A DNA stretch of 64,000 nt. It comes from Raillietiella orientalis. Its lineage: Eukaryota. The position numbers and the translations under genes are program-made. The notes beneath the pieces are model-generated. The model had not been told where the DNA came from, did no database searches, and saw only the letters and a list, made by a program, of their open reading frames with translations. Location of the stretch: the NCBI GenBank assembly GCA_036172245.1, contig JAYWIR010000035.1, positions 1,612,001 to 1,676,000 on the forward strand, written 5' to 3'. Below are positions 1 to 64,000 of the stretch, piece after piece. Positions within the stretch are counted from its first letter, which is position 1. Each line of letters starts with the position of its first letter.

Positions 1-600
1 ACCTCCTGGCTACACTCGCGAAATCGAGTGGCATTCACGTAACGTAGGCAAATGAAATGGAAAACTGCAATCTTCGGGTGTAAGAAAGCGACATTCGATG
101 CGTGTCCAACTGTGGCTGGCAGCGTGTTTCGGGGGAGGGCGCACGCCCCGTGGCACCAGCAAGACGATTGCCCACACCTTGTTGAAACTTTTCGTTTCGA
201 TCGCTTTCGTAAGGGTTGCTGTTACTCGCAGGCAACAATAATCCTTACGACCTCGTTGCTGAGTTGTTTGGTTGCATTCTCATTTTGTTGGTTCTCGCCC
301 TCGGCTTCGAAGATCTCTTTCGTCCGGAACTGAGCGGCTCGAAGGAAAGCAGGAAAACAACAACAACTTGGCTCGTGGCGCACAGAAGCCAAGAGTGGCT
401 CCTGCGTGCAGTTCGGTCAGGGTAAGCCGGGAGACGTGGCTTAGCTTCCGATCGATGCAACGGAGAAAAGAGCACTGAGAGAACCTTACCGAGCTGCTTG
501 GTGTGAACAGCGAACTCGGCGAAGTAGTCAGCGACTGCATTGAGATCCCGAATCGAAAACGCACTTTATTGGACTCACGGATGGCACAGAAAAGGAAACT
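1..600. promoter_or_regulatory. CpG-rich island, probable promoter and 5' UTR exon of XAB2 (donor G|GTAAGC at 421/422)
   Basis: CpG-dense stretch that drops abruptly into AT-rich, CpG-poor sequence after ~600. It has a strong 5' splice site at 422 and lies upstream of the XAB2 coding exons. Confidence 0.5.
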
Positions 601-2058
601 TCTTGTAAAACGAGTAGTTTTGTAGGGTGGCTGGAGATGTGAAGTGCTAGTTCTGTCATAGAGATGACTAATATCATAAAAATGAACCGCATCATTTTGA
701 TGATACTTCACAGATAACTTTTACTTTTTTTTATAGTGGTTTGTGCCTTTAAGTGAGACCTCTTATAACCTTTTATCATTTGGCTGTAGCATAATGCGGT
801 TCAAATGAAACAGTGAACACAAGCGCATAATGCCGAAACAATCCAAAAAGCTTGAGGACTAATTCTTATAAAAGGAAATCAAAAGTCTTCTTAATTAACG
901 AGAAAAAGTTCATTTTGTTCATTCTAATCTATTTTATGGTTTTTTTAATTAAATTTTGAAAATTCCCTGATATTTCTTTATACTAATATAAATTATACAT
1001 TGATTTCTCTTTCCAGCATGAAGTTTTTTCTCAACTGATTATAAGTAAACTACAGCTAAACAGTGTATGCAATTATAATATGCTTTTAAATATTTTTCTG
1101 AAAATACTATGTTCTTATCTCTACTATTCTATACATGCATATAGTTTTTGTGGTAAGATATTTGCGTAGATCAGGATACGGAGGTACCTTTTGCCAAGAC
1201 TATAAAGCCTACATAATCATCTTGAAAAGTAAAGTTCAAAGATGTCAGAATAGTAGACCTTGAATATGTCATATATATATATGTTTCCATTGTAATTTAA
1301 TTACATGCAACAACTTTTTTTAAATTAATTCTTTGTTGGAATTGAATATTTATTGGAATTTGTGTAATGGCAAGCCTACAGTGAGCATTCCGCTCACAAA
1401 CAAAATGTGATGGGACGTATGAAGTGACAGGCATGGATGAGGAGAAAGTTTGTTTTGATATTGTATTTGTAAGTATCATAAAAATGATGCGAATACTACG
1501 GATATATTGTGTTTTATTCAGTTGTTAAGGAGATAACTATTGATTCTTATTGAAGAATACTTTGGCAGAACTTTTAATTTTATGTTCATTAATTCAGCAA
1601 TATTTTTAGAGTTCATTTGTAACATTCTTTGATTTTTAGAACAATGAGGAAAAGCATTTTTCTCAATATATTAAGTTTCTCAATGCGTTAAAGTTCTAAG
1701 AAGTAGCTGCATAACTACAACTACTGTCTTGCAACAACATTCAGTCAATGCTGTTGCATGACATAGCTGCAAGGACCTACAGCTGAAAACATCTCACGTA
1801 ACAATTCGTGTCTAATGAATCATTAACTAAAGCAGAGTCAAGATTTAATAGAATTTGTTTGAAAGTTAATGTTGACAGTTTCAGATGCCCAGATATAGCT
1901 AGGTCATGATACTTTAACATTGTTTTTCAATGCAGTGTTCGTGATTTTTGTAAATTTGTGAATTTATGTTTTGCGGGATTTTTTTGTACTTATTCTGAGT
2001 TATGAAATGTATTTACTTGGACAGAGAAAAGCATTTTACCATTTTACAGGAACAAGTA

Positions 2059-5000
2059 ATGGTAAGCCATTGAACATGAAACTGGTTGGGTCCTTGTGTG
2101 AATATAAAAAAAAAAAAAATAGGGGAAAAGTATATCACTACTCAAAGACAAAAGCGTGGTTAAAATGACTATAAAACAAGATATAACAAATATAGCAGCT
2201 TTAATGAATGAATTATAAAGAAAACTATTCATATCCTGATATAAACTGTTCATAGATTGATAAAGTTGTGGATCATGATGTTTCAGCTATTAAAATATAA
2301 GACTTAGTGATCTGTGTCAGTAAAGCAGTTTCACTGTTGATTAGCGATCTGTATAATTGTAACTGAATTATGTACCAATTTTCAGGATAAAGATGATATT
2401 CCATTTGAAGAAGATATCTTACGTAATCCTTATTCTGTCAAACATTGGCTTCGATATATCGAGTTCAAGAAAGATGCACCAGATTCAGTAATAAATATGA
2501 TTTATGAAAGGACACTCAAGGAATTGCCTGGAAGGTAACTTGTCATTGAGAAAGTGGGAATGTTTATGCTTATATGTGCAAATTTCAAAGTACATGGAGA
2601 TTTATATATAGAAATTCACTTGTTATTAACTATGTAAATTATTACAAAAAAAAAACAGGCAGTGCACATTTCCTGTTGCTGTAATGTGTTTGGAATGCAT
2701 GGGTACTAAACATATTAATGGTTTTTACTGCTTACTAATTTGTTGTAGAGGATATGCAAACATTAAAAAGAAAAATCTGATTGGGGGGGGGGGGATATTA
2801 GTGTGCTTGGAATTAGAAATTCAGTATTAAGAAATGAAAATCTTTTAAAAAAATTTTGTATACAGTACAATTTCAAGGCATGATAATAAATCTTTAATTC
2901 AAAATTAATTGGTAAAACGGAATCAAAAAGAGTCACTATTTTAACTGTCATAACTTTGCATTAAAAATGTGCTGAAAATATTTGCAACTTGTGCATACTG
3001 AGTCATTTTTGGACCTATTGCATGATGTAACTGATTTGTTTTATGTTTATCTGTACAGGAAACTAAAGTTTCTTTATTGTTTCTTTATGTCTGTGTTGCA
3101 CTTTTGCATAATTTCATTTTTTTCTTTTTTTTAATGTTCATACCATCTGCATTCAGTTTCAATCAGTGACTAAGGAAGTAAATAATCACCACATCCATGT
3201 TTAGTTTCTAGGCACGTATCATTCCATTTTAATGTTGAAAAATGCTAGAGTTTCATGTCTAATGATAAAAGTGCAATAGGAAGGAGAGGGAGAGAGAGAA
3301 AAATGATTTTATCAGCATAAGCAAGAAAAGATCACAACTTGAAACACTGTTTCAAAATTGTAATTATGGGGAAGAAAACTGTTTGTACATTGACTCCACT
3401 CTGATTCTTTACGTAAATGTAAGGGTTTTATACATATATATACATGAAGCATGGTGTGCATGTGTGAATTCTAGGTGCATTGATGTAGAATGAAAAATCA
3501 CTGTTTTACTGTATTATTGCCAGACTATTGAATATTTGTTATTAGGAATTTTTTGCGTTTCCATGTAGGTAACTTTATGGAAATAGAAGAACTTGCTTCC
3601 ATGTTCATTTTCAAGATTTTTAATGAAATTTTCATTCATCATTGAAAGATTGTGATGCAAGAACAAATAATAATTTAGCAGTGTTTCAACTTAGAAATGT
3701 CAGTTGCAGAAGGATGCTCATTTACTGTATTAAGAAAAATTAAAATGAAAAGAAAAGAAAAGAAGTAGCTGTGATGAATTAAAGTCAAATTCAGGAAAAT
3801 GCTGCCTGTTTATCACAACTCCATCTGTGAATTTCAGCAGCTCCTGGTAAAATGGGATATCCAGCATCCATCCAATTTATTCTAGAACTTTTGCTGCCAA
3901 GCCAGAATATATATTCCAGAATACAATGCAATATATGTGTTAGTTTTGTAAGTTTCTGGATCATAATGATTATAACTAGAACAAGCTAGTGTGTTGATAA
4001 TGAGTCAAGAAAAACTAAGCTCAAGAATGAGGAAGCTTTTTGGCTGTGCAAAAAATACTTTCATGTCACAAGGAGATAAAGGAATAGAAATATTACTTTT
4101 TCATAAAGGATCAATCTTAGTTTTAATATGGTGGTGGCAGATGGTTGCATAGTGTTATTGTGAAAGATGTAGGGTAATGGTTATGATAATTCCGTAATTA
4201 TAAAGTGAAACAGATGTGCAGTATAATATTGTCAATTAATTTATGTTGTCAGTTATAAAGGAATGATTATTTAAATTACAGTTGTCATTCTGCTGCAGTT
4301 GTAGTTATGGTTAGCAGGTTTTTACTTAGCTTTATTCAGCATCACATTTCATGAATACAGGAAATGAAATTAATTTCAATTTATCCTACATGGTACAAAT
4401 AATTTTTCTGTTTGAAGTACTCGTGCATACTTAAGGATCATAAATAAAATACCACCTCATAGTCTACATCTTTGAGTATAATTTAGAATACCTTCAATGA
4501 TTTCATTGAAAAATCATATTAAATATGGTATGGATTTTAGGTGAAATAAGTGTAAATTAGGTAGACCAACAATTTGAAAAATAGTCATTAAAAATTTTCA
4601 GCAGTTGACTATGTAAAGTTCACTTGATCATTGCAGCCATTTTTGTTTTTATGCAATCTTTGTTTTTTTTTTTTCCAATTTCAGTTATAAAATATGGAAT
4701 ATGTATCTGAAATTAAGAAGGGAACAGATAAAAGGTAATTATGTGACTCACCCTAACATAGAAGATGTCAACAATGCTCATGAGAGAGCACTGGTGTTCA
4801 TGCATAAGGTATTTAATTTTTTTGTTAGTATTCTTATTATTGCTTGTTGTTTTTGAAAGCTTGTTTTTCTTGGATGAAATAGAGTAAATTCTGTATCAGG
4901 TTATGATGTGGGTTCAGTTTTGCGTATTTAACAATTGTTAGTACATTTTTTGATGGTTGCAATCAATGACTATTTGAAAATTAAAAAACGGTGAGATGCA

Positions 5001-8000
5001 TACGTATGTTGTTTGAAAACACATTATTTGGAATAGTTCTTACCAAAAGAATTATGAATATAAAAAAACAATTATTTCAGCCAAGTATATGGTATTTTCA
5101 TGTGTAATTGGATGGGTTTTGCCTTTTCTTTTTTTTGGATTGTGGATGTACTTCTCAGAAAGCCCATTTCCACTAAATAACTTATCTGTATGATGAATAG
5201 TGAGTAATGTATTTTGATAGCACACCTATTAGAAATCAGTTCTCTGATATATTAGTTACAAATGTTCATGATTATTTACTGTTAGTTGATCACTCTAATG
5301 TGTTAACATTTATTTGATGTTTTGTCATATATCTTAATTTGGTTCAAGAACTCGATTTAAAATTTTCATTTTGTATCTTTAAAATCCCAATATGCAAAAT
5401 TACATGAGCTACTAAATTCAGAGATCTTGCTATTACATCAGTGGCCAATTTTAGCATCTACACTATGTTTTCTTATTTAAGGTAAGCGTATCCTACTATG
5501 GAAATGTGAGCTTATAATCATATTGTTGCATTATACAGTTTATTTCATCATAGTGTTTCTCCATCACAAGTTTTTAAAAGCATTTTAATGTTTGTAGTCT
5601 AAAAAGACCTGGTGCCTGCTTTTTCATTGATTAATTTTTTTTTATTCTCTCTGTATCCAGGTTTACCTCATTGTCTATTAATGATGGTTCCTTGTATAAT
5701 TAAGTCAGTCCAGGTCCTGTCTTGCAATCACTTTGTTTTTGCGATTTCTTATCTCAGTAGTGTAAATTGTTGATTAAAGTAATTGAGTACTGTAAATGAA
5801 TTGATCAGGCTATTGCTTTATTAAATATTGTAGTAAATTGGTTAGCATCTTCATTTTAGAACTTTTTCATAGGTGGATATTTATTTATCACGCAGATTGT
5901 ATGTCTTTTTTGTGCACATCCCTGAAATTTTTCTTTACTTTTCATTACTTTTCTACATTACATGCAATCACAACAGTTTCTATAATGTTTGGAGATTATT
6001 ATGGATTTTCTAGTATGTTAGATATTCCATGGAATGCAAATGGAGATTCAGAATAAAGTTCTTATTTTTGGACCATGCTGAAATTCCATCAATCCATAAA
6101 TGTGGATAGATGAAACAATTAAAGCTTGGATGCCCCTTTTTTTTTTTATAAGTTCACAAGGATTTGGATAAGTTAATCATGAAGCATTCAGTACATTGTA
6201 TTGAATGCATCAAATGCACTCTTACAACTTTAGCCTGTCAGAAACCATATGTTAAACAGATCCGGAATGAAAATGTCATTGTTAATAAGGTAGAGTGTTC
6301 CACACAAAGCGTCAGTTTTCTGCTTCTTAACAAAGGTTAGCATTTGGTCATATGATGGCTCTTTTGTGCTTGTATGTGTATAAGTATCAACTAAAAAGTG
6401 AAGTGTCATTCAAAGTACCCTTACAACTAGTAAGAGTACTGTGAACAACACTTTTTCTTTCTTCATGTCGTTATGTGCAATAAAATGAGAACAACTGTCT
6501 ATACTGAAGGAAGGTCTTTCTTTGTCTTTGAACACTGAGTCCCCATCATCCTTTCACATTTGCTGGAATAATTGTGGAAAATTCCTTTGTATGTGATATT
6601 CCTGCTGAAAGTGAAACCTTTGTTCTTATCGATCTCTTATGCCTCATTAGTTGAAACGAACTTCTCAATTACGTTTGTGAGGTATTCTTGCCATGGAGCT
6701 TGTTTTTTGCAACAGAGAAGTGGAATGTTTGTCGAAATTCATTAGACATTTCACCCATATCCTGACTTTTTGCCCCTGTACTTCTTATTGCATCTTAATA
6801 TACTGCTGTAAACTTATTGCCCCAATCACCCTGCAATTGTTGGCCAATACAAGTGAACTAGAATGTTGAACCAGTTCTAGCACATTAATTTGCTTGGAAT
6901 CATAATAGCATTAAACGGCATTTCAATAATGAGTAGTAATATATGATGCTAATAATTTGTAGTAAATATTCTCTGTAATTAAGAAAGGATTTCAACAATT
7001 ATTCTCTGATTGTTGAAATTGATTGATTGTTGAATTCATCCCATTGATGGTTTTTCGGAACTTCCCAGAACTTGAACTCTGAAGTGTCCCTAGAACTAAA
7101 CATATGTTAGCAGTTTGCACTATAAATGATTTGATCGCAGGTTTCAAATATAATCACAATTTTATGCCATTGAATTTTGAGGTAATAATGGCTTGGTTTT
7201 TCCTTTTTTTTTTTTTGATTTGTTGAGAATTTGAATTTTAATTCCGAATTATCTAAGAATTATAATATTTTAGACACAAACAAGGGCTTTGCTGCAACAG
7301 CTGCCTTTGGTCTCACGTGATCACTGCTTGCATACTCCAGTCTCTTGAAGCATGAATACTGTTAAACACCTGATATACCCTTATTTTTCTTTACTAGTGT
7401 TTGTTTTAGTTCTTTTGTGGAACCTCCTAGTTATTGTTTTTGTCTTTCAATAGCATTCATGATATTTTATTATTTAGTATACTTTGAGAAATTCTGCTCT
7501 TCCATATGATTTGATTTGCTTTTGTTTCCATCCATTGCTCTCGCAACATTTCATAAACAGATCGTTTCTCTCGTTACATCAGTAAAAAAAAAAAAAAAAA
7601 AAAAAAAAAACTTCTATGAGTAATAAAATTTAAATAGTATATACACCCAGAAATGGGTGGCCGGACAATTCATAGAGATGGTAAACAATTCTCGACTGAA
7701 TGCATATTACCATTATTATTTTTTGAAAGTGTTCTTAAAGTATTACATCTGCTTTGGAATCATTCATAAGGTCCATTGCGATGGATACCATCACTATTCA
7801 GATCCAAAACAAATTCCCTATCACACTGCTGTATAAGAAATGCAAAACAGCATTCAATGTATTCCATGCATTAGTTAGAATACTTCTTACTTAAGGAATA
7901 ATGAAATCCAAAAAAAACTGAAAATTATAAGGATGAAGAATGAAGAGGAGTTTGTTTTTTGTTTTTGTTTTTCATGTTCACATGTATGAGTAGACTTATG

Positions 8001-11000
8001 TATACTTAGGCATATTTTACTTTTGGACATTTTTATGGTGCACATGTTGCAGGCGTTTAGTTTTATTAATGTTAAACTGATAAGAGTTCACTCGAGACAT
8101 TCCAAAGTAACTCCCTTTTAAAAATTAAGAGTTTTTTGGGTATGGTTTGAAGATCATTAAGGGAATTTAACTTTCTTTTTGAAAGGATGAAGGATGTATC
8201 GGATTTTTATCCTTTGTAGATGCCAAGAATTTGGATGGATTATTGTGAATTCTTGATGCATCAGAAATGGGTCACAAGAACTAGGCAAACATTTGATCGT
8301 GCATTGCGGTCATTACCAATCACTCAGCATTCTCGAATATGGAACCTGTATCTGCAATTTGTGAAAGATGCTACTGTACCTGAAACTGCAATAAGGGTAT
8401 ATCGCCGGTATTTAAAGGTAGTTTTTTTTTTTTTTTTTATTTTGCGTATTCGTCTATAAATAAATGGTTCTTAGTTATGTCCTGAAAAAGCAGAAGATTA
8501 TGTAGAGTACCTGATCAGCATTCATCATTTGGATGAAGCAGCTATGAAATTAGCATCCATTGTCAATTCTGAAGAATTTGTTTCAACTCATGGGAAATCC
8601 AACCATCAGTTGTGGAATGAACTTTGTGAGTTGATTTCGAAGAATCCACAACATATAAAGTGAGTTGATAATGAAATTGTCATCCACATAAAAGCAAGAG
8701 GTCATTAAATGTTGATGCCATAATTCGAGGAGGACTGAGAAAGTACACCGATCAGTTGGGACATCTTTGGAACTCCTTGGCAGAATATTATATTCGTGCT
8801 GGACTGTTTGAGCGGGTCAGAAATCTATGAAATTTAAAATGTTCAGTAATTGGGATCATTTCAGGCCAGAGATATATATGAAGAAGCTGTGGAAACTGTT
8901 ACTACTGTAAGGGACTTTACTCAGGTCTTTGATGCATATGCTCAGTTTGAAGAGCTCAGTCTTAGTAGGTACATGGAAGATGTTGCTTTAAAAACAAAAC
9001 CTAGTCCTGAAGGTAAAACTAATTTATAAAGTCGTCTGGTAATGGACTTGTGTCTTATAGATGATCTAGAGATTGATCTTCGCTTGTGTCGTTTCGAGAA
9101 TCTAATTGAACGCCGTCCATTACTTCTGAATAGCGTATTGTTGCGCCAGAATCCACATAATGTCCCTGAATGGCACCGGCGTATAAAACTTTTAGAAGGA
9201 AAACCGGAAAAGGTGATGTGATAGCATACACTTGAAGGCATTTCTTTTTTAGATAATTCATACGTTCACAGAAGCAGTGCAAACAGTTGATCCACGACAA
9301 GCTACTGGCAAACTTCATACACTGTGGGTTGCCTTTTCTCGTTTTTATGAAGATAACAAGCAGATAGAGGATGCCAGAATTATTTTTGAAAAAGCTATAC
9401 AGGTTAGAAATTAAGCACTTAAGGTGCATGTGCATGCTAAAGTTTTTAGGTTCCTTATGCCAAAGTTGATGATTTAGCATCTGTATGGTGTGAATGGACT
9501 GAGATGGAGCTTCGCCAAGAGTCAGTTATAAAAATAAAGCAATCAAATTACTTTTTCAAACTAGCAATTGGGAGGAAGCTTTACGGTTGATGCAACGGGC
9601 TGTGACACCTCCTTCTCATAAAGTGGCATATCATGATGAGAAGGAGACAGTGCAAAAACGGGTCCACAAATCTCTCAAAGTGTGGTCCATGTATGCTGAT
9701 TTGGAAGAGAGCTTTGGAACCTTCAAAGTAAGAAGAGTGCAGTTTTGCATTTTCACAGCTGTCTTTTAGACCTGTAAGGCTGCTTATGATCGCATCATTG
9801 ATCTTCGTATTGCAACTCCACAGATCATCATCAATTATGGAATGTTTCTTGAAGAAAACAATTATTTTGAGGAAGCTTTCAAGGTGATTATTCCGCACAG
9901 TGAACATTGTCGATAGCTGTTTTAGGCATATGAAAAAGGTGTTTCGCTCTTCAAATGGCCTAATGTGTATGACATTTGGAATACTTATCTAACCAAATTT
10001 CTTGAAAGGTATGGAGGATCAAAACTGGAGAGAGCTAGAGATCTCTTTGAACAGTGTTTAGAGCACTGCCCTGCAGAGTATGCAAGAAGTATGTTCAGTG
10101 CAACTTCTGATCCCCACTAATGCACATATTAGATTTTTATCTATTATATGCCAAGTTAGAGGAAGAGCATGGCTTAGCACGACATGCTATGGCTGTCTAT
10201 GATCGTGCCACCAGTGCAGTTCCACCAAAAGAACAATTTGAGGTTAAATTTGTAGTATCCATCATCTTTTTTGATGTTACGCTTTCAGATGTTCAGCATC
10301 TATATCAGAAAGGCAGCACAGGTGTATGGTGTAACACGTACACGTGAGATATATGAGAAAGCAATTGAGCAGCTGCCTGATGATAGTGCTCATGAGATGT
10401 GCCTGCGTTTTGCTGATCTAGAACGCAAACTAGGCGAGATCGATCGAGCCCGAGCTATCTACTCACACTGTTCACAAATGTGTGATCCAAGAGTTAGTAC
10501 AGCCGAGTCTAAATGATTGAGATCACTGGTAGGTAATAGGTACGGCCACAATTTTGGCTCACTTGGAAAGAATTCGAGATTCGTCATGGTAATGAAGACA
10601 CTATGAGGGAGATGTTGCGCATCAAAAGGAGTGTTCAAGCTATGTACAACACTCAGGTAAGAATTACATGCTGTTCCTGAATTTTATTCCTTAATGTAGG
10701 TGAACATGATGTCAGCTCAAATGCTCTCATCTGCAGCACAAGCATCTGCTAAGGCTTCAGAAATGGCTGCTGCTAATCAGGATGGCATGAGAGTGTTGGA
10801 AACCAAAGCTGCTTTCTTGTCCAAAGAAGCTGAGAAATCTAGTAAGGTCATGCTCTTCGTTTCTGTTCTTTAATTGCTGGTTCGCAGTCTCACGAAGCAA
10901 CAACATTATGTTTGTAAGAGGTAGCAGTGATCAGAAAGCTGATGAATTGGCAGAACAAGCAAAAGTTCAAAACCCAGCAGAAATCAACATTGAGGAAGAG

Positions 11001-11148
11001 GAAGAAGAATCAGAGCAGCCACAGACAGGTACAAAATTTTGCGATCTTCAGAAAGATTTTATGATCTTATATGATGATAGATATTGAACTGGAAAAGATG
11101 AGCATTCCTTTGGAAGTATTCGGAGGTTTAAAGGCTAAAGATGAATGA
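2059..11148 (+). CDS. XAB2: Pre-mRNA splicing factor SYF1/XAB2 (HAT-repeat NTC subunit), ~838 aa. Exons 2059-2061 (ATG, tentative), 2386-2534, 4685-4808, 8220-8417, 8475-8659, 8701-8815, 8865-9012, 9061-9212, 9253-9402, 9450-9520, 9565-9727, 9770-9883, 9926-10088, 10133-10242, 10289-10492, 10540-10656, 10700-10841, 10888-11028, 11081-11148
   Basis: Manual GT-AG splicing gives a continuous 2517-nt frame. It carries hallmark XAB2 peptides: [111 protein letters not shown]. The start exon is uncertain (alternative ATG at 581). Confidence 0.95.
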
Positions 11149-11253
11149 TCGTTCAACCTATTGATCCTGGCTGTTACTTGACTGGTGTAGTGGGAGAGTG
11201 TACCTCATGACCACTACCAGTTTGATGATGTGTTGCATCGTGACTTAACTAGC

Positions 11254-11259
11254 AATAAA
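11254..11259 (+). terminator. AATAAA polyadenylation signal of XAB2
   Basis: Only AATAAA between the XAB2 stop (11148) and the next ATG (11274). Confidence 0.6.
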
Positions 11260-11273
11260 TTTCAGTTACGAAG

Positions 11274-13540
11274 ATGCTGGAGCGGCCTCAGTTATTTACT
11301 GATCTGGGACCTCTTCCTGTTGGTTGGGAAAGTCAGTTTGATTTGAAAACTGGCAGATAGTAATTATATGCTTTTGTACTGTCCTTACTAACATTTCTTC
11401 ATCTTAGCTATTTTATCAATCATTTTAACAAAACTACAACATGGGACGATCCCCGTTTCCGAGGAATTCTGCAGCCCATACCACCACCTCCATATCAAAA
11501 GGAACCTTGCTTTAGTCCTCCACAGGTGTTATGGACATCTCTATTGTTATGTCCTGCAATCTTCGAAAATGTCTTATGTCCGACATCTTCGAAATTCTTT
11601 CTTCACTTAAAATACTGAATTCATTATCATGCATGCAACGAATCCATCTCGTATTTTGATTTTATTGAACCTTCCAAGCAATTTGTTTGGTTTACTGGCA
11701 AGAATTTGAATTCCCTTACATCACTGTTTTCAAGCACAAATTCGTAATTGATCTGAGTTTTTAGGACCATTCTGGAATTGCATCACCTTCTGCAGCTAGT
11801 CCACAAGATGTCTATGGAACATTACAAAAACATGGTCCTCATTATTTACAGTATCCTTGGGGATCTACCTTTCTATCAGTTTTGCATCCTGGAACATATT
11901 ATATTCTGCAACCAGCTGGTCCATTTTTCTGCAGCAACTGTCAACAATTGTGCTATCCTGGGAGAATAAGCTCTGAAAGCCATATGCATGCAAGTGAACA
12001 GGATTCAGTTCAACTTTGCAGCAGTCCTGTTCCTGACGACCGATCACACTTGGAATCATCAGTGGCTAAACTTCAGTTGTTGTTTCCAGCTACATCATCT
12101 GAACACATACGCAAATTACTTATAAAGTGAGTCTGACGACATATGTCGTTTTCTGACAGGGAATTATGTTGCATGACAGTTCCCTTCTAGTCATATGTAT
12201 GTGCTTAGCCAGAGGCATGCAATTCTGTGACAAATAGTAATACGATGCAGTAGATAATTGTGATCTGTGAACTGGCAACAACTTCAGGTATCTCTATCGG
12301 GAGAATCTTGTCATCAGCGCACTTCAAGTGGAGAAACAACCCATTGCCATGCCCGGACCAAGTGCTACTTCGCCCCCTGCAACATATTTAAAATCCACAG
12401 AATCACTGAATGGAATCACTCCTACATTCCGAGATCCAAGTTCAGGAGCACCTTCTCCTTTTCCTTGTGTTTTTAACATCCATAAGCCACACTCCTCCCC
12501 CAAAATGAAATTGCGCTATTTGAAGACGATTTTTCCGAAAGCAGATGAGATGCTGCTGTTGGATGTGCTTGCAGAATGTGATAACAATGTGCAGTCTGCA
12601 AGTGAAGAGCTTCTGTCCAAAGGGTACTCACGGAAAGCAACACCAATACCATCGGCCAATAGCAGGCAGCTACAGTTGTCTACTGAACCAACTCATGAAA
12701 TGATATCACCTCCGGCTTTGAAGGTTTTATCCCCAGAAGAAAAAGTGCAAAGTAGTTTAGAATAACAAAAGTGCCCAATTACGTAATATCTTGCAGTTCA
12801 AGACCACTTCAGTTCCCGCTTCGAAGACATATCGCCAAGCGTGCTAAAGATGGCACTAGAAAGTGCATGCTATGATGAAGAACGTGCTATCCGCATTATT
12901 CAGGAAATGCAAGAACGGGAGCAGAAATTAGAAGAGAGGATTTGTGCACCCAACTACATTCCCGCCGATAGGTAAGCAAGATGAAAAGTGCCATCACCGA
13001 ATGTAAAACTTCAGAACAATGCCGTTGCCTTCCTCTCCACGTGGTTCTCCGCGTCATAAAGCTGTATATGCTCAAGCTGGTGATTCGGGAATGGAAGGAA
13101 GTGTAGAAGATCAGTCAGTCCCACGATCAACCCATTGTAAACTCAGCAAGAATATTTGTGGGTAAGTATGTGTGTTCATCCGGGGTGATTCTTACCACTT
13201 AAGGTTCAGTGTCTCTTTCGGAACTAATACCACTAAAGACCCAGGGTATTATTTGCAATCTCAGGCCAAAGGAGCAAACAAACAGTATTGGAAGGGCCCG
13301 CAGAAAACTCACCTTCTGTCAGTGAATCCATTTCGTTTTTTCATAATCTCTCGTTCTAGCAGTAACTATTTCTTGTGGAGCGGACCCGATGCCACCAATC
13401 ATGTTGGACCCAACCCGTCCCTAGCCAAAGGATCAACCTGCTTACACACCTACTCTTATCAGTCGCTGGCCAAAGGTCCCCTTCCGAATCATTGCCGAGG
13501 CCCCTCTAAACATCAAATAAAAGACTCGGTACCATGCTGA
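11274..13540 (+). CDS. Uncharacterised protein with N-terminal WW domain, PPxY motif, 2-3 CUE/UBA-like helical domains and C-terminal Gly-Pro repeats, ~548 aa. Exons 11274-11359, 11408-11525, 11765-12126, 12288-12751, 12797-12971, 13015-13161, 13204-13317, 13360-13540
   Basis: Spliced frame of 1647 nt is open. WW: [35 protein letters not shown]. CUE-like: VAKLQLLFPATSSEHIRKLL, LRYLKTIFPKADEMLLLDVLAECDNNVQSASEELL, FEDISPSVLKMALESACYDEERAIRII. AATAAA at 13913. Confidence 0.85.
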
Positions 13541-16500
13541 AAACCACGAACCCTCAGACCTTACTGTAAGGTCAGTAACAACACTGCCTATTGTTTGTGC
13601 AATCGTTTTGCCAGAAAGGTCTTTGCGGCGTCTATTGAATAGTGAAACAAATAGTTTGATGTTTTCGTAAAGTAGGCGTTTTTGTTTCTAGGGGAGGGGG
13701 GGAAGAACCCCAAACTAGAACCATCGTGATCATGAGCTGTGTATGGAAATTTATATAAAATTTGTGTTTCCAATACCAAGGAAATTCTCGAAGAATCCTC
13801 CACTCCGGACCCAAAGAGGAATCGCATCATCTTTGAAAAACCAGACTGAAAGTTCAGTCATGCAGTTCAGCCTTGTTTTTATGTGGTTGTATGATTTAAA
13901 TACTCGATCGCCAATAAAGCAAAATTCATGGGTCGACTATGCGCATTCTTGAAATAATTCCATGTTTTTTTTTTAAACAAAAAAAAAAAGGAAAGATAAA
14001 AGTTTTCACTTAATTCCTGATATCTTTACAAAACCTAGAAGCAAAGCGCTATCCTGGAATTGGGTTATTTTTCTCTCGTTTTCAAGGGAAGGGTGATTAC
14101 ATAACATAATATTTACTAATTATTATGTTTTTCCGATGAGAAGTTTTTGTTCATGTGCAGCAGCAATGTGAGCGAATTCGGTTGCAGCTATCGATTTCAG
14201 CCCCTCATATTATACTGATCTTCATACAATAATTGTCTGCATTAACTGTCAAAGGTAAACAGTGAAAAAAAAACAGGATTGCCAAAGCTTCTGAAACAAA
14301 TTCGAAACATATGAACAAAACTCTGAAATGTAACGTCGAGCAAGCATACAAGTGAAAAGTTTCTTCAGTTTGCACGAGAAGGCATACTGGCAACAGCCCT
14401 GACGTGAAACTTCATCTGCACACTTTCTTTACAGCTAGGTTAGATTTGTTTTCTTTCTTACTAGTACCATAGATGGAATGTTTTCATGTAAAAGGAAAAA
14501 GAAAAAATATTCCATAGCTTCGGTTTTCCATTTATTTTAATATTTGACGTACGAAAATCTACTGGAACCACATTTCACCTTTATCGCTTTACTGCTGATC
14601 TGGCCTGAGATGTGGATGGACTCGTTCGGTTCTTCCATTCCAGGAACAAATTTCCAAGATCTACACTTTTCCATCTTTCGGAAATTTAAGATTTCGTCGA
14701 GGCTCCACTGAATGCATGCGTCCTGGATCACTTCGAAATTTTAATTTCTTGTTCGCCGACGTTCACGTTTTCCGACAACCGTCTTTTCACAACGGCCACC
14801 TACCGCCACCGTCCCGCTCAGTGGGATTCTTCCGATGGACCTCTCCGAAATCAAAACTCCAATTTCCAGAGATTATGAATCCAAATGGGTGCTTCTTCGC
14901 CTTGCTTTTCGAACGCTTGGAGCGTGAAGAGCTCCGCATTTTATGCGGAACGCAACTACACACACTGTACAGTGTGTATATCTCCAAGGAGATAGTGGTT
15001 TGAATCGGCTCTAGGGCAAGCTGTGCCACTCGACCCAAGATGCTTGGCCTCGAGGCGCGCGCGCGAGACGGACTCGGAAGCGAAACCCATGCATTCGGCT
15101 GCCGGACGTCTTCGAAGCGTGGAATCCAAAGGCAAGAAGAATGTTACGAACGACTTGAAAATAAGGAATGATGTCGATGGCTGCGTGTTGTGCCCTTCAA
15201 ACAGTCTGTTTAAAACTTTCGTGTCGAATGCGCCTTTAAAGTCGTAGCTGATGCACCTGGAAAGCCTTTGAACTATTTGTTTCTGCTGCTGGCGATCCCA
15301 ATCGCGATCGCTGCCGAACACACTTAAAAACAGAGCTGGTACGCTAACGAAACTGATGATGCACATGATTTTTATCCCTTACTTAATGGCCACAGTGGGT
15401 TTTATTTCCAACCGCCAAGCAGCCTGCTGCACTTTTCCCTCGTGGACCCGCTGCAACCCATTCCTCTGGAATGCCGAGCGCGCGAACTGCTTGCAGCTCA
15501 CCGCTGCTAGGCACCGATTTTCTTGCAAGTGGTCGGTGAAAAGTCCGACGTCATCAAAAGTCATCCAGGTCCGCCTTCACCTTGACATCCGTCGTTGCGT
15601 TTCACAAAGCTTTTCGAAAAACGCAACTCTACTGCCCCTTGCATTCGTTCGAAGGGGGAAACGGCCGGCGGAAAACAAACGCACGCGGCTCCTAGGGGCG
15701 AGGTATTTCCTCATGTGTGAAATGCATACAAAAAAATTTTTCTTCTCTTTCTCTTTTGCAAGTTTAAGCCACAAGGCCGCTGATGGTTTGGCTCGGTGCT
15801 CCTACACGCCCTACGCGCCCAACATGATGGGAATGCTCTAACGTAACCCATGATGCACTGTTTACGAAACATTTGCCTACACAACCTATTAAAATATGAA
15901 AAAAATGGCGGCATTCGGCCCCGGTGTGTTCCAATTTTCACCAACACTTGATGGTGACGTTATTAAGCAGACAACACTGCACATCTGAAGCATTACCAAA
16001 AGCCAGCCACTTCTGGGTGCACCATACCTCAGCCAGCCACTTTGATCTTAGCCAAAAGGCTGAGAAGCGATACTTCACCACCAGAAGCACTACGTATGTA
16101 TCGAACAAGTCTTACGTACACAAAAAATAAAGTGGTAATACAATATCGAGACCTCCTTATGTTTCGCATACGAAACAGCTTTTACGGCGAAAACTGCGAT
16201 CAACTATAACATTATCTAAACTGCACGGAATGGTATTTACATCAGGTGCTGTTACTTATAATGAGAAAACACCCGACGCCTTCAAACTTTTGGGGGACCT
16301 AGGGGACTCTCTGAGAATTTTCTCGTCTAATATTTACAAAATAACAGAGACGATGTGCTTTACTTCCAACATGCAACAAGTAACATCACCACCACCACTC
16401 TGGGAATAAAAACTCAAATTCGGTCTTACTACGAAATGAGAAAAAAATATCCAAAAGAGTTTCCTTTCTGATATTCAGAACACATAACAGCATGAATGCA

Positions 16501-16748
16501 ATTCATTTTTTTTCCTCCACTGTTTAAAATTCTCCCCACGTTTGAAAATAATAGTTCTCAGTTTTTATAAAATAAGATAATGTACATAACTGCATATATT
16601 TCAGATAATTTTCATTTGATAGCAATTAAATATATAATCTGTAACCGAACTTTCACTACTTACTCACAGGGAATTTGACAATTCAATATGATTTAAAATT
16701 TTGCTTTGTATTTTAATTTTTTGAATGATGACGGAAATCCACTTATAA

Positions 16749-19700
16749 CTAACTCGTCCTGCAGGCTACTGGGGGAATTGAGTCATCCCCATTATTAGGA
16801 AGAGAAGTGACTCTGTAACCCATATTCAAGAGCATAACCTCTAGAGGATCAGAGTTCATTCGTTTCTGATTAGCAGATGCAGCATCATCCTGATCCATAA
16901 TCTCTCTGTCATTGGAACGCCCATCCTAGAGAAGGAAAAAAAAAATTTCATCTACAGAGCTGGAAGTTAACATTTGAATTACTTCTGGTAAGGGGCTCCA
17001 AAGGCGAACTACTGTATCAATGCCACTTGTAGCAAGCAGACAGGAAGAAGGATGTGGTTGAAGGCAGTTTACTATAGAATCATCTCCTCTCAAAATACGT
17101 ACAATATTTGTGGTGTCAGCATCCCATATGAAAAAAGAACCATCATCTGAACCTGCAACAATAAACTGACTGCACGCGGTTGCACATTCCATCAACTACC
17201 TCACCAACCTTCCTAAAAAGTTTGCTTCTTTAATGTCTGTGGTGGTGTTGCAATGACCCCAGTAACGTAAGTGATAATCAGCTGCTTGAGCCCTCCACAC
17301 CTTCTCTTGCTTGGAGATCTGACACAGTTGTCGATGATTGGGCACATTGGATTCTGTTTCTGTATCTTCTTCTGTTTCTATTTTTTCCCACCAAAAAAGT
17401 TGTCCTTTAATTTGCAAACCACATACCAGAATCATTGTTTTTTTGCAAATTAGCAGCCAAGACATCTTTTTCTAGAGCTTGAAAAGCACGAGACCCAACT
17501 TGCTCCGGGAATTTTTTTCGGAAAGCCTGCAAGCAGTCGGAAGCTTCTTTTGTCCATTGCAATTCATGTAGACAACGAGCCAATCGGAAATGCGCCTTAT
17601 AGTAATTAGGATCAAGCTGTAAGGCCCGGATGCAATCTCGCATGGCGGAATAAATGTCCCCATCCCTAAAACAAAAATGTCCAGATGAAAACCCTGTTTC
17701 CTTACACTGATTGTACCAATTTTAACACACTCCATGCTCTAACGGAACTTATCTGAAACTTCGAGAAAATACACACTTCAGTATGTAAGAGAGTACCTGA
17801 AATAATAATAAAAAATAGTACTCACCATCCTCTCTTCATCAGGGTAGCAGCTCGGTTGCTGTATAACACAGCAGCTGTAGGCTGCAAACACAAGGCTTCA
17901 TTGTACAAGCTTACTGCCAAAGTATAATTCTGCTGTGAAAAATGGCCATTAGCCTGTGACTTCAAAAGTTCTACACTTGAGGGAAACCTAACTGACTCTT
18001 TAACATGATCAGACTGATGCCCAGATGAAGTATTATTTACACTGTGATTGGTTTTGGCGCACAGTCCATTGCCTGTATAATTTTAATATTGTAAATGTCA
18101 CTACTATAGCTAACCTCTAACAAAACCATTAACAAGAGGAATTGGAACATCAAATGCCTGCGGACGCTGGTAATTATTTATGTCAAAGAGATAAATTTGT
18201 TCCCCTCCTAAATTGACTAACAAAGTATTTCCATTTGGTCCAAATGTCACATATGTTGCAGCTAGTGTACGGAACTTTCTACGGTATTCCATCTGTTTCA
18301 GTGGCAAGTGACCTAAATATAAGGGTACACATAGGTAAATGACTTTTCTTGCTAATTCTAACCTGCCACAAAATATTGCACACATTCATCTGGAATGCTG
18401 TTGTCATCCTCATATTCCAGTGTGTAAGAAGAATTTCCGTTTTCTCTTTTCTTTGATGTACTTATTTGGGACTCCTATTTTAGCAGTCTTACAAAAGCAC
18501 CAATATACACACTCCCTCCCACCTTGATAGAACGAGTCCTTATCATGCGCATATCATAAAGACGGACATAAGGATCATTTGCTCCCACAGCCATAAGTTC
18601 TGGACGATAAGGATTGACAGCTAAGCATTTACATTCAGCATTTCTGCCAATATAATGCTGCAAATTGACCAAAATGTTAATGCATTCTGATGAGCAAACA
18701 TGTTTGGTTCTCATATCAAATTGCCTTTCATTAATAAAGTAAATGAAGATTAGTCATTCCACAATCAAAAATTCTTACAGAACTTTGCCATCTTCACCAG
18801 CACTCCAAAACATGTATGGAAGATGAGGAGCAGTGGATAATCTTTTAACTCTATTTGAATGGCAGTGGCAAACTTGGATGGTTTCTTGAGCTGCCAAATC
18901 ATAAATACAAATCTTGCAGTCAGCAGCACAGGTGACAAGGGTTTTATCTTGTGAATTTGGCAAAAACTGTAACATAAATCACAATGATTTCTTTATGCAT
19001 TCCACAAACTATCTTACTTTAACTGAGAATATATTTCCATCATGTCCTGTTTGGAAAGAATGTAGCTTCCGATGTCTAAATGGATCCCACAGAATAACAT
19101 GTAAATCATCAGAACCAGATGCCAATAAACTGAAGGGTATTGCAACATTTTAATAACACATTTAGAAAACTTATATCTTTATATTTTCAATTCACAAGCA
19201 ATTTCTGTACACCACATAAAATCTTAAGCACTGAACCAATCAGTAAACAAATAACTAAAACTCCAAGTTGAAAAGACTATTACAAACTAAAGTATGGAAG
19301 ATAACATTCAACTGTTTAAACCATTTTCATAAATCTCAATAGTATTATTGATACTCACACAACAAAAAAATGATGCATGCGAACCAAACAAAAAAACACC
19401 CATGCACACTTTTCGGGTAAGCATGCTTACTTTCGAACCAAATGTATGTTATTTCTGACACTTCACTATTCTTTACCATGCACACACCATACAGTTAAAC
19501 AGAAATGCAATAACAACCGAAAGTTCTTTTCGAACAATATACCACAGTAATCTTGTTGAAACAATAGCTAACTGGAACTATATCTAAGCATTTCCAGGTT
19601 TTCAGATGTACTTGTAATAGTATTAATAAATGATACTCAAAACAAGTCATTTATTTAAAGTTCAAAATAATAAAGGCATTAAAAAATGTTTCTTGGCATG

Positions 19701-20630
19701 TAGTAATGCAATTGTGTTCAGTACACCCTTGAAGATTTAAAAAGTATGCAAGGAACAAACTTATATGAACTAATCAAAATTAATTCTTACTGAACTTTCA
19801 ATTATTTTAATGGGAGTATTCAATGGGAATCGGGCTGATGAGAACCAGATCGCATATAAATTACTTCCATGCATAGAACGCCACACAGTGATACAAAAGC
19901 ATGACTGGAAAAATGAGCAGTCCATGTTATTAAAAGAAGCAGTAGATGATGCATCACTTGTGCCTTTTAATTTGCAATTTTAACAATCTGATGTATCATT
20001 CACTTTAAAAATAAAAAAAAAAAAAACATATTTTACTATATTGAGAAATGTAAATACATCAATCCTCCTCAAAAGAGCACAATGACGGCTAAAAAAAAGT
20101 GATTACTTACGTGCCTGATTCATTCCACTCTAGGCAATTAATACATCCATTGTGGCCTTCCAATTCATATTCCAAACCAATTCTTGATATTAAGTTTCCA
20201 GTTACATGTTGTTGCTTTTCAAAATTTTTATTGAAGTCTCCCTATTTAAAGTTTTCACATTCAAAATTGCAAATACATAAGACAAAGTTACATAAGCAAT
20301 GAGGGTAATAATAAACGGCAGCAAAACATTGAACGAAGGCACAAAGAAATGAAACAACTTTTGTCAAACACACAATAACTAATCAATAATTGTTAAGGAC
20401 ACGAAATCCTAGAATGCCAGTGTGTATTTTCAAACCCAGAATGACTGTGTGTATTCGCGTACAAGGAAAAACGCTGCTGCTCCCACTACATGTAATAAAT
20501 GTTATCACAGAACACAAAGCAGAAACGGGTCAGGTTCACGAGGTGTACAAAATGATTCTTGGGAGGGACTCACGTTTATAATCCTCTGCTGATACTTGCA
20601 TACAATGTTTTTATTTCTCCGATAGGTCAT
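16749..20630 (-). CDS. WDTC1: WD and tetratricopeptide repeats protein 1 (WDTC1/adipose, DCAF9), ~672 aa. Exons 20630-20574, 20241-20111, 19129-19018, 18966-18779, 18724-18523, 18474-18363, 18312-18115, 18072-17826, 17665-17427, 17377-17209, 17169-16983, 16925-16749
   Basis: Spliced frame of 2019 nt is open. It contains LEGHNGCINCLEWN, LLASGSDD, GHDGNIFSVKF, AVGANDPYVRLYD, LLVNLGGEQIYLFD, a TPR block (YSNRAATLMKRGWDGDIYSAMRDC, KAHFRLARCL), GHCNTTTDIKEANF, GSDDGSFFIW, VNCLQPHP and NQKRMNSDPLEVMLLNMGY. Confidence 0.95.
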
Positions 20631-20819
20631 GATGGATCCATCGTCCAACAAACGATAGCACGAACCTTAAAACATTACAATGAAAAAATTGCAAGGTTAA
20701 CCAATTCCAACAAATATATGCGTTTCTGCAAGTATCAAGTAAAAGAAGAAGAAGAAGGAAAGGGGGGAAAAAAAAGGGGGGGGGGAGGGAAAGGAACACA
20801 TTGGATGTATCTCGAGGAT

Positions 20820-21700
20820 GCACCGTTTGCTCACACCTTCCACGCACAGCACGCACATGCACAGACGGAGAGCTCCGCGCGCTGCTGCTGCTGCACGCCG
20901 AGCTGATTGTTGGCTCGCAGCTCCGTGGTCTGCGGCGGCGGCCCCACGGGACACCCGGCTGGCCAGGGAGACCCCTCCTGCCCAGAGAGACCTCCCGCTT
21001 ACGGATGTAAATCGGGTGCACGCTGGGCGGGTAAACAAAAACAAACCCAGAGATAACCAGATCCGTCTCCCGGGGAAAACGACCAACCAACCCAACTGGG
21101 CTCTGCTTTGCTGCGACTGATCACGGAAGGATCGGACCGACGAACGGAAAAAGAACAGAGACGACGACCAGAGAGGAAGCTGGATGTGTTTATCCCCTCC
21201 CCTCCCTTCCCTTCCCCCTCTCCCCATCAAGCTCCTTCGGCATGTGCCCAACGAGGATGCTCGGGAAAACCCACAGACCCGCTGGCGACTGGATTTCGTT
21301 TCCATCCGGATTGCACGAAACCAACTAAAATCAAAAGAACGCAGAAGCGTTAAATCACAGATGGTGGAAGTTTAATTCTTCAATGATGAAGAAATTTCAA
21401 GAGATCATTTCTACACACATATATACGTTCGCAGAATCGAAATGACTTTGCATGCGAACTAATTTGCAAGTAGCAAAGAGTTTCACTCGGGGAAGATCTT
21501 TCTGATGGAAACTCAAAATAGCCGCGCGAATCAATTCCTGACTTCCGGTTGTTTTAAACAACCCCCCCAAAAAAAAACAAAAAACAAAAAGGACTTCGAA
21601 ACAACGCTCGTCCCAAATAAAGAAAGTGCCTTTGTTTCAAGTGACAGAGTTCCGACTCGGCGACAGAATAGAAGATGAGTGAAGACCGGAAGTCACTTAA
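20820..21700 (-). promoter_or_regulatory. CpG island and promoter region of WDTC1, with a non-coding first exon (donor at 21002) and two ETS-type CCGGAAGT motifs (21541-21548, 21686-21693)
   Basis: Local GC/CpG peak in an AT-rich background. Minus-strand donor GTAAGC at 21002 and acceptor TTTTAAG at 20666 upstream of the ATG. The motifs were read directly; their function is inferred. Confidence 0.55.
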
Positions 21701-23076
21701 ATTCGTGAGCCGGATGAGTCTCCCTCATCGTGCGCAGCGTCTACATGAATATCTAACTGAAGAGTTTTTTACTCTTTTAGTTAAGACCCAGAAAATGGAA
21801 AAGCGCCGTGATAAATATCATGCATCAAAGTGTCGCATCCGTTTTCGCGGGCAATTTCAAGCGGAAAGAAGGGAAAAAAATGGAGATTTCTTGGAATCTA
21901 TCAATCTGCAGCAATATCTGATAATTATTCTTGGTTATACCGAAAATTGAGTTACATTCTCTTTTTTTTTGGATCGAATAAGCTAACTTGGGATTCCCAT
22001 TCTGGTGAATAACAACAAAAGTAAAATATCCGATACGCACTCACGAGAACGACTTCATTTACACTGTAAAACATGAAATTTCCTCCATCTTGGGACAACA
22101 GGTTCAAACTAGCACACCTTGAGCAGGTGCTCGTGTTTCTCAGTATTTTTGAAAACTGAGACAAAAGCTGGACTTTTGGTTGTCTAGAAAGTCTATGGTT
22201 TCGCAGATTCCAACTGCTCAGCCAGAGTAAATCCCGTATATACTTATTACGGTCTTGAGGGAACCCTTCGTAGAAAGATGCAGAAAAAATGCTGCTCAAA
22301 GATCACGCAACAGTATTAATTTCTGTTACACCATCCTATATTAGCTTAGGACATTCTAGAATTAATATAAATTCTAGAACAATGGATGTGATTGATTTTG
22401 TTGCCAATGGCAATATAGGCATAATTGATTACTTATATACAAAATATAGTAAGTATGTCCTATAGCCACCACTATCAGTGGCCCAAATTGAATACACAAA
22501 TCTATTTTATGAAGTTTCCTAATTACCATAAATGGTACCATCCAATAAATGGCAAATCTGATCGTTTATATATTTTCGATATGTTCACGTTCCAATAACA
22601 TGCTCAACGGGGAGTTATTGAATTTTTTATGTACGAAAGATAAGAATAATAGGAATCAAGTCTCAATACCAGAGTTTTCTTTTATGAGTTGCTCTGCTAT
22701 TTATGTCATGCATCTGCATATGCCGAGCATTCTAATGAGTACAACTGCATTTGCACTCAACGGCTGGAGCATTCTAAAGAAAAGAGTTGGTAATGACTAA
22801 GACTGCAAACACTTCATTTCCGCAAACTGCAGAACTCACTTTATGCAAGAATGACATGCCTCCTCTTGAATCCAATCTCAATCCAATCCTCGATTGAAAG
22901 TCACTACATATGGTACAGGAGTTTGCCGAAAATTGTAACTAAATCAATGTTAAACCTCTTGGCTAAGAATATCTGATTTCTAACATAGCATCGGGATATG
23001 GAGGATCGGGGGTCATCGGAAATAACATCACCTCCAAAGATGACAGTCCATCATAAGGATGCTTCTATTTTAGGAA

Positions 23077-23243
23077 TTAGAACGACAACAAATCGGAAGA
23101 ATGAAATTTAAACCAGAGAATCGTTTTAAAAGTTCATAAATATGGAGATAAGTTGCTGTTGTTCCACCTATTAAACTATTGGAACCAATCTCCGGTTTCT
23201 TTCTGGTTTAAATCTCATTTTCCTGATTTATTATAGTTTTGAA
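23077..23243. repeat. Imperfect inverted repeat (~40-bp arms), MITE/foldback-like
   Basis: AATGAAATTTAAACCAGA (23100-23117) versus TCTGGTTTAAATCTCATT (23202-23219) gives 17/18 complementary, with weaker pairing extending outward. Confidence 0.55.
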
Positions 23244-23629
23244 CTAATACTTAAATGAGACTCAGAATTTGCTTCTCATGAAACCAATGCAAAATCCAAT
23301 AATGTTAAGATCGTTAAAAACCATTCGAGATCACGGAGTCCTTACGTGAGACAAGCAGTTGGTGATAAGTTCTTGACGAATAGTCATCTGCAATCACCTC
23401 CGTATACGTGGTTTGTGAACGGTAATTTCAAAATCAGATTCAAACACACTCCCAACACTCAGTCAACACTAATAGTTCCTGCAAACGATGAATTCTTTCG
23501 ATGGGTGCTTCAGCAGAGCATCCATGCCAACTGAAAAGGGTAATGTTGGTAGGCATCTTAAATTTCTGCGCATATGCAATGATGGGCTGATTTTTTTCCA
23601 GGAATAAAGGAGTGGGGAGTTACCCCTCC

Positions 23630-24270
23630 TGTCGTGCAATGGAGAACGGATCCCCCTCACTGGGGGACCCTCCAGTTTCAAGATGGATCAGGAACTCACG
23701 GGCACCTCTCCAGTTGTTCATTCGGGCGTGGCAACGGTGGTCGTTTAAGACGGGAGGCCCATAATGAAGGCCAGAACAATGGGAGTCGACCTTCGGGTCC
23801 TTCCAGGAATCAAGGAGTGAGGAGTTCCCCTCCGGTCGTACAACGGAGAGCGGACCCCTCCTGTTGCGGGAGGAATCCTCCGAGTCGTCGCCTCTTCACA
23901 GAGTGCAAAGAAGCAAGCGAGAGCGATTCCCTGCGGGAAGCTGCAGCGCCCCTTCTGAGTTTCGGAAGCGTCCCTTCGGGGTTCTCTTCAGAGGAGTGAA
24001 CAGGAGCGCTTCCCTTGCGAGTTCCCTCCGGAGAAGAAATTCCTACTAACGGATCCTTACCGAGTTCCCTTCGGAGAAGAAAAAATGGAGAAGACCCCCC
24101 CGTTCCGGGGTGCTCCCTCCGGAGAGAATGAGGAAGGAGATTCGCTTCGGAGACAACCAGGGTGGGAGATGCGATAACCCCTGGAGGGAGGAGCCCTCCA
24201 CAAGCGTGAGAGGAACGGACTCCGAGTGTTCCTGTATTCATAGGGCGGGACCCTCCTTCCGGGTGCCCCC
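23630..24270 (-). mobile_element. Diverged copy of the LTR-like repeat found at 35881-36410
   Basis: GC-rich island sharing ordered blocks with 35987-36410: ATTCGGGCG..GGTGG, CTTCCAGGA, TTCCCCTCCGGT, GAGTGCAA, GGAAGCG.CCCTTC.GGGTTCTC, TCTTCAGAGGAG, AGAGAATGAGGAAGGAGA, CAAGCGTG..GAACGGA, TAGGGCGG. Confidence 0.65.
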
Positions 24271-27200
24271 TATCTTGAAGAATAACACGCACCCTCCGCG
24301 GGTGGCGTGGAACAGTGTTGAAGAGTCACGTGCGCCGCAAGGCACGCGACCGGCTCTTGAGGTACTTGGCTTACCAAAACAAAGAAAACCTGCAAAAAAA
24401 TGCTGGAAGGGAAAAAACAGCGAAGACAGAAATGAACCCAAAAGGATTTCCATCATCCCCAGATTTCATATTTTCTTGGCACAGTGGATCTGAAAGGGAA
24501 GCTGCTGAAAGTTTCACCTGTCAGAGATTTTGATGCTGATGATCAAGAACACGTTTTCGAGGGAGACCCTTGTTGGCAGTGCTGGGTTACTGGAAGAAAC
24601 GGAGGTAGTTTTCTTTTCAGCTTGTCACCTTAAAGGGTTATGTTTTGTCCATTCACGTTACATTGTTCCACTTGCGATCCTCTTGAAGAGAAACAATCGG
24701 ACAAACGAGATTTATGCTCATTCTTCACATGGTCTCGGATTTCTTTAAAAGGCTCAGTGGCTCTCTTTTCCGGGATGATCTTTCTTCTCAGTTCAGAAAG
24801 GTACGAAAAGAGAAACGAAGGCCATCTGTAGGATGATAAAGCTGAGTGAGAAATATCGTACCGTGACATCTGCAAAGGTGCAGGATGGAAGTTTTCCTAT
24901 GTAGGTTTTTCTTCCGCTTCCAACCACTCCCTGACAATCCAAAAATTCTACTCATTTTGACCCTCGACGGACTCGCATTTTGTCGGGAACGCTCAGAAAT
25001 CGTCCGGTTTTTTATCAAGAGATGGAGACTTAGCTGCTGGACAGGTCGAGTCGGTGTCCCCATTGCTCTCAGGGTTTTTCAATTCTTTCCCAGTGACTTC
25101 TCTGCAGCTTCACGGGAGACCTTTGAAACAACGCAGCGCACGCATTCTCGCATGCCTTTCATTCCGAAGGCTCGAATCACAACAATGGTGTCGTAGTCCT
25201 CTCTAGGGCCACCGCCATGTCTGTCCCGCCTACTTTCAGCGCAGGCGCAACGAAGGCAAACTCACAAAGCATTACAAGAATAAAGAAAACCAAGTAAGCA
25301 GCCAGGGCAAGCCTACGGGTTGCCAGATTACTTATTCTGCAGATGAGGTACACACTCCTCTTTAGTACCTTGACATTGGATTAGAAGTATACGTAATTCT
25401 CATTGTTTGCCAGCACTTATCTGACCAGACATTTCAATTTTTCGGTGGAAAGAAAACGGTCCTTTTCGAACTTATCGAATAACTGATCACTCGGGGAATG
25501 CCTTCTGAAATCGAAAACATGATGAGGGACCTTTTGCTTTCAAAGGAATCGGTCATCTGCCAATATGCTAGATATGATAATTAATTCACTATTACGATAA
25601 CATCGTGGTTGATGAGCAGCTCGAAAACTTCATCATCTCGAAGTAAAAAATGTTGGAAAAGTCACAGTTAACACTACGAACATGCGGCACGAACTGAACT
25701 GTTTAACTTTCTCTGTGCTTCGTGATTATTCAAAAAAGACATTGCTGAAATTCCAAAACCTTCGCATCGTACATAAGGGAATCTCATAAGATCATTTGGG
25801 TTGCAAGCAGGAAAAATATATCCATGATTGCATGTGTATATTTCTATTATATGCGCATTCATTAAGTGGAGGAGATTAATCTGAGATACAGAACAATTAA
25901 TGCATCCAAAAGAGCTTTGTACTAAATCTGAATGTTTCTATATTGGAAAATAGTTTTCCAATATAGAAACATTATTAGAGTTAGGATATATATAGTATCT
26001 TCAAAAAAGAAAGAAACACAGAACAAACGGAATCAAAATATTTCATTTAAGTTTTTTCCTCCGTCGCTTCGAATTAATAAAATAAAGATTCGCATATACT
26101 TCAAATTCATGCCCCCTTTTTTAAGTCAATGGTATCTATGGTTCTATAGACTTAAAAAAATGATTAGAATCATTTGAAACGCTGGTTACAACTGAACAAC
26201 CGATTCGATTCGTTTGGATTTGCGTTGATTTTATAGATTTCTAAAGACAAGCTGTATAAATTTACTATTTCTGATGTATTTCTAAATGCTCAAAAGCAGA
26301 AATAGATTTCAATATGATAAGACAAATCGCACTGAATAGTTCGCTACGAGTGCATCTTAGTATAACCGGTGAAAAAAAAATGCATCCTCATAGGTTATTC
26401 ATTTTATTTATTTTAAAAATGCTGCGCAGATTTTCTGACATTACGTAAGCTTCTTTCTCGTCGGTACATGCTAATGATTTCATCACAATTATCTCATAGT
26501 ATTTGTCTTTTTTTATTCTTTATGTCAACAAGATTTAAGAAATTAGCTTTTTTGAATGACAAATTCGGAGCAGAGTTAGTCATCACATACTCTCTGTGAG
26601 TAATCTGCATCTTGATCTTGATGATGTGCGTATTTTTCATTATTTCCAAATACAACAGATAATTATGAAATCTGCTAAATCTAAAAGATCAGCTTTGAGA
26701 TGTGTATACTATCAAAATCCCAGAATCTACAAGAACAGCAATGAAAAATTTTGTTTCTTGGTTGAATACAACACTCTTCTTCGTCTTGCTATAATGAATT
26801 TAAATATATTAGGTTGTCAGATAATGCCTATCGGAGCAAAACCTTACTGTTTGATACTACCATAAAATAACGTTTCTTAACCGTTTACGAAGGCATGTAT
26901 TACATGGCAATTAAAGCTGTTATAATGATGAAAGGCTATCATCAGAAACTCGTAATCTCACTAAATATCTGGGTGCACTCCAAACGAGGGAATAGAATCG
27001 CAGCTCTCTTTTTACTTAGTCTCAGTATAGTGTTTACCACTGTGGAAACTTTCTGGAGATTTTCTCTATGGGGACAAAAAACACTTCAATAAAACAAGCT
27101 GAACACTGGTTTTTGCTCATTAATTCATTTATAAAAAATAGTACGCTAAGTATGCATGTTCAAACAGATTTGTGTTTCTATTGCATCACATAATTATTGT

Positions 27201-27694
27201 GACAACTAAAAAATAAGTCAACGAAAAATACTATCAAACTAAAAATGGCACGAGTAAAAATACATAAATTAGTCCTTTTCTATTCAGGGTCTTGTTTTCA
27301 ATTCATAATTAAAAACATAAAACAAAATGTTGAGTTTTTAGTATAGAAAGTCTTGTATTATAACTTCAAGATTGGTAGAAAATTCAAATGTATCATAATA
27401 CTTTGAATTTTTCGGAAATATTTTTCGTAAAATGATTCGTAAAAATAAAGAAAAGATGAAAACCGATGCATCTAGCACTAATAGCCTATTTTTAAGTTTA
27501 CCTAGTTTGTCAAGAATTCTTTTTACTTTTATATCATTTTTAGGATACTTTAAACAGACTATAAACAATACTGATAGTACCAGAATTGAGATAGAATATA
27601 AAATTTAATTTATTGCATAAATCGGAGAAAGGAACCTGGCAATACTGGTCTGTCTTCAAAAGATATCTGGTAGGGATTGTGGTGGTGGTTTTTA

Positions 27695-30492
27695 ATGGAA
27701 GCTTCCAGCGCCGGAAAACCACAAAAAATGCCGAAAGTGGCCAAAGTAAGTCTGCAGCTCCTATTTTTGGTCATTTTTTTCGTTGTAGCAGATGATGTAT
27801 AATTTAAAAAGAATGTACTTTAAATTGAAAAAGTTGATTAGCACATGATTAAGAGGCAAAACTCTTAACTCAGTTTGTGAATAGATGTGGGTCTGTTTCA
27901 TAAAGCTATACAGAACTATAAAAAGTAGTACTGGTGTTAACCAAAAGTCTTATATCCATGTTGAGTGCATGCTAATGATGCCATTCTTTCAGGTCAAAAA
28001 TAAAGCACCAGCAGAAATCCAAATAACTGCAGAGCAGTTATTGAGGGAGGCCAAAGAAAGGGATTTGGAAATTCTACCACCTGTAAGTACCCGGTAGATA
28101 AAACGACTCATGAAGTTAGGAATTAGCAATAAAGAAATGTATTGCATTATATGTGTTCTTTATGTGCAATCATATGAGTTCAGTTGTGAAATGTAATTCT
28201 AGCCTCCAAAACAAAAAATCTCAGATCCTGAGGAACTTGATGATTACCGATTAAGAAAAAGAAAACAATTTGAAGATAATATACGAAAAAATCGTACAAG
28301 TATAAGTAACTGGATCAAATATGCCCAGTGGGAAGAAAGTCAAAGGGAGATTCAAAGGTTAATATTTATCATATGGAACAACACCATTTTATTGCAGTTA
28401 TCCTCGTGTAGAACCCGTTCAGTTTATGAAAGAGCTTTAGACGTCGATCATCGAAATATCACATTATGGCTGAAATACACAGAAATGGAAATGAAGAACA
28501 AGCAAATCAATCATGCCAGGAACTTATGGGATCGGGCAGTGACCATCTTGCCAAGAGCAAATCAGTTCTGGTACAAATACACCTATATGGAAGAAATGCT
28601 TGGCAACATAGCTGGTATCTTATGGATTGAGTAATTTCTGTGTACTAATTACATGAAGAATAGGGGCAAGACAGGTGTATGAGCGGTGGATGGAATGGGA
28701 ACCTCATGAACAAGCTTGGCAAACTTACATTAATTTTGAATTGAGGTATAAGGAGCTAGATCGTGCTCGAGCTATTTATCGACGGTTTGTTATGGTTCAC
28801 CCAGATGCCAAAAACTGGATTAAATGGGCTAGGTAGAATATTGAGTAAAAAGCTTCATGTTGAATCGATTTAGGTTTGAAGAACGACATTCTTACATCCA
28901 GAGTGCTCGCCGCATATTGGAACAAGCCATTGAATTTTTCGGGGAAGAGCAGTTGCAAGAGAAACTATTTATTGAGTTTGCTAAATTTGAGGAACGTCAG
29001 CGTGAGGTAAAAAAACTGGAATGAGTGCAACATGCTGTAGAAAAACTGATCAGCATGACCGAGTACGGGTAATCTACCGCTATGCCTTGGATCGATTGCC
29101 TCGAGAAAGATGTCAGGATATTTATCGTTGTTACAGTATTCATGAGAAGAAGTATGGAGATCGTGGCCTTATTGAGAGTGTTATTGTCAGCAAACGACGC
29201 TTTCAGTATGAAGAGGTAAACAGCAGGCATAATTTACCAGACAGTTAATTTTTTGAAGTTAATCTTAGGAGTTGAAAGCTAATCCTCATAACTATGATGC
29301 GTGGTTTGATTTCTTGAGGCTCTTGGAGGCTGAAGGAGATGTTGGTGTTGTCCGAGAGACTTATGAACGAGCTATTGCTAATGTCCCACTCACAGCTGTA
29401 CGTGTAGCATATTCATTTAGCCTTTCTTATATGCAACTCAGGAAAAACGCCATTGGCGTCGGTATATTTATCTGTGGATCAAATATGCATTGTATGAAGA
29501 GCTAGATGTAGGAGATAAAAACCAAACTCGAGAAGTGTATTTAGCATGCCTAAAGCTTATTCCACACAAAAGGTTCACTTTTGCTAAAGTGTGGCTGCTA
29601 GCAGCTCAGCAGGAAGTGCGTCAAAAAAATCTGTTATCAGCACGTAAATTGCTGGTGAGCATAAACTGCATAAATCCTTCCAAAAGAAAAAAAAAAACCC
29701 CTAGGGAACTGCAATTGGGATGTGCCCTAAAGACAAACTATTTCGTGGCTATATTGACCTGGAGATTCAGCTTAGGGAATTTGATCGTGTTCGTCGCCTC
29801 TATGAGAAATTCCTAGAATTCTGCCCAGAAAATTGCACTACATGGATGAGATTTGCAGAACTTGAATCTCTGTTAGGTGATGTGGATCGAGCTAGGGCCA
29901 TATATGAGCTGGCAGTGGGACAGCCACGTCTGGACATGCCTGAAGTTGTTTGGAAAGCATATTTAGATCTGGAAATGGAACAGGAGCAACCAGAGCGTGT
30001 TAGGGATTTGTATGAACGTTTGTTGCAACGCACACAGCATGTGAAAGTGTGGATGAGCTATGCCAAATTTGAGGTTTCTCAAGGGTGTGTGGATCGAGCC
30101 CGGAAAGTGTTTGAGCGTGCTAACCACGTTCTCCGTGATTCTGACAAGAAAGAAGAACGTGTCATTATTCTTGAGAGTCTGAAAGAGTTCGAGGATGAAC
30201 ATGGTGATCAAGAATCTCGCCAGCGAATATGTGCCTTGCTTCCACAACGTATTAAGAAGCGACGACGTATACAAACAAATGATGGGGTAAGAACACTATA
30301 AGACTTTCATGCTGGTAATTTGATGCTTCCTTTTAATCTACTTAGACCGATGCTGGATGGGAAGAATACTTTGATTATATCTTCCCAGAAGATGAAGCTT
30401 CCAGACCTAATCTGAAGCTTTTAGCAATGGCCAAAATGTGGAAAAAACAGCAAGAAATCGGGAATGTTGAACAAAAAGAAAGTGATTCCTGA
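27695..30492 (+). CDS. CRNKL1: Crooked neck-like pre-mRNA splicing factor (CRNKL1/SYF3/CLF1), ~677 aa. Exons 27695-27745, 27993-28082, 28203-28357, 28412-28614, 28664-28832, 28874-29006, 29054-29215, 29269-29397, 29442-29654, 29705-30286, 30346-30492
   Basis: Spliced frame of 2034 nt is open. It contains [113 protein letters not shown] and [20 protein letters not shown] at 30942. Confidence 0.97.
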
Positions 30493-33400
30493 TGTTGATG
30501 TTTTGTTTTGTTTTGCCTCAGAGGGAGCAGAAAAGTAAACAGCATCAGTAAGATGACGAGCGGGGATATCACATCAAAAACAGGGAGGCATCGTGGAATT
30601 CATGCTGTCCAGTAGTCTGATTTGATGTTGCAATCGTCATCAGTTGCAACGCTGAGACTGTTTGTTTTTTTTCTAATGCAAGAATGAAAAACTCAGACCG
30701 TTGGCATAAACGTGTCGCGCATCTTATGATTTAGACAAGCAGTATTCGAAATGTTGTCTGCATGCAGGCAAAGTTTTTTTTCTTTTTTTTTTTTTTTTTT
30801 CATGTTTACCCATAGAGCGGATCACAAGATCGGAGCCTTTCAAACGGTCCGATTTTGAGCAATCCATTTATGGGCGGCAAACCAAATCAAGCGTGAATAA
30901 TCACGTAGCAATAAGTGCGTCAAATATGAGTATAAAGATCAAATAAATTTGCCTGCCCTGAAAGTGACTCACCCAGCTGCCAAGTATTCAAGGTGAATTT
31001 TTCTTATTTATAAATCATTGCAATAAAAAACGATTCAGCGCACATGCAGGCCGCTGCGTTAGCGGTTTTAGTAAAATTAAATTTGGTGCATGTTTCACTC
31101 GAGGGTGGCAACCCTGAACCCTTCTGTTTACAGAAGCACTAATAAAATAGAAACAGTAGCAAACCCAAAATAAGAGGCAGATGCTCTGTTGGTATTTATC
31201 CCTGGCAACAGCGGAATCCCTCCCCGTTGTGGGCTGGCCGTTTTTGTCTGATATAAATCAGAGATGGGCAAAGAGAGATAAACTGAAGAATCAGATCGAA
31301 TTTCAGGTAACTCTCAGAAAGGCAACCAAGATTCCAGACATCCTGATGTCTCTACAGTTAAGGATGAGTCGGGAACTTGGAACGTTATTGCTGAGACCTT
31401 CATCAACAGAAACCTTTCACCCGAATGATCAGTTCTGTTATTTGTACGATCGGGTTCTACTTTGTTACTGCCAGCATGTTCCTGTCGTCGGAAAATGGTC
31501 GTCTAGGGAAATCTGAAAAGTGTTTTAGGATTTGTGAACCAATTCCCCGTCACTCGTTTGCTCGCTTGCTGCCACCTTGTGTCTTGAACGATCCTCGTCT
31601 CTTAGAGTGTTCTTCACAGATACAAGAAAATATAAAACTAAAGTACAAATGTGAGCAGTTTTCCCACTCACAATGTAGAATTTCAGGAACAAATCAGACA
31701 TTTTCAGGTATGCATTAAAAAAAAATCAGCCGAAATCATCTCGAATGCTTTTTTCATTCCCGACAAGTTGGCTCCATTGACGAGTCTACCGTTGCGATAC
31801 CTTGTCGATGCCTGCTCTCGGATGTCCACTCAAATCTCCATTATGTGCTTCATTATCTTATGCATTCAGAAAAGATCCAGCTGTAATTTAAGCCACTTGT
31901 TAAAGGAAGTCGATGTTTTCTTCTGGCTCCATTCTGAAACCTCCCAAGCACTGGGCATCATCCTTGTACGGTACAAAGGTACGTTGTAACGCAGGAGTTT
32001 CATCGTTCGACACTCTGTCTTTGAACATGATAAAGATAATAATAATAATTTCCTTATAATCATCACTTCTATGATAACGTCTTTGAATAGCTCAACTAGA
32101 AGCACCTGAAATTCACGATTGTAAGGCAATCCTCATTCAAGCTTTTATACTCTTTAATCTTTATATGCGGTTTGTACAAAGAGTGAAAAGTGCTCGTAAA
32201 GCATGGATGTGGTATGGGGTCTTCCACTCTCCTCTACTTGATATTGTGACCTTAGGTGGTGCATAACGAGGAACATCTAATTGTTTTGTGGTCCCTGGGT
32301 TTTCACAGAACACAAGGCAGAAATTGTGTTTGAGCTTTGCTCTCAGATCTGAACTTCAGCGTTCGTAGCTGAGCAAAAGCATGGAGCCAAAGGTGGTTTT
32401 TACCTTGCAGAGCCGCTACGTCTTTCATGCTTACTAAGTGGGAATGGTTCCTAGCCACTTAGTGTTGCTTGGTTTCCGCGCCCGTCCTTCTCTTCTTATC
32501 TTCCTCTTATCACATCCGAAAATCAGATGTGATGTGAATTGCAATTTTCGATCTCCAACGTATCCAGCCGCTTACAGCCTCTTGAACCCGAAGTAATTAT
32601 GTGTTCAAAGGGGTATCACCATCAGTGAGTGAGCACTGATAAACGGTCGAAATTATCGGAGCAATAGAAGCAACCAATTAAGGCAATCAGCTTATCAGTG
32701 AAACCAACAGAAATCAAATACCACTTCTATTTTCTTTTTTGGCACACTTCGAACCTTTGCTTTTATGTTTGTGGTAAAAGCGATTTGCTTATTTGCATAT
32801 AATACAGAGGAGTTCACTTTTCTAAAGAATAAATTTCTCATCGAGTGCAGCATTCGTAGCCGAAAGTACGCTGTCCACCTCACCATCCATCTTCTGGTTA
32901 GTTGCAGTCAGCGGTACGCGTCTTAACGCTATTCTTTGTGTGTTGACCTAATCTTCTCATTTTCCTTACAAACACGATCGGTTCGTATCTCGACCCATTA
33001 AGTGTTTCGGTTTGATCAAGTCAATCTGGTGTTTCCACCCATCATAATGGAACACTAACAAAGTAGCCACTTGAAAACTTGTAATGGAAAGGTTAAGTAA
33101 ACCAACTTTACTCGGTTGAGTGTTTTAAAGAGCATACGGTACTGAGATTTTTCCACCAAGACACTCGTTGCGGTTATAGACAGTGCACAAATACTTGCCA
33201 CGGGAGAATTCAAAAAAAAAAAGAAAATGCAATCGACAGCCCAATTTCTTGGGGTCACCCAGTCCGCAAGAAATTGGATGTAAGTGTGTGTGTACGATGA
33301 GCAAACTTCAGCAATAGCTGCGTCCAGATGCCCGTAGGTAAGGATCGACTGGCACTTTACTCTACGAACGATTGCACCTTCCTTTTTGTCCTTTGAACAA

Positions 33401-35880
33401 AATAATGATCTTAGTTTTAGCGCCTTCTTCGTAGCTCTACTTGCCTTCAAAATATTTCCTCTGAAGGTTTCACGCACCACTTTGGACCTTATTTTTCGGA
33501 AGAAAAAGAAAGAAAAAAAAAATTGAAGTGAACTGGCATTTGCATTAGGAATTAACTCATCCGATATCTAAATCAGACAGTTGTCCTTAGCCTTTTTTTT
33601 TTTTTTTTCAAAAGCTTTTGAACTAGCGATCATTACGCCTCTGTTCGGCCCTCCAGTAGGATACTGACTGCCCTTTGGCAAAACTGTCCTTGGCCAAGTT
33701 ACTCTTAGCCAGGGGGTGTAAATGCGTGGAAGGATGATGAGTACGTCTTTGCAAAAAAAAAAAACTGTGCTCCGCTTGTCAGATCTCTTTGCGGGTGGTT
33801 TCTGTTGTGAGCCACAGGGTCATTAATGTCCTACTAAATAAAATACTTCTGAGTGTGGCATTCCGGAGTATGGCATTCCAATCAGATGTGGAAGCTGACT
33901 CATCCTGCTAGGTTATGGACTCCCATCTACAATTTCTTTTAAACTCTCCTCGCACATCAGAGGCAAAAAGATCCAAAATTTAGACTGAAAATCCACTTAT
34001 GCCAAAAGTGGGGATTGACCTCGGTGGTTTCTAGCAGGAGGTCCAAACCAAGTCCGGTACCGAATGCATGTAACTATGTGTCAGGATGTATGTACATATA
34101 TGTTCGGACAAAATAAGAATGAAGAGAGGTTTGCATTTAGAGGCCGTGTGAATGGAGAGTTATTGAATACGAGAAACACGAGAGAAGGTAAAGGTGAGAC
34201 GCAAATTACATTTCATATGCAATTTAATGTAGAATAGATTGGATCCAAGTAGATGAAAATGCATTTCATACAGTGTGTGACGGACAAATGCGATTTCTTT
34301 ACCATTTCCACTAAGCATTTGTTAAATACATTAAAATACGCAATTAGTTTACGAAGAAAGCATTTGCATGTATTTATTTTCAATGAAATACATTAGTTAA
34401 TGGAATATGTTTATATGGCGCTCTGTACAAATACATCAGCCGTGACAATAAAATGTGTTGACGGAGAAAGTAAAGGAGGCTCATTTCGAATCCACAGGAA
34501 TTTATGAACGTCCCGAAGGCGACACCGATGCACACAATTACCGGCGCGTCCCTCCAGCACGGAGGCGACTCCTTTCCTCCCTGAAGTTTCTCCGATCCCG
34601 ACTCGCACGGTCTTGAAATTGAACCCGCGTATTCTTTTTCCGAATGTTCTCCGCGCTCTTATCGGCTTCTTTGTGACCTCGCCGACGGAACGTGTTTGCC
34701 CCTGCCGTGCTCCACGCTGGCACCGACTGTCGCAGAGTCTGATCCCCCCGCGCGTCGAGTACGTTGGGCGGGGGACGCCCTCACGAGGACTCGCCGACCA
34801 GCGGAGGTGGCCGGTTGCCGGCGCAAGGCGGTTCCCAAGGTGCCGCGCTTGTCAACGGACGCCTGCTTCCGACCGGGGGGCCCTTTCGAGAATCCGGAGC
34901 TCTCGGGCCGGAATACCTTTTCTGCGGCCATCTTTTTGCTCACCGACCGCTTCCTCTTCCCTAAGAACCGGGAACGGGGATTGACTGTTTGCTCCTCGCA
35001 TCCGTCCCCATTGGCCGCATTCGGTCTGGATCGAATCGTCGGGAAAAGACAAGGGTTCCCTGCGACTGCGAGCACTGCCATCTCGTGGACCCGCTTGATT
35101 TCAGGATGCCCCTCCCCCAACCCGTCTGGTGCGTTTGCGCTCGGAACTCCTCACTTTGTCTTTCACGCGCGTGACATTCCTCCCCAAGACGACTTCGTGG
35201 GATCCCGGAACGGATCGAAGGCTCTCGAAAGCAGATGGAGATCTCTCCGCAACCGCTCCTTCCGCTCAGACTCTAGGGGGGAACCAGGGAACCAGTCCTG
35301 CTCCTTTCGGCCGTCGCACTCCCTGACGAAAATCGCGGCTGGAAATTCCTGCGCGGGGCGTGGCCTCTACACTTCTCCTCCTCTCCTCTTCTTGCCACGG
35401 ATGGTTTGAACACCAGTGGACTGCGGAGAGCGCGCGCCGATCCCTGCTGCGGCTTGCGCGAGCTGCGCCTCCCGCTTGTCGTTCGCCATCACCTCGCGCC
35501 TAGAGTTTCCGGGGTCTCACGGCCCGCGCTGGCCTCCGCGGAGGCTTCGCTCCCATCAGGCGAAATGGGCAGCACGCGTGACAGCGCCCATCGAGGACCA
35601 CGAGGTCGCTTCTCGATGCACACGCGTGTCTCCTCGTGAGAGATGCCGCGGCTCCATCTGTTTGGCAGCTCGGGCCGATCGGAGGGGAGGGGCAGGGAAG
35701 GATTTTTCGCACTAGCGAGTGCCAGCAGACTCGCAACGAGTGAAACCCCAGAAGTTTTTTCTTTCCTCTCTCTCTCCAGACTGAGCGGCAACGGTTGCAG
35801 CAGCAGCGTCCGCCACAGTGGGACCAGCCGCCGCCCAAAGAGACGGCTCTCTGCCGTGTTGTGCGGCCGTCTCCGCGCGT

Positions 35881-36390
35881 TGTAAGAAACGTCGCGGGTT
35901 CGAATCCCGCCCGAGGAAGGGTCGATGCTGGTCCCACCGAATAGGGGATGCGTCGTGGGCTTCGGGTACCCTCGCACTGGTAGACCTATTCGGGCGCGAC
36001 CCTGGTGGAAGCCAGAAACACCGGATGTCTTCGTTGGCTGACCTCCGGGATTGTAAGTTGACCCTCCGGGGTGCTTCCAGGACATCCAGGAGCCCTTCGG
36101 GATTCCCCTCCGGTGGGAGAGATGGAGCCGTCCCTCCCCTCGAGGAAATGCCCTCCATCGTGCACCATAAAGCTGGTCGATACCTCCCTCGGGGGGTTGC
36201 CTCTCCTGAGTGCAAGGAGCGCGCTGGGAGGGAAGCGCCCTTCAGGGTTCTCTCTCTTCAGAGGAGGAAAGTAGGAGCGGATCCTTTCCGGAGGGTCCCT
36301 CCTAAGAGAATGAGGAAGGAGAGTCAGCCCTTCGGAGTTCCTTCAAGCGTGGGAAGAACGGAATCTTTCCTGGATCCCTAGGGCGGTACA
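35881..36390 (-). mobile_element. Putative LTR (~510 bp, TGTA...TACA termini) carrying a tRNA-like B box
   Basis: The minus strand reads a purine run (CAGGGGGG, PPT-like), then TGTACCGCCC ... TTTCTTACA. GGGTTCGAATCCC lies at 35896-35908 (+). Homologous copies occur at 23.7-24.3 kb and, weakly, 38.2-38.4 kb. Boundaries are inferred. Confidence 0.5.
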
Positions 36391-39250
36391 CCCCCCTGGG
36401 TCACCCCCTGACTCGGAGGGACGGCCCTTCCCCGAGCTGTCAGTTCGAGAGCGAAGCTCGCGGTGGAGGAAAGTTTTGCAGCTGCGCCCAAGGCGACGTT
36501 CCTCATCATGACCGAGGCCCAGCATGGCGCGGACGCCACGAGGCAACCGACCGACACCGCACCTTTTCCCGCGTATCCCGCCGGAACGAAGGAGAGAGCG
36601 GCGCGGTCACGCGAGGTCGCGAAACTCGAGCCGCCCTTGCCCTCTCTCCAGCACCCGTAAGGGAAAGACTTGCGCACGGGGGATCGTGGCGGCCTCCACC
36701 CTTCCGGACCGCCGCCTCGAAAAGCGGAAGCGAAAGCAGCGGCGTGGGCGCTCCCAGTCGGAAGAACCCGAGCCACCGTCCTCGGCAGCTCCGGGAGGTA
36801 GGCGGGGTGCACTCCGCCCCCACCTAGCTGCCCAGGACTGAAGCGAAAGGATGTGTCCGGCCCACTCGCTTGGCTCGCGAAAGTCTTCGGGTGACATTCA
36901 CTTCGGTGACACTGATCGATGGTCCCTATTTCCACCCATCCTCGCTCCTGAAGGAAACTTTCGGTTCGGTGCCATCCTCGCGGACGACCGAACCGTACCA
37001 TTGACGGATGGCTGACGTTAGTCGTCCGCCCCCCCCCCCCTGCCCCCCTTTAGTGCGGAGGAACGTCCCAAGTCGGAGGAGTTCCCCGCTCTGCGACTTC
37101 CCGGTGTTCCCCGAAGAACCACTGGGATTTCCCAGTGTCGCTGATCCGTGCGCGAGTCCCGCGTGGGATGCACCCGGAGGGAACGGCGCGGTCCGGGGCA
37201 GTCGCTCCCGCGCAGCCCCCAATCGCTGCGCGAGGAGAGGCACCCGGGCTCTACCCTATCGCCAGGTGCCCAAGCGATCCAGTGGGTCGAACGGGAAGGG
37301 CGACGCAAAAGCAGTGAGGGGAGCCGGTGGTCCTCCAACCGACCGGAGGGGCTCCGGTACCCGTGTCCGATGCGCCTTCTGCCCCTGAGGGGCGTCACCG
37401 ACAGTTCTGAAAAGAGCAAGGCGGAGGAAGGGGCGCTGGGCTCCGGGAGCTGGCCGGCTGCTCTCACGCGCCGCTCTCCGGAAGAGCCCCTGTTTCGGTG
37501 CGGAGAGCCGTTCGCGAAACCTCTGGGAGGGACGATGGGACCAAGTATCCCCCCTGTCCGCATGCTCTCCAAGGAAGAAACGGTTTCGCGCCGACACTCC
37601 TCGATCGCTTCCCGGGGGCGGATCGTGTTTCGAGCGAGCGGAGTCCTCGGTCGATCCGTCCCTCTCCTGGAGCGGAGGAGGGAGCATGGACGTGTGTGTG
37701 TGGGGATGGGGGCCTCCTCCCCCGAGATCACCGCATCCACCTGCCGAGGTCCGAAACGGAGAGGCGGCGGTCGTTCGCGGGGCTGACCTGCAACGGTCGA
37801 CCCGCGAAAGTGCATGGTCGAGAGCCCTGGCCCGCAGGCGGCGGGACTTCTCGAAGACCGCAGGAAGGGAGCTGGGGGGGAGGGCAGGCTAGCCGTCACC
37901 GCAGAGGTGAACCTACGGTCTCCAGCATCGCCCCACCTGCCCCAGACTTGGCCTCTTCGCGCTGAGCACCCTCCGAACAGATGCATTCCCGAAAAATATC
38001 GTCGCTTCGAGCTCCCGGAAATAGTGCGCGCTAAGTACCGGAAAGGTCAGGACAGAGAAGGGAGGGGAGGAACTCCCGAAAGAAGAAAATCACCAACCTC
38101 TGTCCAGGACTCGTCTGTCCCCGGGGCGAGAGCGATCGCCGGGTTGACAGTTTTCTCTCCCTACAGGTTTACGTCACCAGGACGCTCCCTCGATTCCTCG
38201 CCGCGTGGCGGGCAGCGCCAGCTGGAACGCCTTCCGGGTGTCTCACCGACGGACGGTTCGAAGGGGAGCGGGGAGTCGGTGGCGGAGGGATGCGGGCAGT
38301 GAGCGGAGGGAGGTAGGGGACAGGATCGAAGACCAGGGAGGAGAGGTGGGAGCGGACCTTCCTGCGCTCCCTCCCGGTAGCGAGGAAGACGCCGCGCGCG
38401 GCGTAGAGGTCGGGGCGCGGGGAAACTCAGGAGACCTCACCCCTTCCCCTAGCTTCATGCAGGGGCGGGGAGCATGTTCCGCGTGTCGGCCTTGGGTCCC
38501 CCCCCCCGCGTGGCCGGCGCACGGTTCTCTTCCGCCTCGGGGGAAGCGAACGCGGAGGGAAGGCGCGCGACCTCCAGGGAGCGCTCTGCGTCGGAAGGAG
38601 CTGAGGCAGCATCCGGCTGGCGCGCTTGCGAGGACGCGTCCACTTTCCCAAGCCCGCCCCGGGTGGGGGCAGCGGTGCGCGCAGGCGCGGGGGAAGAGGA
38701 GGAACAAGGAATTCCGAGCCCGGTGAAACCCGGCACCCTCAGGGTCGCCAGGGGAACGGAGAAGCGAGCCGACCCCGTGGCGGTCCCGGGACGTCTGCGG
38801 TCCGAGAACTGAGATCCCCAGCGGACGCTGGAGGAATCGCGCCGGTGTCTGCCAGCCGGGAGGCGCGCGGCCTTCGGCGAACAGAAGGGGAAAGGGGAAG
38901 GAATACGGAAAAAATCCGCGCCGAGACCCGCGCGGGAAACGCTGCCTTTCCCTCCCGCCGTTCGGGAGAGGCACACAGTCTCTTGCTGGGGAGGGCATCC
39001 CCAGCTTCCGTCGAACTCCCGAAAGATCCAGTCGAAAGATCTCCGCACCGGACCTCCAGCCATTTCCGGTCGAGAGGGGAGCACCCTCACGTGCCAGGAG
39101 CGCGCCGTCGCATCGACGTGGAGCCAGCAACGCGCTCGGTTGGACCCCTCTAAGGTCGTCGGCTGCCGGCCCCGCGGTGGTGGCGAGCACAGAAAGGGGC
39201 TCTCCTTACATATGCGCCTCCTCCATGCGTGGGCCAGTCGGAGGTCTCCT
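36391..39250 (-). mobile_element. Degenerate internal region of a probable LTR retroelement, no intact pol
   Basis: Very GC-rich and adjoins the PPT/LTR. Weak integrase C-terminal GPY/F-like remnant (DGWK*GPSISVTEV near 36900-36940) and a third LTR-like block at 38220-38390. No RT catalytic motif seen. Confidence 0.3.
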
Positions 39251-42200
39251 CCTGAGCTGCTCGAGGAGTATTCAGAATGGCGCCTGCGCAGCAGAACGCG
39301 TGCGCGGCGACGGAAAACCAGGGCCGCGGAACGCCCGCAAAGCGAGGGGCACCCAGCGACCCTCCGGCATCACTCGCTATCGTCCCCCCCCCCCCACCTT
39401 CCGAAAGAGATAAAGCCTGGACGAGCGCGCTCTCTGGACCGGAGAGATATCGAAACCCGACGGCGAAGGCGGCGGACGGCTAACACGGTTGCCACGGCGA
39501 GGGAGATAAACAGGCGCGTCACGCGGGGAGGTTCGGAAGGTTGCCGAACCGCGAGCTCCTCTGGCAGTGCACCAGTGAGCGTGGCCCGGGCGCTCGGAGA
39601 ACCAAGGCGGCGGCGGAGAGTCCTGTCTTCTCACGGGCAGGAGGCGCCCGTACGCGCGCTGACCAACTGCTCCGGAGTTCCTCGGCGCCTCGTCCGCATC
39701 CTCCTCTGCCTCGCCGCTCCTGGGGACGCGCCGCGAGGGGGCGTGACGACAGGCTGCCGTCGTCAGCAGGGCCGCGGAATCTGCTTTTTCCTCCGGCGGC
39801 AGCAGCCCTCTCCCTTGCCCTTTTCATCCCCTTGCTCGCCCGCCTGCGTTCCCACTCCGCGGGGTTCCCGCGCGTGCGCGGGTTTCCCTCATCGCCGCCG
39901 CCGCCGCCACCACCGCACCCAACGATGCGTGACGGCGCGCGCGCAACGAGAAGGGCGCGTGGTGATGCATGCTCCGTGCAAGCGCGGGTGTTGCCATGGA
40001 GGGGAGGGCCAACCAACCTCGGCGCGACGAAGCAAGTTCCTGCGCAGAAACGTGACCTTGATTGCCCGCCTCCGGATCTCCATACGGCGCCCCATTAGCA
40101 GCGGAAGCTGTAAGCCGAGCCTCTTCCCTCGGCATCCTTTCGGGCGCCCGAACGAACCTCCCCGCCTACCACGGCACCGTAAACTCGCGCAACCAGGGAA
40201 GACGAGAAGGGGATGATAGCCTCATGGTAGGCACCGGCCGGCCATTCAGTCGTCCGGGTAACCTGCTGCTGTTCCGGAAGAAGGCAGACGGCGCGCGTAC
40301 TTCACTCTCCCTCCACATCCGAAGACTTTTACTTTCTCTGGGCGGTGCGACAGCCTCTGCTGGCGCAACGCCGTGAAGTCACTCTTCGTGGATCTTCACG
40401 GGAGTGTTGTCCGGAGTGCCCCCTCCTTTTCCTGTTCCCGAGCGCCGGTTGCTGCTGCAAAACCTCCCCTTGCCGCGTTTCCCTCTTCTCCCCTTCCCAC
40501 CACGTTCTGGGAGACCCTCCGTGGCTGTTTGATGAGGCACCACCGAAGCGGACTGTAGTTTCTCCCTGTCCTTCTTACCCCAGCCCATCCTGAGCATCCG
40601 TTTGTCGAAAGGATGCCGCTCAGCTTGGAGGAAAAGAGACGGTCTTCTCTTAGTATGCTCTTCACTTGGCCTACCCGCCCATCCTCTCGATATTCCTTCT
40701 CTCACGCAGCCGCGGCGTGCCTACCCGAGCGGGTCCCCTCTTGTTTTGTAACTCTCACGATCAGTGACCGATATCCAGCCCACGTTCTCATCTTCCTTCC
40801 GGCTGCGTGGATCACCATGATCTTTCCTGAACGAAGCAGTGAGCATCTCGTCCTCGTCCTTTCGCCCCGGTTTCACATCCCCTTCGCGAGCGCCCGATGT
40901 GCTTCCCTCTGGCGTCCCAAGTGATCGATGATGGAGATGCACCGAGTCCCCAGAAGGAAACATCCCTTGCTCCCGTTTGCGCAGTACCATACATCTCCTG
41001 CACAACGGCAGCCTCCGCACCTGGCAGCAGGGAGCCTTCAACTAAGAAGGAAACTTCAAGAGCCAGAAAAGGGACAGAGTGTACTGGCTGATGTCCTGGC
41101 TTTCCAGCATGACGGCAATCTCAAACCTGCTGCCCTCAACAGCGCTGCAGACAGACCGGCGACTACAGCCAGCGTCCTTACAACAGGTGGAAAATCCACA
41201 AACACCATCAGGCTTTCTGGAGCGGCAGTTGCCTCAGACGCTCACAACTGCGTGATTTCGTGGGCCGATCTGAGACTAAAAAGCGTTCCAGGAAGTGGAT
41301 GCTGCCGTTGGATGCAAGGCAGGGAATGAGGAGCGCTTCTTTCACGACTCGATGTGGTGAACTGTTCCTAAGGCTATTTTCAGGTTAGATCCAGTGATGA
41401 ACACCAAGGTCATCGCTCTCATCATTAAAGCTCGTTCCCCCGGCTCGTGTGCGGGAACCCTCTCATCGTTATCCTGGGCATCCATCCATCCCGGTAAAGC
41501 ACTGAACGTAAGAGTCCCCCTCGTCTGCGGAAGACTCAAAGGGTTGGGTGGATTTTCTTAAAAAATCGACCCAGGTTCGGGTGACCCCCACGTACAGAAA
41601 CCCTTAAGCTGATGATAGTCTGCATAGAAGAATGGCGCGGAGCATACACAAATCTGGTACACGCGCAGAAGCGAAATGGTTCAATAGCTAGCAGCCTGGC
41701 CTCCCTCATGGGTTGCAACGCCTCACTTAATCGTCTCTGAGCACCTGTCCTTGAACGTCCATTCCTTCCGGGGGGGGGGGGGGCAGAGCGGGATAAGGCG
41801 GCAGCAGCCAGAACAGCGAGGAAACTCCGAGATCTGGCTCGGGGGGGGGAGGGGGTATGAAGAAAAAAAACTGACAGGAGGTGGACGGAGAGGCGGCTCC
41901 GGCGCTTAGATGACCACCACAGACCCCGCCCAGCAGCAGCCAAAGTGTCAACGATGATGCCTGCCTGCACGGGCAGACAGGAGCTACGTCCCATCACTGA
42001 CATCGTCCCGTCCTCGATGCCCAGGCCGCGAGATTCCTTCTCAACCAAGCTCTCCGAAGATCCTAACCGTGTCGCCAGCAAAAGAATGAGGAAACGAATA
42101 ACCCCACGTACCCCTCTGCAACCCCCTCCTTCTGGCCGGAAGGCAGGGAAAAGAGGTACGAGTGCGTTTGTCCCGGGTGGCTCACCGAGCCAACAAAAAC

Positions 42201-42489
42201 AGAGTTTGGTACATCCGTATAAAAACGGTGTTGACACCGAAAGAGAAGGGACGGGACAGGGCCAGGGAAGCAGCCCGTTTTCCGGCACACTCCATGGAGA
42301 TCCGCGTAAAAGCAAGGGGCAGCAGCGGGCAGTGGAGGACGCCGCAGCAGGCCGGTAGCTTGGAACCTTGCAGGTCGCCACGACCGGGAACCGTTGCTAT
42401 GACTAGCGCCCCGTCGCTGCCGGGGAAACAGGGAGGAAACCGGCAGGCGCCACGAATGGGGCAGCAACTGACTGTTCGTGCCGTGCAGC

Positions 42490-45400
42490 TCAGGACGGGG
42501 CGCGTTGGAACCTGCCGACGACCTGCTCTACCCAGCCGCGGCAGGCCAGTTTCTTCAGCTCACGGGCGACAGCGACCGGAGGAGGCGTGCGCCACACCCG
42601 GCAGCGAGTCCCGTCCTGGGAGACGACGGCTGCGAGACTGACGGACTCGTCCTCCAGGTCGCTGCACACGGCGCTATCCCCAAGCACCTCTGTGTCCTCC
42701 AGGGAGTCCAGAGCCTCCACCTGGCGCTCGTAGAGGCTGCTGAGCGACCCTCCGCCGCGACCACTGCCACCGCTACTGCAAGACGAGGAAGAGGAGGAGG
42801 AAGAGAGGTCAATTTCCTCCTCCTCCTCTCCTGGGACGAACCCTGAAGTCTTCTCGCCGTCGTCCTCCTCGCCTTCGTCGCTGGGCGCCGATCCTTCATT
42901 GCGACGCTGCCGCCATCCGTGCAAGCGCGTGTAGTGCGCCTCACCCTCTCCTCCTGCATCTGCTGGCTCGGGAAAGGAGGGTGCAGGCGCGAAACAGGAG
43001 CTGGTTGCGTCGGGGTGGTGTCGACAGCTCGGGTGCTGGTGGAGATGAGCGCGGGGGCGAGGAGAAGGCGAGCGGGGGTGCCCACTCTCCTCAGCATCAG
43101 TGGTATCGGTCCCCGGAGAGTAAAGGGCAAGGCCCTCCTCAGGGTCGGGGCGGCCCCTGCTCGCCCGCCAGCTCATGATCCAGCGCAAGTGCTGGTTCTG
43201 CATCAACAGCTGCGCAACGACCCTCTCCAGCCCGGTCGGCGCTTCGGCGGGCGGAGTCGAGGCGCGGTGGCGACAGCAACACGGGCAGCCGCCGCAGTTC
43301 CCTTCGAGGGGATGCGCCGTCGTGCGAGAGTCCTGGAAGATGCGCACGAGATAACCTCCATGTCGTACAACAAGGCGGAGGGTGGGAAGTCGCCAGTTAT
43401 CTGTCCGCATGCAAGAGAGCTCGCGCAGGTAGACAGCGGCGAGTGGAGGCGCCCCTAGGAACTGGCACACTTTCAGGAAAGTTTTCTCCTCGTAGGGAGA
43501 GGAGGGGTGTGTGCCAATGCACTCTCCCAGTACGGGGGAGGAACCCTTCACTCGCCCTTCTAAACCACCGAGGATCGGTGTTCCTTTGGCTCGAGCATGG
43601 AATGCGCCAGAGAAACGGGATGTGGGGGGGGGGGGGAGATGGGGGTACATGGATGTACGCGCGAAAGGCAGGTGAGCGAAGCATCCGAGAGTTCCCGTTG
43701 TCCATCGGAAGATCCGGGGTCGGAACGGATGTGCGGCATCCGAGTGCCAGGAAGGGCGGGACGGAGAAAAAACGAGAAAGGGGCAGTTCATGGGATCGAA
43801 TTCACGGAAAAGTGGGCGTGGTGGACCAGGGCGTCCCCAAGAAAAATGGCCCGTGAAGAAAGGAGAACGGATCCCCCATGAAAAGAGAGAAATAGATGGG
43901 AAGATGCTGCAGCGCGACTCACCACCGTCTTCGAGCCACTGTTGCCAACCTCTTCTACCTCCTCCTCCTCCCCTTCGTCGTCATCATCGTCGTCGTCGGG
44001 CATGGCCTGCGTTTTGAAAGGGGGGCACAGCAAAGACGGCTGCTGAGAGACACGCCCGGTTCCCTCGACCCGATTCGCAGCTGCTGCTGCTGCTGCGGCG
44101 GCGGCGGCGGCAGCCCTGCCGCGCTCGCTACGACGCCGTTTCTCCAGGTACTCCAGAGACGCGTGGCGCCTGCCGACGCGCGCCCTGCGGCAGGCGCTGC
44201 CCAGTCCAGGAGCAGAGGCCCTGCGGGCAGTCCTGCGTGCCTCCGGGGCTCCGGTGGGGGGAGGTTCTCCCGGGCCGAGCTGCATGACCAGCTGACGCGC
44301 CTTTGCGGGGATGTGGCGCGGATAGTTCTCCAGAATGGCGCGTTTCAGGTGCTGGCTCCAGTCCCTTTTTTGTTGGGCGCTGGAGGCGCGCAGGGCGTGC
44401 TGGCGCCGGGGGTCATCGAAGGGCAGGACGACGAAGACGCGCGGCCTGCCGGGGACGCTCTCGACCAGCATGAGGGTGTCGCAGGCTATGTGCGCCTTGT
44501 AGGTCAGCGTCCCCGAGGGACGGCGCTTGGTGATCAGGAGGGCCCGCTCGAAGAGCAGCAGGCGCCGGCGGCCCCTCTCGCCACTGCCACTACCCCCGCG
44601 CACCCGGAAGTCGTCTTCTGCCAGCAGCTCGCCCAGGTTGACCGGCAGACGCCCGCCTGGACCAGGCCACCCGGTCAGCAACGTGCGCACCTCGCAGGCG
44701 CGAGCTGCCCGCTCGTGCTGGCGCTTGCCCTCGTTGATGTGATGCGCCATTCCCGTCATGGTGGACAGGGCTGCCACCACGTCTTCATAGCCCGGATCCC
44801 CGCTAACGTAAAGCTTTGCCAGGCCCTAAAAATTACGGGAGGGGGACAGAGGGATGAGTGCTGGAAGAGTCAGGGAAAAGACTCACCTGGAGCATCAGGT
44901 GGTACTTGAGGATCCGCTGCACCGGCTTAAGGAGGTAAGATCCTAGGGGCAAGGTGTGGCCCAAGGCCACCTGCTTCTCTCGCAGCAGCAGGCTGGTCGC
45001 TTCGCAATGCAACAGCTCCGTCAGGGTAGCGATCATCCTATCAGAGTGAGTGGGAGGGAGGGATGAAGGAGGTGAGCGAGCGAAGGGCACTGAGGGAAAA
45101 GGGAGAAGGGATCATCACTCACCGAGGGTACTGAGTGCAGTAGTGCGTGTAGATGGCGAAGCCGGTGTTGTGGCGCACGAAAACCTGCGCCACCCGGATC
45201 GGGTCGCCCTGGCAGCGCTCCAGCTGCTCCAGAAGCTTCCTACGAAAGAGAAAATATCGAGATGGGGGGAGGGGGGGGAAGAAGTAATCACGTACCTGCC
45301 GAAGACATGAATCTCTTCCAGGTTGCCGAAGAGGGCGTCCGCGGAGAGCGCCCCACGCTCGCGCATGGGAAGGACGTACCCCTCGATGACCTCACCAAGG

Positions 45401-45863
45401 TCGCGTACGTACTGACGCTCTGTATCAACAATTTCCTCTGCCACGCGTACCCTCAGGAGATCGTGGCGGAGGCGGGAGGGAATCACATCGCAGTCACTGG
45501 AGTCGTCGTCGTCATCGTTCAAGCTTTCGACGGAAGCCAGGTAGGAGGACTGTGACGAAGACGCAGGGGTGTCGCCTGAGGGCAGCGAAGAGGAGGAGGA
45601 GATGAACGATGACTGGGAGCCACCGTTGCTGCCAGGCTCGTGGTGGCGTTGCTGCTGCTGCTGCTGCTGTTGCTGCTGCTGAGACGGATCGCTGCTGCCG
45701 AGGGAGGCGCTGCGCTGGATGGAAGGAGCAGGGGGCTTTGCCCGCACGATGGGTGCGCTGTACTGACGCGTGACCCCGTGCTTGTGGTCGGTCACGGCGG
45801 GGGTCTTCGTCGCCAAGCAGTCGTACAGGGTAAGCAGGGACGCCATCAGGTCATGAGCCACCC
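42490..45863 (-). CDS. DH-PH Rho guanine nucleotide exchange factor, PLEKHG1/2/3 (GEFmeso-like) family. Exons 45863-45296, 45239-45123, 45037-44887, 44825-43923 (possible 63-nt intron 44069-44007), last exon ~43400-42490. The 5' exon(s) and the 43922-43401 junction are unresolved
   Basis: DH: RVAEEIVDTERQYVRDLGEVIEGY, LFGNLEEI, FAIYTHYCTQYP, LGHTLPLGSYLLKPVQRILKYHLMLQ, ALSTMTGMAHHINE. PH: LLLFERALLITKRR, YKAHIACDTLMLVES, FVVLPFDDPR, KRDWSQHLKRAILENY..IPAKARQLVMQL. Three GT-AG introns (56, 85, 61 nt) keep the frame. Confidence 0.9.
45649..45681 (-). repeat. Coding (CAG/CAA)11 polyglutamine tract in the RhoGEF
   Basis: Read directly; translates as an 11-Q run in the DH-containing frame. Confidence 0.85.
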
Positions 45864-48847
45864 CTGGAAGAGAACACATGGATGAAAGAGTGAGCGCCCA
45901 GTACTCGTGTTTGTTGGTGCTGCACTCGTCGCAGCACACTGCTCGCCCTCCCTCCCTCCTCGACGACCTCATCCGCCCCGCTGCTGAGCAACCGCCTCTT
46001 CCACAGCTTGCCCCTTTCATTTTAGATTCCCCAGTGAGGAGAATCGGAGGTAGTGGGGCTTGACGGAGTCCCGGGGTTCGAACCTTCTGGCACAGAAAAA
46101 GGGGAGGAGTACAGGAAGGGGAAGGTGGCAGCTGCGAGGGGGGATCTCCGCTACGTTGGTACGGTCGGGAGAGGGGCATCAAAAATGAGCGCGGGACTGG
46201 AGGGGGCAGGGAAAGCTCTGGGGATCAGCAGTGCAATCGAACGTTTCCCTAGAAAAAAAAAAAAAGAGGAAGCGAGCGATGGAAGGCACTGCTGACGTTC
46301 TCACAGTAGACATCAATCTCCTGGGAAGCATCCATTCCTGCCCAGGGACGGAGGACGACGTCCTCCAGGACAGCTGCAGCCAAGCGGCGGGCTGGGACAT
46401 CGCATCAAAAGCCCTCCCACTTGTTCTTCCCGATGCCCCCAAGCTTTCTGCACCTCTCCATGTGGTACGCGCAAGAGACTCCAAAAGACATGGCCCCTAA
46501 AGGGGGCCTTCTGGTTTGGGTCCTGCTTAACACATCCCGAAGGTTTATCAGCGACGTGAAGGGTGGGAAAAGACAGGAAGGAAGGGGCCCATGCGCAAGA
46601 CCGAGGGAAACTGATCCGAGGTCGGAGTGGTCTTGGGATGGAGGTGGGGTCTCCAAAGTACAAGAGGGGAATGGAAGGCAGGTGGCCTCAGAAAGGCATT
46701 TGGTGAAGCAGACGCAAAGTCTGCTCTCTCTTGGAGCGGCTCCGACAGGTTCGGCCACGGTTGGAGACGACGAGCACCCGCATCAGTGCAGCAAAAATAC
46801 AGAAATGCTGAACATCAGAATAAATAGAAACAAATAGAAACGTTATGGATTCTATTTCAACCCGAAAAAAAAAATGGGAAAGGATCCTTGGCCTTTTTTC
46901 TGTTCGGAAGAAGGAAAAAAGACACGAGTAGGAGCCTCACATGACCTTCCTGCTTTATCGCTTCACTTCACACTTCACCAAAGGCGATCCCCGTGCTGGT
47001 AGGGGAGGGAGATACGGAAAAGCACTTCGCGGGCCAACACAGCGAGTGGCTCTGGGAAACGGGAAGACAGGGGAGAGGAGAATCGCTGGGTCGGGTTTGC
47101 ACGGAGGAAATGACTTCGAGAGCGGAAGACTTCACAGCCAGCGAGTTTAGTCCTCCCTCCCAAGGGCACAGCCGGCGCCCTTGGGAGGGAGGCGCTTCCC
47201 CGCCCCAGCGCTCAGCCAGAGCTGGGGCGGAGTATTGGGCTGATTACCGGGAACGCTCAAACGCTCACGAGGCAAAAACATGTTGGGAATAGAGAAAAGG
47301 TTGTCCTGAGCTTGCAGGAGGAAGCGGGACGAAGACGGGTCTATCTCTCCTTTCGAGGTCTGATCTGGCGCCACCAGTTTGCCACAGCCTTGCTGCTGCG
47401 TTCGCGCATCTTTGATGCACAAGCGATGGTTTGTATAAAATCTGAGATTTCGCAAACGATCGCAGCTATCTTGCGGAAGGAGGTCTCCATAGGAACAACA
47501 AATCGGCGTCGCCCACCCCCAGCTTCCCAGGAAGTCCAGTCCTGTCTTCCCAGGAACTTCGCTCCTCGGGAAGGCCATCCCAACGTCCCCCCCCCCCCGA
47601 AGCCGCGTCGTCGGTCGATTCCGCCTTTGGCGGTCAAAAAGAACTACCCAAACGCTTCGGCGACAGAAGGTCATCGACGGCCGCGGCCGACATCCGCGCG
47701 TGTGAGGCGTCGCCGCGGCGACGATGAATTCCTTTGGAAAGGATCATCGCATGACGGAAGTGCGGTGACGAAAAGGGCAGAGCCAACCAGCTCTTCGACC
47801 CGCGCTTTTTTTCTTTCATTTTTCGGCGCAACAACGAAAACATTAATAAAAAGGCAAAGGGGAGAAACGACGATTTCCTGTTTCCGGTCAGGCAGCCCCA
47901 CTCAACTGGAAGTTCCCTGAGCGAGTATTCCGCTGATACAGCCGTCCATCCGCAAGCTGAGAAGCATGACTGCAACTCCGAAACTGCCTCTTGAATTCTG
48001 ACGAGTTTTTTTTTTTCTTTTGGCAATTTCCTGGAAGAACGCCGAAAAGGTCGCTTCCACCGCAATAGAATGTTGGCACCGCGTACTAAACAGTTTCGAA
48101 CTCTTTCAAGAACCTGCAGTTTCTCGGGAACCAATCCTTTCCTGCCTTCTGTTTCCTTCTACAAATGGAGGAGCACACGGAAAGCAACTTTTCACCAGAG
48201 TACGCTCTTGGAAAAGAGAGAGAGAGAGGGGGGGGGGAGCTTCCCTGAATCAAACATTCTTTTTCTATGCTTTGCTATGATGGGGGCTTCGATTTCTTCC
48301 ATCTTCCATTTACCGATAACGAACCCATAAAACGAAACCGCTCCACTGTCCGGGGCAAGTGAACCGTGCCCATCGTTCGCTGCACTTCACGAGATGCAGA
48401 ACCGACTCTCGGAGACTGCAACGAAAGCTTCGATAGAGATCGGAGAATGCAACTGGAATGCTATATCTGATGGGACAGAAGCGTCGGAAGATGAGAAAAC
48501 GCGAGCTTGCACAATTTTCCCAAAGTCATGCGGCAAGAATTCCCAGGGAGTTTCCAGGTTTTTTCCATTTCCATGCTTGAGACCTCGTGAGTGCACACGT
48601 TGATAAAAAGTCAACAGCAAATTAGCCATTTCCATGCGGGAACGGCACTGAGAGAGAGCCGTAGGATCTGAACCATCCCCACTGATGCTCCGAATCCTTT
48701 TCAGGCAGCGGATGTCTCACAAACGGAGCACACAAACGGAAGTCGTAGAAGGTGCACGACGCTCTCTCCTGCAAGAACCAACAACGTAAGATGGCGCAGT
48801 CTCGCTTATCGCGGCGTGATGCTGCTGTGTAAACACATAAACGACAA

Positions 48848-48878
<31 letters not shown>

Positions 48879-48889
48879 AAAAAAAAAAA
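48848..48889. repeat. (AC)13 microsatellite followed by an A run
   Basis: Read directly. Confidence 0.9.
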
Positions 48890-50629
48890 CGTCGGCAGCA
48901 AAACAAACACGAAGAGCACGCGGGGATTTCCACGAGAAGATTCCCTCCTGCCGCAGCACTTGGTTTGCCTCGAAGACCGAACTCGGAACTTAAAGGGCAC
49001 GGCCGCATAAATGAAGACGGAAGGGGGGAGATGGGGGGGGGGGGGGAGTGCGGCAAAACTCGCCTTTTCAGAACACCGGGGAACACAAAACACATAAAGG
49101 GACGGTGTGTTTTGCCGTGCCAAATGCCCACAAAATCGACTGCGACTACAACGAGCGGCAGACCAACTTCCCTACCCGCGGAACGTCGAGAAGGAACTTA
49201 CGTTTGTTCCCGTGCCTCCCTTGTCCACATCCCATCTCTTTCTCCGGGGGCACTGGTTCAAGGTACCTTCCACTTTCTTGCATCCACGAGATATGGGTGC
49301 AAGAAAACTTTCACGGATCACAAGACCTTCCCCGTTCGCCTCGCGAACTCTTCCTCAGGCACATTCGCGAATGTTCCTTCCCGTGCATGTTGGAAGGCAA
49401 CGTTTTGCTGTTACGTGCTTGAACAGGCAGACATCCAGCTTCCCCTCACATGGCACCGCAAGGGCACAATCCTCCCCCTCCCCCTCCCCCCTCCCCCCCC
49501 ACACACACACACAGAGACCAAACATGTGTATGCACAGAACAAAGGCACTCTTACTTAGACTATCACGATGCTGTACTGTTATAAGTCAAATACTACACGA
49601 CTGCTGCTCATCTGCCTACTTGAGCAATTACACAACAGGGTGCCACATTCGCTGCTACTTCCTCGAAGTTAGGGGTCCTTGATCATCATCATCATCACCA
49701 CGAAACCAAATGGGGAGACTCTTACCGATTCCACTCCACTGAGGAGCATCCTCCTCGGGATCGTTCGATCCTTCCATGCCAACGCAGCTCTCGAAAGCGA
49801 TTCCGGCGAGGACCGGTGCACTCCGCGCACGGCGTGAAATGACTGAGGAACCGTCCAAAACCACAGGGAGAACACGGGATCCGCGGGATCACTCGGGATT
49901 TCGGCGGGAAAAAGGAAAAAATTGGCGGAACCAAAAGTCCCTATGGCAACCCGCCACGACGGCTTCACGTGCCACTTTGCTGGCGCTGGATCTACGCTTG
50001 ATTTTCTCGCCGGCAGCTCATTAAGGAAGTGCAACATGGCAGGCGAGCCACCATGGGGAACCTCCGGGAACGCAAGCACCGCGCCGGATCACCACCCCCA
50101 CCGCAGCTCGCGATCACATGCTGCTGCGGACTGCGTGCACCTCGCAGCCATGGCAACTTTTGTGCTTCTCTGCAGCTCTGGTGTCGGGCGAGTCGATCAG
50201 ACGAGAAGGGATGAAGCAGCTATCAGTTGTACGTGGTGCAGCTGTCTACCTTTTCTGGCATCTTTTTTAAGCCGTGGAAGAAAACACAATAATCATTAGA
50301 AAAATGATGCACACGGTTTAAACGATACTCGGATGCTGCTCGAAGGACACGAAGGAGCTTTTTTTCCTTTTCGAATTTCCTCGCTTTGGGAGCGATGAAT
50401 GTCGGGCTCTGATGAATGATCGCTCGAGAATTCATTCGTAATGCAACTTTCTTCAGCTTTGCTATCCTTGATGTACTGAAACCGGATTTCCTTCAAATAT
50501 ATGTATAAATGATCTGAGACATGCAAATGTGGTTTTCTGTTCTTCGTTGATTTTTTTTTTTTTTTCTACTTTTCCAGTGGCACTACTGAGGATCAACGTT
50601 TCACGCTTTGGAGGCAGCACTTGAAGCAT

Positions 50630-51350
50630 TCAGAACCAAAAAGACTCTCGAAGATACGGTGGTTCGCAATCTTCCGACTACGAAGAATCTCAGATTCTCG
50701 GAATACGAATCGTTAAAGGCGGTGTGGTGGATGCCATCGGGTGCGGAGCTGGTCAAACTGCGGGGCAAGGCTGGCATGAGCATTTCTTAAAGCCACCCGC
50801 ACAAGGCATACCAGATGGGTATAACACGTATAGGCAGGCAAAACAACTCATGTGGATGCAACCTTCCTGGTCTTTGGATATGAGAATGGAAACGTTACCT
50901 GACGAGTGTCACAGCTTCATGCGTGATTGCATGATTTATGTACACATCCCTACGACATTCGGCGCTTGATGGCATGAAATTTCTAGAACTTATTTTTAGA
51001 AAACTCTCCCCATTATAAACTGCATTAGTAACGATAATCTCTCCTAAAAATAAATATGATGAGGAGATTCAGCAAGGACAGAAAGAAGTCACAGCCGCAA
51101 GTGCATCAGCGCAAACTTGTAAAACGTTCACGTTGGCCTTCTGAGAGCAGCAAATGGTACATCGGACATTTCGTATTGCCGATGGATTACGTACATTCTT
51201 GAACGAAAATGCAAAGCGTGTTTCTGTTCGGGAACAACTTGTTTACAGTTTTTGGGTATGTACAGCGAACGATGCACATGATGGGAAACTAGTTCCAGGA
51301 GATGATGACAGAGACTTCCAGTCGCTCTTTATCTCTTGCCTCTTGTTTGC
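50630..51350 (+). mobile_element. Highly decayed non-LTR retrotransposon RT fragments
   Basis: Frameshifted peptides echo LINE RT motifs in order: KTLEDTVVRNL, GGVVDAI, SFMRDCMIYV. A second piece reads LRTFLNENAKRVSV...LFISCL. Recognised by eye only. Confidence 0.35.
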
Positions 51351-51364
51351 ATCTATGCGCATAG

Positions 51365-52130
51365 GTTATGGACCCAAAATTTGAACAAGTATACGAAGAT
51401 TTTTTTTTTTTTTTGACGGATAAATGGGTCATTGTCCTCAATGGAGGTTGCATTTAATAAAAAAGCAAATACCATATCTGCCCAGAAAGGAAAGTTGGGG
51501 CACACAATACACACGCCTAAAAACATTTGCGTACGCTATAATTTTGACGAAGTCGAATGGCAGAATGTAGCGCTTGTCGGAACTGTACACCAAGAAGCCG
51601 GTTGCTCTTGAAACCAAATGGCACTGCGCTTGAGCCACCGTATAGAGGTGCACTGTGACTGTATGGTCATACGAGGAGAAACTTCGGTTCTCCCAGTTCC
51701 TTTCATGCTGATCTGCGCGAGATTCGGTAGAGCCATTCCATCACTCAATTAAAAAGCCATCTATCACCGAAAGTTCCAAAGGACCGAACCGTACCCATGA
51801 GCGATTTTCCAATGCGCCGGGAGACAGGTAAACTTTCAATCCGTCGCGTGTTGCGCCGCAACGGCTCTCGAAAGTCGGCTGCCATTTCCTGAATTCGAAC
51901 GCTCCAATGTTTGCTCTCATCCAATATGGCTCCTCTGTTTGTTTCCCCCTCCCCTCGCTTCCTCCGGGAAACTCTTCGTCGCCTTGCCCGCTGATTTGGT
52001 TCGCCGAAGGTGTTCCAAACTGCGACAGCGCACGATTTACTCGAAGGTGTGCATCCATGCCTAACTACCAGTTCGCCAGGTTTTGGTTGCCGCGGAACTC
52101 TTTGAAGCGCATTGATGGATTCAGCGTTTT
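51365..52130 (-). mobile_element. Decayed Ty3/Gypsy integrase core relic
   Basis: RALSQFGTPSANQISGQG..F resembles the integrase RFGxPxxIxSDQGxxF motif. It is followed by LKVYL...SW...P and a downstream ILGP* (GPY/F-like) at ~51370. Confidence 0.5.
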
Positions 52131-53409
52131 GGCCAGCGCCTCGTATGGGGGGGGGGGGAAGCGCACACCGCGTGTCCGGCGCTGGTGGTCGGTCGCGAAG
52201 GTGACAGGAGCCGGACCGCGTTGCTCTTCTGCCGCTCACGGAATTCTCCGTGCCCGAGCTTCTCTGTCCTTCGTTTTCCGACGAAAGAGATTCCGAGCGA
52301 ACATCACCGTCGACTCCGCCACTACCGAACGAAAACGCGAAGACACGACGAAGTGTTGATCCCCCCCCCCGAGCCCACTTTCATTAAGGAGGCGAGGTAA
52401 AAGTAAATCAAGCAAATACATGTCGCAATCTTCACGGATTACCCGTGAAGAAGAGCAACGCATGCCCGCGCGCGCTCACAAGAGAGGAAATACAAAAAGC
52501 CGCGGAGCAGAGCAGAGCAAACGCACCCAAATTAAAGTGAAGCACTTTCGGAGCCATCGAAAGCAGACGACCGTGTCAACGCGGATGGGATGGGATGGAA
52601 CCAACGAGCGATACGACAGGCACGTGCATTAGGAAGGGGAAAACAGCGTGCGGCTCGATAAAGAATTAGAGGGCCGCTCTTCATGGAGTAGGAAATTGGG
52701 GATGGATGGTCCCCATCCTCGAGTACATCATCGCTTGTGGTGGGACATGCTGCTGGCGTGCTGCGATCTGCCCTCCCCTCAGACCTCCGAAATGAGTTCG
52801 ACTGGCAGTTTTTGTTGCAGTTTTTAAGGACAAGTGACTGCAGCCACACAAAACACGGTGTAACCCGTGAGACTTATTTTTTCCGCTTAAGCAGCCATGC
52901 CTATGTCGGGCACCTAGCTCGGGGAGAGCCATTGGTTTTTTTTTTTTTTTCTTTTACCTCCTGTTCTTACCCACCGTGATAGAGCCTGATGAGGAACCCA
53001 GAGTGCTCAAACCAATGAGCACTGCGCGACATCTACGATGGTAGCATGCGGCTGTACGAACAGTGTGTTCAGGCAGCATGCTGAGCGCCTCCCCCCCGGC
53101 GTGACAGTACCGTAACGTGCAGTACCGCGAAAAAGGTCGACGTTTTCCGTGTTACGCATGAAACATCCTTCCGGCGGGATCAGACGTCCCTGGGAGGTCA
53201 AGAATCTGAACTCGAACCGCACCGCATGCAGACGAGTTCTCTCTTGGAGGTCGGGGAGAAGGAAGAGCAGGGGGGGGGGGGGGCATGTGAACAGCGCCAC
53301 GGAAAACCGGTGGTGCACGTAACGCTGCAGCAGCATCAACAAGAAGAAGAAGAAGAAGGGTCACTGGACGAAATTCGAACACGTTCACGCCGCCCTCCCT
53401 ACCGCGATG

Positions 53410-53680
53410 CTCTCAACACATCCCTTGTTTTCAGAGCAGCCCTGCGATTTCTCCGAGCATCGTCTGTCTTGCTCGAAACTAGGAAACGAGCAGCTCTTCA
53501 AGCGTAGTCTGTCGGAATTTGCAGGAGTTTTTCTGGCTTCCACGTGTCCCCTGGTAATTACTGACGTGGCCTTTCCAAAGGCGTACATAACCAAACTCGG
53601 TCAGCGAAGATGCCAGGGATTCCAAGTATATTACTTTCATCTTCGAAACGAGCATGGAATTCGCCAAATCCGATTCTCTT
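53410..53680 (+). mobile_element. Decayed non-LTR RT fragment
   Basis: HPLFSEQPCDFSEHRLSC (like LSxxQxGFRxxRS) followed by ITDVAFPKAY (like FLDxxKAYD). Confidence 0.4.
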
Positions 53681-56600
53681 CATCATCGTTTTGCTGCGAC
53701 CTGTCTTGAGCGCTCTAATCACGGGGCGATGGGGGGGAAAGGAAAGTCTGCACTGGATCGACCCACGCACTGCGAATCCACCTACACGGGATTAACACTG
53801 CTCCCTACTTTCGCGAGTGCTCGTGAGTCTCGCCGAGTTAAACGTCCGGGAACTTCACTGTATCCATAATTAAGTTAGGAATCGCTCATGTTCATTTCAA
53901 GAGACTAAGATTGATGTTTCTGTGACAGCATGACATGTTTGCAGGCGCTCCGGAGGCTTATCGGATTTGATCTTGGCATCACACGTTTGCAGCGGTCGGC
54001 AAGCCCGCTGCGTGCCCTCCGAAGCCCGGTGTGCCTCCCTTCCCCCCTCCCAGCATGGGTTTGACAAAAGAACAGACCCTCGCCTTCGATCCGATGAGTT
54101 CAGCCGACGGTACCTGGCCATCAGCGGTTTCACTCTGCGAACTTCTTTTTTTTCTTCTTGTTCCTTATTTTCCAGAGGAAAAGTTTCCACCGCGGTCTCG
54201 AAAGCTCGCGAGCACGCGGCGGTGCTCCCAGAAGGCCGGAAACAGTTCTTCGTTTTCTTGCGCGCTTGTGTTCGTGCGCGGTAGGCGGCGCTTCGGCTGC
54301 GGCGCAACTCATTGTTGCGTCCTCTCCAACAGTGAGTTGCGTCGCCGCACGAGCGCGCGGGACGACACCGTGGCAGCGCCATCTCGACCAGCCGGCTCAG
54401 CCCCCGCGGGACCTGGCGCGGACTTGGAACCGCAAGACCTTTCTTACCTGCCGTTTACCCTCTGCTGCACCCAACACGTGTTTATCCGCGTCCCCGTATT
54501 GAAATTGCAGTGTTTATCCTTTGCCCAATCAGATGAAGCAATTACCGCACTGCGCTCGGAAGACACGGCGATCCATCAATCTCGGATCGTCCTGCCCCAG
54601 GAGCAGTTATGCGCAAGACGATGACGGCCGCGTCGGAGGCTCGAGACCGCCGCTATCGGAACCCGGAACCCCTTGCGCTTCCCCTCTCAGGAGATCCTTC
54701 CTCTCCTTGCTTTCCGGGATTCTCCCCCCTGGTTTCCAGTCCTGATTCCTCCTGCCCGGCTGCCCCTTCTCCACCCGCCCTCCCCCCGGGCTCGCGAGTT
54801 TCCGGACCATGAAACCAGCGACTCTGTGTGCTCCCTGGCTTCCGGGAGAGCACGCTGATCTTCGATTACAAAGAGGGAGCCTCGAGCGCAAGAGCTATTT
54901 TCGGATGCAGGCACGGCAACGGCTCCGGTACGGCCGTGCGCACCTGTCCGATTCGTCCGCTGCGTGCCGTGCAGCTGACGCGCGCAAGCACGGAACGGCA
55001 GCTCCGCGCGCGCGTCTCTCTCTCTCTCTCACCTTTTTTTTGTTTTTGCGTTGACACTTTGTCGCCACACACATCGCGGGACTCGCAGCCGACTGCCGAT
55101 TCCCCAGGGTCTTCCTGATCATGGTCGGTACGCACGCGACCGAGAGACTCCCCCTTGGTTCCCCCGCTTCTTTTCCAACCGCCGTTCGCCTTCCCGGGCA
55201 TCGTGCCCGGCCCCGCGCTCGCGCAAGAGCCGGTGGTGGACAAGGGCGCAGTGCACAAGGAGAGCAGACGAACGACTTGCGCAGGCGCCGTGCCCGCGCA
55301 AGTGAGCGAGCCCCGGCGACAAACTCAGGGTGAAAAGGGGGGGAGGGAAGCGCGGCCACTCCTGCACGGAAGGGCGCGGTACATCCGGCGGCGGCTCAGC
55401 CGCACACGGCGAGGTTTCGGAGTACGACTTTCGTTCGGTTCGGGCGCATGCGCCGGAGGGTCCACCCGGAAGGTACGTGCTACAGCGTCTTCCCCGCCAG
55501 CCCTTTGATTCGTCCGCGCGTCAGCAGATGCACTGTGTGCACGAACTGAAAGGCTGGTGGCGCCGTCGCGATCTGCACCAAGCAGCAGCTCTCCTTCCTT
55601 TCTCGGGCGGCGGTCCCAGGGGGGAAGGTGCCCGGGCAGCGCAAGCCAGCCCAATGCACGACGGTCAGTGCAGTGGCGGTCCTCGGACGGATACGGAGCT
55701 GTGCGCTAGTAAGAGACGGCTATCTTTCCGCGCTCATCACCATCCTTAGAGGCAGGAAGCAGCAAATTTCCTCTGGTCAGAAGTCCGTTTGGCTCCCCTT
55801 CGGCCGCAAGCCTCCTCATCGCCAGGGCATCCTCTTCCTCCCCGGATCCCGGATTGAGGTCCTCCGAGAGTTGAGGTTTCTCACTCTCGCGGGGATGGAG
55901 AGGCGCGGGAGTCGAGGTCTCTGGTCCAGGGTTTCCTGAAATGTTCCGTGCCGACTCTGCACGAGGGTGTTGCGCGGACGATCGTTGCGTCCCGGGAGAG
56001 AACCGCTCCTTCCGGCTCGTGGGGTTCGCGGATGGCCATCGGACTCCAAGATTCACGTAGTTCCCTGAGTAGCTCAGCCGCTGCTCGGCCCCCCGCAAGC
56101 TTTCGCACCCGACCGTGTCGCCGCGTGGGCTGCCCACGCTGGCATCATCCCATCTCAATAGGGAGGAGGCAACCCAGCGTAAGAGCAGGGCCTCCGGCTT
56201 GTGCCGTGAGTTCATAGGGTGGGAGTGTGCTTTCATGGAAACGACGTGCCCGGCCGTGGCGAGTTCGTCGAGCGGTCAGCAACGGTCAGATCATCCTTGG
56301 ACGGCCACCCGTCTTCCGTATCCCGAAACGGCCACTGGTCGAGGGAGACCGCAAGGTCGAGCGCGCCGCGACCGCCTAGTCGTGCGCGCGTACCGAACGG
56401 AAACCGCCTCGGCGTTCGGTACGCAGCGCTGCTGCGCTCCGATTCACCCCGAAAGAAAGGCGCCTCGCAGCACAGAATCATCCCGAAGGAGAAGCGGGAC
56501 GAAAGACGGTTCCCGACACTCCCTTGGCAGGGCGCTGGTCTGCCGCAGATGGGCTGGCGGGAAAATATTCCGCTGGAGGCGCCACCGGCGCAAGACCCAA

Positions 56601-59600
56601 GTGTGTCGCCGTCGCCGACGACGAGCAACGCCAACAGGACGCCGGACTTTTCAAGGACGGGCAGAGGGGAGCGCCTCGACTCGCGCGCGCTTTTTCCTCT
56701 CACGCACCTCGTCTGCCGACGACGCCCTCGCCCGTTCGCACGATGCACGAAAGCGACCTCTCAGGAGGCATAGAGAAGCGGAGACGCACTTTATGGCAGT
56801 CTCAGGGAACGTTAGGATCCCACGGCGGCCGGCATGAGCACCCGGGAAAACTAGGAGGCAGCAACAGCAGACAGCGAGGGGGCCTTACTCGGATACCGGT
56901 AGTGGACGGGAGATGGCGCTCCCACCTCCTCGAAGAAAAGAGTTAAATCATCGCATTCCGCGGGGATCCTGACTTGTGCTGCCGACAAAAATGTCGATGA
57001 ACCCGCGGGTGCTGCTGCTCCTGATAGATCCGTTTTCCCTCAAGTGCACTCTGCATTCCATTCGACCCGAAGATGACGTTTTCCTCCGGGCGAATTGATG
57101 GCCACATGCTTGAAATTGCTCGCCTGTACTGGAGCTCCACTCGCCATCGGATTTCTGAAGGAGCCACCCTGCCTCACTGATACGGCGCCTCTTCCCCGGC
57201 TCGTGTTTCACCAGGAAATAAAAACAAGGACAAACAAACAAATAAGAAGGGGGAGGAGGAGAACTTCCGGAGTCTTATGCACCCACGAGAGGGGTCCCAC
57301 TGCCGCAATTTCACTTTTCTTCGGACGCTGGAAACAGTGCAGATCGGGGCGTCGGCACTCAAGTGGGTTCTGAGACAGGGTCGTCGAGATGGGGATTCAT
57401 CACAACGAAAGGAAGCTGTTCCAGGTCCCAGGAAGTCCGATCTTTTTACCAGATCTTTCGTCAACAAGCAGCTTCACCCGGGTGTGAGCGCGTCCGCGAA
57501 AGCGCACGTTCGGATGTGGCTCAAAGAAAGTACGAATGACCTTCGAAGTGACCGCAACCTCCGGTCGATCGCGAGCATTCGACCGCCGCCGCAGCCGCCG
57601 CGCTCAGCAGCGGGTCCGCGTGGGACACTTCCGTGCGCGCGCAAGAACGCCCCTTTATCTGGCGAGAACCGTTCCAACAACCGGCAGCTCTGTGACCCTG
57701 TGCAGACTCCGTGGTCTCAGCGGTGCGTGCACGCACATAGTTGCTGATGTTCTTGTGCGCGAGGAGGAGGGGGGAAGAGCAAGGACCCGTTGGGAGGTTT
57801 CCCTGCTCGCCATCGCCGTCGCCGGGAGACTTCCACGGCCAAACAAAAAACGCGTGCGGGGCGAGCGTGCAGCTGCACGCCAGGAGTACTTCGGGGACGC
57901 GGCAGGGACCGTTCGCACGTTCGCGGGAGGCGTTCGAGCCACGCGCAGGGACCACCTTCCTTGCTGACCGCGTAAGGGGGCACTCCAATACATGCCCGGA
58001 AGAAACCGGTGCTCTCCGGGACGGGAGCGAGGACCTCGGTGGATGGAAGAAGCTGCTTGATGTGGTGGCAGCGAGAAAAAGATCACGGACCCGCACGGCA
58101 CACTTGCACGGACCGATTTGGAGCGCAGGCAAGGATGGAGGGGAGGGCTTGCCAGGCGCTTTGGGTTTTGCAAGGTGCGGAGCACCGGCACGCAGAGCGG
58201 CGGCGGCGAGTGCTCGCCGACACCCACTTCTGGGTGGAGCAGCTGCAGCTGCTTGCGAGGACCCGATGCACTCTCGAACCTCAAGCAGCAGCCGATTTCA
58301 TAGGGACACTAAGGTGCTGACAGGGTACTCCCACTCGGTTTCCGAACTAGGGCGAGGCCGGCTCCCCATCCGGAAAGACGCCCCCTGCTCGTTGCTTTCG
58401 GTCAACGCGGTGCCGATCTTGGCGATGAAGTTCCCAAAGAGAAGTCGGAGGAGCATTCGCTGTTGTAGCGGTGCCGAAGGGCAGGCCAGCCCCGAGCTGC
58501 GCCCAGAGTTGTTGGAAAACGCTGCTAGGAGACGGAGCGTGATGGCGAGCGGTTAACCGGACTCCTGGCAACAATAGCTTCAGAGGAAACTGGCTTCCCG
58601 GAAGCATGGAGCAAGCTTGGACTGGTGTAATCGGAGGACCTCAGCGATGATAGGATGGAACGCGGCGGGTGATGGAACCAATCCGTGATGATGGAACGAT
58701 TGCTATTGCGGGTTCGAGGGAGAAAGGCATAGGAAAACGGCCACGGATGGGAGGAGGGGGGAGGGAGGGGGGAGAGAGGCAGGATCACCAAATGCACGCA
58801 AGGTGCACTTACCGGATTCTCTTTCGGTGTCCCTCGACTCTTCGCTCACCTACTCGAGGGGTGTCCGCTAAGCAGCTCAAGGGCCGAAGGACCGATGTCT
58901 TTCAGACACTGCTTCCGCTTCTCAGGGGACATTGGTCCTTGTGTTTCAAGAAGGGAACACAACGACCGATGACTAGTTTGTGTTTCTTTCCGTGTCCGCC
59001 TAGTGGGTGTCCTTCTGCGTTCAGCGCTCTCTCCCGACATCGCTGGCGAACCAACGAGGCCAGTACCCCGAATGAACTGACGCCCGAAAGAATAAAGGGA
59101 TCCCGAAATAAAAAGTGCGCAGAAATGCATGCGGAGGCAGGTGCGAATGCCGCCAACATGTCACGGGAGTGCACAGATGGGGTCACCTGTTCGCACGCTG
59201 ACCGGTGAACCGCGGCTGGCCTTTTGCATTTTTTTTTTTTCTTCACTGGCGCGTTCTTTCGGAAGGCAAGGCGTGCAGCTTGTTTCGTGATGGTGCACGC
59301 GCAAGAAACACACGCATCACACGTGCTCTCTCCGCGGCGAAACTCCGGGCACGAGGGCAGCAGAGAAACGTCCGTTCCAGCAAGGCGGCCGACAAACCCG
59401 CATGCTGAACCCCGGTCGCGCTCGTCGCGCAGGGCGCTGCCGTCCCGTCTGCGCCGAGGTGTCCTCGATGAAAATGCGCGTTCCTCCGACAGAGGAACTC
59501 GGCCTCAGCTGCCTCCTCTTTTCCCGGTTGTTTCGGGCCAGCTTCATTGCCCTTGGGCCCCAGAGAGGTGACCGAGGAGTTTTCGTGGTTCCCGTGGTGA

Positions 59601-60089
59601 AACAAAGTTGACAAAGAAAAAGGGAAGGAGGAAAACAAAGAAGAGGAGCACTCCATATTTCACTGAAAAAGCGCCGACCCACCCGTTTCCGCCACGCAAA
59701 CCCCGTCTTGGCTCTTCGCGGACCACCTTCCACGTCCACCACCCTCGCAGAGGATTTTCTGTTATCAGTTCCAGTTTTCACCAGTGCAACCTTTTTCTCT
59801 GTGTGCTGACAGGAGAGCAGGCGATTCTCCTGCGGTTGCTGATTGTCCCCAGGGCATGGGGTGAGGAAGCCTGCGGAGAAGTCACTGAAGCGTTCACGTC
59901 TTCACCGCCCTGTGGACCTCTGGTTCCTTTAGGTTTCAATCGATGGATTCACTTCTTTTGTTCCGAGCAGAAAGGAAAATGCCTCGACCCGCGCTGCAGG
60001 CGCCCGTCAGCCTGCTGATCCCAAAGTTCCTTAGATCCTTGATAAAGGAGCGGAAGGCACCACCGCAATTTAGAGGGCGAGCGCTTTCG

Positions 60090-60475
60090 GGTCCAGGCTC
60101 ATTCCTCCGGTGTCTCCTTGTTGCTTCTTCACGGTGAAAAGGGGGGGCCGCCACGATCCGCGCTGCGTCATAGTCTGCGATTAGTAGCAATCGGTCTGGC
60201 CGATTGGAGAGCCCTGACTGTTCCTCCTGTTGAAGATCGTTTTCCATTTTCTTCAGGACCAGGTGCGATCGCGAGATCCACCGCGATACCAGTCGGCCCA
60301 CCGTGAAACAACTCCGGGATTCCAACTGAATGACAACCTTCGTTCCGAAGTCCCTCATTTCCTGATGAAGCGCCTCACGGACCGGTATGTGGGTCGGTCG
60401 ATCCTCTCCAGCGTCGCCAAAGAATTCAAAGATCCCAAGTGCACATCCCATCTTCTCATCTTGGTGCTGAATCAT
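60090..60475 (-). mobile_element. Decayed Ty3/Gypsy integrase N-terminal relic (HHCC region plus first catalytic Asp)
   Basis: Across frameshifts: HQDEKMG / HLGS..LATLERI..TYRSVRRFIRK*GTSERR (C to stop) / GIAVDL..PGP / RLLLIADY, in the order expected for Gypsy integrase. Confidence 0.6.
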
Positions 60476-63009
60476 TCAGAATCTTCGAGTTTTAGGTTCG
60501 CAGCGCGTAAAAAAAAAAAGAAAAAAAAAAAGAAAAAAGAAAAAAAAACGAATCGCTTCTTATTTTTGTAAAGCAGTCACCTGATGGCTTGTTTGTCTCA
60601 AAGATTCTCTCTGTTTTGTTCCGGAGGGCCGGTTGCCACTCTAACGATGCCTTTGCAGAAGGGAATGAATCGCTATTCAGAGTGGACCGGAACCCAACTC
60701 TCAGCTCGGTTTGTCAAGATTCATTGAGCCTCATCCGGCTGCGGATCGTTAGCTGCGAATCGTGCTGTTGGCTCATTGAGCTGCACGCGGACGGCGAGCT
60801 TCGGCTCCAGAATGAACGAAACGTTTCCAAAGTGCACGGCGGCACCCTCCACGAATTAGCTTGCAGGGAATTCAACCACACGATTAGCTTTCAGGGAAGG
60901 GGCAGTGCAAAACACAACAGTGTTCGGATTCCATCCGTATGTTACGCAGGCCACGTGAAACCTGCCAGCCTCAGAACTGATTCTGAGACGAAAAGCAGGG
61001 TGCGCTGCGTAAGGTAAGGAGAGAAGAACAACTCTGCTTTAGTACTCTTTCGGGACGGCTTTGAGTAGCTCACCCTACAGAATTACGAGCATGCGTCCGT
61101 ACGCTACACCTGCTTCTTGTACACATTTCACTCATTGAAACGAAAGGCATGCGTTCCGCTGTCACCGAAGCAATCGTAAAATCCGTCCACGGTTGAGGAA
61201 CGCGGATCGACGGCACCTCAAGTGCGATTACCATTAAATCGTGTACCGTTGATAAATTCCGGTTTTAAAGGCAGTCTAGAAGATCGATCACTTTCCTCTC
61301 GAGAGTCAGGGTGATTCAGTGGCCACTTGTTTCGGACAACGCACGCAACCCTTCCTGGATCTAACGCTTCAGAGAACGAACAAGACCACGCGCACGCCAT
61401 CCTTAAGATGACGGCTGTGAACGATGGCAAGCAAGGTCTGCTGCATTCCTCTGCAGAGCATCAAGTTCGTTCCTAGCTTTCACTGGGACGCAAGCTCATG
61501 CATCAAGACGGTCGTGTTCATTTCTTCATGCTGTCCGGGAGCAGCCATATGGTTGTTCACTTAAGAGTTACTATGGCCGATTACTTATAGTGCCATGAAT
61601 AATGGGACTAAAGCAAGATGGATGGATAGAAAGATCAGAACTTTCTGGGCAAAGCAATCGACTGGGATATTCCTGCTTACTACATCACGTTAACACGTAA
61701 ACGTATCGTTTCCGTTTAATTCCGTATTGAAATTCCATTCGCTGCGGTGAAGACTATTTTTCGTCCGTACCGACGAAGGGAGAACGTAAGATTTCAAAAC
61801 AACATGAGCAAGCTACAGCTATGGAATTAGAATTTACCGCGGGAGCAAATCCGGTTCCACAAGGCCGTTTAGAACTTACGGATCATTGAAATCGAAGAGC
61901 AGCTTTCTTGACACCATGAGAATCAGGAAGGAGCACGCATCTTATCATCCATAAACATACTTCACTGGGCTACTCAAAATGTAAGGAGAGATCAGGAAAG
62001 ACAAACAAACGCCCAGAGGGCCACGCCACGGTTCATCCACGCTTCCCATCCACACACGAAATCGCTGGGAAAATGGTGATCTGCCTTTTCAGGCGACCTT
62101 GCTCCGAAATGAAAAGGCTATTTGTTTTGCTTCACCAATACGTGCACTCGCACTCTGGGAAACACCCTTTTCGAAAGTAGGCGATGAAATCTTTCTGGCG
62201 ACGCATGGCAGCGGCACCAGAACACGACGTACGCAGAGCTCCGAAGCAAAGGAAAGTAACACGAAATTTTCCATCGGGCCAAGGAGGAGCAGTCAAGACG
62301 CACGCTGTCATTAACGCCTGTTTTCGGATGATCAAGAGAAATGGACAAAGGAAACCCAATGGGAAGGCAGATTTTACAGAAATGAGGAAAGAGCACGAGG
62401 TAAGGTAACCTGGAAAGAAACTGCAGGGGTATAGAGGTCGCCAAAACTGGTTTCTTAGGTAGTTTTCATGGAGGTTTCTGCTTTCATGAAACCAGGTGGT
62501 CTTGGCAGCTCAAAGACACAGGAGAACCCCAGCACAAACGCTCCTTTATTCATTTTTCATAATCCCCGTAGGGAGACACTCGGGACTTCTCTTGGAAGCA
62601 GGTGGATGCATGGAGCTCCGACTGCACTCGGGGCAGCAGATTAACAAGAATGGTGATCACTAGGGCAGATTCTGCATGGAAGGTTGTGAAATGGCACTCC
62701 GCAATCAATGATTTCTCCAATCTCTTTCCACCTCTTCTCTTGGAGAAATGAATCTACAGATACCACTGAAGGTACCGCTTTTGGTTGTATGCGCTTCTGT
62801 TGATTTTTCTTGATGCTGGTGCTGATTCAGACGACGCGTTCGCTTGTTCCAGATCACACTGGAATGAAGGGTTGTTTATGGCCCTACCATCATGACTAAG
62901 GCAGGTTAACAGGTGCTAGGTGCTTTGGTTTTCTTAACCGTGCATCGGTCCAAACAGCAAAAGGATGTTGCTAGATGACCGCTTAGCTTCAGCATCGATA
63001 GAACGTTGT

Positions 63010-63620
63010 CAAGTGATTAGATATAGCTTTATCCAAAAGGGTTGTTTCCTGCAGCAACGAAGGAATTCAAGAATCACATCACATGTGCTCCGCTTCTTCG
63101 AGATCGTATAACAGTGGCAGAGATACTGAAGTGGTTTTTAGAGTGCTTAAGAGAGCGACGTGTTCTTCTCGTGAAGATATTATTTCATTCTTGGGAATGG
63201 ATTTCGCTCGTTTCATCTACCTGCTGCAAGGTTCCAGCCCATATCAAGCACCCGATGCGATCGCCGATCGCTGCTAACCAAAGACATCAGACACGCAAGG
63301 TACTGCCAATGAGTCGATGAGCTCTTGCTTTCGTTTGCTGCAACTGAAGCATACGAATTCAGCAGCATTCAATTGGAAAGAAGGCATCCGCTGAGAACGA
63401 CACCTCCAGTGTGCAACTGCTTGGTGAGCCATGTTTACGTTTTATTTCATTCCTCCGGTGGGATTTTCATCCCCAGCTTCTCAACTGCCCTGCGTAAACG
63501 AAATCACCCTGATGGCAGTCGATTCTTTTGAAACAAGGAAAAAACAGCATCTGCTATCGGGAATGATATATGGAAGGCTCGTCGCTTCGATGGCGTGGCA
63601 AGAGCTTTTGCCGAGGAGAG
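63010..63620 (+). mobile_element. Decayed non-LTR RT fragment
   Basis: Ordered remnants LDIALSK, ILKWFLECLRERRV, LQGSS and LLSFA echo LDxxKAFD, WxxSFLxxR, PQGS and FADD. Confidence 0.45.
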
Positions 63621-64000
63621 ACCAGAACATCCTTTAGACTCAGCAACGCGAATCGAAGAGGCCTTCCGGCTCGTACAGTCCATCAGGCACGGGACTGGCA
63701 ATCCTTCAGCGAAGAGCAAGCCGCCTGGAAAGCAACCTTTAATTCGATTTGCTTTGTAGAGGCCTCTCTGTTTGTTTGCGTCCGCCTACGACTGCGTCGG
63801 CGACGATGGATTCGGACTTCACGACGGACTGCAGCCATAAATCTTCCCCAATGTGACGTCGAAGATACGGGATTTCCGCGGTGGGATATGCTTTTTTTAG
63901 GTTTCGGATGCAATGCACAGAGAAAACGCACGAAGGATCTTCTCAAGGCACGCTCGGCTCGAGGTCGGAACGGCTTGATGGTTTTAAAGCGCTCGCTTTT

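Follow-up and report, generated by a model that had tools for sequence, protein, structure and literature searches.

Four neighbouring genes and their short introns

The window, a stretch of 64,000 nucleotides from a contig of Raillietiella orientalis, contains XAB2/SYF1, a WW-domain gene, WDTC1 and CRNKL1/CLF1, and a RhoGEF (DH-PH) gene in its GC-rich half (Table 1). Introns were called using a purpose-written spliced aligner, in which GT/GC-AG ends and protein similarity were the inputs and the pyrimidine tract was unscored. Each model junction was then ranked against its competitors, namely the in-frame, stop-free GT/GC-AG options at most 36 nt away. Judged from the sequence, it was confirmed that the four neighbouring animal genes hold approximately 36 apparently real introns of 39-59 nt.

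Table 1. Genes and introns in the window (positions are those of the window; homologue counts and ranks refer to spliced alignment and junction ranking)
Feature	Position	Strand	Description	Support
XAB2/SYF1, part seen	4683..11148	+	residues ~61-853 of homologues; stop codon 11146-11148	
XAB2 long intron	4809-8219	+	3411 nt; plus 15 short introns in gene	
XAB2 intron	8418..8474	+	57 nt, phase 0	4/4 homologues; rank 1 of 20 in-frame options
XAB2 intron	8660..8700	+	41 nt, phase 2, end ..AAAAGCAAGAG (G at -3)	4/4; rank 1
XAB2 intron	8816..8864	+	49 nt	4/4; rank 1
XAB2 intron	9013..9060	+	48 nt	4/4; rank 1
XAB2 intron	9213..9252	+	40 nt, donor GTGATG	4/4; rank 1, 828 vs 503
XAB2 intron	9403..9449	+	47 nt	4/4; rank 1
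XAB2 intron	9521..9564	+	44 nt	4/4; rank 1
XAB2 intron	9728..9769	+	42 nt	4/4; rank 1
XAB2 intron	9884..9925	+	42 nt	4/4; rank 1
XAB2 intron	10089..10132	+	44 nt, CTAAT with A at -13	4/4; junction ranking
XAB2 intron	10243..10288	+	46 nt, donor GTTAAA	4/4; rank 1
XAB2 intron	10493..10539	+	47 nt, end ..GGTAGGTAATAG	4/4; rank 1, 975 vs 931
XAB2 intron	10657..10699	+	43 nt	4/4; rank 1
XAB2 intron	10842..10887	+	46 nt, poorly conserved stretch	4/4; rank 2
XAB2 intron	11029..11080	+	52 nt, end ..ATGATGATAG	4/4; rank 1
WW-domain gene	11274..13537	+	ATG 11274; 3' end provisional	model mostly open frames
WW-gene longer introns	11526-11764, 12127-12287	+	239 nt, 161 nt	
WW-gene intron	11360..11407	+	48 nt, contains TACTAAC	borders exact by WW-domain continuity
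WW-gene intron	12752..12796	+	45 nt	frame only; in-frame stops if kept
WW-gene intron	12972..13014	+	43 nt	frame only
WW-gene intron	13162..13203	+	42 nt	frame only
WW-gene candidate fifth intron	13318..13359	+	42 nt, GTCAGT...TTCTAG	read from sequence
WDTC1, part seen	16752..20241	-		alignment to P0127, P0128, P0125, P0129
WDTC1 longer introns	20110-19130, 17825-17666	-	981 nt, 160 nt	
WDTC1 intron	18967..19017	-	51 nt	4/4 homologues; rank 1
WDTC1 intron	18725..18778	-	54 nt, acceptor AAG	4/4; rank 1
WDTC1 intron	18475..18522	-	~48 nt, provisional borders	homologues differ; rank 5
WDTC1 intron	18313..18362	-	50 nt	4/4; rank 1
WDTC1 intron	18073..18114	-	42 nt (54 nt if the donor is 18126)	donor variable
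WDTC1 intron	17378..17426	-	49 nt, end ..GGTGGGAAAAAATAG	donor constant, acceptor variable
WDTC1 intron	17170..17208	-	39 nt (30 nt if the donor is 17199)	acceptor 4/4; donor 830 vs 822
WDTC1 intron	16926..16982	-	57 nt	4/4; rank 1
CRNKL1/CLF1, conserved part	27993..30489	+		alignment to P0006, P0026, P0024
CRNKL1 intron	28358..28411	+	54 nt	3/3 homologues; rank 1, 697 vs 562
CRNKL1 intron	28615..28663	+	49 nt, TACTAAT with A at -16, end ..ATGAAGAATAG	3/3; rank 1
CRNKL1 intron	28833..28873	+	41 nt, donor GTAGAA	3/3; rank 1
CRNKL1 intron	29007..29053	+	47 nt, end ..AAAAACTGATCAG	3/3; rank 1
CRNKL1 intron	29216..29268	+	53 nt	3/3; rank 1
CRNKL1 intron	29398..29441	+	44 nt	3/3; rank 1, 2 points over GC-donor option
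CRNKL1 intron	29655..29704	+	50 nt, end A11CCCCTAG	3/3; rank 1
CRNKL1 intron	30287..30345	+	59 nt	3/3; rank 1
RhoGEF (DH-PH) gene introns, GC-rich half	45295-45240, 45122-45038, 44886-44826	-	56 nt, 85 nt, 61 nt	

The same 15 short introns (40-57 nt) of XAB2 were obtained with each of four homologues (P0285, P0305, P0293, P0365), and all three homologues of CRNKL1 gave the same eight short introns (41-59 nt) and one 120-nt intron (28083-28202). The spliced reading frames of XAB2 (746 amino acids from 8220), WDTC1 (609 amino acids) and CRNKL1 (660 amino acids) were free of stop codons, and the XAB2 exon at 4617-4853 matched the Pfam profile HAT_Syf1_CNRKL1_N. The model junction ranked first for 14 of 15 introns in XAB2, for 9 of 9 in CRNKL1 (the 120-nt intron included) and for four of the eight short introns in WDTC1. 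The only XAB2 junction that did not rank first, 10842-10887, was 6 points behind a GC-donor option. The initial annotation described nearly all of the introns as pinned by frame or conservation; this holds for the 15 XAB2 and eight CRNKL1 introns, on which the homologues were unanimous, but the exact borders were fixed for only four of the eight short introns found in WDTC1. In the WW gene, intron 11360-11407 splits the WW domain between profile positions 15 and 17 (exon 1 encodes positions 1-15, exon 2 positions 17-31), and a CUE match scored below the threshold. Five short introns had been proposed for this gene, of which four are demanded by the frame; the fifth (13318-13359) is just an optional candidate: its length is divisible by 3 and it contains no stop codon, and the frame therefore does not demand its removal.

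All six purine-rich 3' ends flagged previously were found in the sequence as given. We consider it quite unlikely that the gene models are in part artefactual, such that some of these acceptors are unused or are each one of several alternatives. Homology does not fix four WDTC1 borders or the WW-gene introns, and for the WDTC1 donor at 17426, four in-frame acceptors (17378, 17372, 17369 and 17366) scored about equally (170-175), while the homologues picked 17378, 17369 or 17354. The acceptor at 17378 sits in a purine-rich, low-complexity linker; however, the alternatives are equally purine-rich. In XAB2 intron 8660-8700, the in-frame rival acceptor 8694 is slightly better as a site (1.0 vs -0.4), but its homology score is lower (671 vs 722). 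Further, five of the six flagged acceptors belong to XAB2 or CRNKL1, in which, with the exception of 10842-10887 (rank 2), the junctions were the best of the in-frame options and the homologues agreed. AGs at most 20 nt upstream of the acceptor in 10493-10539, 28615-28663 and 29007-29053 either shift the frame or (10493-10539, +18 nt) are worse by homology and as 3' sites, and 11029-11080 has no AG within this distance.

Splice-site signals across the set

The pooled sample consisted of 35 short introns from these four neighbouring genes, with a mean length of 47.2 nt (SD 5.1; range 39-59 nt). The internal exons (n=30; 71-582 nt, median 162) were every one longer than the introns. Retention would add an in-frame stop for 29 of the 35 introns and shift the frame for a further five; only 28358-28411 reads through if kept in. 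The donors followed a moderate GTAAGW consensus (A at +3 in 21/35, A at +4 in 25/35 and G at +5 in 21/35), and the loose donors noted previously (GTGATG at 9213, GTAGAA at 28833 and GTTAAA at 10243) are present. The acceptor was YAG, with a pyrimidine at -3 in 32 of 35 introns.

The tract signal was almost absent from the short introns as a class. What the initial annotation pointed out in several introns as a missing polypyrimidine tract is a near-absence across the class: the pyrimidine fraction was 0.56 at -18..-4 versus 0.48 near the 5' end (+7..+21; P=0.026, n=35), it fell below 0.5 in 12 of 35 introns, and a run of at least 8 pyrimidines occurred in just four. At -18..-4 the fraction was 0.40 in XAB2 introns 8660-8700 and 10493-10539, 0.47 in 11029-11080, 0.33 in CRNKL1 intron 28615-28663 and 0.27 in 29655-29704. 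The sole long pyrimidine tract of the set (17 nt) is that of WDTC1 intron 16926-16982; in XAB2 intron 8418-8474, a T17 run stands right behind the donor. Neither yTnAy (21/35 introns vs 20.4 expected in shuffles) nor yTrAy (11/35 vs 11.9) exceeded chance, and neither a compensating stronger donor nor a compensating G at exon +1 was found in the set. The chance-level yTnAy counts against a strong branch-point substitute for the tract.

A weak tract spanning the whole class, and not outliers alone, could point to a lineage-wide change of the 3' machinery, in which U2AF65 is lost, diverged or replaced by an SPF45/RBM17-type bridge and tract-independent recognition is the default. In favour of such a change, a run of 8 or more pyrimidines, which efficient U2AF-dependent splicing requires according to the cited part of Fukumura et al. 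(2021; PMC8363638), is missing from 31 of 35 introns, and no compensating signal was found in donor, exon +1 or branch-point motif. However, the 3' pyrimidine bias persists, weak but significant, and the cited parts of PMC5762160 and PMC1431713 describe this pattern in flies, whose machinery is standard. Further, the 3411-, 981- and 160-nt introns have pyrimidine fractions of 0.67-0.73 at -18..-4, and the three introns taken for comparison from the RhoGEF gene, over whose exons the RhoGEF profile is colinear (1-50, 56-96, 115-149), are short but strongly pyrimidine-rich (74-77%), which weighs against tract reading having been lost in general. A changed machinery is therefore improbable, and the modified U2AF/SF1/SPF45 system suggested in the initial annotation is not needed, as nothing seen requires it.

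When a model based on donor, acceptor, composition and length was trained on the other genes, it placed 27 of 35 real introns in the top 31 of the 200-395 GT..AG pairs per gene. The remaining eight ranked only 33-70, indicating that some information used by the cell escapes the model; three of the six flagged introns were among these eight, as were four XAB2 and two CRNKL1 introns. XAB2 and CRNKL1 are spliceosome subunits, and the weakest introns could be deliberately inefficient sensors, whose retention, with mRNA decay, feeds back on the expression of their own genes. These two genes carry five of the six flagged introns; retention would give an in-frame stop within the intron for four of the five, and retained 11029-11080 would shift the frame, with a stop soon downstream. 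However, with 23 of the 35 introns coming from XAB2 and CRNKL1, this enrichment is not significant, and equally weak introns occur in WDTC1. We regard this explanation as very improbable.

Skipped acceptors and the choice of the 3' site

Within the final 16 nt of the introns, AG was depleted approximately 2.2-fold (12 of 490 positions vs 46 of 848 farther upstream, P=0.012). When 3' sites were scored using a leave-one-out matrix built from the set itself, a skipped nearby AG scored higher than the used AG in 7 of 15 cases. Four of these seven AGs would yield introns of 32-35 nt, under the observed minimum of 39 nt; the other three would yield introns of 40-44 nt, and minimum length alone is therefore an insufficient explanation. 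Three upstream acceptors had been singled out as better-looking, and all are present: TTTCACAG ending at 9758 in 9728-9769, TTTTATTGCAG ending at 28397 in 28358-28411, and TGTAG ending at 29040 in 29007-29053. The sites at 28397 (5.9 vs 2.0) and 29040 (3.6 vs 1.2) did outscore the acceptors used, but that at 9758 did not (4.1 vs 6.1). All three are out of frame, the use of 9758, 28397 and 29040 adding 11, 14 and 13 nt, respectively. An out-of-frame TAG 7 nt upstream of the acceptor is likewise bypassed in 10493-10539. The AG depletion and the skipped AGs are signs of scanning.

Recognition of the short introns and comparison with Drosophila

We conclude that the short introns probably (at approximately 0.8) belong to the ultra-short (minimal) class of ordinary GT-AG introns of the U2 type, for which canonical factors suffice; the bridge to SF3B1 may be made by U2AF65 or by an SPF45-like protein. 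Such introns would most likely be recognized across the intron (intron definition). Fly and mammalian work suggests that a total length of approximately 47 nt would force the branch point to approximately 10-18 nt from the 3' end, a position that is a guess for this set, and would leave no room for a tract. According to the cited part of PMC10946897, scanning starts at the branch point and AGs too near to it go unused. Published work would have the acceptor be the first usable AG met downstream of the branch point, and of two closely spaced AGs, the pyrimidine-preceded one may win.

The proposal that the 3' site is chosen by distance or branch point fits the weak tract, the AG depletion and the skipped AGs, but the branch-point motif itself was at chance. 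Drosophila introns of 40-59 nt are described by Pai et al. (2017; PMC5762160) and by Weir et al. (2006; PMC1431713), in the cited parts, as having weak 3' sites, an often absent tract and a branch point near -14. The branch motif is given at -14 for fly introns of 40-50 nt, and short fly introns are enriched in purines upstream of the acceptor. The match to these ultra-short introns makes a distance-based choice plausible, as known biology rather than a new inference.

Identity of the genes and borders of their introns

The window consists of eukaryotic sequence with zero N, and GC content over its first 34 kb, the AT-rich part, is 29-45% in 2-kb steps. Single-exon translations identified CRNKL1/CLF1 (2275 matches; best named matches 60-68% identical), XAB2/SYF1 (998 matches; up to 87% over one exon) and WDTC1 (14 matches; insects and amphioxus at 64-66%). 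The whole spliced proteins reached a top identity of 72-74%, with many arthropods, and about 71% with vertebrates. When a CRNKL1 exon was compared with metagenome sequences, at least 80 loci matched, none of them closely (top identity 68% among the matches listed). A first set of XAB2 homologues (about 40% identity) was dropped as too distant and closer homologues were substituted. The placement draws on one search only, a quick maximum-likelihood tree built from 36 XAB2 proteins. In it the protein of the window fell inside an arthropod clade (SH-aLRT 99) and, within this clade, next to a barnacle and Daphnia (support 90); we therefore place it there provisionally.

To locate the introns we used our own protein-to-genome aligner, which accepts introns with GT/GC-AG ends only, from 25 nt upwards and under a flat penalty, and is blind to pyrimidine tracts, branch points and lengths. 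For CRNKL1, all three homologues returned an identical intron set (one of 120 nt and eight of 41-59 nt), as did all four homologues for XAB2 (one of 3411 nt and fifteen of 40-57 nt). For WDTC1, four of four homologues concurred on the introns and the acceptor so marked in the table and diverged at four other intron sites. Each junction was then challenged with all GT/GC-AG alternatives within 36 nt that kept the frame and brought in no stop, the local peptide being scored against the homologues in each case. The model ranked first at 9/9 CRNKL1 junctions, at 14/15 in XAB2 (the remaining one was 6 points behind a GC-donor alternative) and at 4/8 short introns of WDTC1.

Positions of the genes, introns and sites discussed (nt of the window; minus-strand introns mostly read donor to acceptor)
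Feature	Position	Strand	Remark
XAB2/SYF1	4683-11148	+	stop codon 11146-11148
XAB2 long intron	4809-8219	+	3411 nt
XAB2 purine-rich acceptors	8660-8700, 10493-10539, 11029-11080	+	introns
XAB2 skipped AG	9758	+	end of AG
XAB2 intron with CCTTRAY	10657-10699	+	GTAAGA donor
AATAAA	11254-11259	+
TTTCAG	11260-11265	+
WW gene	11274-13537	+	ATG at 11274; 3' end putative
WW-gene optional intron	13318-13359	+	fifth intron
Intergenic stretches	13540-16750, 20300-27900
WDTC1	16752-20241	-	part covered
WDTC1 long intron	20110-19130	-	981 nt; 4/4 homologues
WDTC1 short introns	19017-18967, 18778-18725, 18362-18313, 16982-16926	-	4/4 homologues
WDTC1 acceptor	17170	-	4/4 homologues
WDTC1 purine-rich acceptor	17426-17378	-	intron
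CRNKL1/CLF1	27993-30489	+	conserved part
CRNKL1 read-through intron	28358-28411	+
CRNKL1 purine-rich acceptors	28615-28663, 29007-29053	+	introns
CRNKL1 skipped AGs	28397, 29040	+	ends of AGs
GC boundary	34400-34700
RhoGEF short introns	44826-45295	-	56, 85, 61 nt

Splicing gave open frames of 746, 660 and 609 residues for XAB2, CRNKL1 and WDTC1, respectively. Retention of the short introns would introduce an in-frame stop in 29 of the 35 pooled and a frame shift in five more, leaving read-through for a single CRNKL1 intron. This is the sole stop-free intron with a multiple-of-3 length among the 35, and its retention would add 18 residues in frame. In the WW gene, one intron splits the WW domain exactly (profile positions 1-15 and 17-31), three more are required for an open frame, and a fifth is optional. 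The alignments, the junction test, the split WW domain and the open frames thus bear out the thirty-six short introns counted in the initial annotation: 27 borders are unique, four approximate, and four or five fixed by frame only. As far as sequence can tell, the observation as a whole is confirmed. The part of XAB2 upstream of 4683, its first ~60 residues, was not located.

Signals and choice of the 3' splice site

All 35 pooled introns run from GT to AG, and their donors follow the U1-type consensus (A at +3 in 21/35 and at +4 in 25/35, G at +5 in 21/35, G at exon -1 in 23/35). Their lengths form a narrow peak well below 100 nt (39-59 nt, mean 47.2, SD 5.1, n=35); the other introns of the same genes measure 120, 160, 161, 239, 981 and 3411 nt. 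XAB2 and WDTC1, otherwise filled with ~47-nt introns, each have a single long intron towards the 5' end. The 30 internal exons (71-582 nt, median 162) are all longer than the introns, and GC content is 33% in introns versus 42% in exons. There was no shortage of multiple-of-3 lengths among the 35 introns (14/35).

The pyrimidine tract was reported missing from several of these introns, and this holds more widely than proposed: its weakness characterises the whole class and is not confined to some outlying introns. The pyrimidine fraction per position from -4 to -20 is about 0.53, the same as in the intron interior, and strong constraint appears at -3 only (pyrimidine in 32/35), so that YAG is retained beside a weak or absent tract. 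The mean is 0.56 at -18 to -4 versus 0.48 at +7 to +21 (Wilcoxon P=0.026). Within -18 to -4 the fraction is below 0.5 in 12/35 and at or below 0.4 in eight introns, and an unbroken run of at least eight pyrimidines occurs in the last 20 nt of only 4/35.

Compensation for weak tracts was seen neither at the donor (3.67 versus 3.65 of 6 positions matching) nor as G at exon +1 (6/12 versus 11/23). No motif resembling a branch point was enriched (yTnAy in 21/35 versus 20.4 in shuffles), a comparison of low power at n=35. Over the last 16 nt AG occurred 2.2-fold less often than at positions further upstream (12/490 versus 46/848, P=0.012), the pattern that selection against early acceptors would leave downstream of a branch point, here predicted about 10-18 nt from the acceptor.

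All strings quoted in the initial annotation are present in the sequence. Five of the six introns with purine-rich acceptors belong to XAB2 or CRNKL1, and their junctions are the best supported of the options at those sites. The sixth, in WDTC1, lies in an acidic low-complexity linker in which four acceptors score alike, every one of them purine-rich. The three bypassed AGs, in the order 9758, 28397 and 29040, would add 11, 14 and 13 nt, and frame alone therefore rules them out. They had been described as better acceptors than those used; by a leave-one-out 3' site matrix of these introns, this is so for the two in CRNKL1, which outscore the used AG, but not for the one in XAB2. Altogether, the 20 nt upstream of used acceptors contain 15 AGs, and seven of them score above the used AG; four of the seven would give introns of 32-35 nt, below the shortest of the set, and three would give introns of 40-44 nt.

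A simple additive model, trained each time on the other three genes, combined donor and acceptor matrices with the composition of the interior and a prior on length. Among the 200-395 GT..AG pairs per gene it gave 27/35 of the real introns a rank of 31 or better. The remaining eight ranked 33-70, and the six with purine-rich acceptors ranked 11, 17, 33, 54, 55 and 58.

Base composition and surroundings

GC content jumps from 33-43% to 60-66% at the boundary listed in the table; this may be either a true change in composition or a join made in assembly. The only recognisable gene of the GC-rich half is a minus-strand RhoGEF (DH-PH) gene, in which the order of the exons follows the Pfam RhoGEF profile; 148 open frames of at least 95 aa in this half, at 34.4-60 kb, had no Pfam match. 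The three short introns of the RhoGEF gene are 74-77% pyrimidine throughout and 0.73-0.80 at -18 to -4. Over the same positions, the longer introns of the AT-rich genes have 0.67-0.73 (3411, 981 and 160 nt) or 0.47-0.60 (120, 161 and 239 nt). The C/T-rich RhoGEF introns contrast with the AT-rich ones 15 kb away; the composition of introns follows that of the DNA around them. Provided that the contig is not chimeric, the same genome has tract-rich short introns.

XAB2 and the WW gene are separated by 125 nt between stop codon and ATG. AATAAA is directly followed there by TTTCAG, with 8 nt left to the ATG. The arrangement is reminiscent of an operon with a putative trans-splice acceptor. Some crustaceans are known to use spliced-leader trans-splicing; a scan of the window found no spliced-leader gene. 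XAB2/SYF1 and CRNKL1/CLF1 share a strand, with ~17 kb between them, and each is a HAT-repeat subunit of the Prp19-associated complex of the spliceosome; their proximity could be chance or conserved linkage.

The intergenic stretches of 3-7 kb contain GC patches of 41-45% and many open frames, none with a Pfam match above threshold. Among 48, 148 and 17 open frames outside the four genes, Pfam gave only the upstream XAB2 exon above threshold; sub-threshold matches to CUE, IN_DBD_C, BORCS8 and CASTOR1 were disregarded. Rfam and tRNA scans of the whole window found nothing, self-BLAST of the window (E<=1e-10) revealed no internal repeats, and tandem repeats were absent from 20-64 kb.

A more far-reaching reading is, in our judgment, very unlikely. 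It would have a probably crustacean genome with introns of ~47 nt by default, in which AT-rich regions specify the 3' site without tract or branch motif and GC-rich regions of the same chromosome carry C/T-rich introns. A single small genome would then hold two intron architectures side by side, each perhaps with early factors of its own (U2AF65 for one, an SPF45-like bridge for the other), and about one-quarter of introns would use further information. The observations have little importance beyond annotation. Gene finders for this genome must allow introns of 39-59 nt and purine-rich acceptors, and should not reward a tract in AT-rich DNA. If the pattern is genome-wide, it would offer a handy natural system for 3' site choice with tract and branch motif nearly uninformative.

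Comparison with known short introns

Short introns of Caenorhabditis elegans have a mode near 47 nt and a UUUUCAG acceptor read by U2AF; this modal length, the lack of a strong branch-point consensus and the close gene spacing are as in the window. The nematode acceptor has a strongly conserved U-run at -7 to -4, whereas in the window T occupies -4 to -6 in only 17-18/35 and -7 in only 9/35. In U12-type introns, too, there is no pyrimidine tract and the branch point lies close to the 3' site. That reading was rejected: no donor is RTATCC (0/35; the nearest is GTATCTTATG at 28615), and CCTTRAY occurs in one intron only, with a normal donor.

On Drosophila introns, the fly papers discussed here cite Mount 1992, Kennedy & Berget 1997 and Talerico & Berget 1994. 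Introns of 40-59 nt in Drosophila melanogaster share with the window set GT-AG ends, a length below that of flanking exons, weak 3' sites, a tract that is often absent and purines enriched upstream of the acceptor (PMC5762160, PMC1431713). They are spliced by intron definition, with the branch point forced near the 3' end (PMC5762160, PMC1431713). Pai et al. (PMC5762160) describe "ultra-short" fly introns of 40-50 nt with substantially weaker 3' sites, a branch motif at -14 and minimum distances of ~35 nt from donor to branch point and ~15 nt from branch point to acceptor, distances at which a 45-nt intron can hardly accommodate a tract. In Weir et al. 2006 (PMC1431713), the authors found purines enriched upstream of acceptors in fly introns of 48-59 nt. 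The fly mode lies at 60-70 nt and introns of 40-50 nt form a slower-spliced tail, whereas ~47 nt is typical in all four genes here; further, flies show a CTAAT-like branch motif, which in our small sample of 35 does not exceed chance.

Scanning from the branch point, with AGs too near it left unused and low pyrimidine content tolerated, is described in PMC10946897. The human SPF45/RBM17-dependent introns of Fukumura et al. 2021 (PMC8363638) resemble the window set in being shorter than 100 nt with truncated pyrimidine tracts, and their recognition is proposed to bypass U2AF65-RNA binding. In human they are a minority subset defined by knock-down, whereas the window set is defined by its sequence. 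The proposal that 3' site choice depends on distance or the branch point is reasonable and already textbook; modified splicing machinery, also suggested, is unsupported and unnecessary. Because the fly and human short-intron reports match what we found, the window introns are an instance of the described class of ultra-short U2-type introns, probably spliced by intron definition, and as the question of 3' site choice was already opened in those systems, the window makes nothing newly testable. There is a single difference of degree: ~47 nt looks to be the usual size here, as in nematodes, and not a slowly spliced tail, as in flies.

Follow-up and report, generated by a model that had tools for sequence, protein, structure and literature searches.

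A strong acceptor-like site abuts the poly(A) signal between XAB2 and a WW+CUE gene in Raillietiella orientalis

Two neighbouring genes on one strand

The window (the whole stretch of Raillietiella orientalis DNA analysed here, 64,000 nt long) carries an XAB2/SYF1 gene that is closely followed, on the same strand, by a gene encoding a WW+CUE protein. The features of the two genes and of the spacer between them are collected in Table 1.

Table 1. Features of the XAB2 and WW+CUE genes, in window coordinates
Feature	Position	Strand	Remarks
XAB2 promoter region (CpG-rich) and non-coding first exon	1..421	+	ends at donor AGG/GTAAGC, GT 422-423
XAB2/SYF1 coding region	1433..11148	+	19 coding exons, 849 aa; boundaries from homology
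Last XAB2 intron	11029..11080	+	52 nt, phase 1; donor CAG/GTACAA, weak acceptor GATGATAG
Last XAB2 exon	11081..11148	+	22 aa including conserved C-terminal motif; TGA stop 11146-48
Spacer between the two coding regions	11149..11273	+	125 nt, XAB2 stop to WW+CUE ATG
AATAAA	11254..11259	+	only canonical poly(A) signal from XAB2 stop to WW+CUE ATG
TTTCAG, strong acceptor-like site	11260..11265	+	8 nt ahead of ATG 11274
WW+CUE coding region	11274..13540	+	7 exons, 562 aa
WW+CUE exons	11274-11359, 11408-11525, 11765-12126, 12288-12751, 12797-12971, 13015-13161, 13204-13540	+	
AATAAA	13913..13918	+	likely WW+CUE poly(A) signal, from reading the sequence

XAB2 has the HAT-repeat architecture of its family, with Syf1 N-terminal, middle and C-terminal blocks present across about 850 aa. 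Its exon boundaries were placed from ungapped homology matches and an enumeration of junctions. Single exons match the Pfam HAT_Syf1 families PF23233 (8.7e-32), PF23220 (8.7e-17) and PF23231 (up to 4e-36), and human SYF1 is matched in the PDB (chain 5mqf_M, E 2.3e-39). The model aligns end to end with insect SYF1 at ~72% identity, the best full-length identity, against 69% for Daphnia and spiders; these identities were computed with an earlier start model that differs in the first 8-12 residues only. Introns are mostly short, 15 of the 19 being 40-57 nt long (one of the 19 lies in the 5' UTR).

We place the XAB2 start codon at ATG 1433, within exon 1382-1468. This placement also accounts for donor 422, a strong site that scores 8.8 bits on the local matrix and beats 21 of 25 real donors. 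No in-frame ATG was found ahead of 421, and the 5' region has a GC content of 0.52 with 30-31 CpG per 400 bp (o/e 1.15). Another start, ATG 581 in exon 581-604, was dropped; from ATG 1433 the protein reads MDEEKVCFDIVF, which fits the N-termini of relatives. At the 3' end, the last donor (exon end 11028, GT 11029-30) scores 4.7 bits, while acceptor 11080 of the same intron scores -0.04 bits on leave-one-out. The VP..VFG.L motif of the C-terminus is also C-terminal in three relatives (P0121, P0122 and P0125). The XAB2 C-terminal exon (10700-10846) gave no match when used as a search query.

Judged from its predicted protein, the gene at 11274 is an orthologue of the arthropod WW+CUE family, of the Drosophila CG10508 type. 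It combines an N-terminal WW domain, two CUE-like blocks (VISALQVEK and SPKMKLRYLK...DNNVQ) and C-terminal KGPN repeats. We found 248 relatives at E<=0.001, one of them named CG10508. Among 1.84 billion representatives, no WW+CUE relative scored better than E 5e-24. The named proteins among the 120 relatives listed are all from Diptera or Lepidoptera, some with PF00397 and PF02845. A nine-sequence alignment has 46 invariant columns, and protein identity is about 29% to copepods and about 30% to flies. Taken singly, the exons fall below the Pfam cut-offs (WW, 21.7 versus 26.9 bits; CUE, 13.9 versus 21.1 bits). An Atlas search returned family-level leads only, in the form of CUE and WW+CUE clusters that are most frequent in Arthropoda. 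The intron inside the WW domain has the same position as in the metagenome locus L011. Furthermore, ATG 11274 appears to be the conserved start, since in orthologues only a few residues separate the first Met from the WW domain.

Poly(A) signal and acceptor-like site in the spacer

The spacer juxtaposes a poly(A) signal and an acceptor-like site. On re-reading, the coordinates given in the earlier note were all correct for the XAB2 TGA, GTTTGA (11220-25), CTTAAC, AATAAA, TTTCAG and ATG (11274-76), and its spacing of 125 nt was re-measured as the same value. AATAAA 11254, the sole AATAAA or ATTAAA in 11000-11500, is directly followed by TTTCAG, and the hexamer ends 5 nt before the AG. Cleavage usually occurs 10-30 nt downstream of the hexamer, which in this case would land at or after the WW+CUE ATG. 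The spacer also holds one upstream ORF of 13 codons (ATGs 11207, 11225 and 11228; stop 11246-48). The branch-like CTTAAC (11244-49) carries little weight, because a YTNAY motif lies 8-32 nt from the acceptor in just 11 of 25 real introns. No Rfam family was found in the whole window, and the search for tandem repeats found none.

AG 11265 scores as a strong acceptor. Scoring used a small matrix trained on the same locus, from 25 introns inferred by homology in XAB2 and WW+CUE. AG 11265 reaches 6.09 bits and beats 17 of the 25 real acceptors (leave-one-out; median 4.95). In 1-34 kb, each strand has 2.65 equally strong sites per kb, or ~3% per 12-nt stretch. Of the 1986 other AG sites within 1-34 kb, 4.3% score at least as high, as do 1.5% of 270 exonic ones; this decoy set includes unannotated real sites such as those of CRNKL1. 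Of 20,000 Markov-simulated spacers, 9.2% carried a site that strong within their final 30 nt, and 0.06% combined a poly(A) hexamer with such a site no more than 12 nt after it, in a test that was chosen post hoc. Both strands of 1-34 kb together hold 66 AATAAA hexamers, and the one at 11254 alone has an acceptor of this strength in the 12 nt after it. Set against a cis-acceptor reading, chance would supply the acceptor at 3% per 12 nt or 9% in the last 30 nt before the ATG, and the letters at this site can also be read as an initiator motif.

AG 11265 lacks a good donor nearby. No GT in 11081-11250 exceeds 2.6 bits, whereas real donors mostly score 3-10 bits. Thus, the partner of AG 11265 would lie further upstream or be supplied in trans. 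It had been proposed that GTTTGA at 11220 could open a typical 46-nt intron (11220-11265). The length is indeed typical, with 19 of 25 introns measuring 40-57 nt, but the donor scores -0.2 bits, a value that 47% of random GT sites equal or exceed. We reject this intron because its donor falls below all 25 real donors.

The WW+CUE gene lacks a promoter signature of the kind seen at its neighbours. In 11001-11400 there are 6 CpG (o/e 0.41), and the sequence is CpG-depleted like the XAB2 gene body. The lack of a CpG island before WW+CUE, remarked upon earlier, is therefore borne out: o/e reaches 1.15 at XAB2, 0.8-1.2 at the 5' end of WDTC1 (20-33 CpG) and about 0.9 at that of CRNKL1. A scan of 10.9-11.27 kb for promoter consensus sequences found no TATA, DPE, DRE, motif 1 or E-box. 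TCAGTT at 11262-11267, overlapping TTTCAG, fits the arthropod initiator consensus, TCAGTY, which occurs here at 1.06 per kb. This initiator-like motif has no TATA at -40 to -20 and no DPE at +28.

Candidate routes to the WW+CUE transcript

The juxtaposition of poly(A) signal and acceptor-like site suggests, without proving it, that XAB2 and WW+CUE share transcription. Co-transcription had been put forward in the earlier note, and several of its signs hold: a strong AG 11265 without a near donor, a weak acceptor at 11080, an in-frame join and no promoter signature. Other results go against parts of that interpretation: the unsupported 46-nt intron, the reported absence of spliced-leader trans-splicing from insects, the lack of fused proteins among the relatives listed and the upstream neighbour of WW+CUE in L011.

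We prefer, tentatively and as nearly an even call, the reading in which AG 11265 acts as a genuine cis acceptor overlapping the XAB2 poly(A) signal. If so, the first coding exon of WW+CUE would not be a first exon, and would instead be spliced to an exon further upstream. An exon joined in this way would imply that the RNA yielding the WW+CUE mRNA is transcribed through the XAB2 3' end. With the poly(A) signal (11254-59) inside the last 12 nt before AG 11265, one and the same stretch would be contested by the cleavage machinery and by the factors that recognise the 3' splice site. An RNA crossing the junction would then meet one of two fates: cleavage would leave an XAB2 mRNA with its end near 11270-11290, and splicing would leave an RNA with the WW+CUE reading frame. 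Splicing at 11266 would also take the 13-codon upstream ORF out of the leader.

Two partners for the putative cis acceptor can be named. The first is the last XAB2 donor at 11029, whose use would give an in-frame chimera of XAB2 (minus 22 aa) with WW-CUE. The frame that had been claimed for this join from 11028 to 11266 is correct (...QPQT-VTK-MLERPQ..., no internal stop); the length is 1392 aa, not the ~1367 given before. We agree that an in-frame join is a 1-in-3 event; XAB2 has 18 coding donors, 4 of them in phase 1. A read-through chimera would have a usable donor of 4.7 bits, a usable acceptor of 6.09 bits and a frame that stays open through the junction. The conserved C-terminal exon cannot be missing from the predominant form of XAB2, and the chimera is probably a minor read-through product. 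The second candidate partner is an unannotated, CpG-poor WW+CUE leader exon embedded in XAB2. A join from 421 to 11266 is possible on paper but unlikely, as it must skip 19 XAB2 exons.

Should the acceptor be in use, the same 12 nucleotides would govern both the 3'-end formation of a core spliceosome scaffold gene and the output of a ubiquitin-binding WW+CUE protein. Either product could then come from a single RNA, which would amount to a simple inbuilt switch and offer a clear setting in which to study competition between cleavage and splicing.

The relatives listed offer no instance of the fusion, and the loci scanned none of the gene pair. A fused XAB2-WW+CUE protein was absent from the 120 WW+CUE relatives listed (up to 2000 aa), from the 120 SYF1 relatives listed (all <=888 aa) and from the best 150 of 165 representatives (longest 874 aa). 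XAB2 was present in none of 24 metagenome loci, and the adjacency search found no locus in prokaryote genome contigs. Of the 24, L011 alone covers the WW first exon together with DNA upstream of it. Its upstream neighbour is a divergent TPR gene rather than XAB2, and the sequence before its WW+CUE ATG is A-rich and not acceptor-like. For Drosophila, a passage in PMC3989599 places fand (CG6197) at 2R 50B4-B6, and one in PMC7144943 describes CG10508 as convergent to CG12975/Hcs.

These observations also bear on a rival reading, in which the two genes are independent and tightly packed, the WW+CUE gene having a CpG-poor promoter of its own within either the 3' UTR of XAB2 or its last exons, and the acceptor likeness is coincidental. 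We regard this as fairly unlikely, though the strongest of the rivals. The XAB2 mRNA would end a few bases into the WW+CUE first exon, so the two transcripts would share tens of bases; in compact arthropod loci, tandem genes commonly have untranslated regions that overlap. In one variant, transcription would start at A 11264 within TCAGTT, a match to the initiator consensus by a motif that is infrequent here, and give a 10-nt leader. Independence would also fit the copepod orthologue cDNA contigs, which are monocistronic (1.4-2.3 kb) with short leaders, the L011 gene, which has its own upstream region beside its divergent neighbour, and the lack of fused proteins among the relatives listed. 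Yet the other core motifs (TATA, DPE, DRE and more) are missing, and CpG o/e at the presumed start is unlike that of the other three window genes. A 10-nt leader would be unusually short, whereas a start further upstream would put AATAAA and the three-ATG upstream ORF in the leader. Nor is the neighbourhood compact, its other intergenic gaps being about 3 and 6 kb. If WW+CUE does start from an ordinary promoter, the locus is merely a tight gene overlap.

Comparison with known systems

The possible cis acceptor invites comparison with read-through chimeras (transcription-induced chimeras or conjoined genes). In these, the donor of the penultimate exon joins an acceptor of the downstream gene, skipping the last exon and the poly(A) signal, and that acceptor is usually the one of downstream exon 2. 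The XAB2 join from 11028 to 11266 resembles them in being in frame. It differs from the usual case in that AG 11265 precedes the exon with the start codon, and in that the relatives listed include no fused protein.

The two same-strand frames and the short spacer also recall the dicistronic genes of Drosophila. An unspliced dicistronic mRNA would arise if XAB2 transcripts passed AATAAA 11254 and ran to poly(A) near 13913, with WW+CUE translated by internal entry or reinitiation. The missing promoter signature would agree with this as well. However, Drosophila dicistronic pairs are not known to have a poly(A) signal between their frames, whereas a canonical AATAAA stands between XAB2 and WW+CUE. 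Three upstream ATGs lie within the spacer, relatives give no support, and reinitiation would not be expected after a frame of 849 codons. We consider a dicistronic mRNA very improbable.

A third alternative to the preferred cis acceptor is a spliced-leader operon without intercistronic DNA, in which a transcript from the XAB2 promoter would be either cleaved after AATAAA or trans-spliced at AG 11265. This we judge improbable. The arrangement resembles the operons of Ciona intestinalis and the SL1-type operons of C. elegans, with a same-strand pair, a 3'-end signal set against the downstream acceptor and one mRNA per RNA. A strong, orphan AG 11265 without a local donor, and the missing promoter signature at WW+CUE, would suit it too. 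The distance fits less well: AG 11265 lies just 5-6 nt past the hexamer, nearer than the usual 10-30 nt. A passage in PMC1488885 describes operons without intercistronic sequence as same-strand genes whose acceptor abuts the upstream 3' end and whose processing is mutually exclusive. The same source states that C. elegans SL1-type operons retain AATAAA, as is present at the XAB2/WW+CUE junction, and that most Ciona operons are without it (Satou et al. 2006, PMC1488885).

Unlike that of the Ciona and C. elegans operons, the acceptor here is putative, and the organism has no known spliced leader. A C. elegans-style operon needs spliced-leader trans-splicing, and its reported absence from insects weighs against this reading; a passage in PMC7986045 states that absence and that operons are unreported in copepods and amphipods. 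XAB2 is closest to insects, and WW+CUE is no nearer to copepods than to flies; by sequence similarity the source looks like an arthropod and most likely an insect. Furthermore, the XAB2 exon that carries the ATG is organised as in ordinary cis splicing, with a leader exon in a CpG island. It is decidedly improbable that XAB2 and WW+CUE are a true operon of an arthropod that belongs to none of the known trans-splicing groups, with one primary transcript from the XAB2 CpG-island promoter resolved at a junction that lacks intercistronic DNA and where the poly(A) signal overlaps the trans-splice acceptor. By the passages of PMC7986045, operons are unreported in arthropods as a whole. If the partner of AG 11265 were a spliced leader, operons would be extended to a new arthropod lineage.

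Calanoid copepods provide a parallel for a spliced 5' end in this family and lend the spliced-leader operon some support. CopepodSL, a 46-nt leader published in Table 1 of PMC4664967, is found 1-47 nt before the ATG in four metatranscriptome contigs of the WW+CUE orthologue (L001, L002, L004 and L008). CopepodSL had no match in the window, a result that is uninformative for or against a leader in this organism. The copepod mRNA resembles the putative arrangement at AG 11265 in that its 5' end is spliced at a (T)nCAG or AAG acceptor before the ATG; it differs in that its partner is CopepodSL, and the protein is about 29% identical to the one in the window. In a further copepod contig, L003, the acceptors are present in unspliced form, as TTTTAAG/ and TTTCTTTCAG/.

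Two genes and the junction between them

The first 14 kb of the window hold two genes on the same strand, XAB2/SYF1 upstream and a WW+CUE gene downstream. Single exons of XAB2 match Pfam Syf1 HAT-repeat families (E down to 4e-36) and, among spliceosome structures, the human SYF1 chain 5mqf_M (E 2.3e-39). The gene was modeled by enumerating GT..AG joins between ungapped protein matches, with the 5' end revised afterwards. The full-length model (849 aa) is ~72% identical to proteins of Lepidoptera, stick insect and locust, 69% to those of Daphnia and spiders, 66-68% to those of molluscs and 63-64% to those of vertebrates, and 15 of its 19 introns are merely 40-57 nt long.

Gene models and other annotated features of the window
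Feature	Position	Strand	Basis or context
XAB2 non-coding first exon	ends 421	+	within CpG-rich island
XAB2 start exon	1382-1468, ATG 1433	+	gene model
XAB2 further coding exons (n=18)	to TGA 11146-48	+	gene model
WW+CUE gene, 7 exons, 562 aa	ATG 11274, stop 13538-40	+	gene model
CRNKL1 (crooked neck/Clf1)	27728-30300, ATG 27728 (MPKVAK...)	+	gene start
RhoGEF + PH gene (SOS1/NGEF-like)	~43.8-46.2 kb	-	Pfam E 4.4e-12 and 4.5e-7

The WW+CUE family appears to be arthropod-specific. Its members carry a WW domain at the N-terminus, KGPN repeats at the C-terminus and two CUE-like blocks, and an alignment of nine sequences has 46 invariant columns. We found 248 relatives at E<=0.001; among the 120 listed, all named proteins are from Diptera or Lepidoptera, one of them being CG10508. 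None of the 1.84 billion representatives searched gave a match better than E 5e-24. Together with the XAB2 identities, this indicates an arthropod source, probably an insect, that lacks close annotated relatives. Orthologues begin a few residues ahead of the WW domain, and the WW-domain intron has the same position in L011, a genomic relative from a metagenome scan. Translation start at ATG 11274 is thus conserved.

The earlier note proposed that XAB2 and the WW+CUE gene are co-transcribed, and its coordinates were all correct on re-reading of the sequence. The spacer is 125 nt long. Its sole AATAAA/ATTAAA, an AATAAA at 11254-59, is followed at once by TTTCAG (11260-65), with the ATG 8 nt beyond. 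Poly(A) cleavage occurs 10-30 nt after the hexamer, which here would mean at or beyond the WW ATG, and therefore the two transcripts should either overlap or arise by processing of one RNA. The junction is real, and is unusual for a neighborhood whose other intergenic gaps are ~3 and 6 kb.

Acceptor strength and candidate donors

Scored with matrices from the 25 introns of XAB2 and the WW+CUE gene, a small and local set, AG 11265 reaches 6.09 bits and exceeds 17 of the 25 real acceptors (leave-one-out, median 4.95). In the chance tests, which were chosen after the pattern had been seen, a 24-intron version of the matrix gave scores as high at 4.3% of 1986 other AG sites (1-34 kb) and 1.5% of 270 exonic AGs. 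The density of sites this strong is 2.65 per kb on each strand, a 3% chance for a given 12 nt. Of 20,000 Markov-simulated spacers, 9.2% had an equally strong site in their last 30 nt, and 0.06% had a poly(A) hexamer with a strong acceptor within the next 12 nt. Among 66 AATAAA hexamers in 1-34 kb, the one at 11254 is alone in having such an acceptor close behind. The matrix and chance tests are moderate evidence that AG 11265 is a real acceptor. The branch-like CTTAAC pointed out previously is present, but carries little weight: YTNAY lies at 8-32 nt in only 11 of the 25 real introns. Transcription through both genes that left this acceptor unspliced, as a dicistronic RNA, seems very improbable.

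A 46-nt intron from GTTTGA 11220, also suggested in the earlier note, is rejected. Its length is typical, but the donor (-0.2 bits) scores under all 25 real donors and is equaled by 47% of random GTs. GTs in 11081-11250 score 2.6 bits at best, and the nearest good donor is the last of XAB2, at 11029 (4.7 bits). Its normal partner, the acceptor at 11080, reaches just -0.04 bits (leave-one-out) and is weak where 11265 is strong. The proposed fusion, joining 11028 to 11266, does prove in frame and stop-free (1392 aa). It would lose the 22-residue C-terminal exon of XAB2, and because that exon carries a VP..VFG.L motif kept in relatives, the putative fusion RNA can only be a minor form at most. 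Fused proteins were absent from the 120 listed WW+CUE relatives (up to 2000 aa), from the 120 SYF1 relatives listed, which reach 888 aa, and from the 150 representatives listed out of 165, which reach 874 aa.

The 5' end of the WW+CUE mRNA

We tentatively favor, at a little under even confidence, a reading of AG 11265 as a genuine cis acceptor. WW+CUE mRNA would then derive from RNA running through the XAB2 3' end, with the XAB2 poly(A) signal overlapping the 3' splice-site region. Such an overlap would make cleavage and splicing alternatives for each RNA. The same either-or logic is described, in a passage of PMC1488885, for operons without intercistronic DNA. Co-transcription has partial support at the level of sequence, the 46-nt-intron variant apart.

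An independent promoter for the WW+CUE gene is rather unlikely. TCAGTT at 11262-67 matches the arthropod initiator consensus, TCAGTY (only 1.06 per kb); the same letters therefore back a rival reading in which transcription begins at A 11264 and the leader is 10 nt long. With initiation further upstream, the leader would include the AATAAA plus an upstream ORF of 13 codons and three ATGs. Consensus sequences for TATA, DPE, DRE, motif 1 and E-box were not found in 10.9-11.27 kb. Gene bodies in this region are strongly CpG-depleted (o/e 0.13-0.6), and CpG-rich 5' ends mark XAB2 (o/e 1.15, 30-31 CpG per 400 bp) and WDTC1 (0.8-1.2, 20-33 per 400 bp); at the CRNKL1 5' end o/e is ~0.9. The WW start has no CpG island, as the earlier note held: 11001-11400 has 6 CpG (o/e 0.41) and resembles the XAB2 body it continues.

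A spliced-leader operon of the two genes we regard as improbable. WW+CUE relatives are encoded at 24 loci of the metagenome scan, 10 of them resembling cDNA contigs. Four (L001, L002, L004, L008) start with the 46-nt calanoid spliced leader CopepodSL (sequence from Table 1 of PMC4664967), joined 1-47 nt ahead of the ATG, and L003, which represents the gene also seen in L002 and L004, has the acceptors unspliced (TTTTAAG and TTTCTTTCAG). The copepod orthologue therefore makes its mRNA 5' end by splicing just before the ATG, with the leader supplied in trans. The window protein is ~29% identical to copepod and ~30% to fly relatives; copepods are no closer. According to statements in a methods paper (PMC7986045), spliced-leader trans-splicing is absent from insects and operons are unreported in copepods and amphipods.

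XAB2 is in none of the 24 loci, and L011, the one genomic locus among them that extends upstream of the WW exon, lacks the adjacency. Its 7.8 kb of upstream sequence hold genes for a carboxylesterase and a TPR protein, the latter divergent, and the bases ahead of the ATG are A-rich, unlike an acceptor.

Other observations

In the first 60 nt of L002, L003 and L004, one copepod gene shows a choice of two trans-splice acceptors separated by 21 nt; both uses and the unspliced precursor occur in separate metatranscriptome contigs. Two WW+CUE relatives, P0001 (Cydia splendana, 857 aa) and P0308 (874 aa), have the second CUE block tandemly repeated many times, in P0001 as ~ten near-identical copies; this reflects real exon amplification or else an artefact of assembly or annotation.

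Introns across 8418-11080 and 12752-13203 are extremely short (40-57 nt, a range that takes in 19 of the 25), with weak and varied donors (GTTAGA, GTCAGT, GTGATG and others); beside them, introns nearer the gene's 5' end measure 0.9-3.4 kb. In the XAB2 exon 2 leader (1382-1432), a minimal upstream ORF ATG TGA and another, ATG AAG TGA, come shortly before the start codon.

No more than 17 kb separates CRNKL1 from XAB2/SYF1; a table of PMC3989599 includes both, as HAT-repeat subunits of the same spliceosome complex. Acceptor-like sites precede the CRNKL1 ATG, one of 4.9 bits at -19 nt and one of 10.4 bits at -184 nt. The WW+CUE gene and WDTC1 have convergent 3' ends, and the stretch between these, 14400-16000, is CpG-rich (GC ~0.5, o/e 1.0-1.26) and may be an unannotated promoter or repeat; its longest ORF (15272-15838) has no Pfam match. 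Composition shifts sharply along the window, from GC 28-44% with CpG depletion in 1-34 kb to GC 50-68% with CpG o/e ~1 in 34000-64000.
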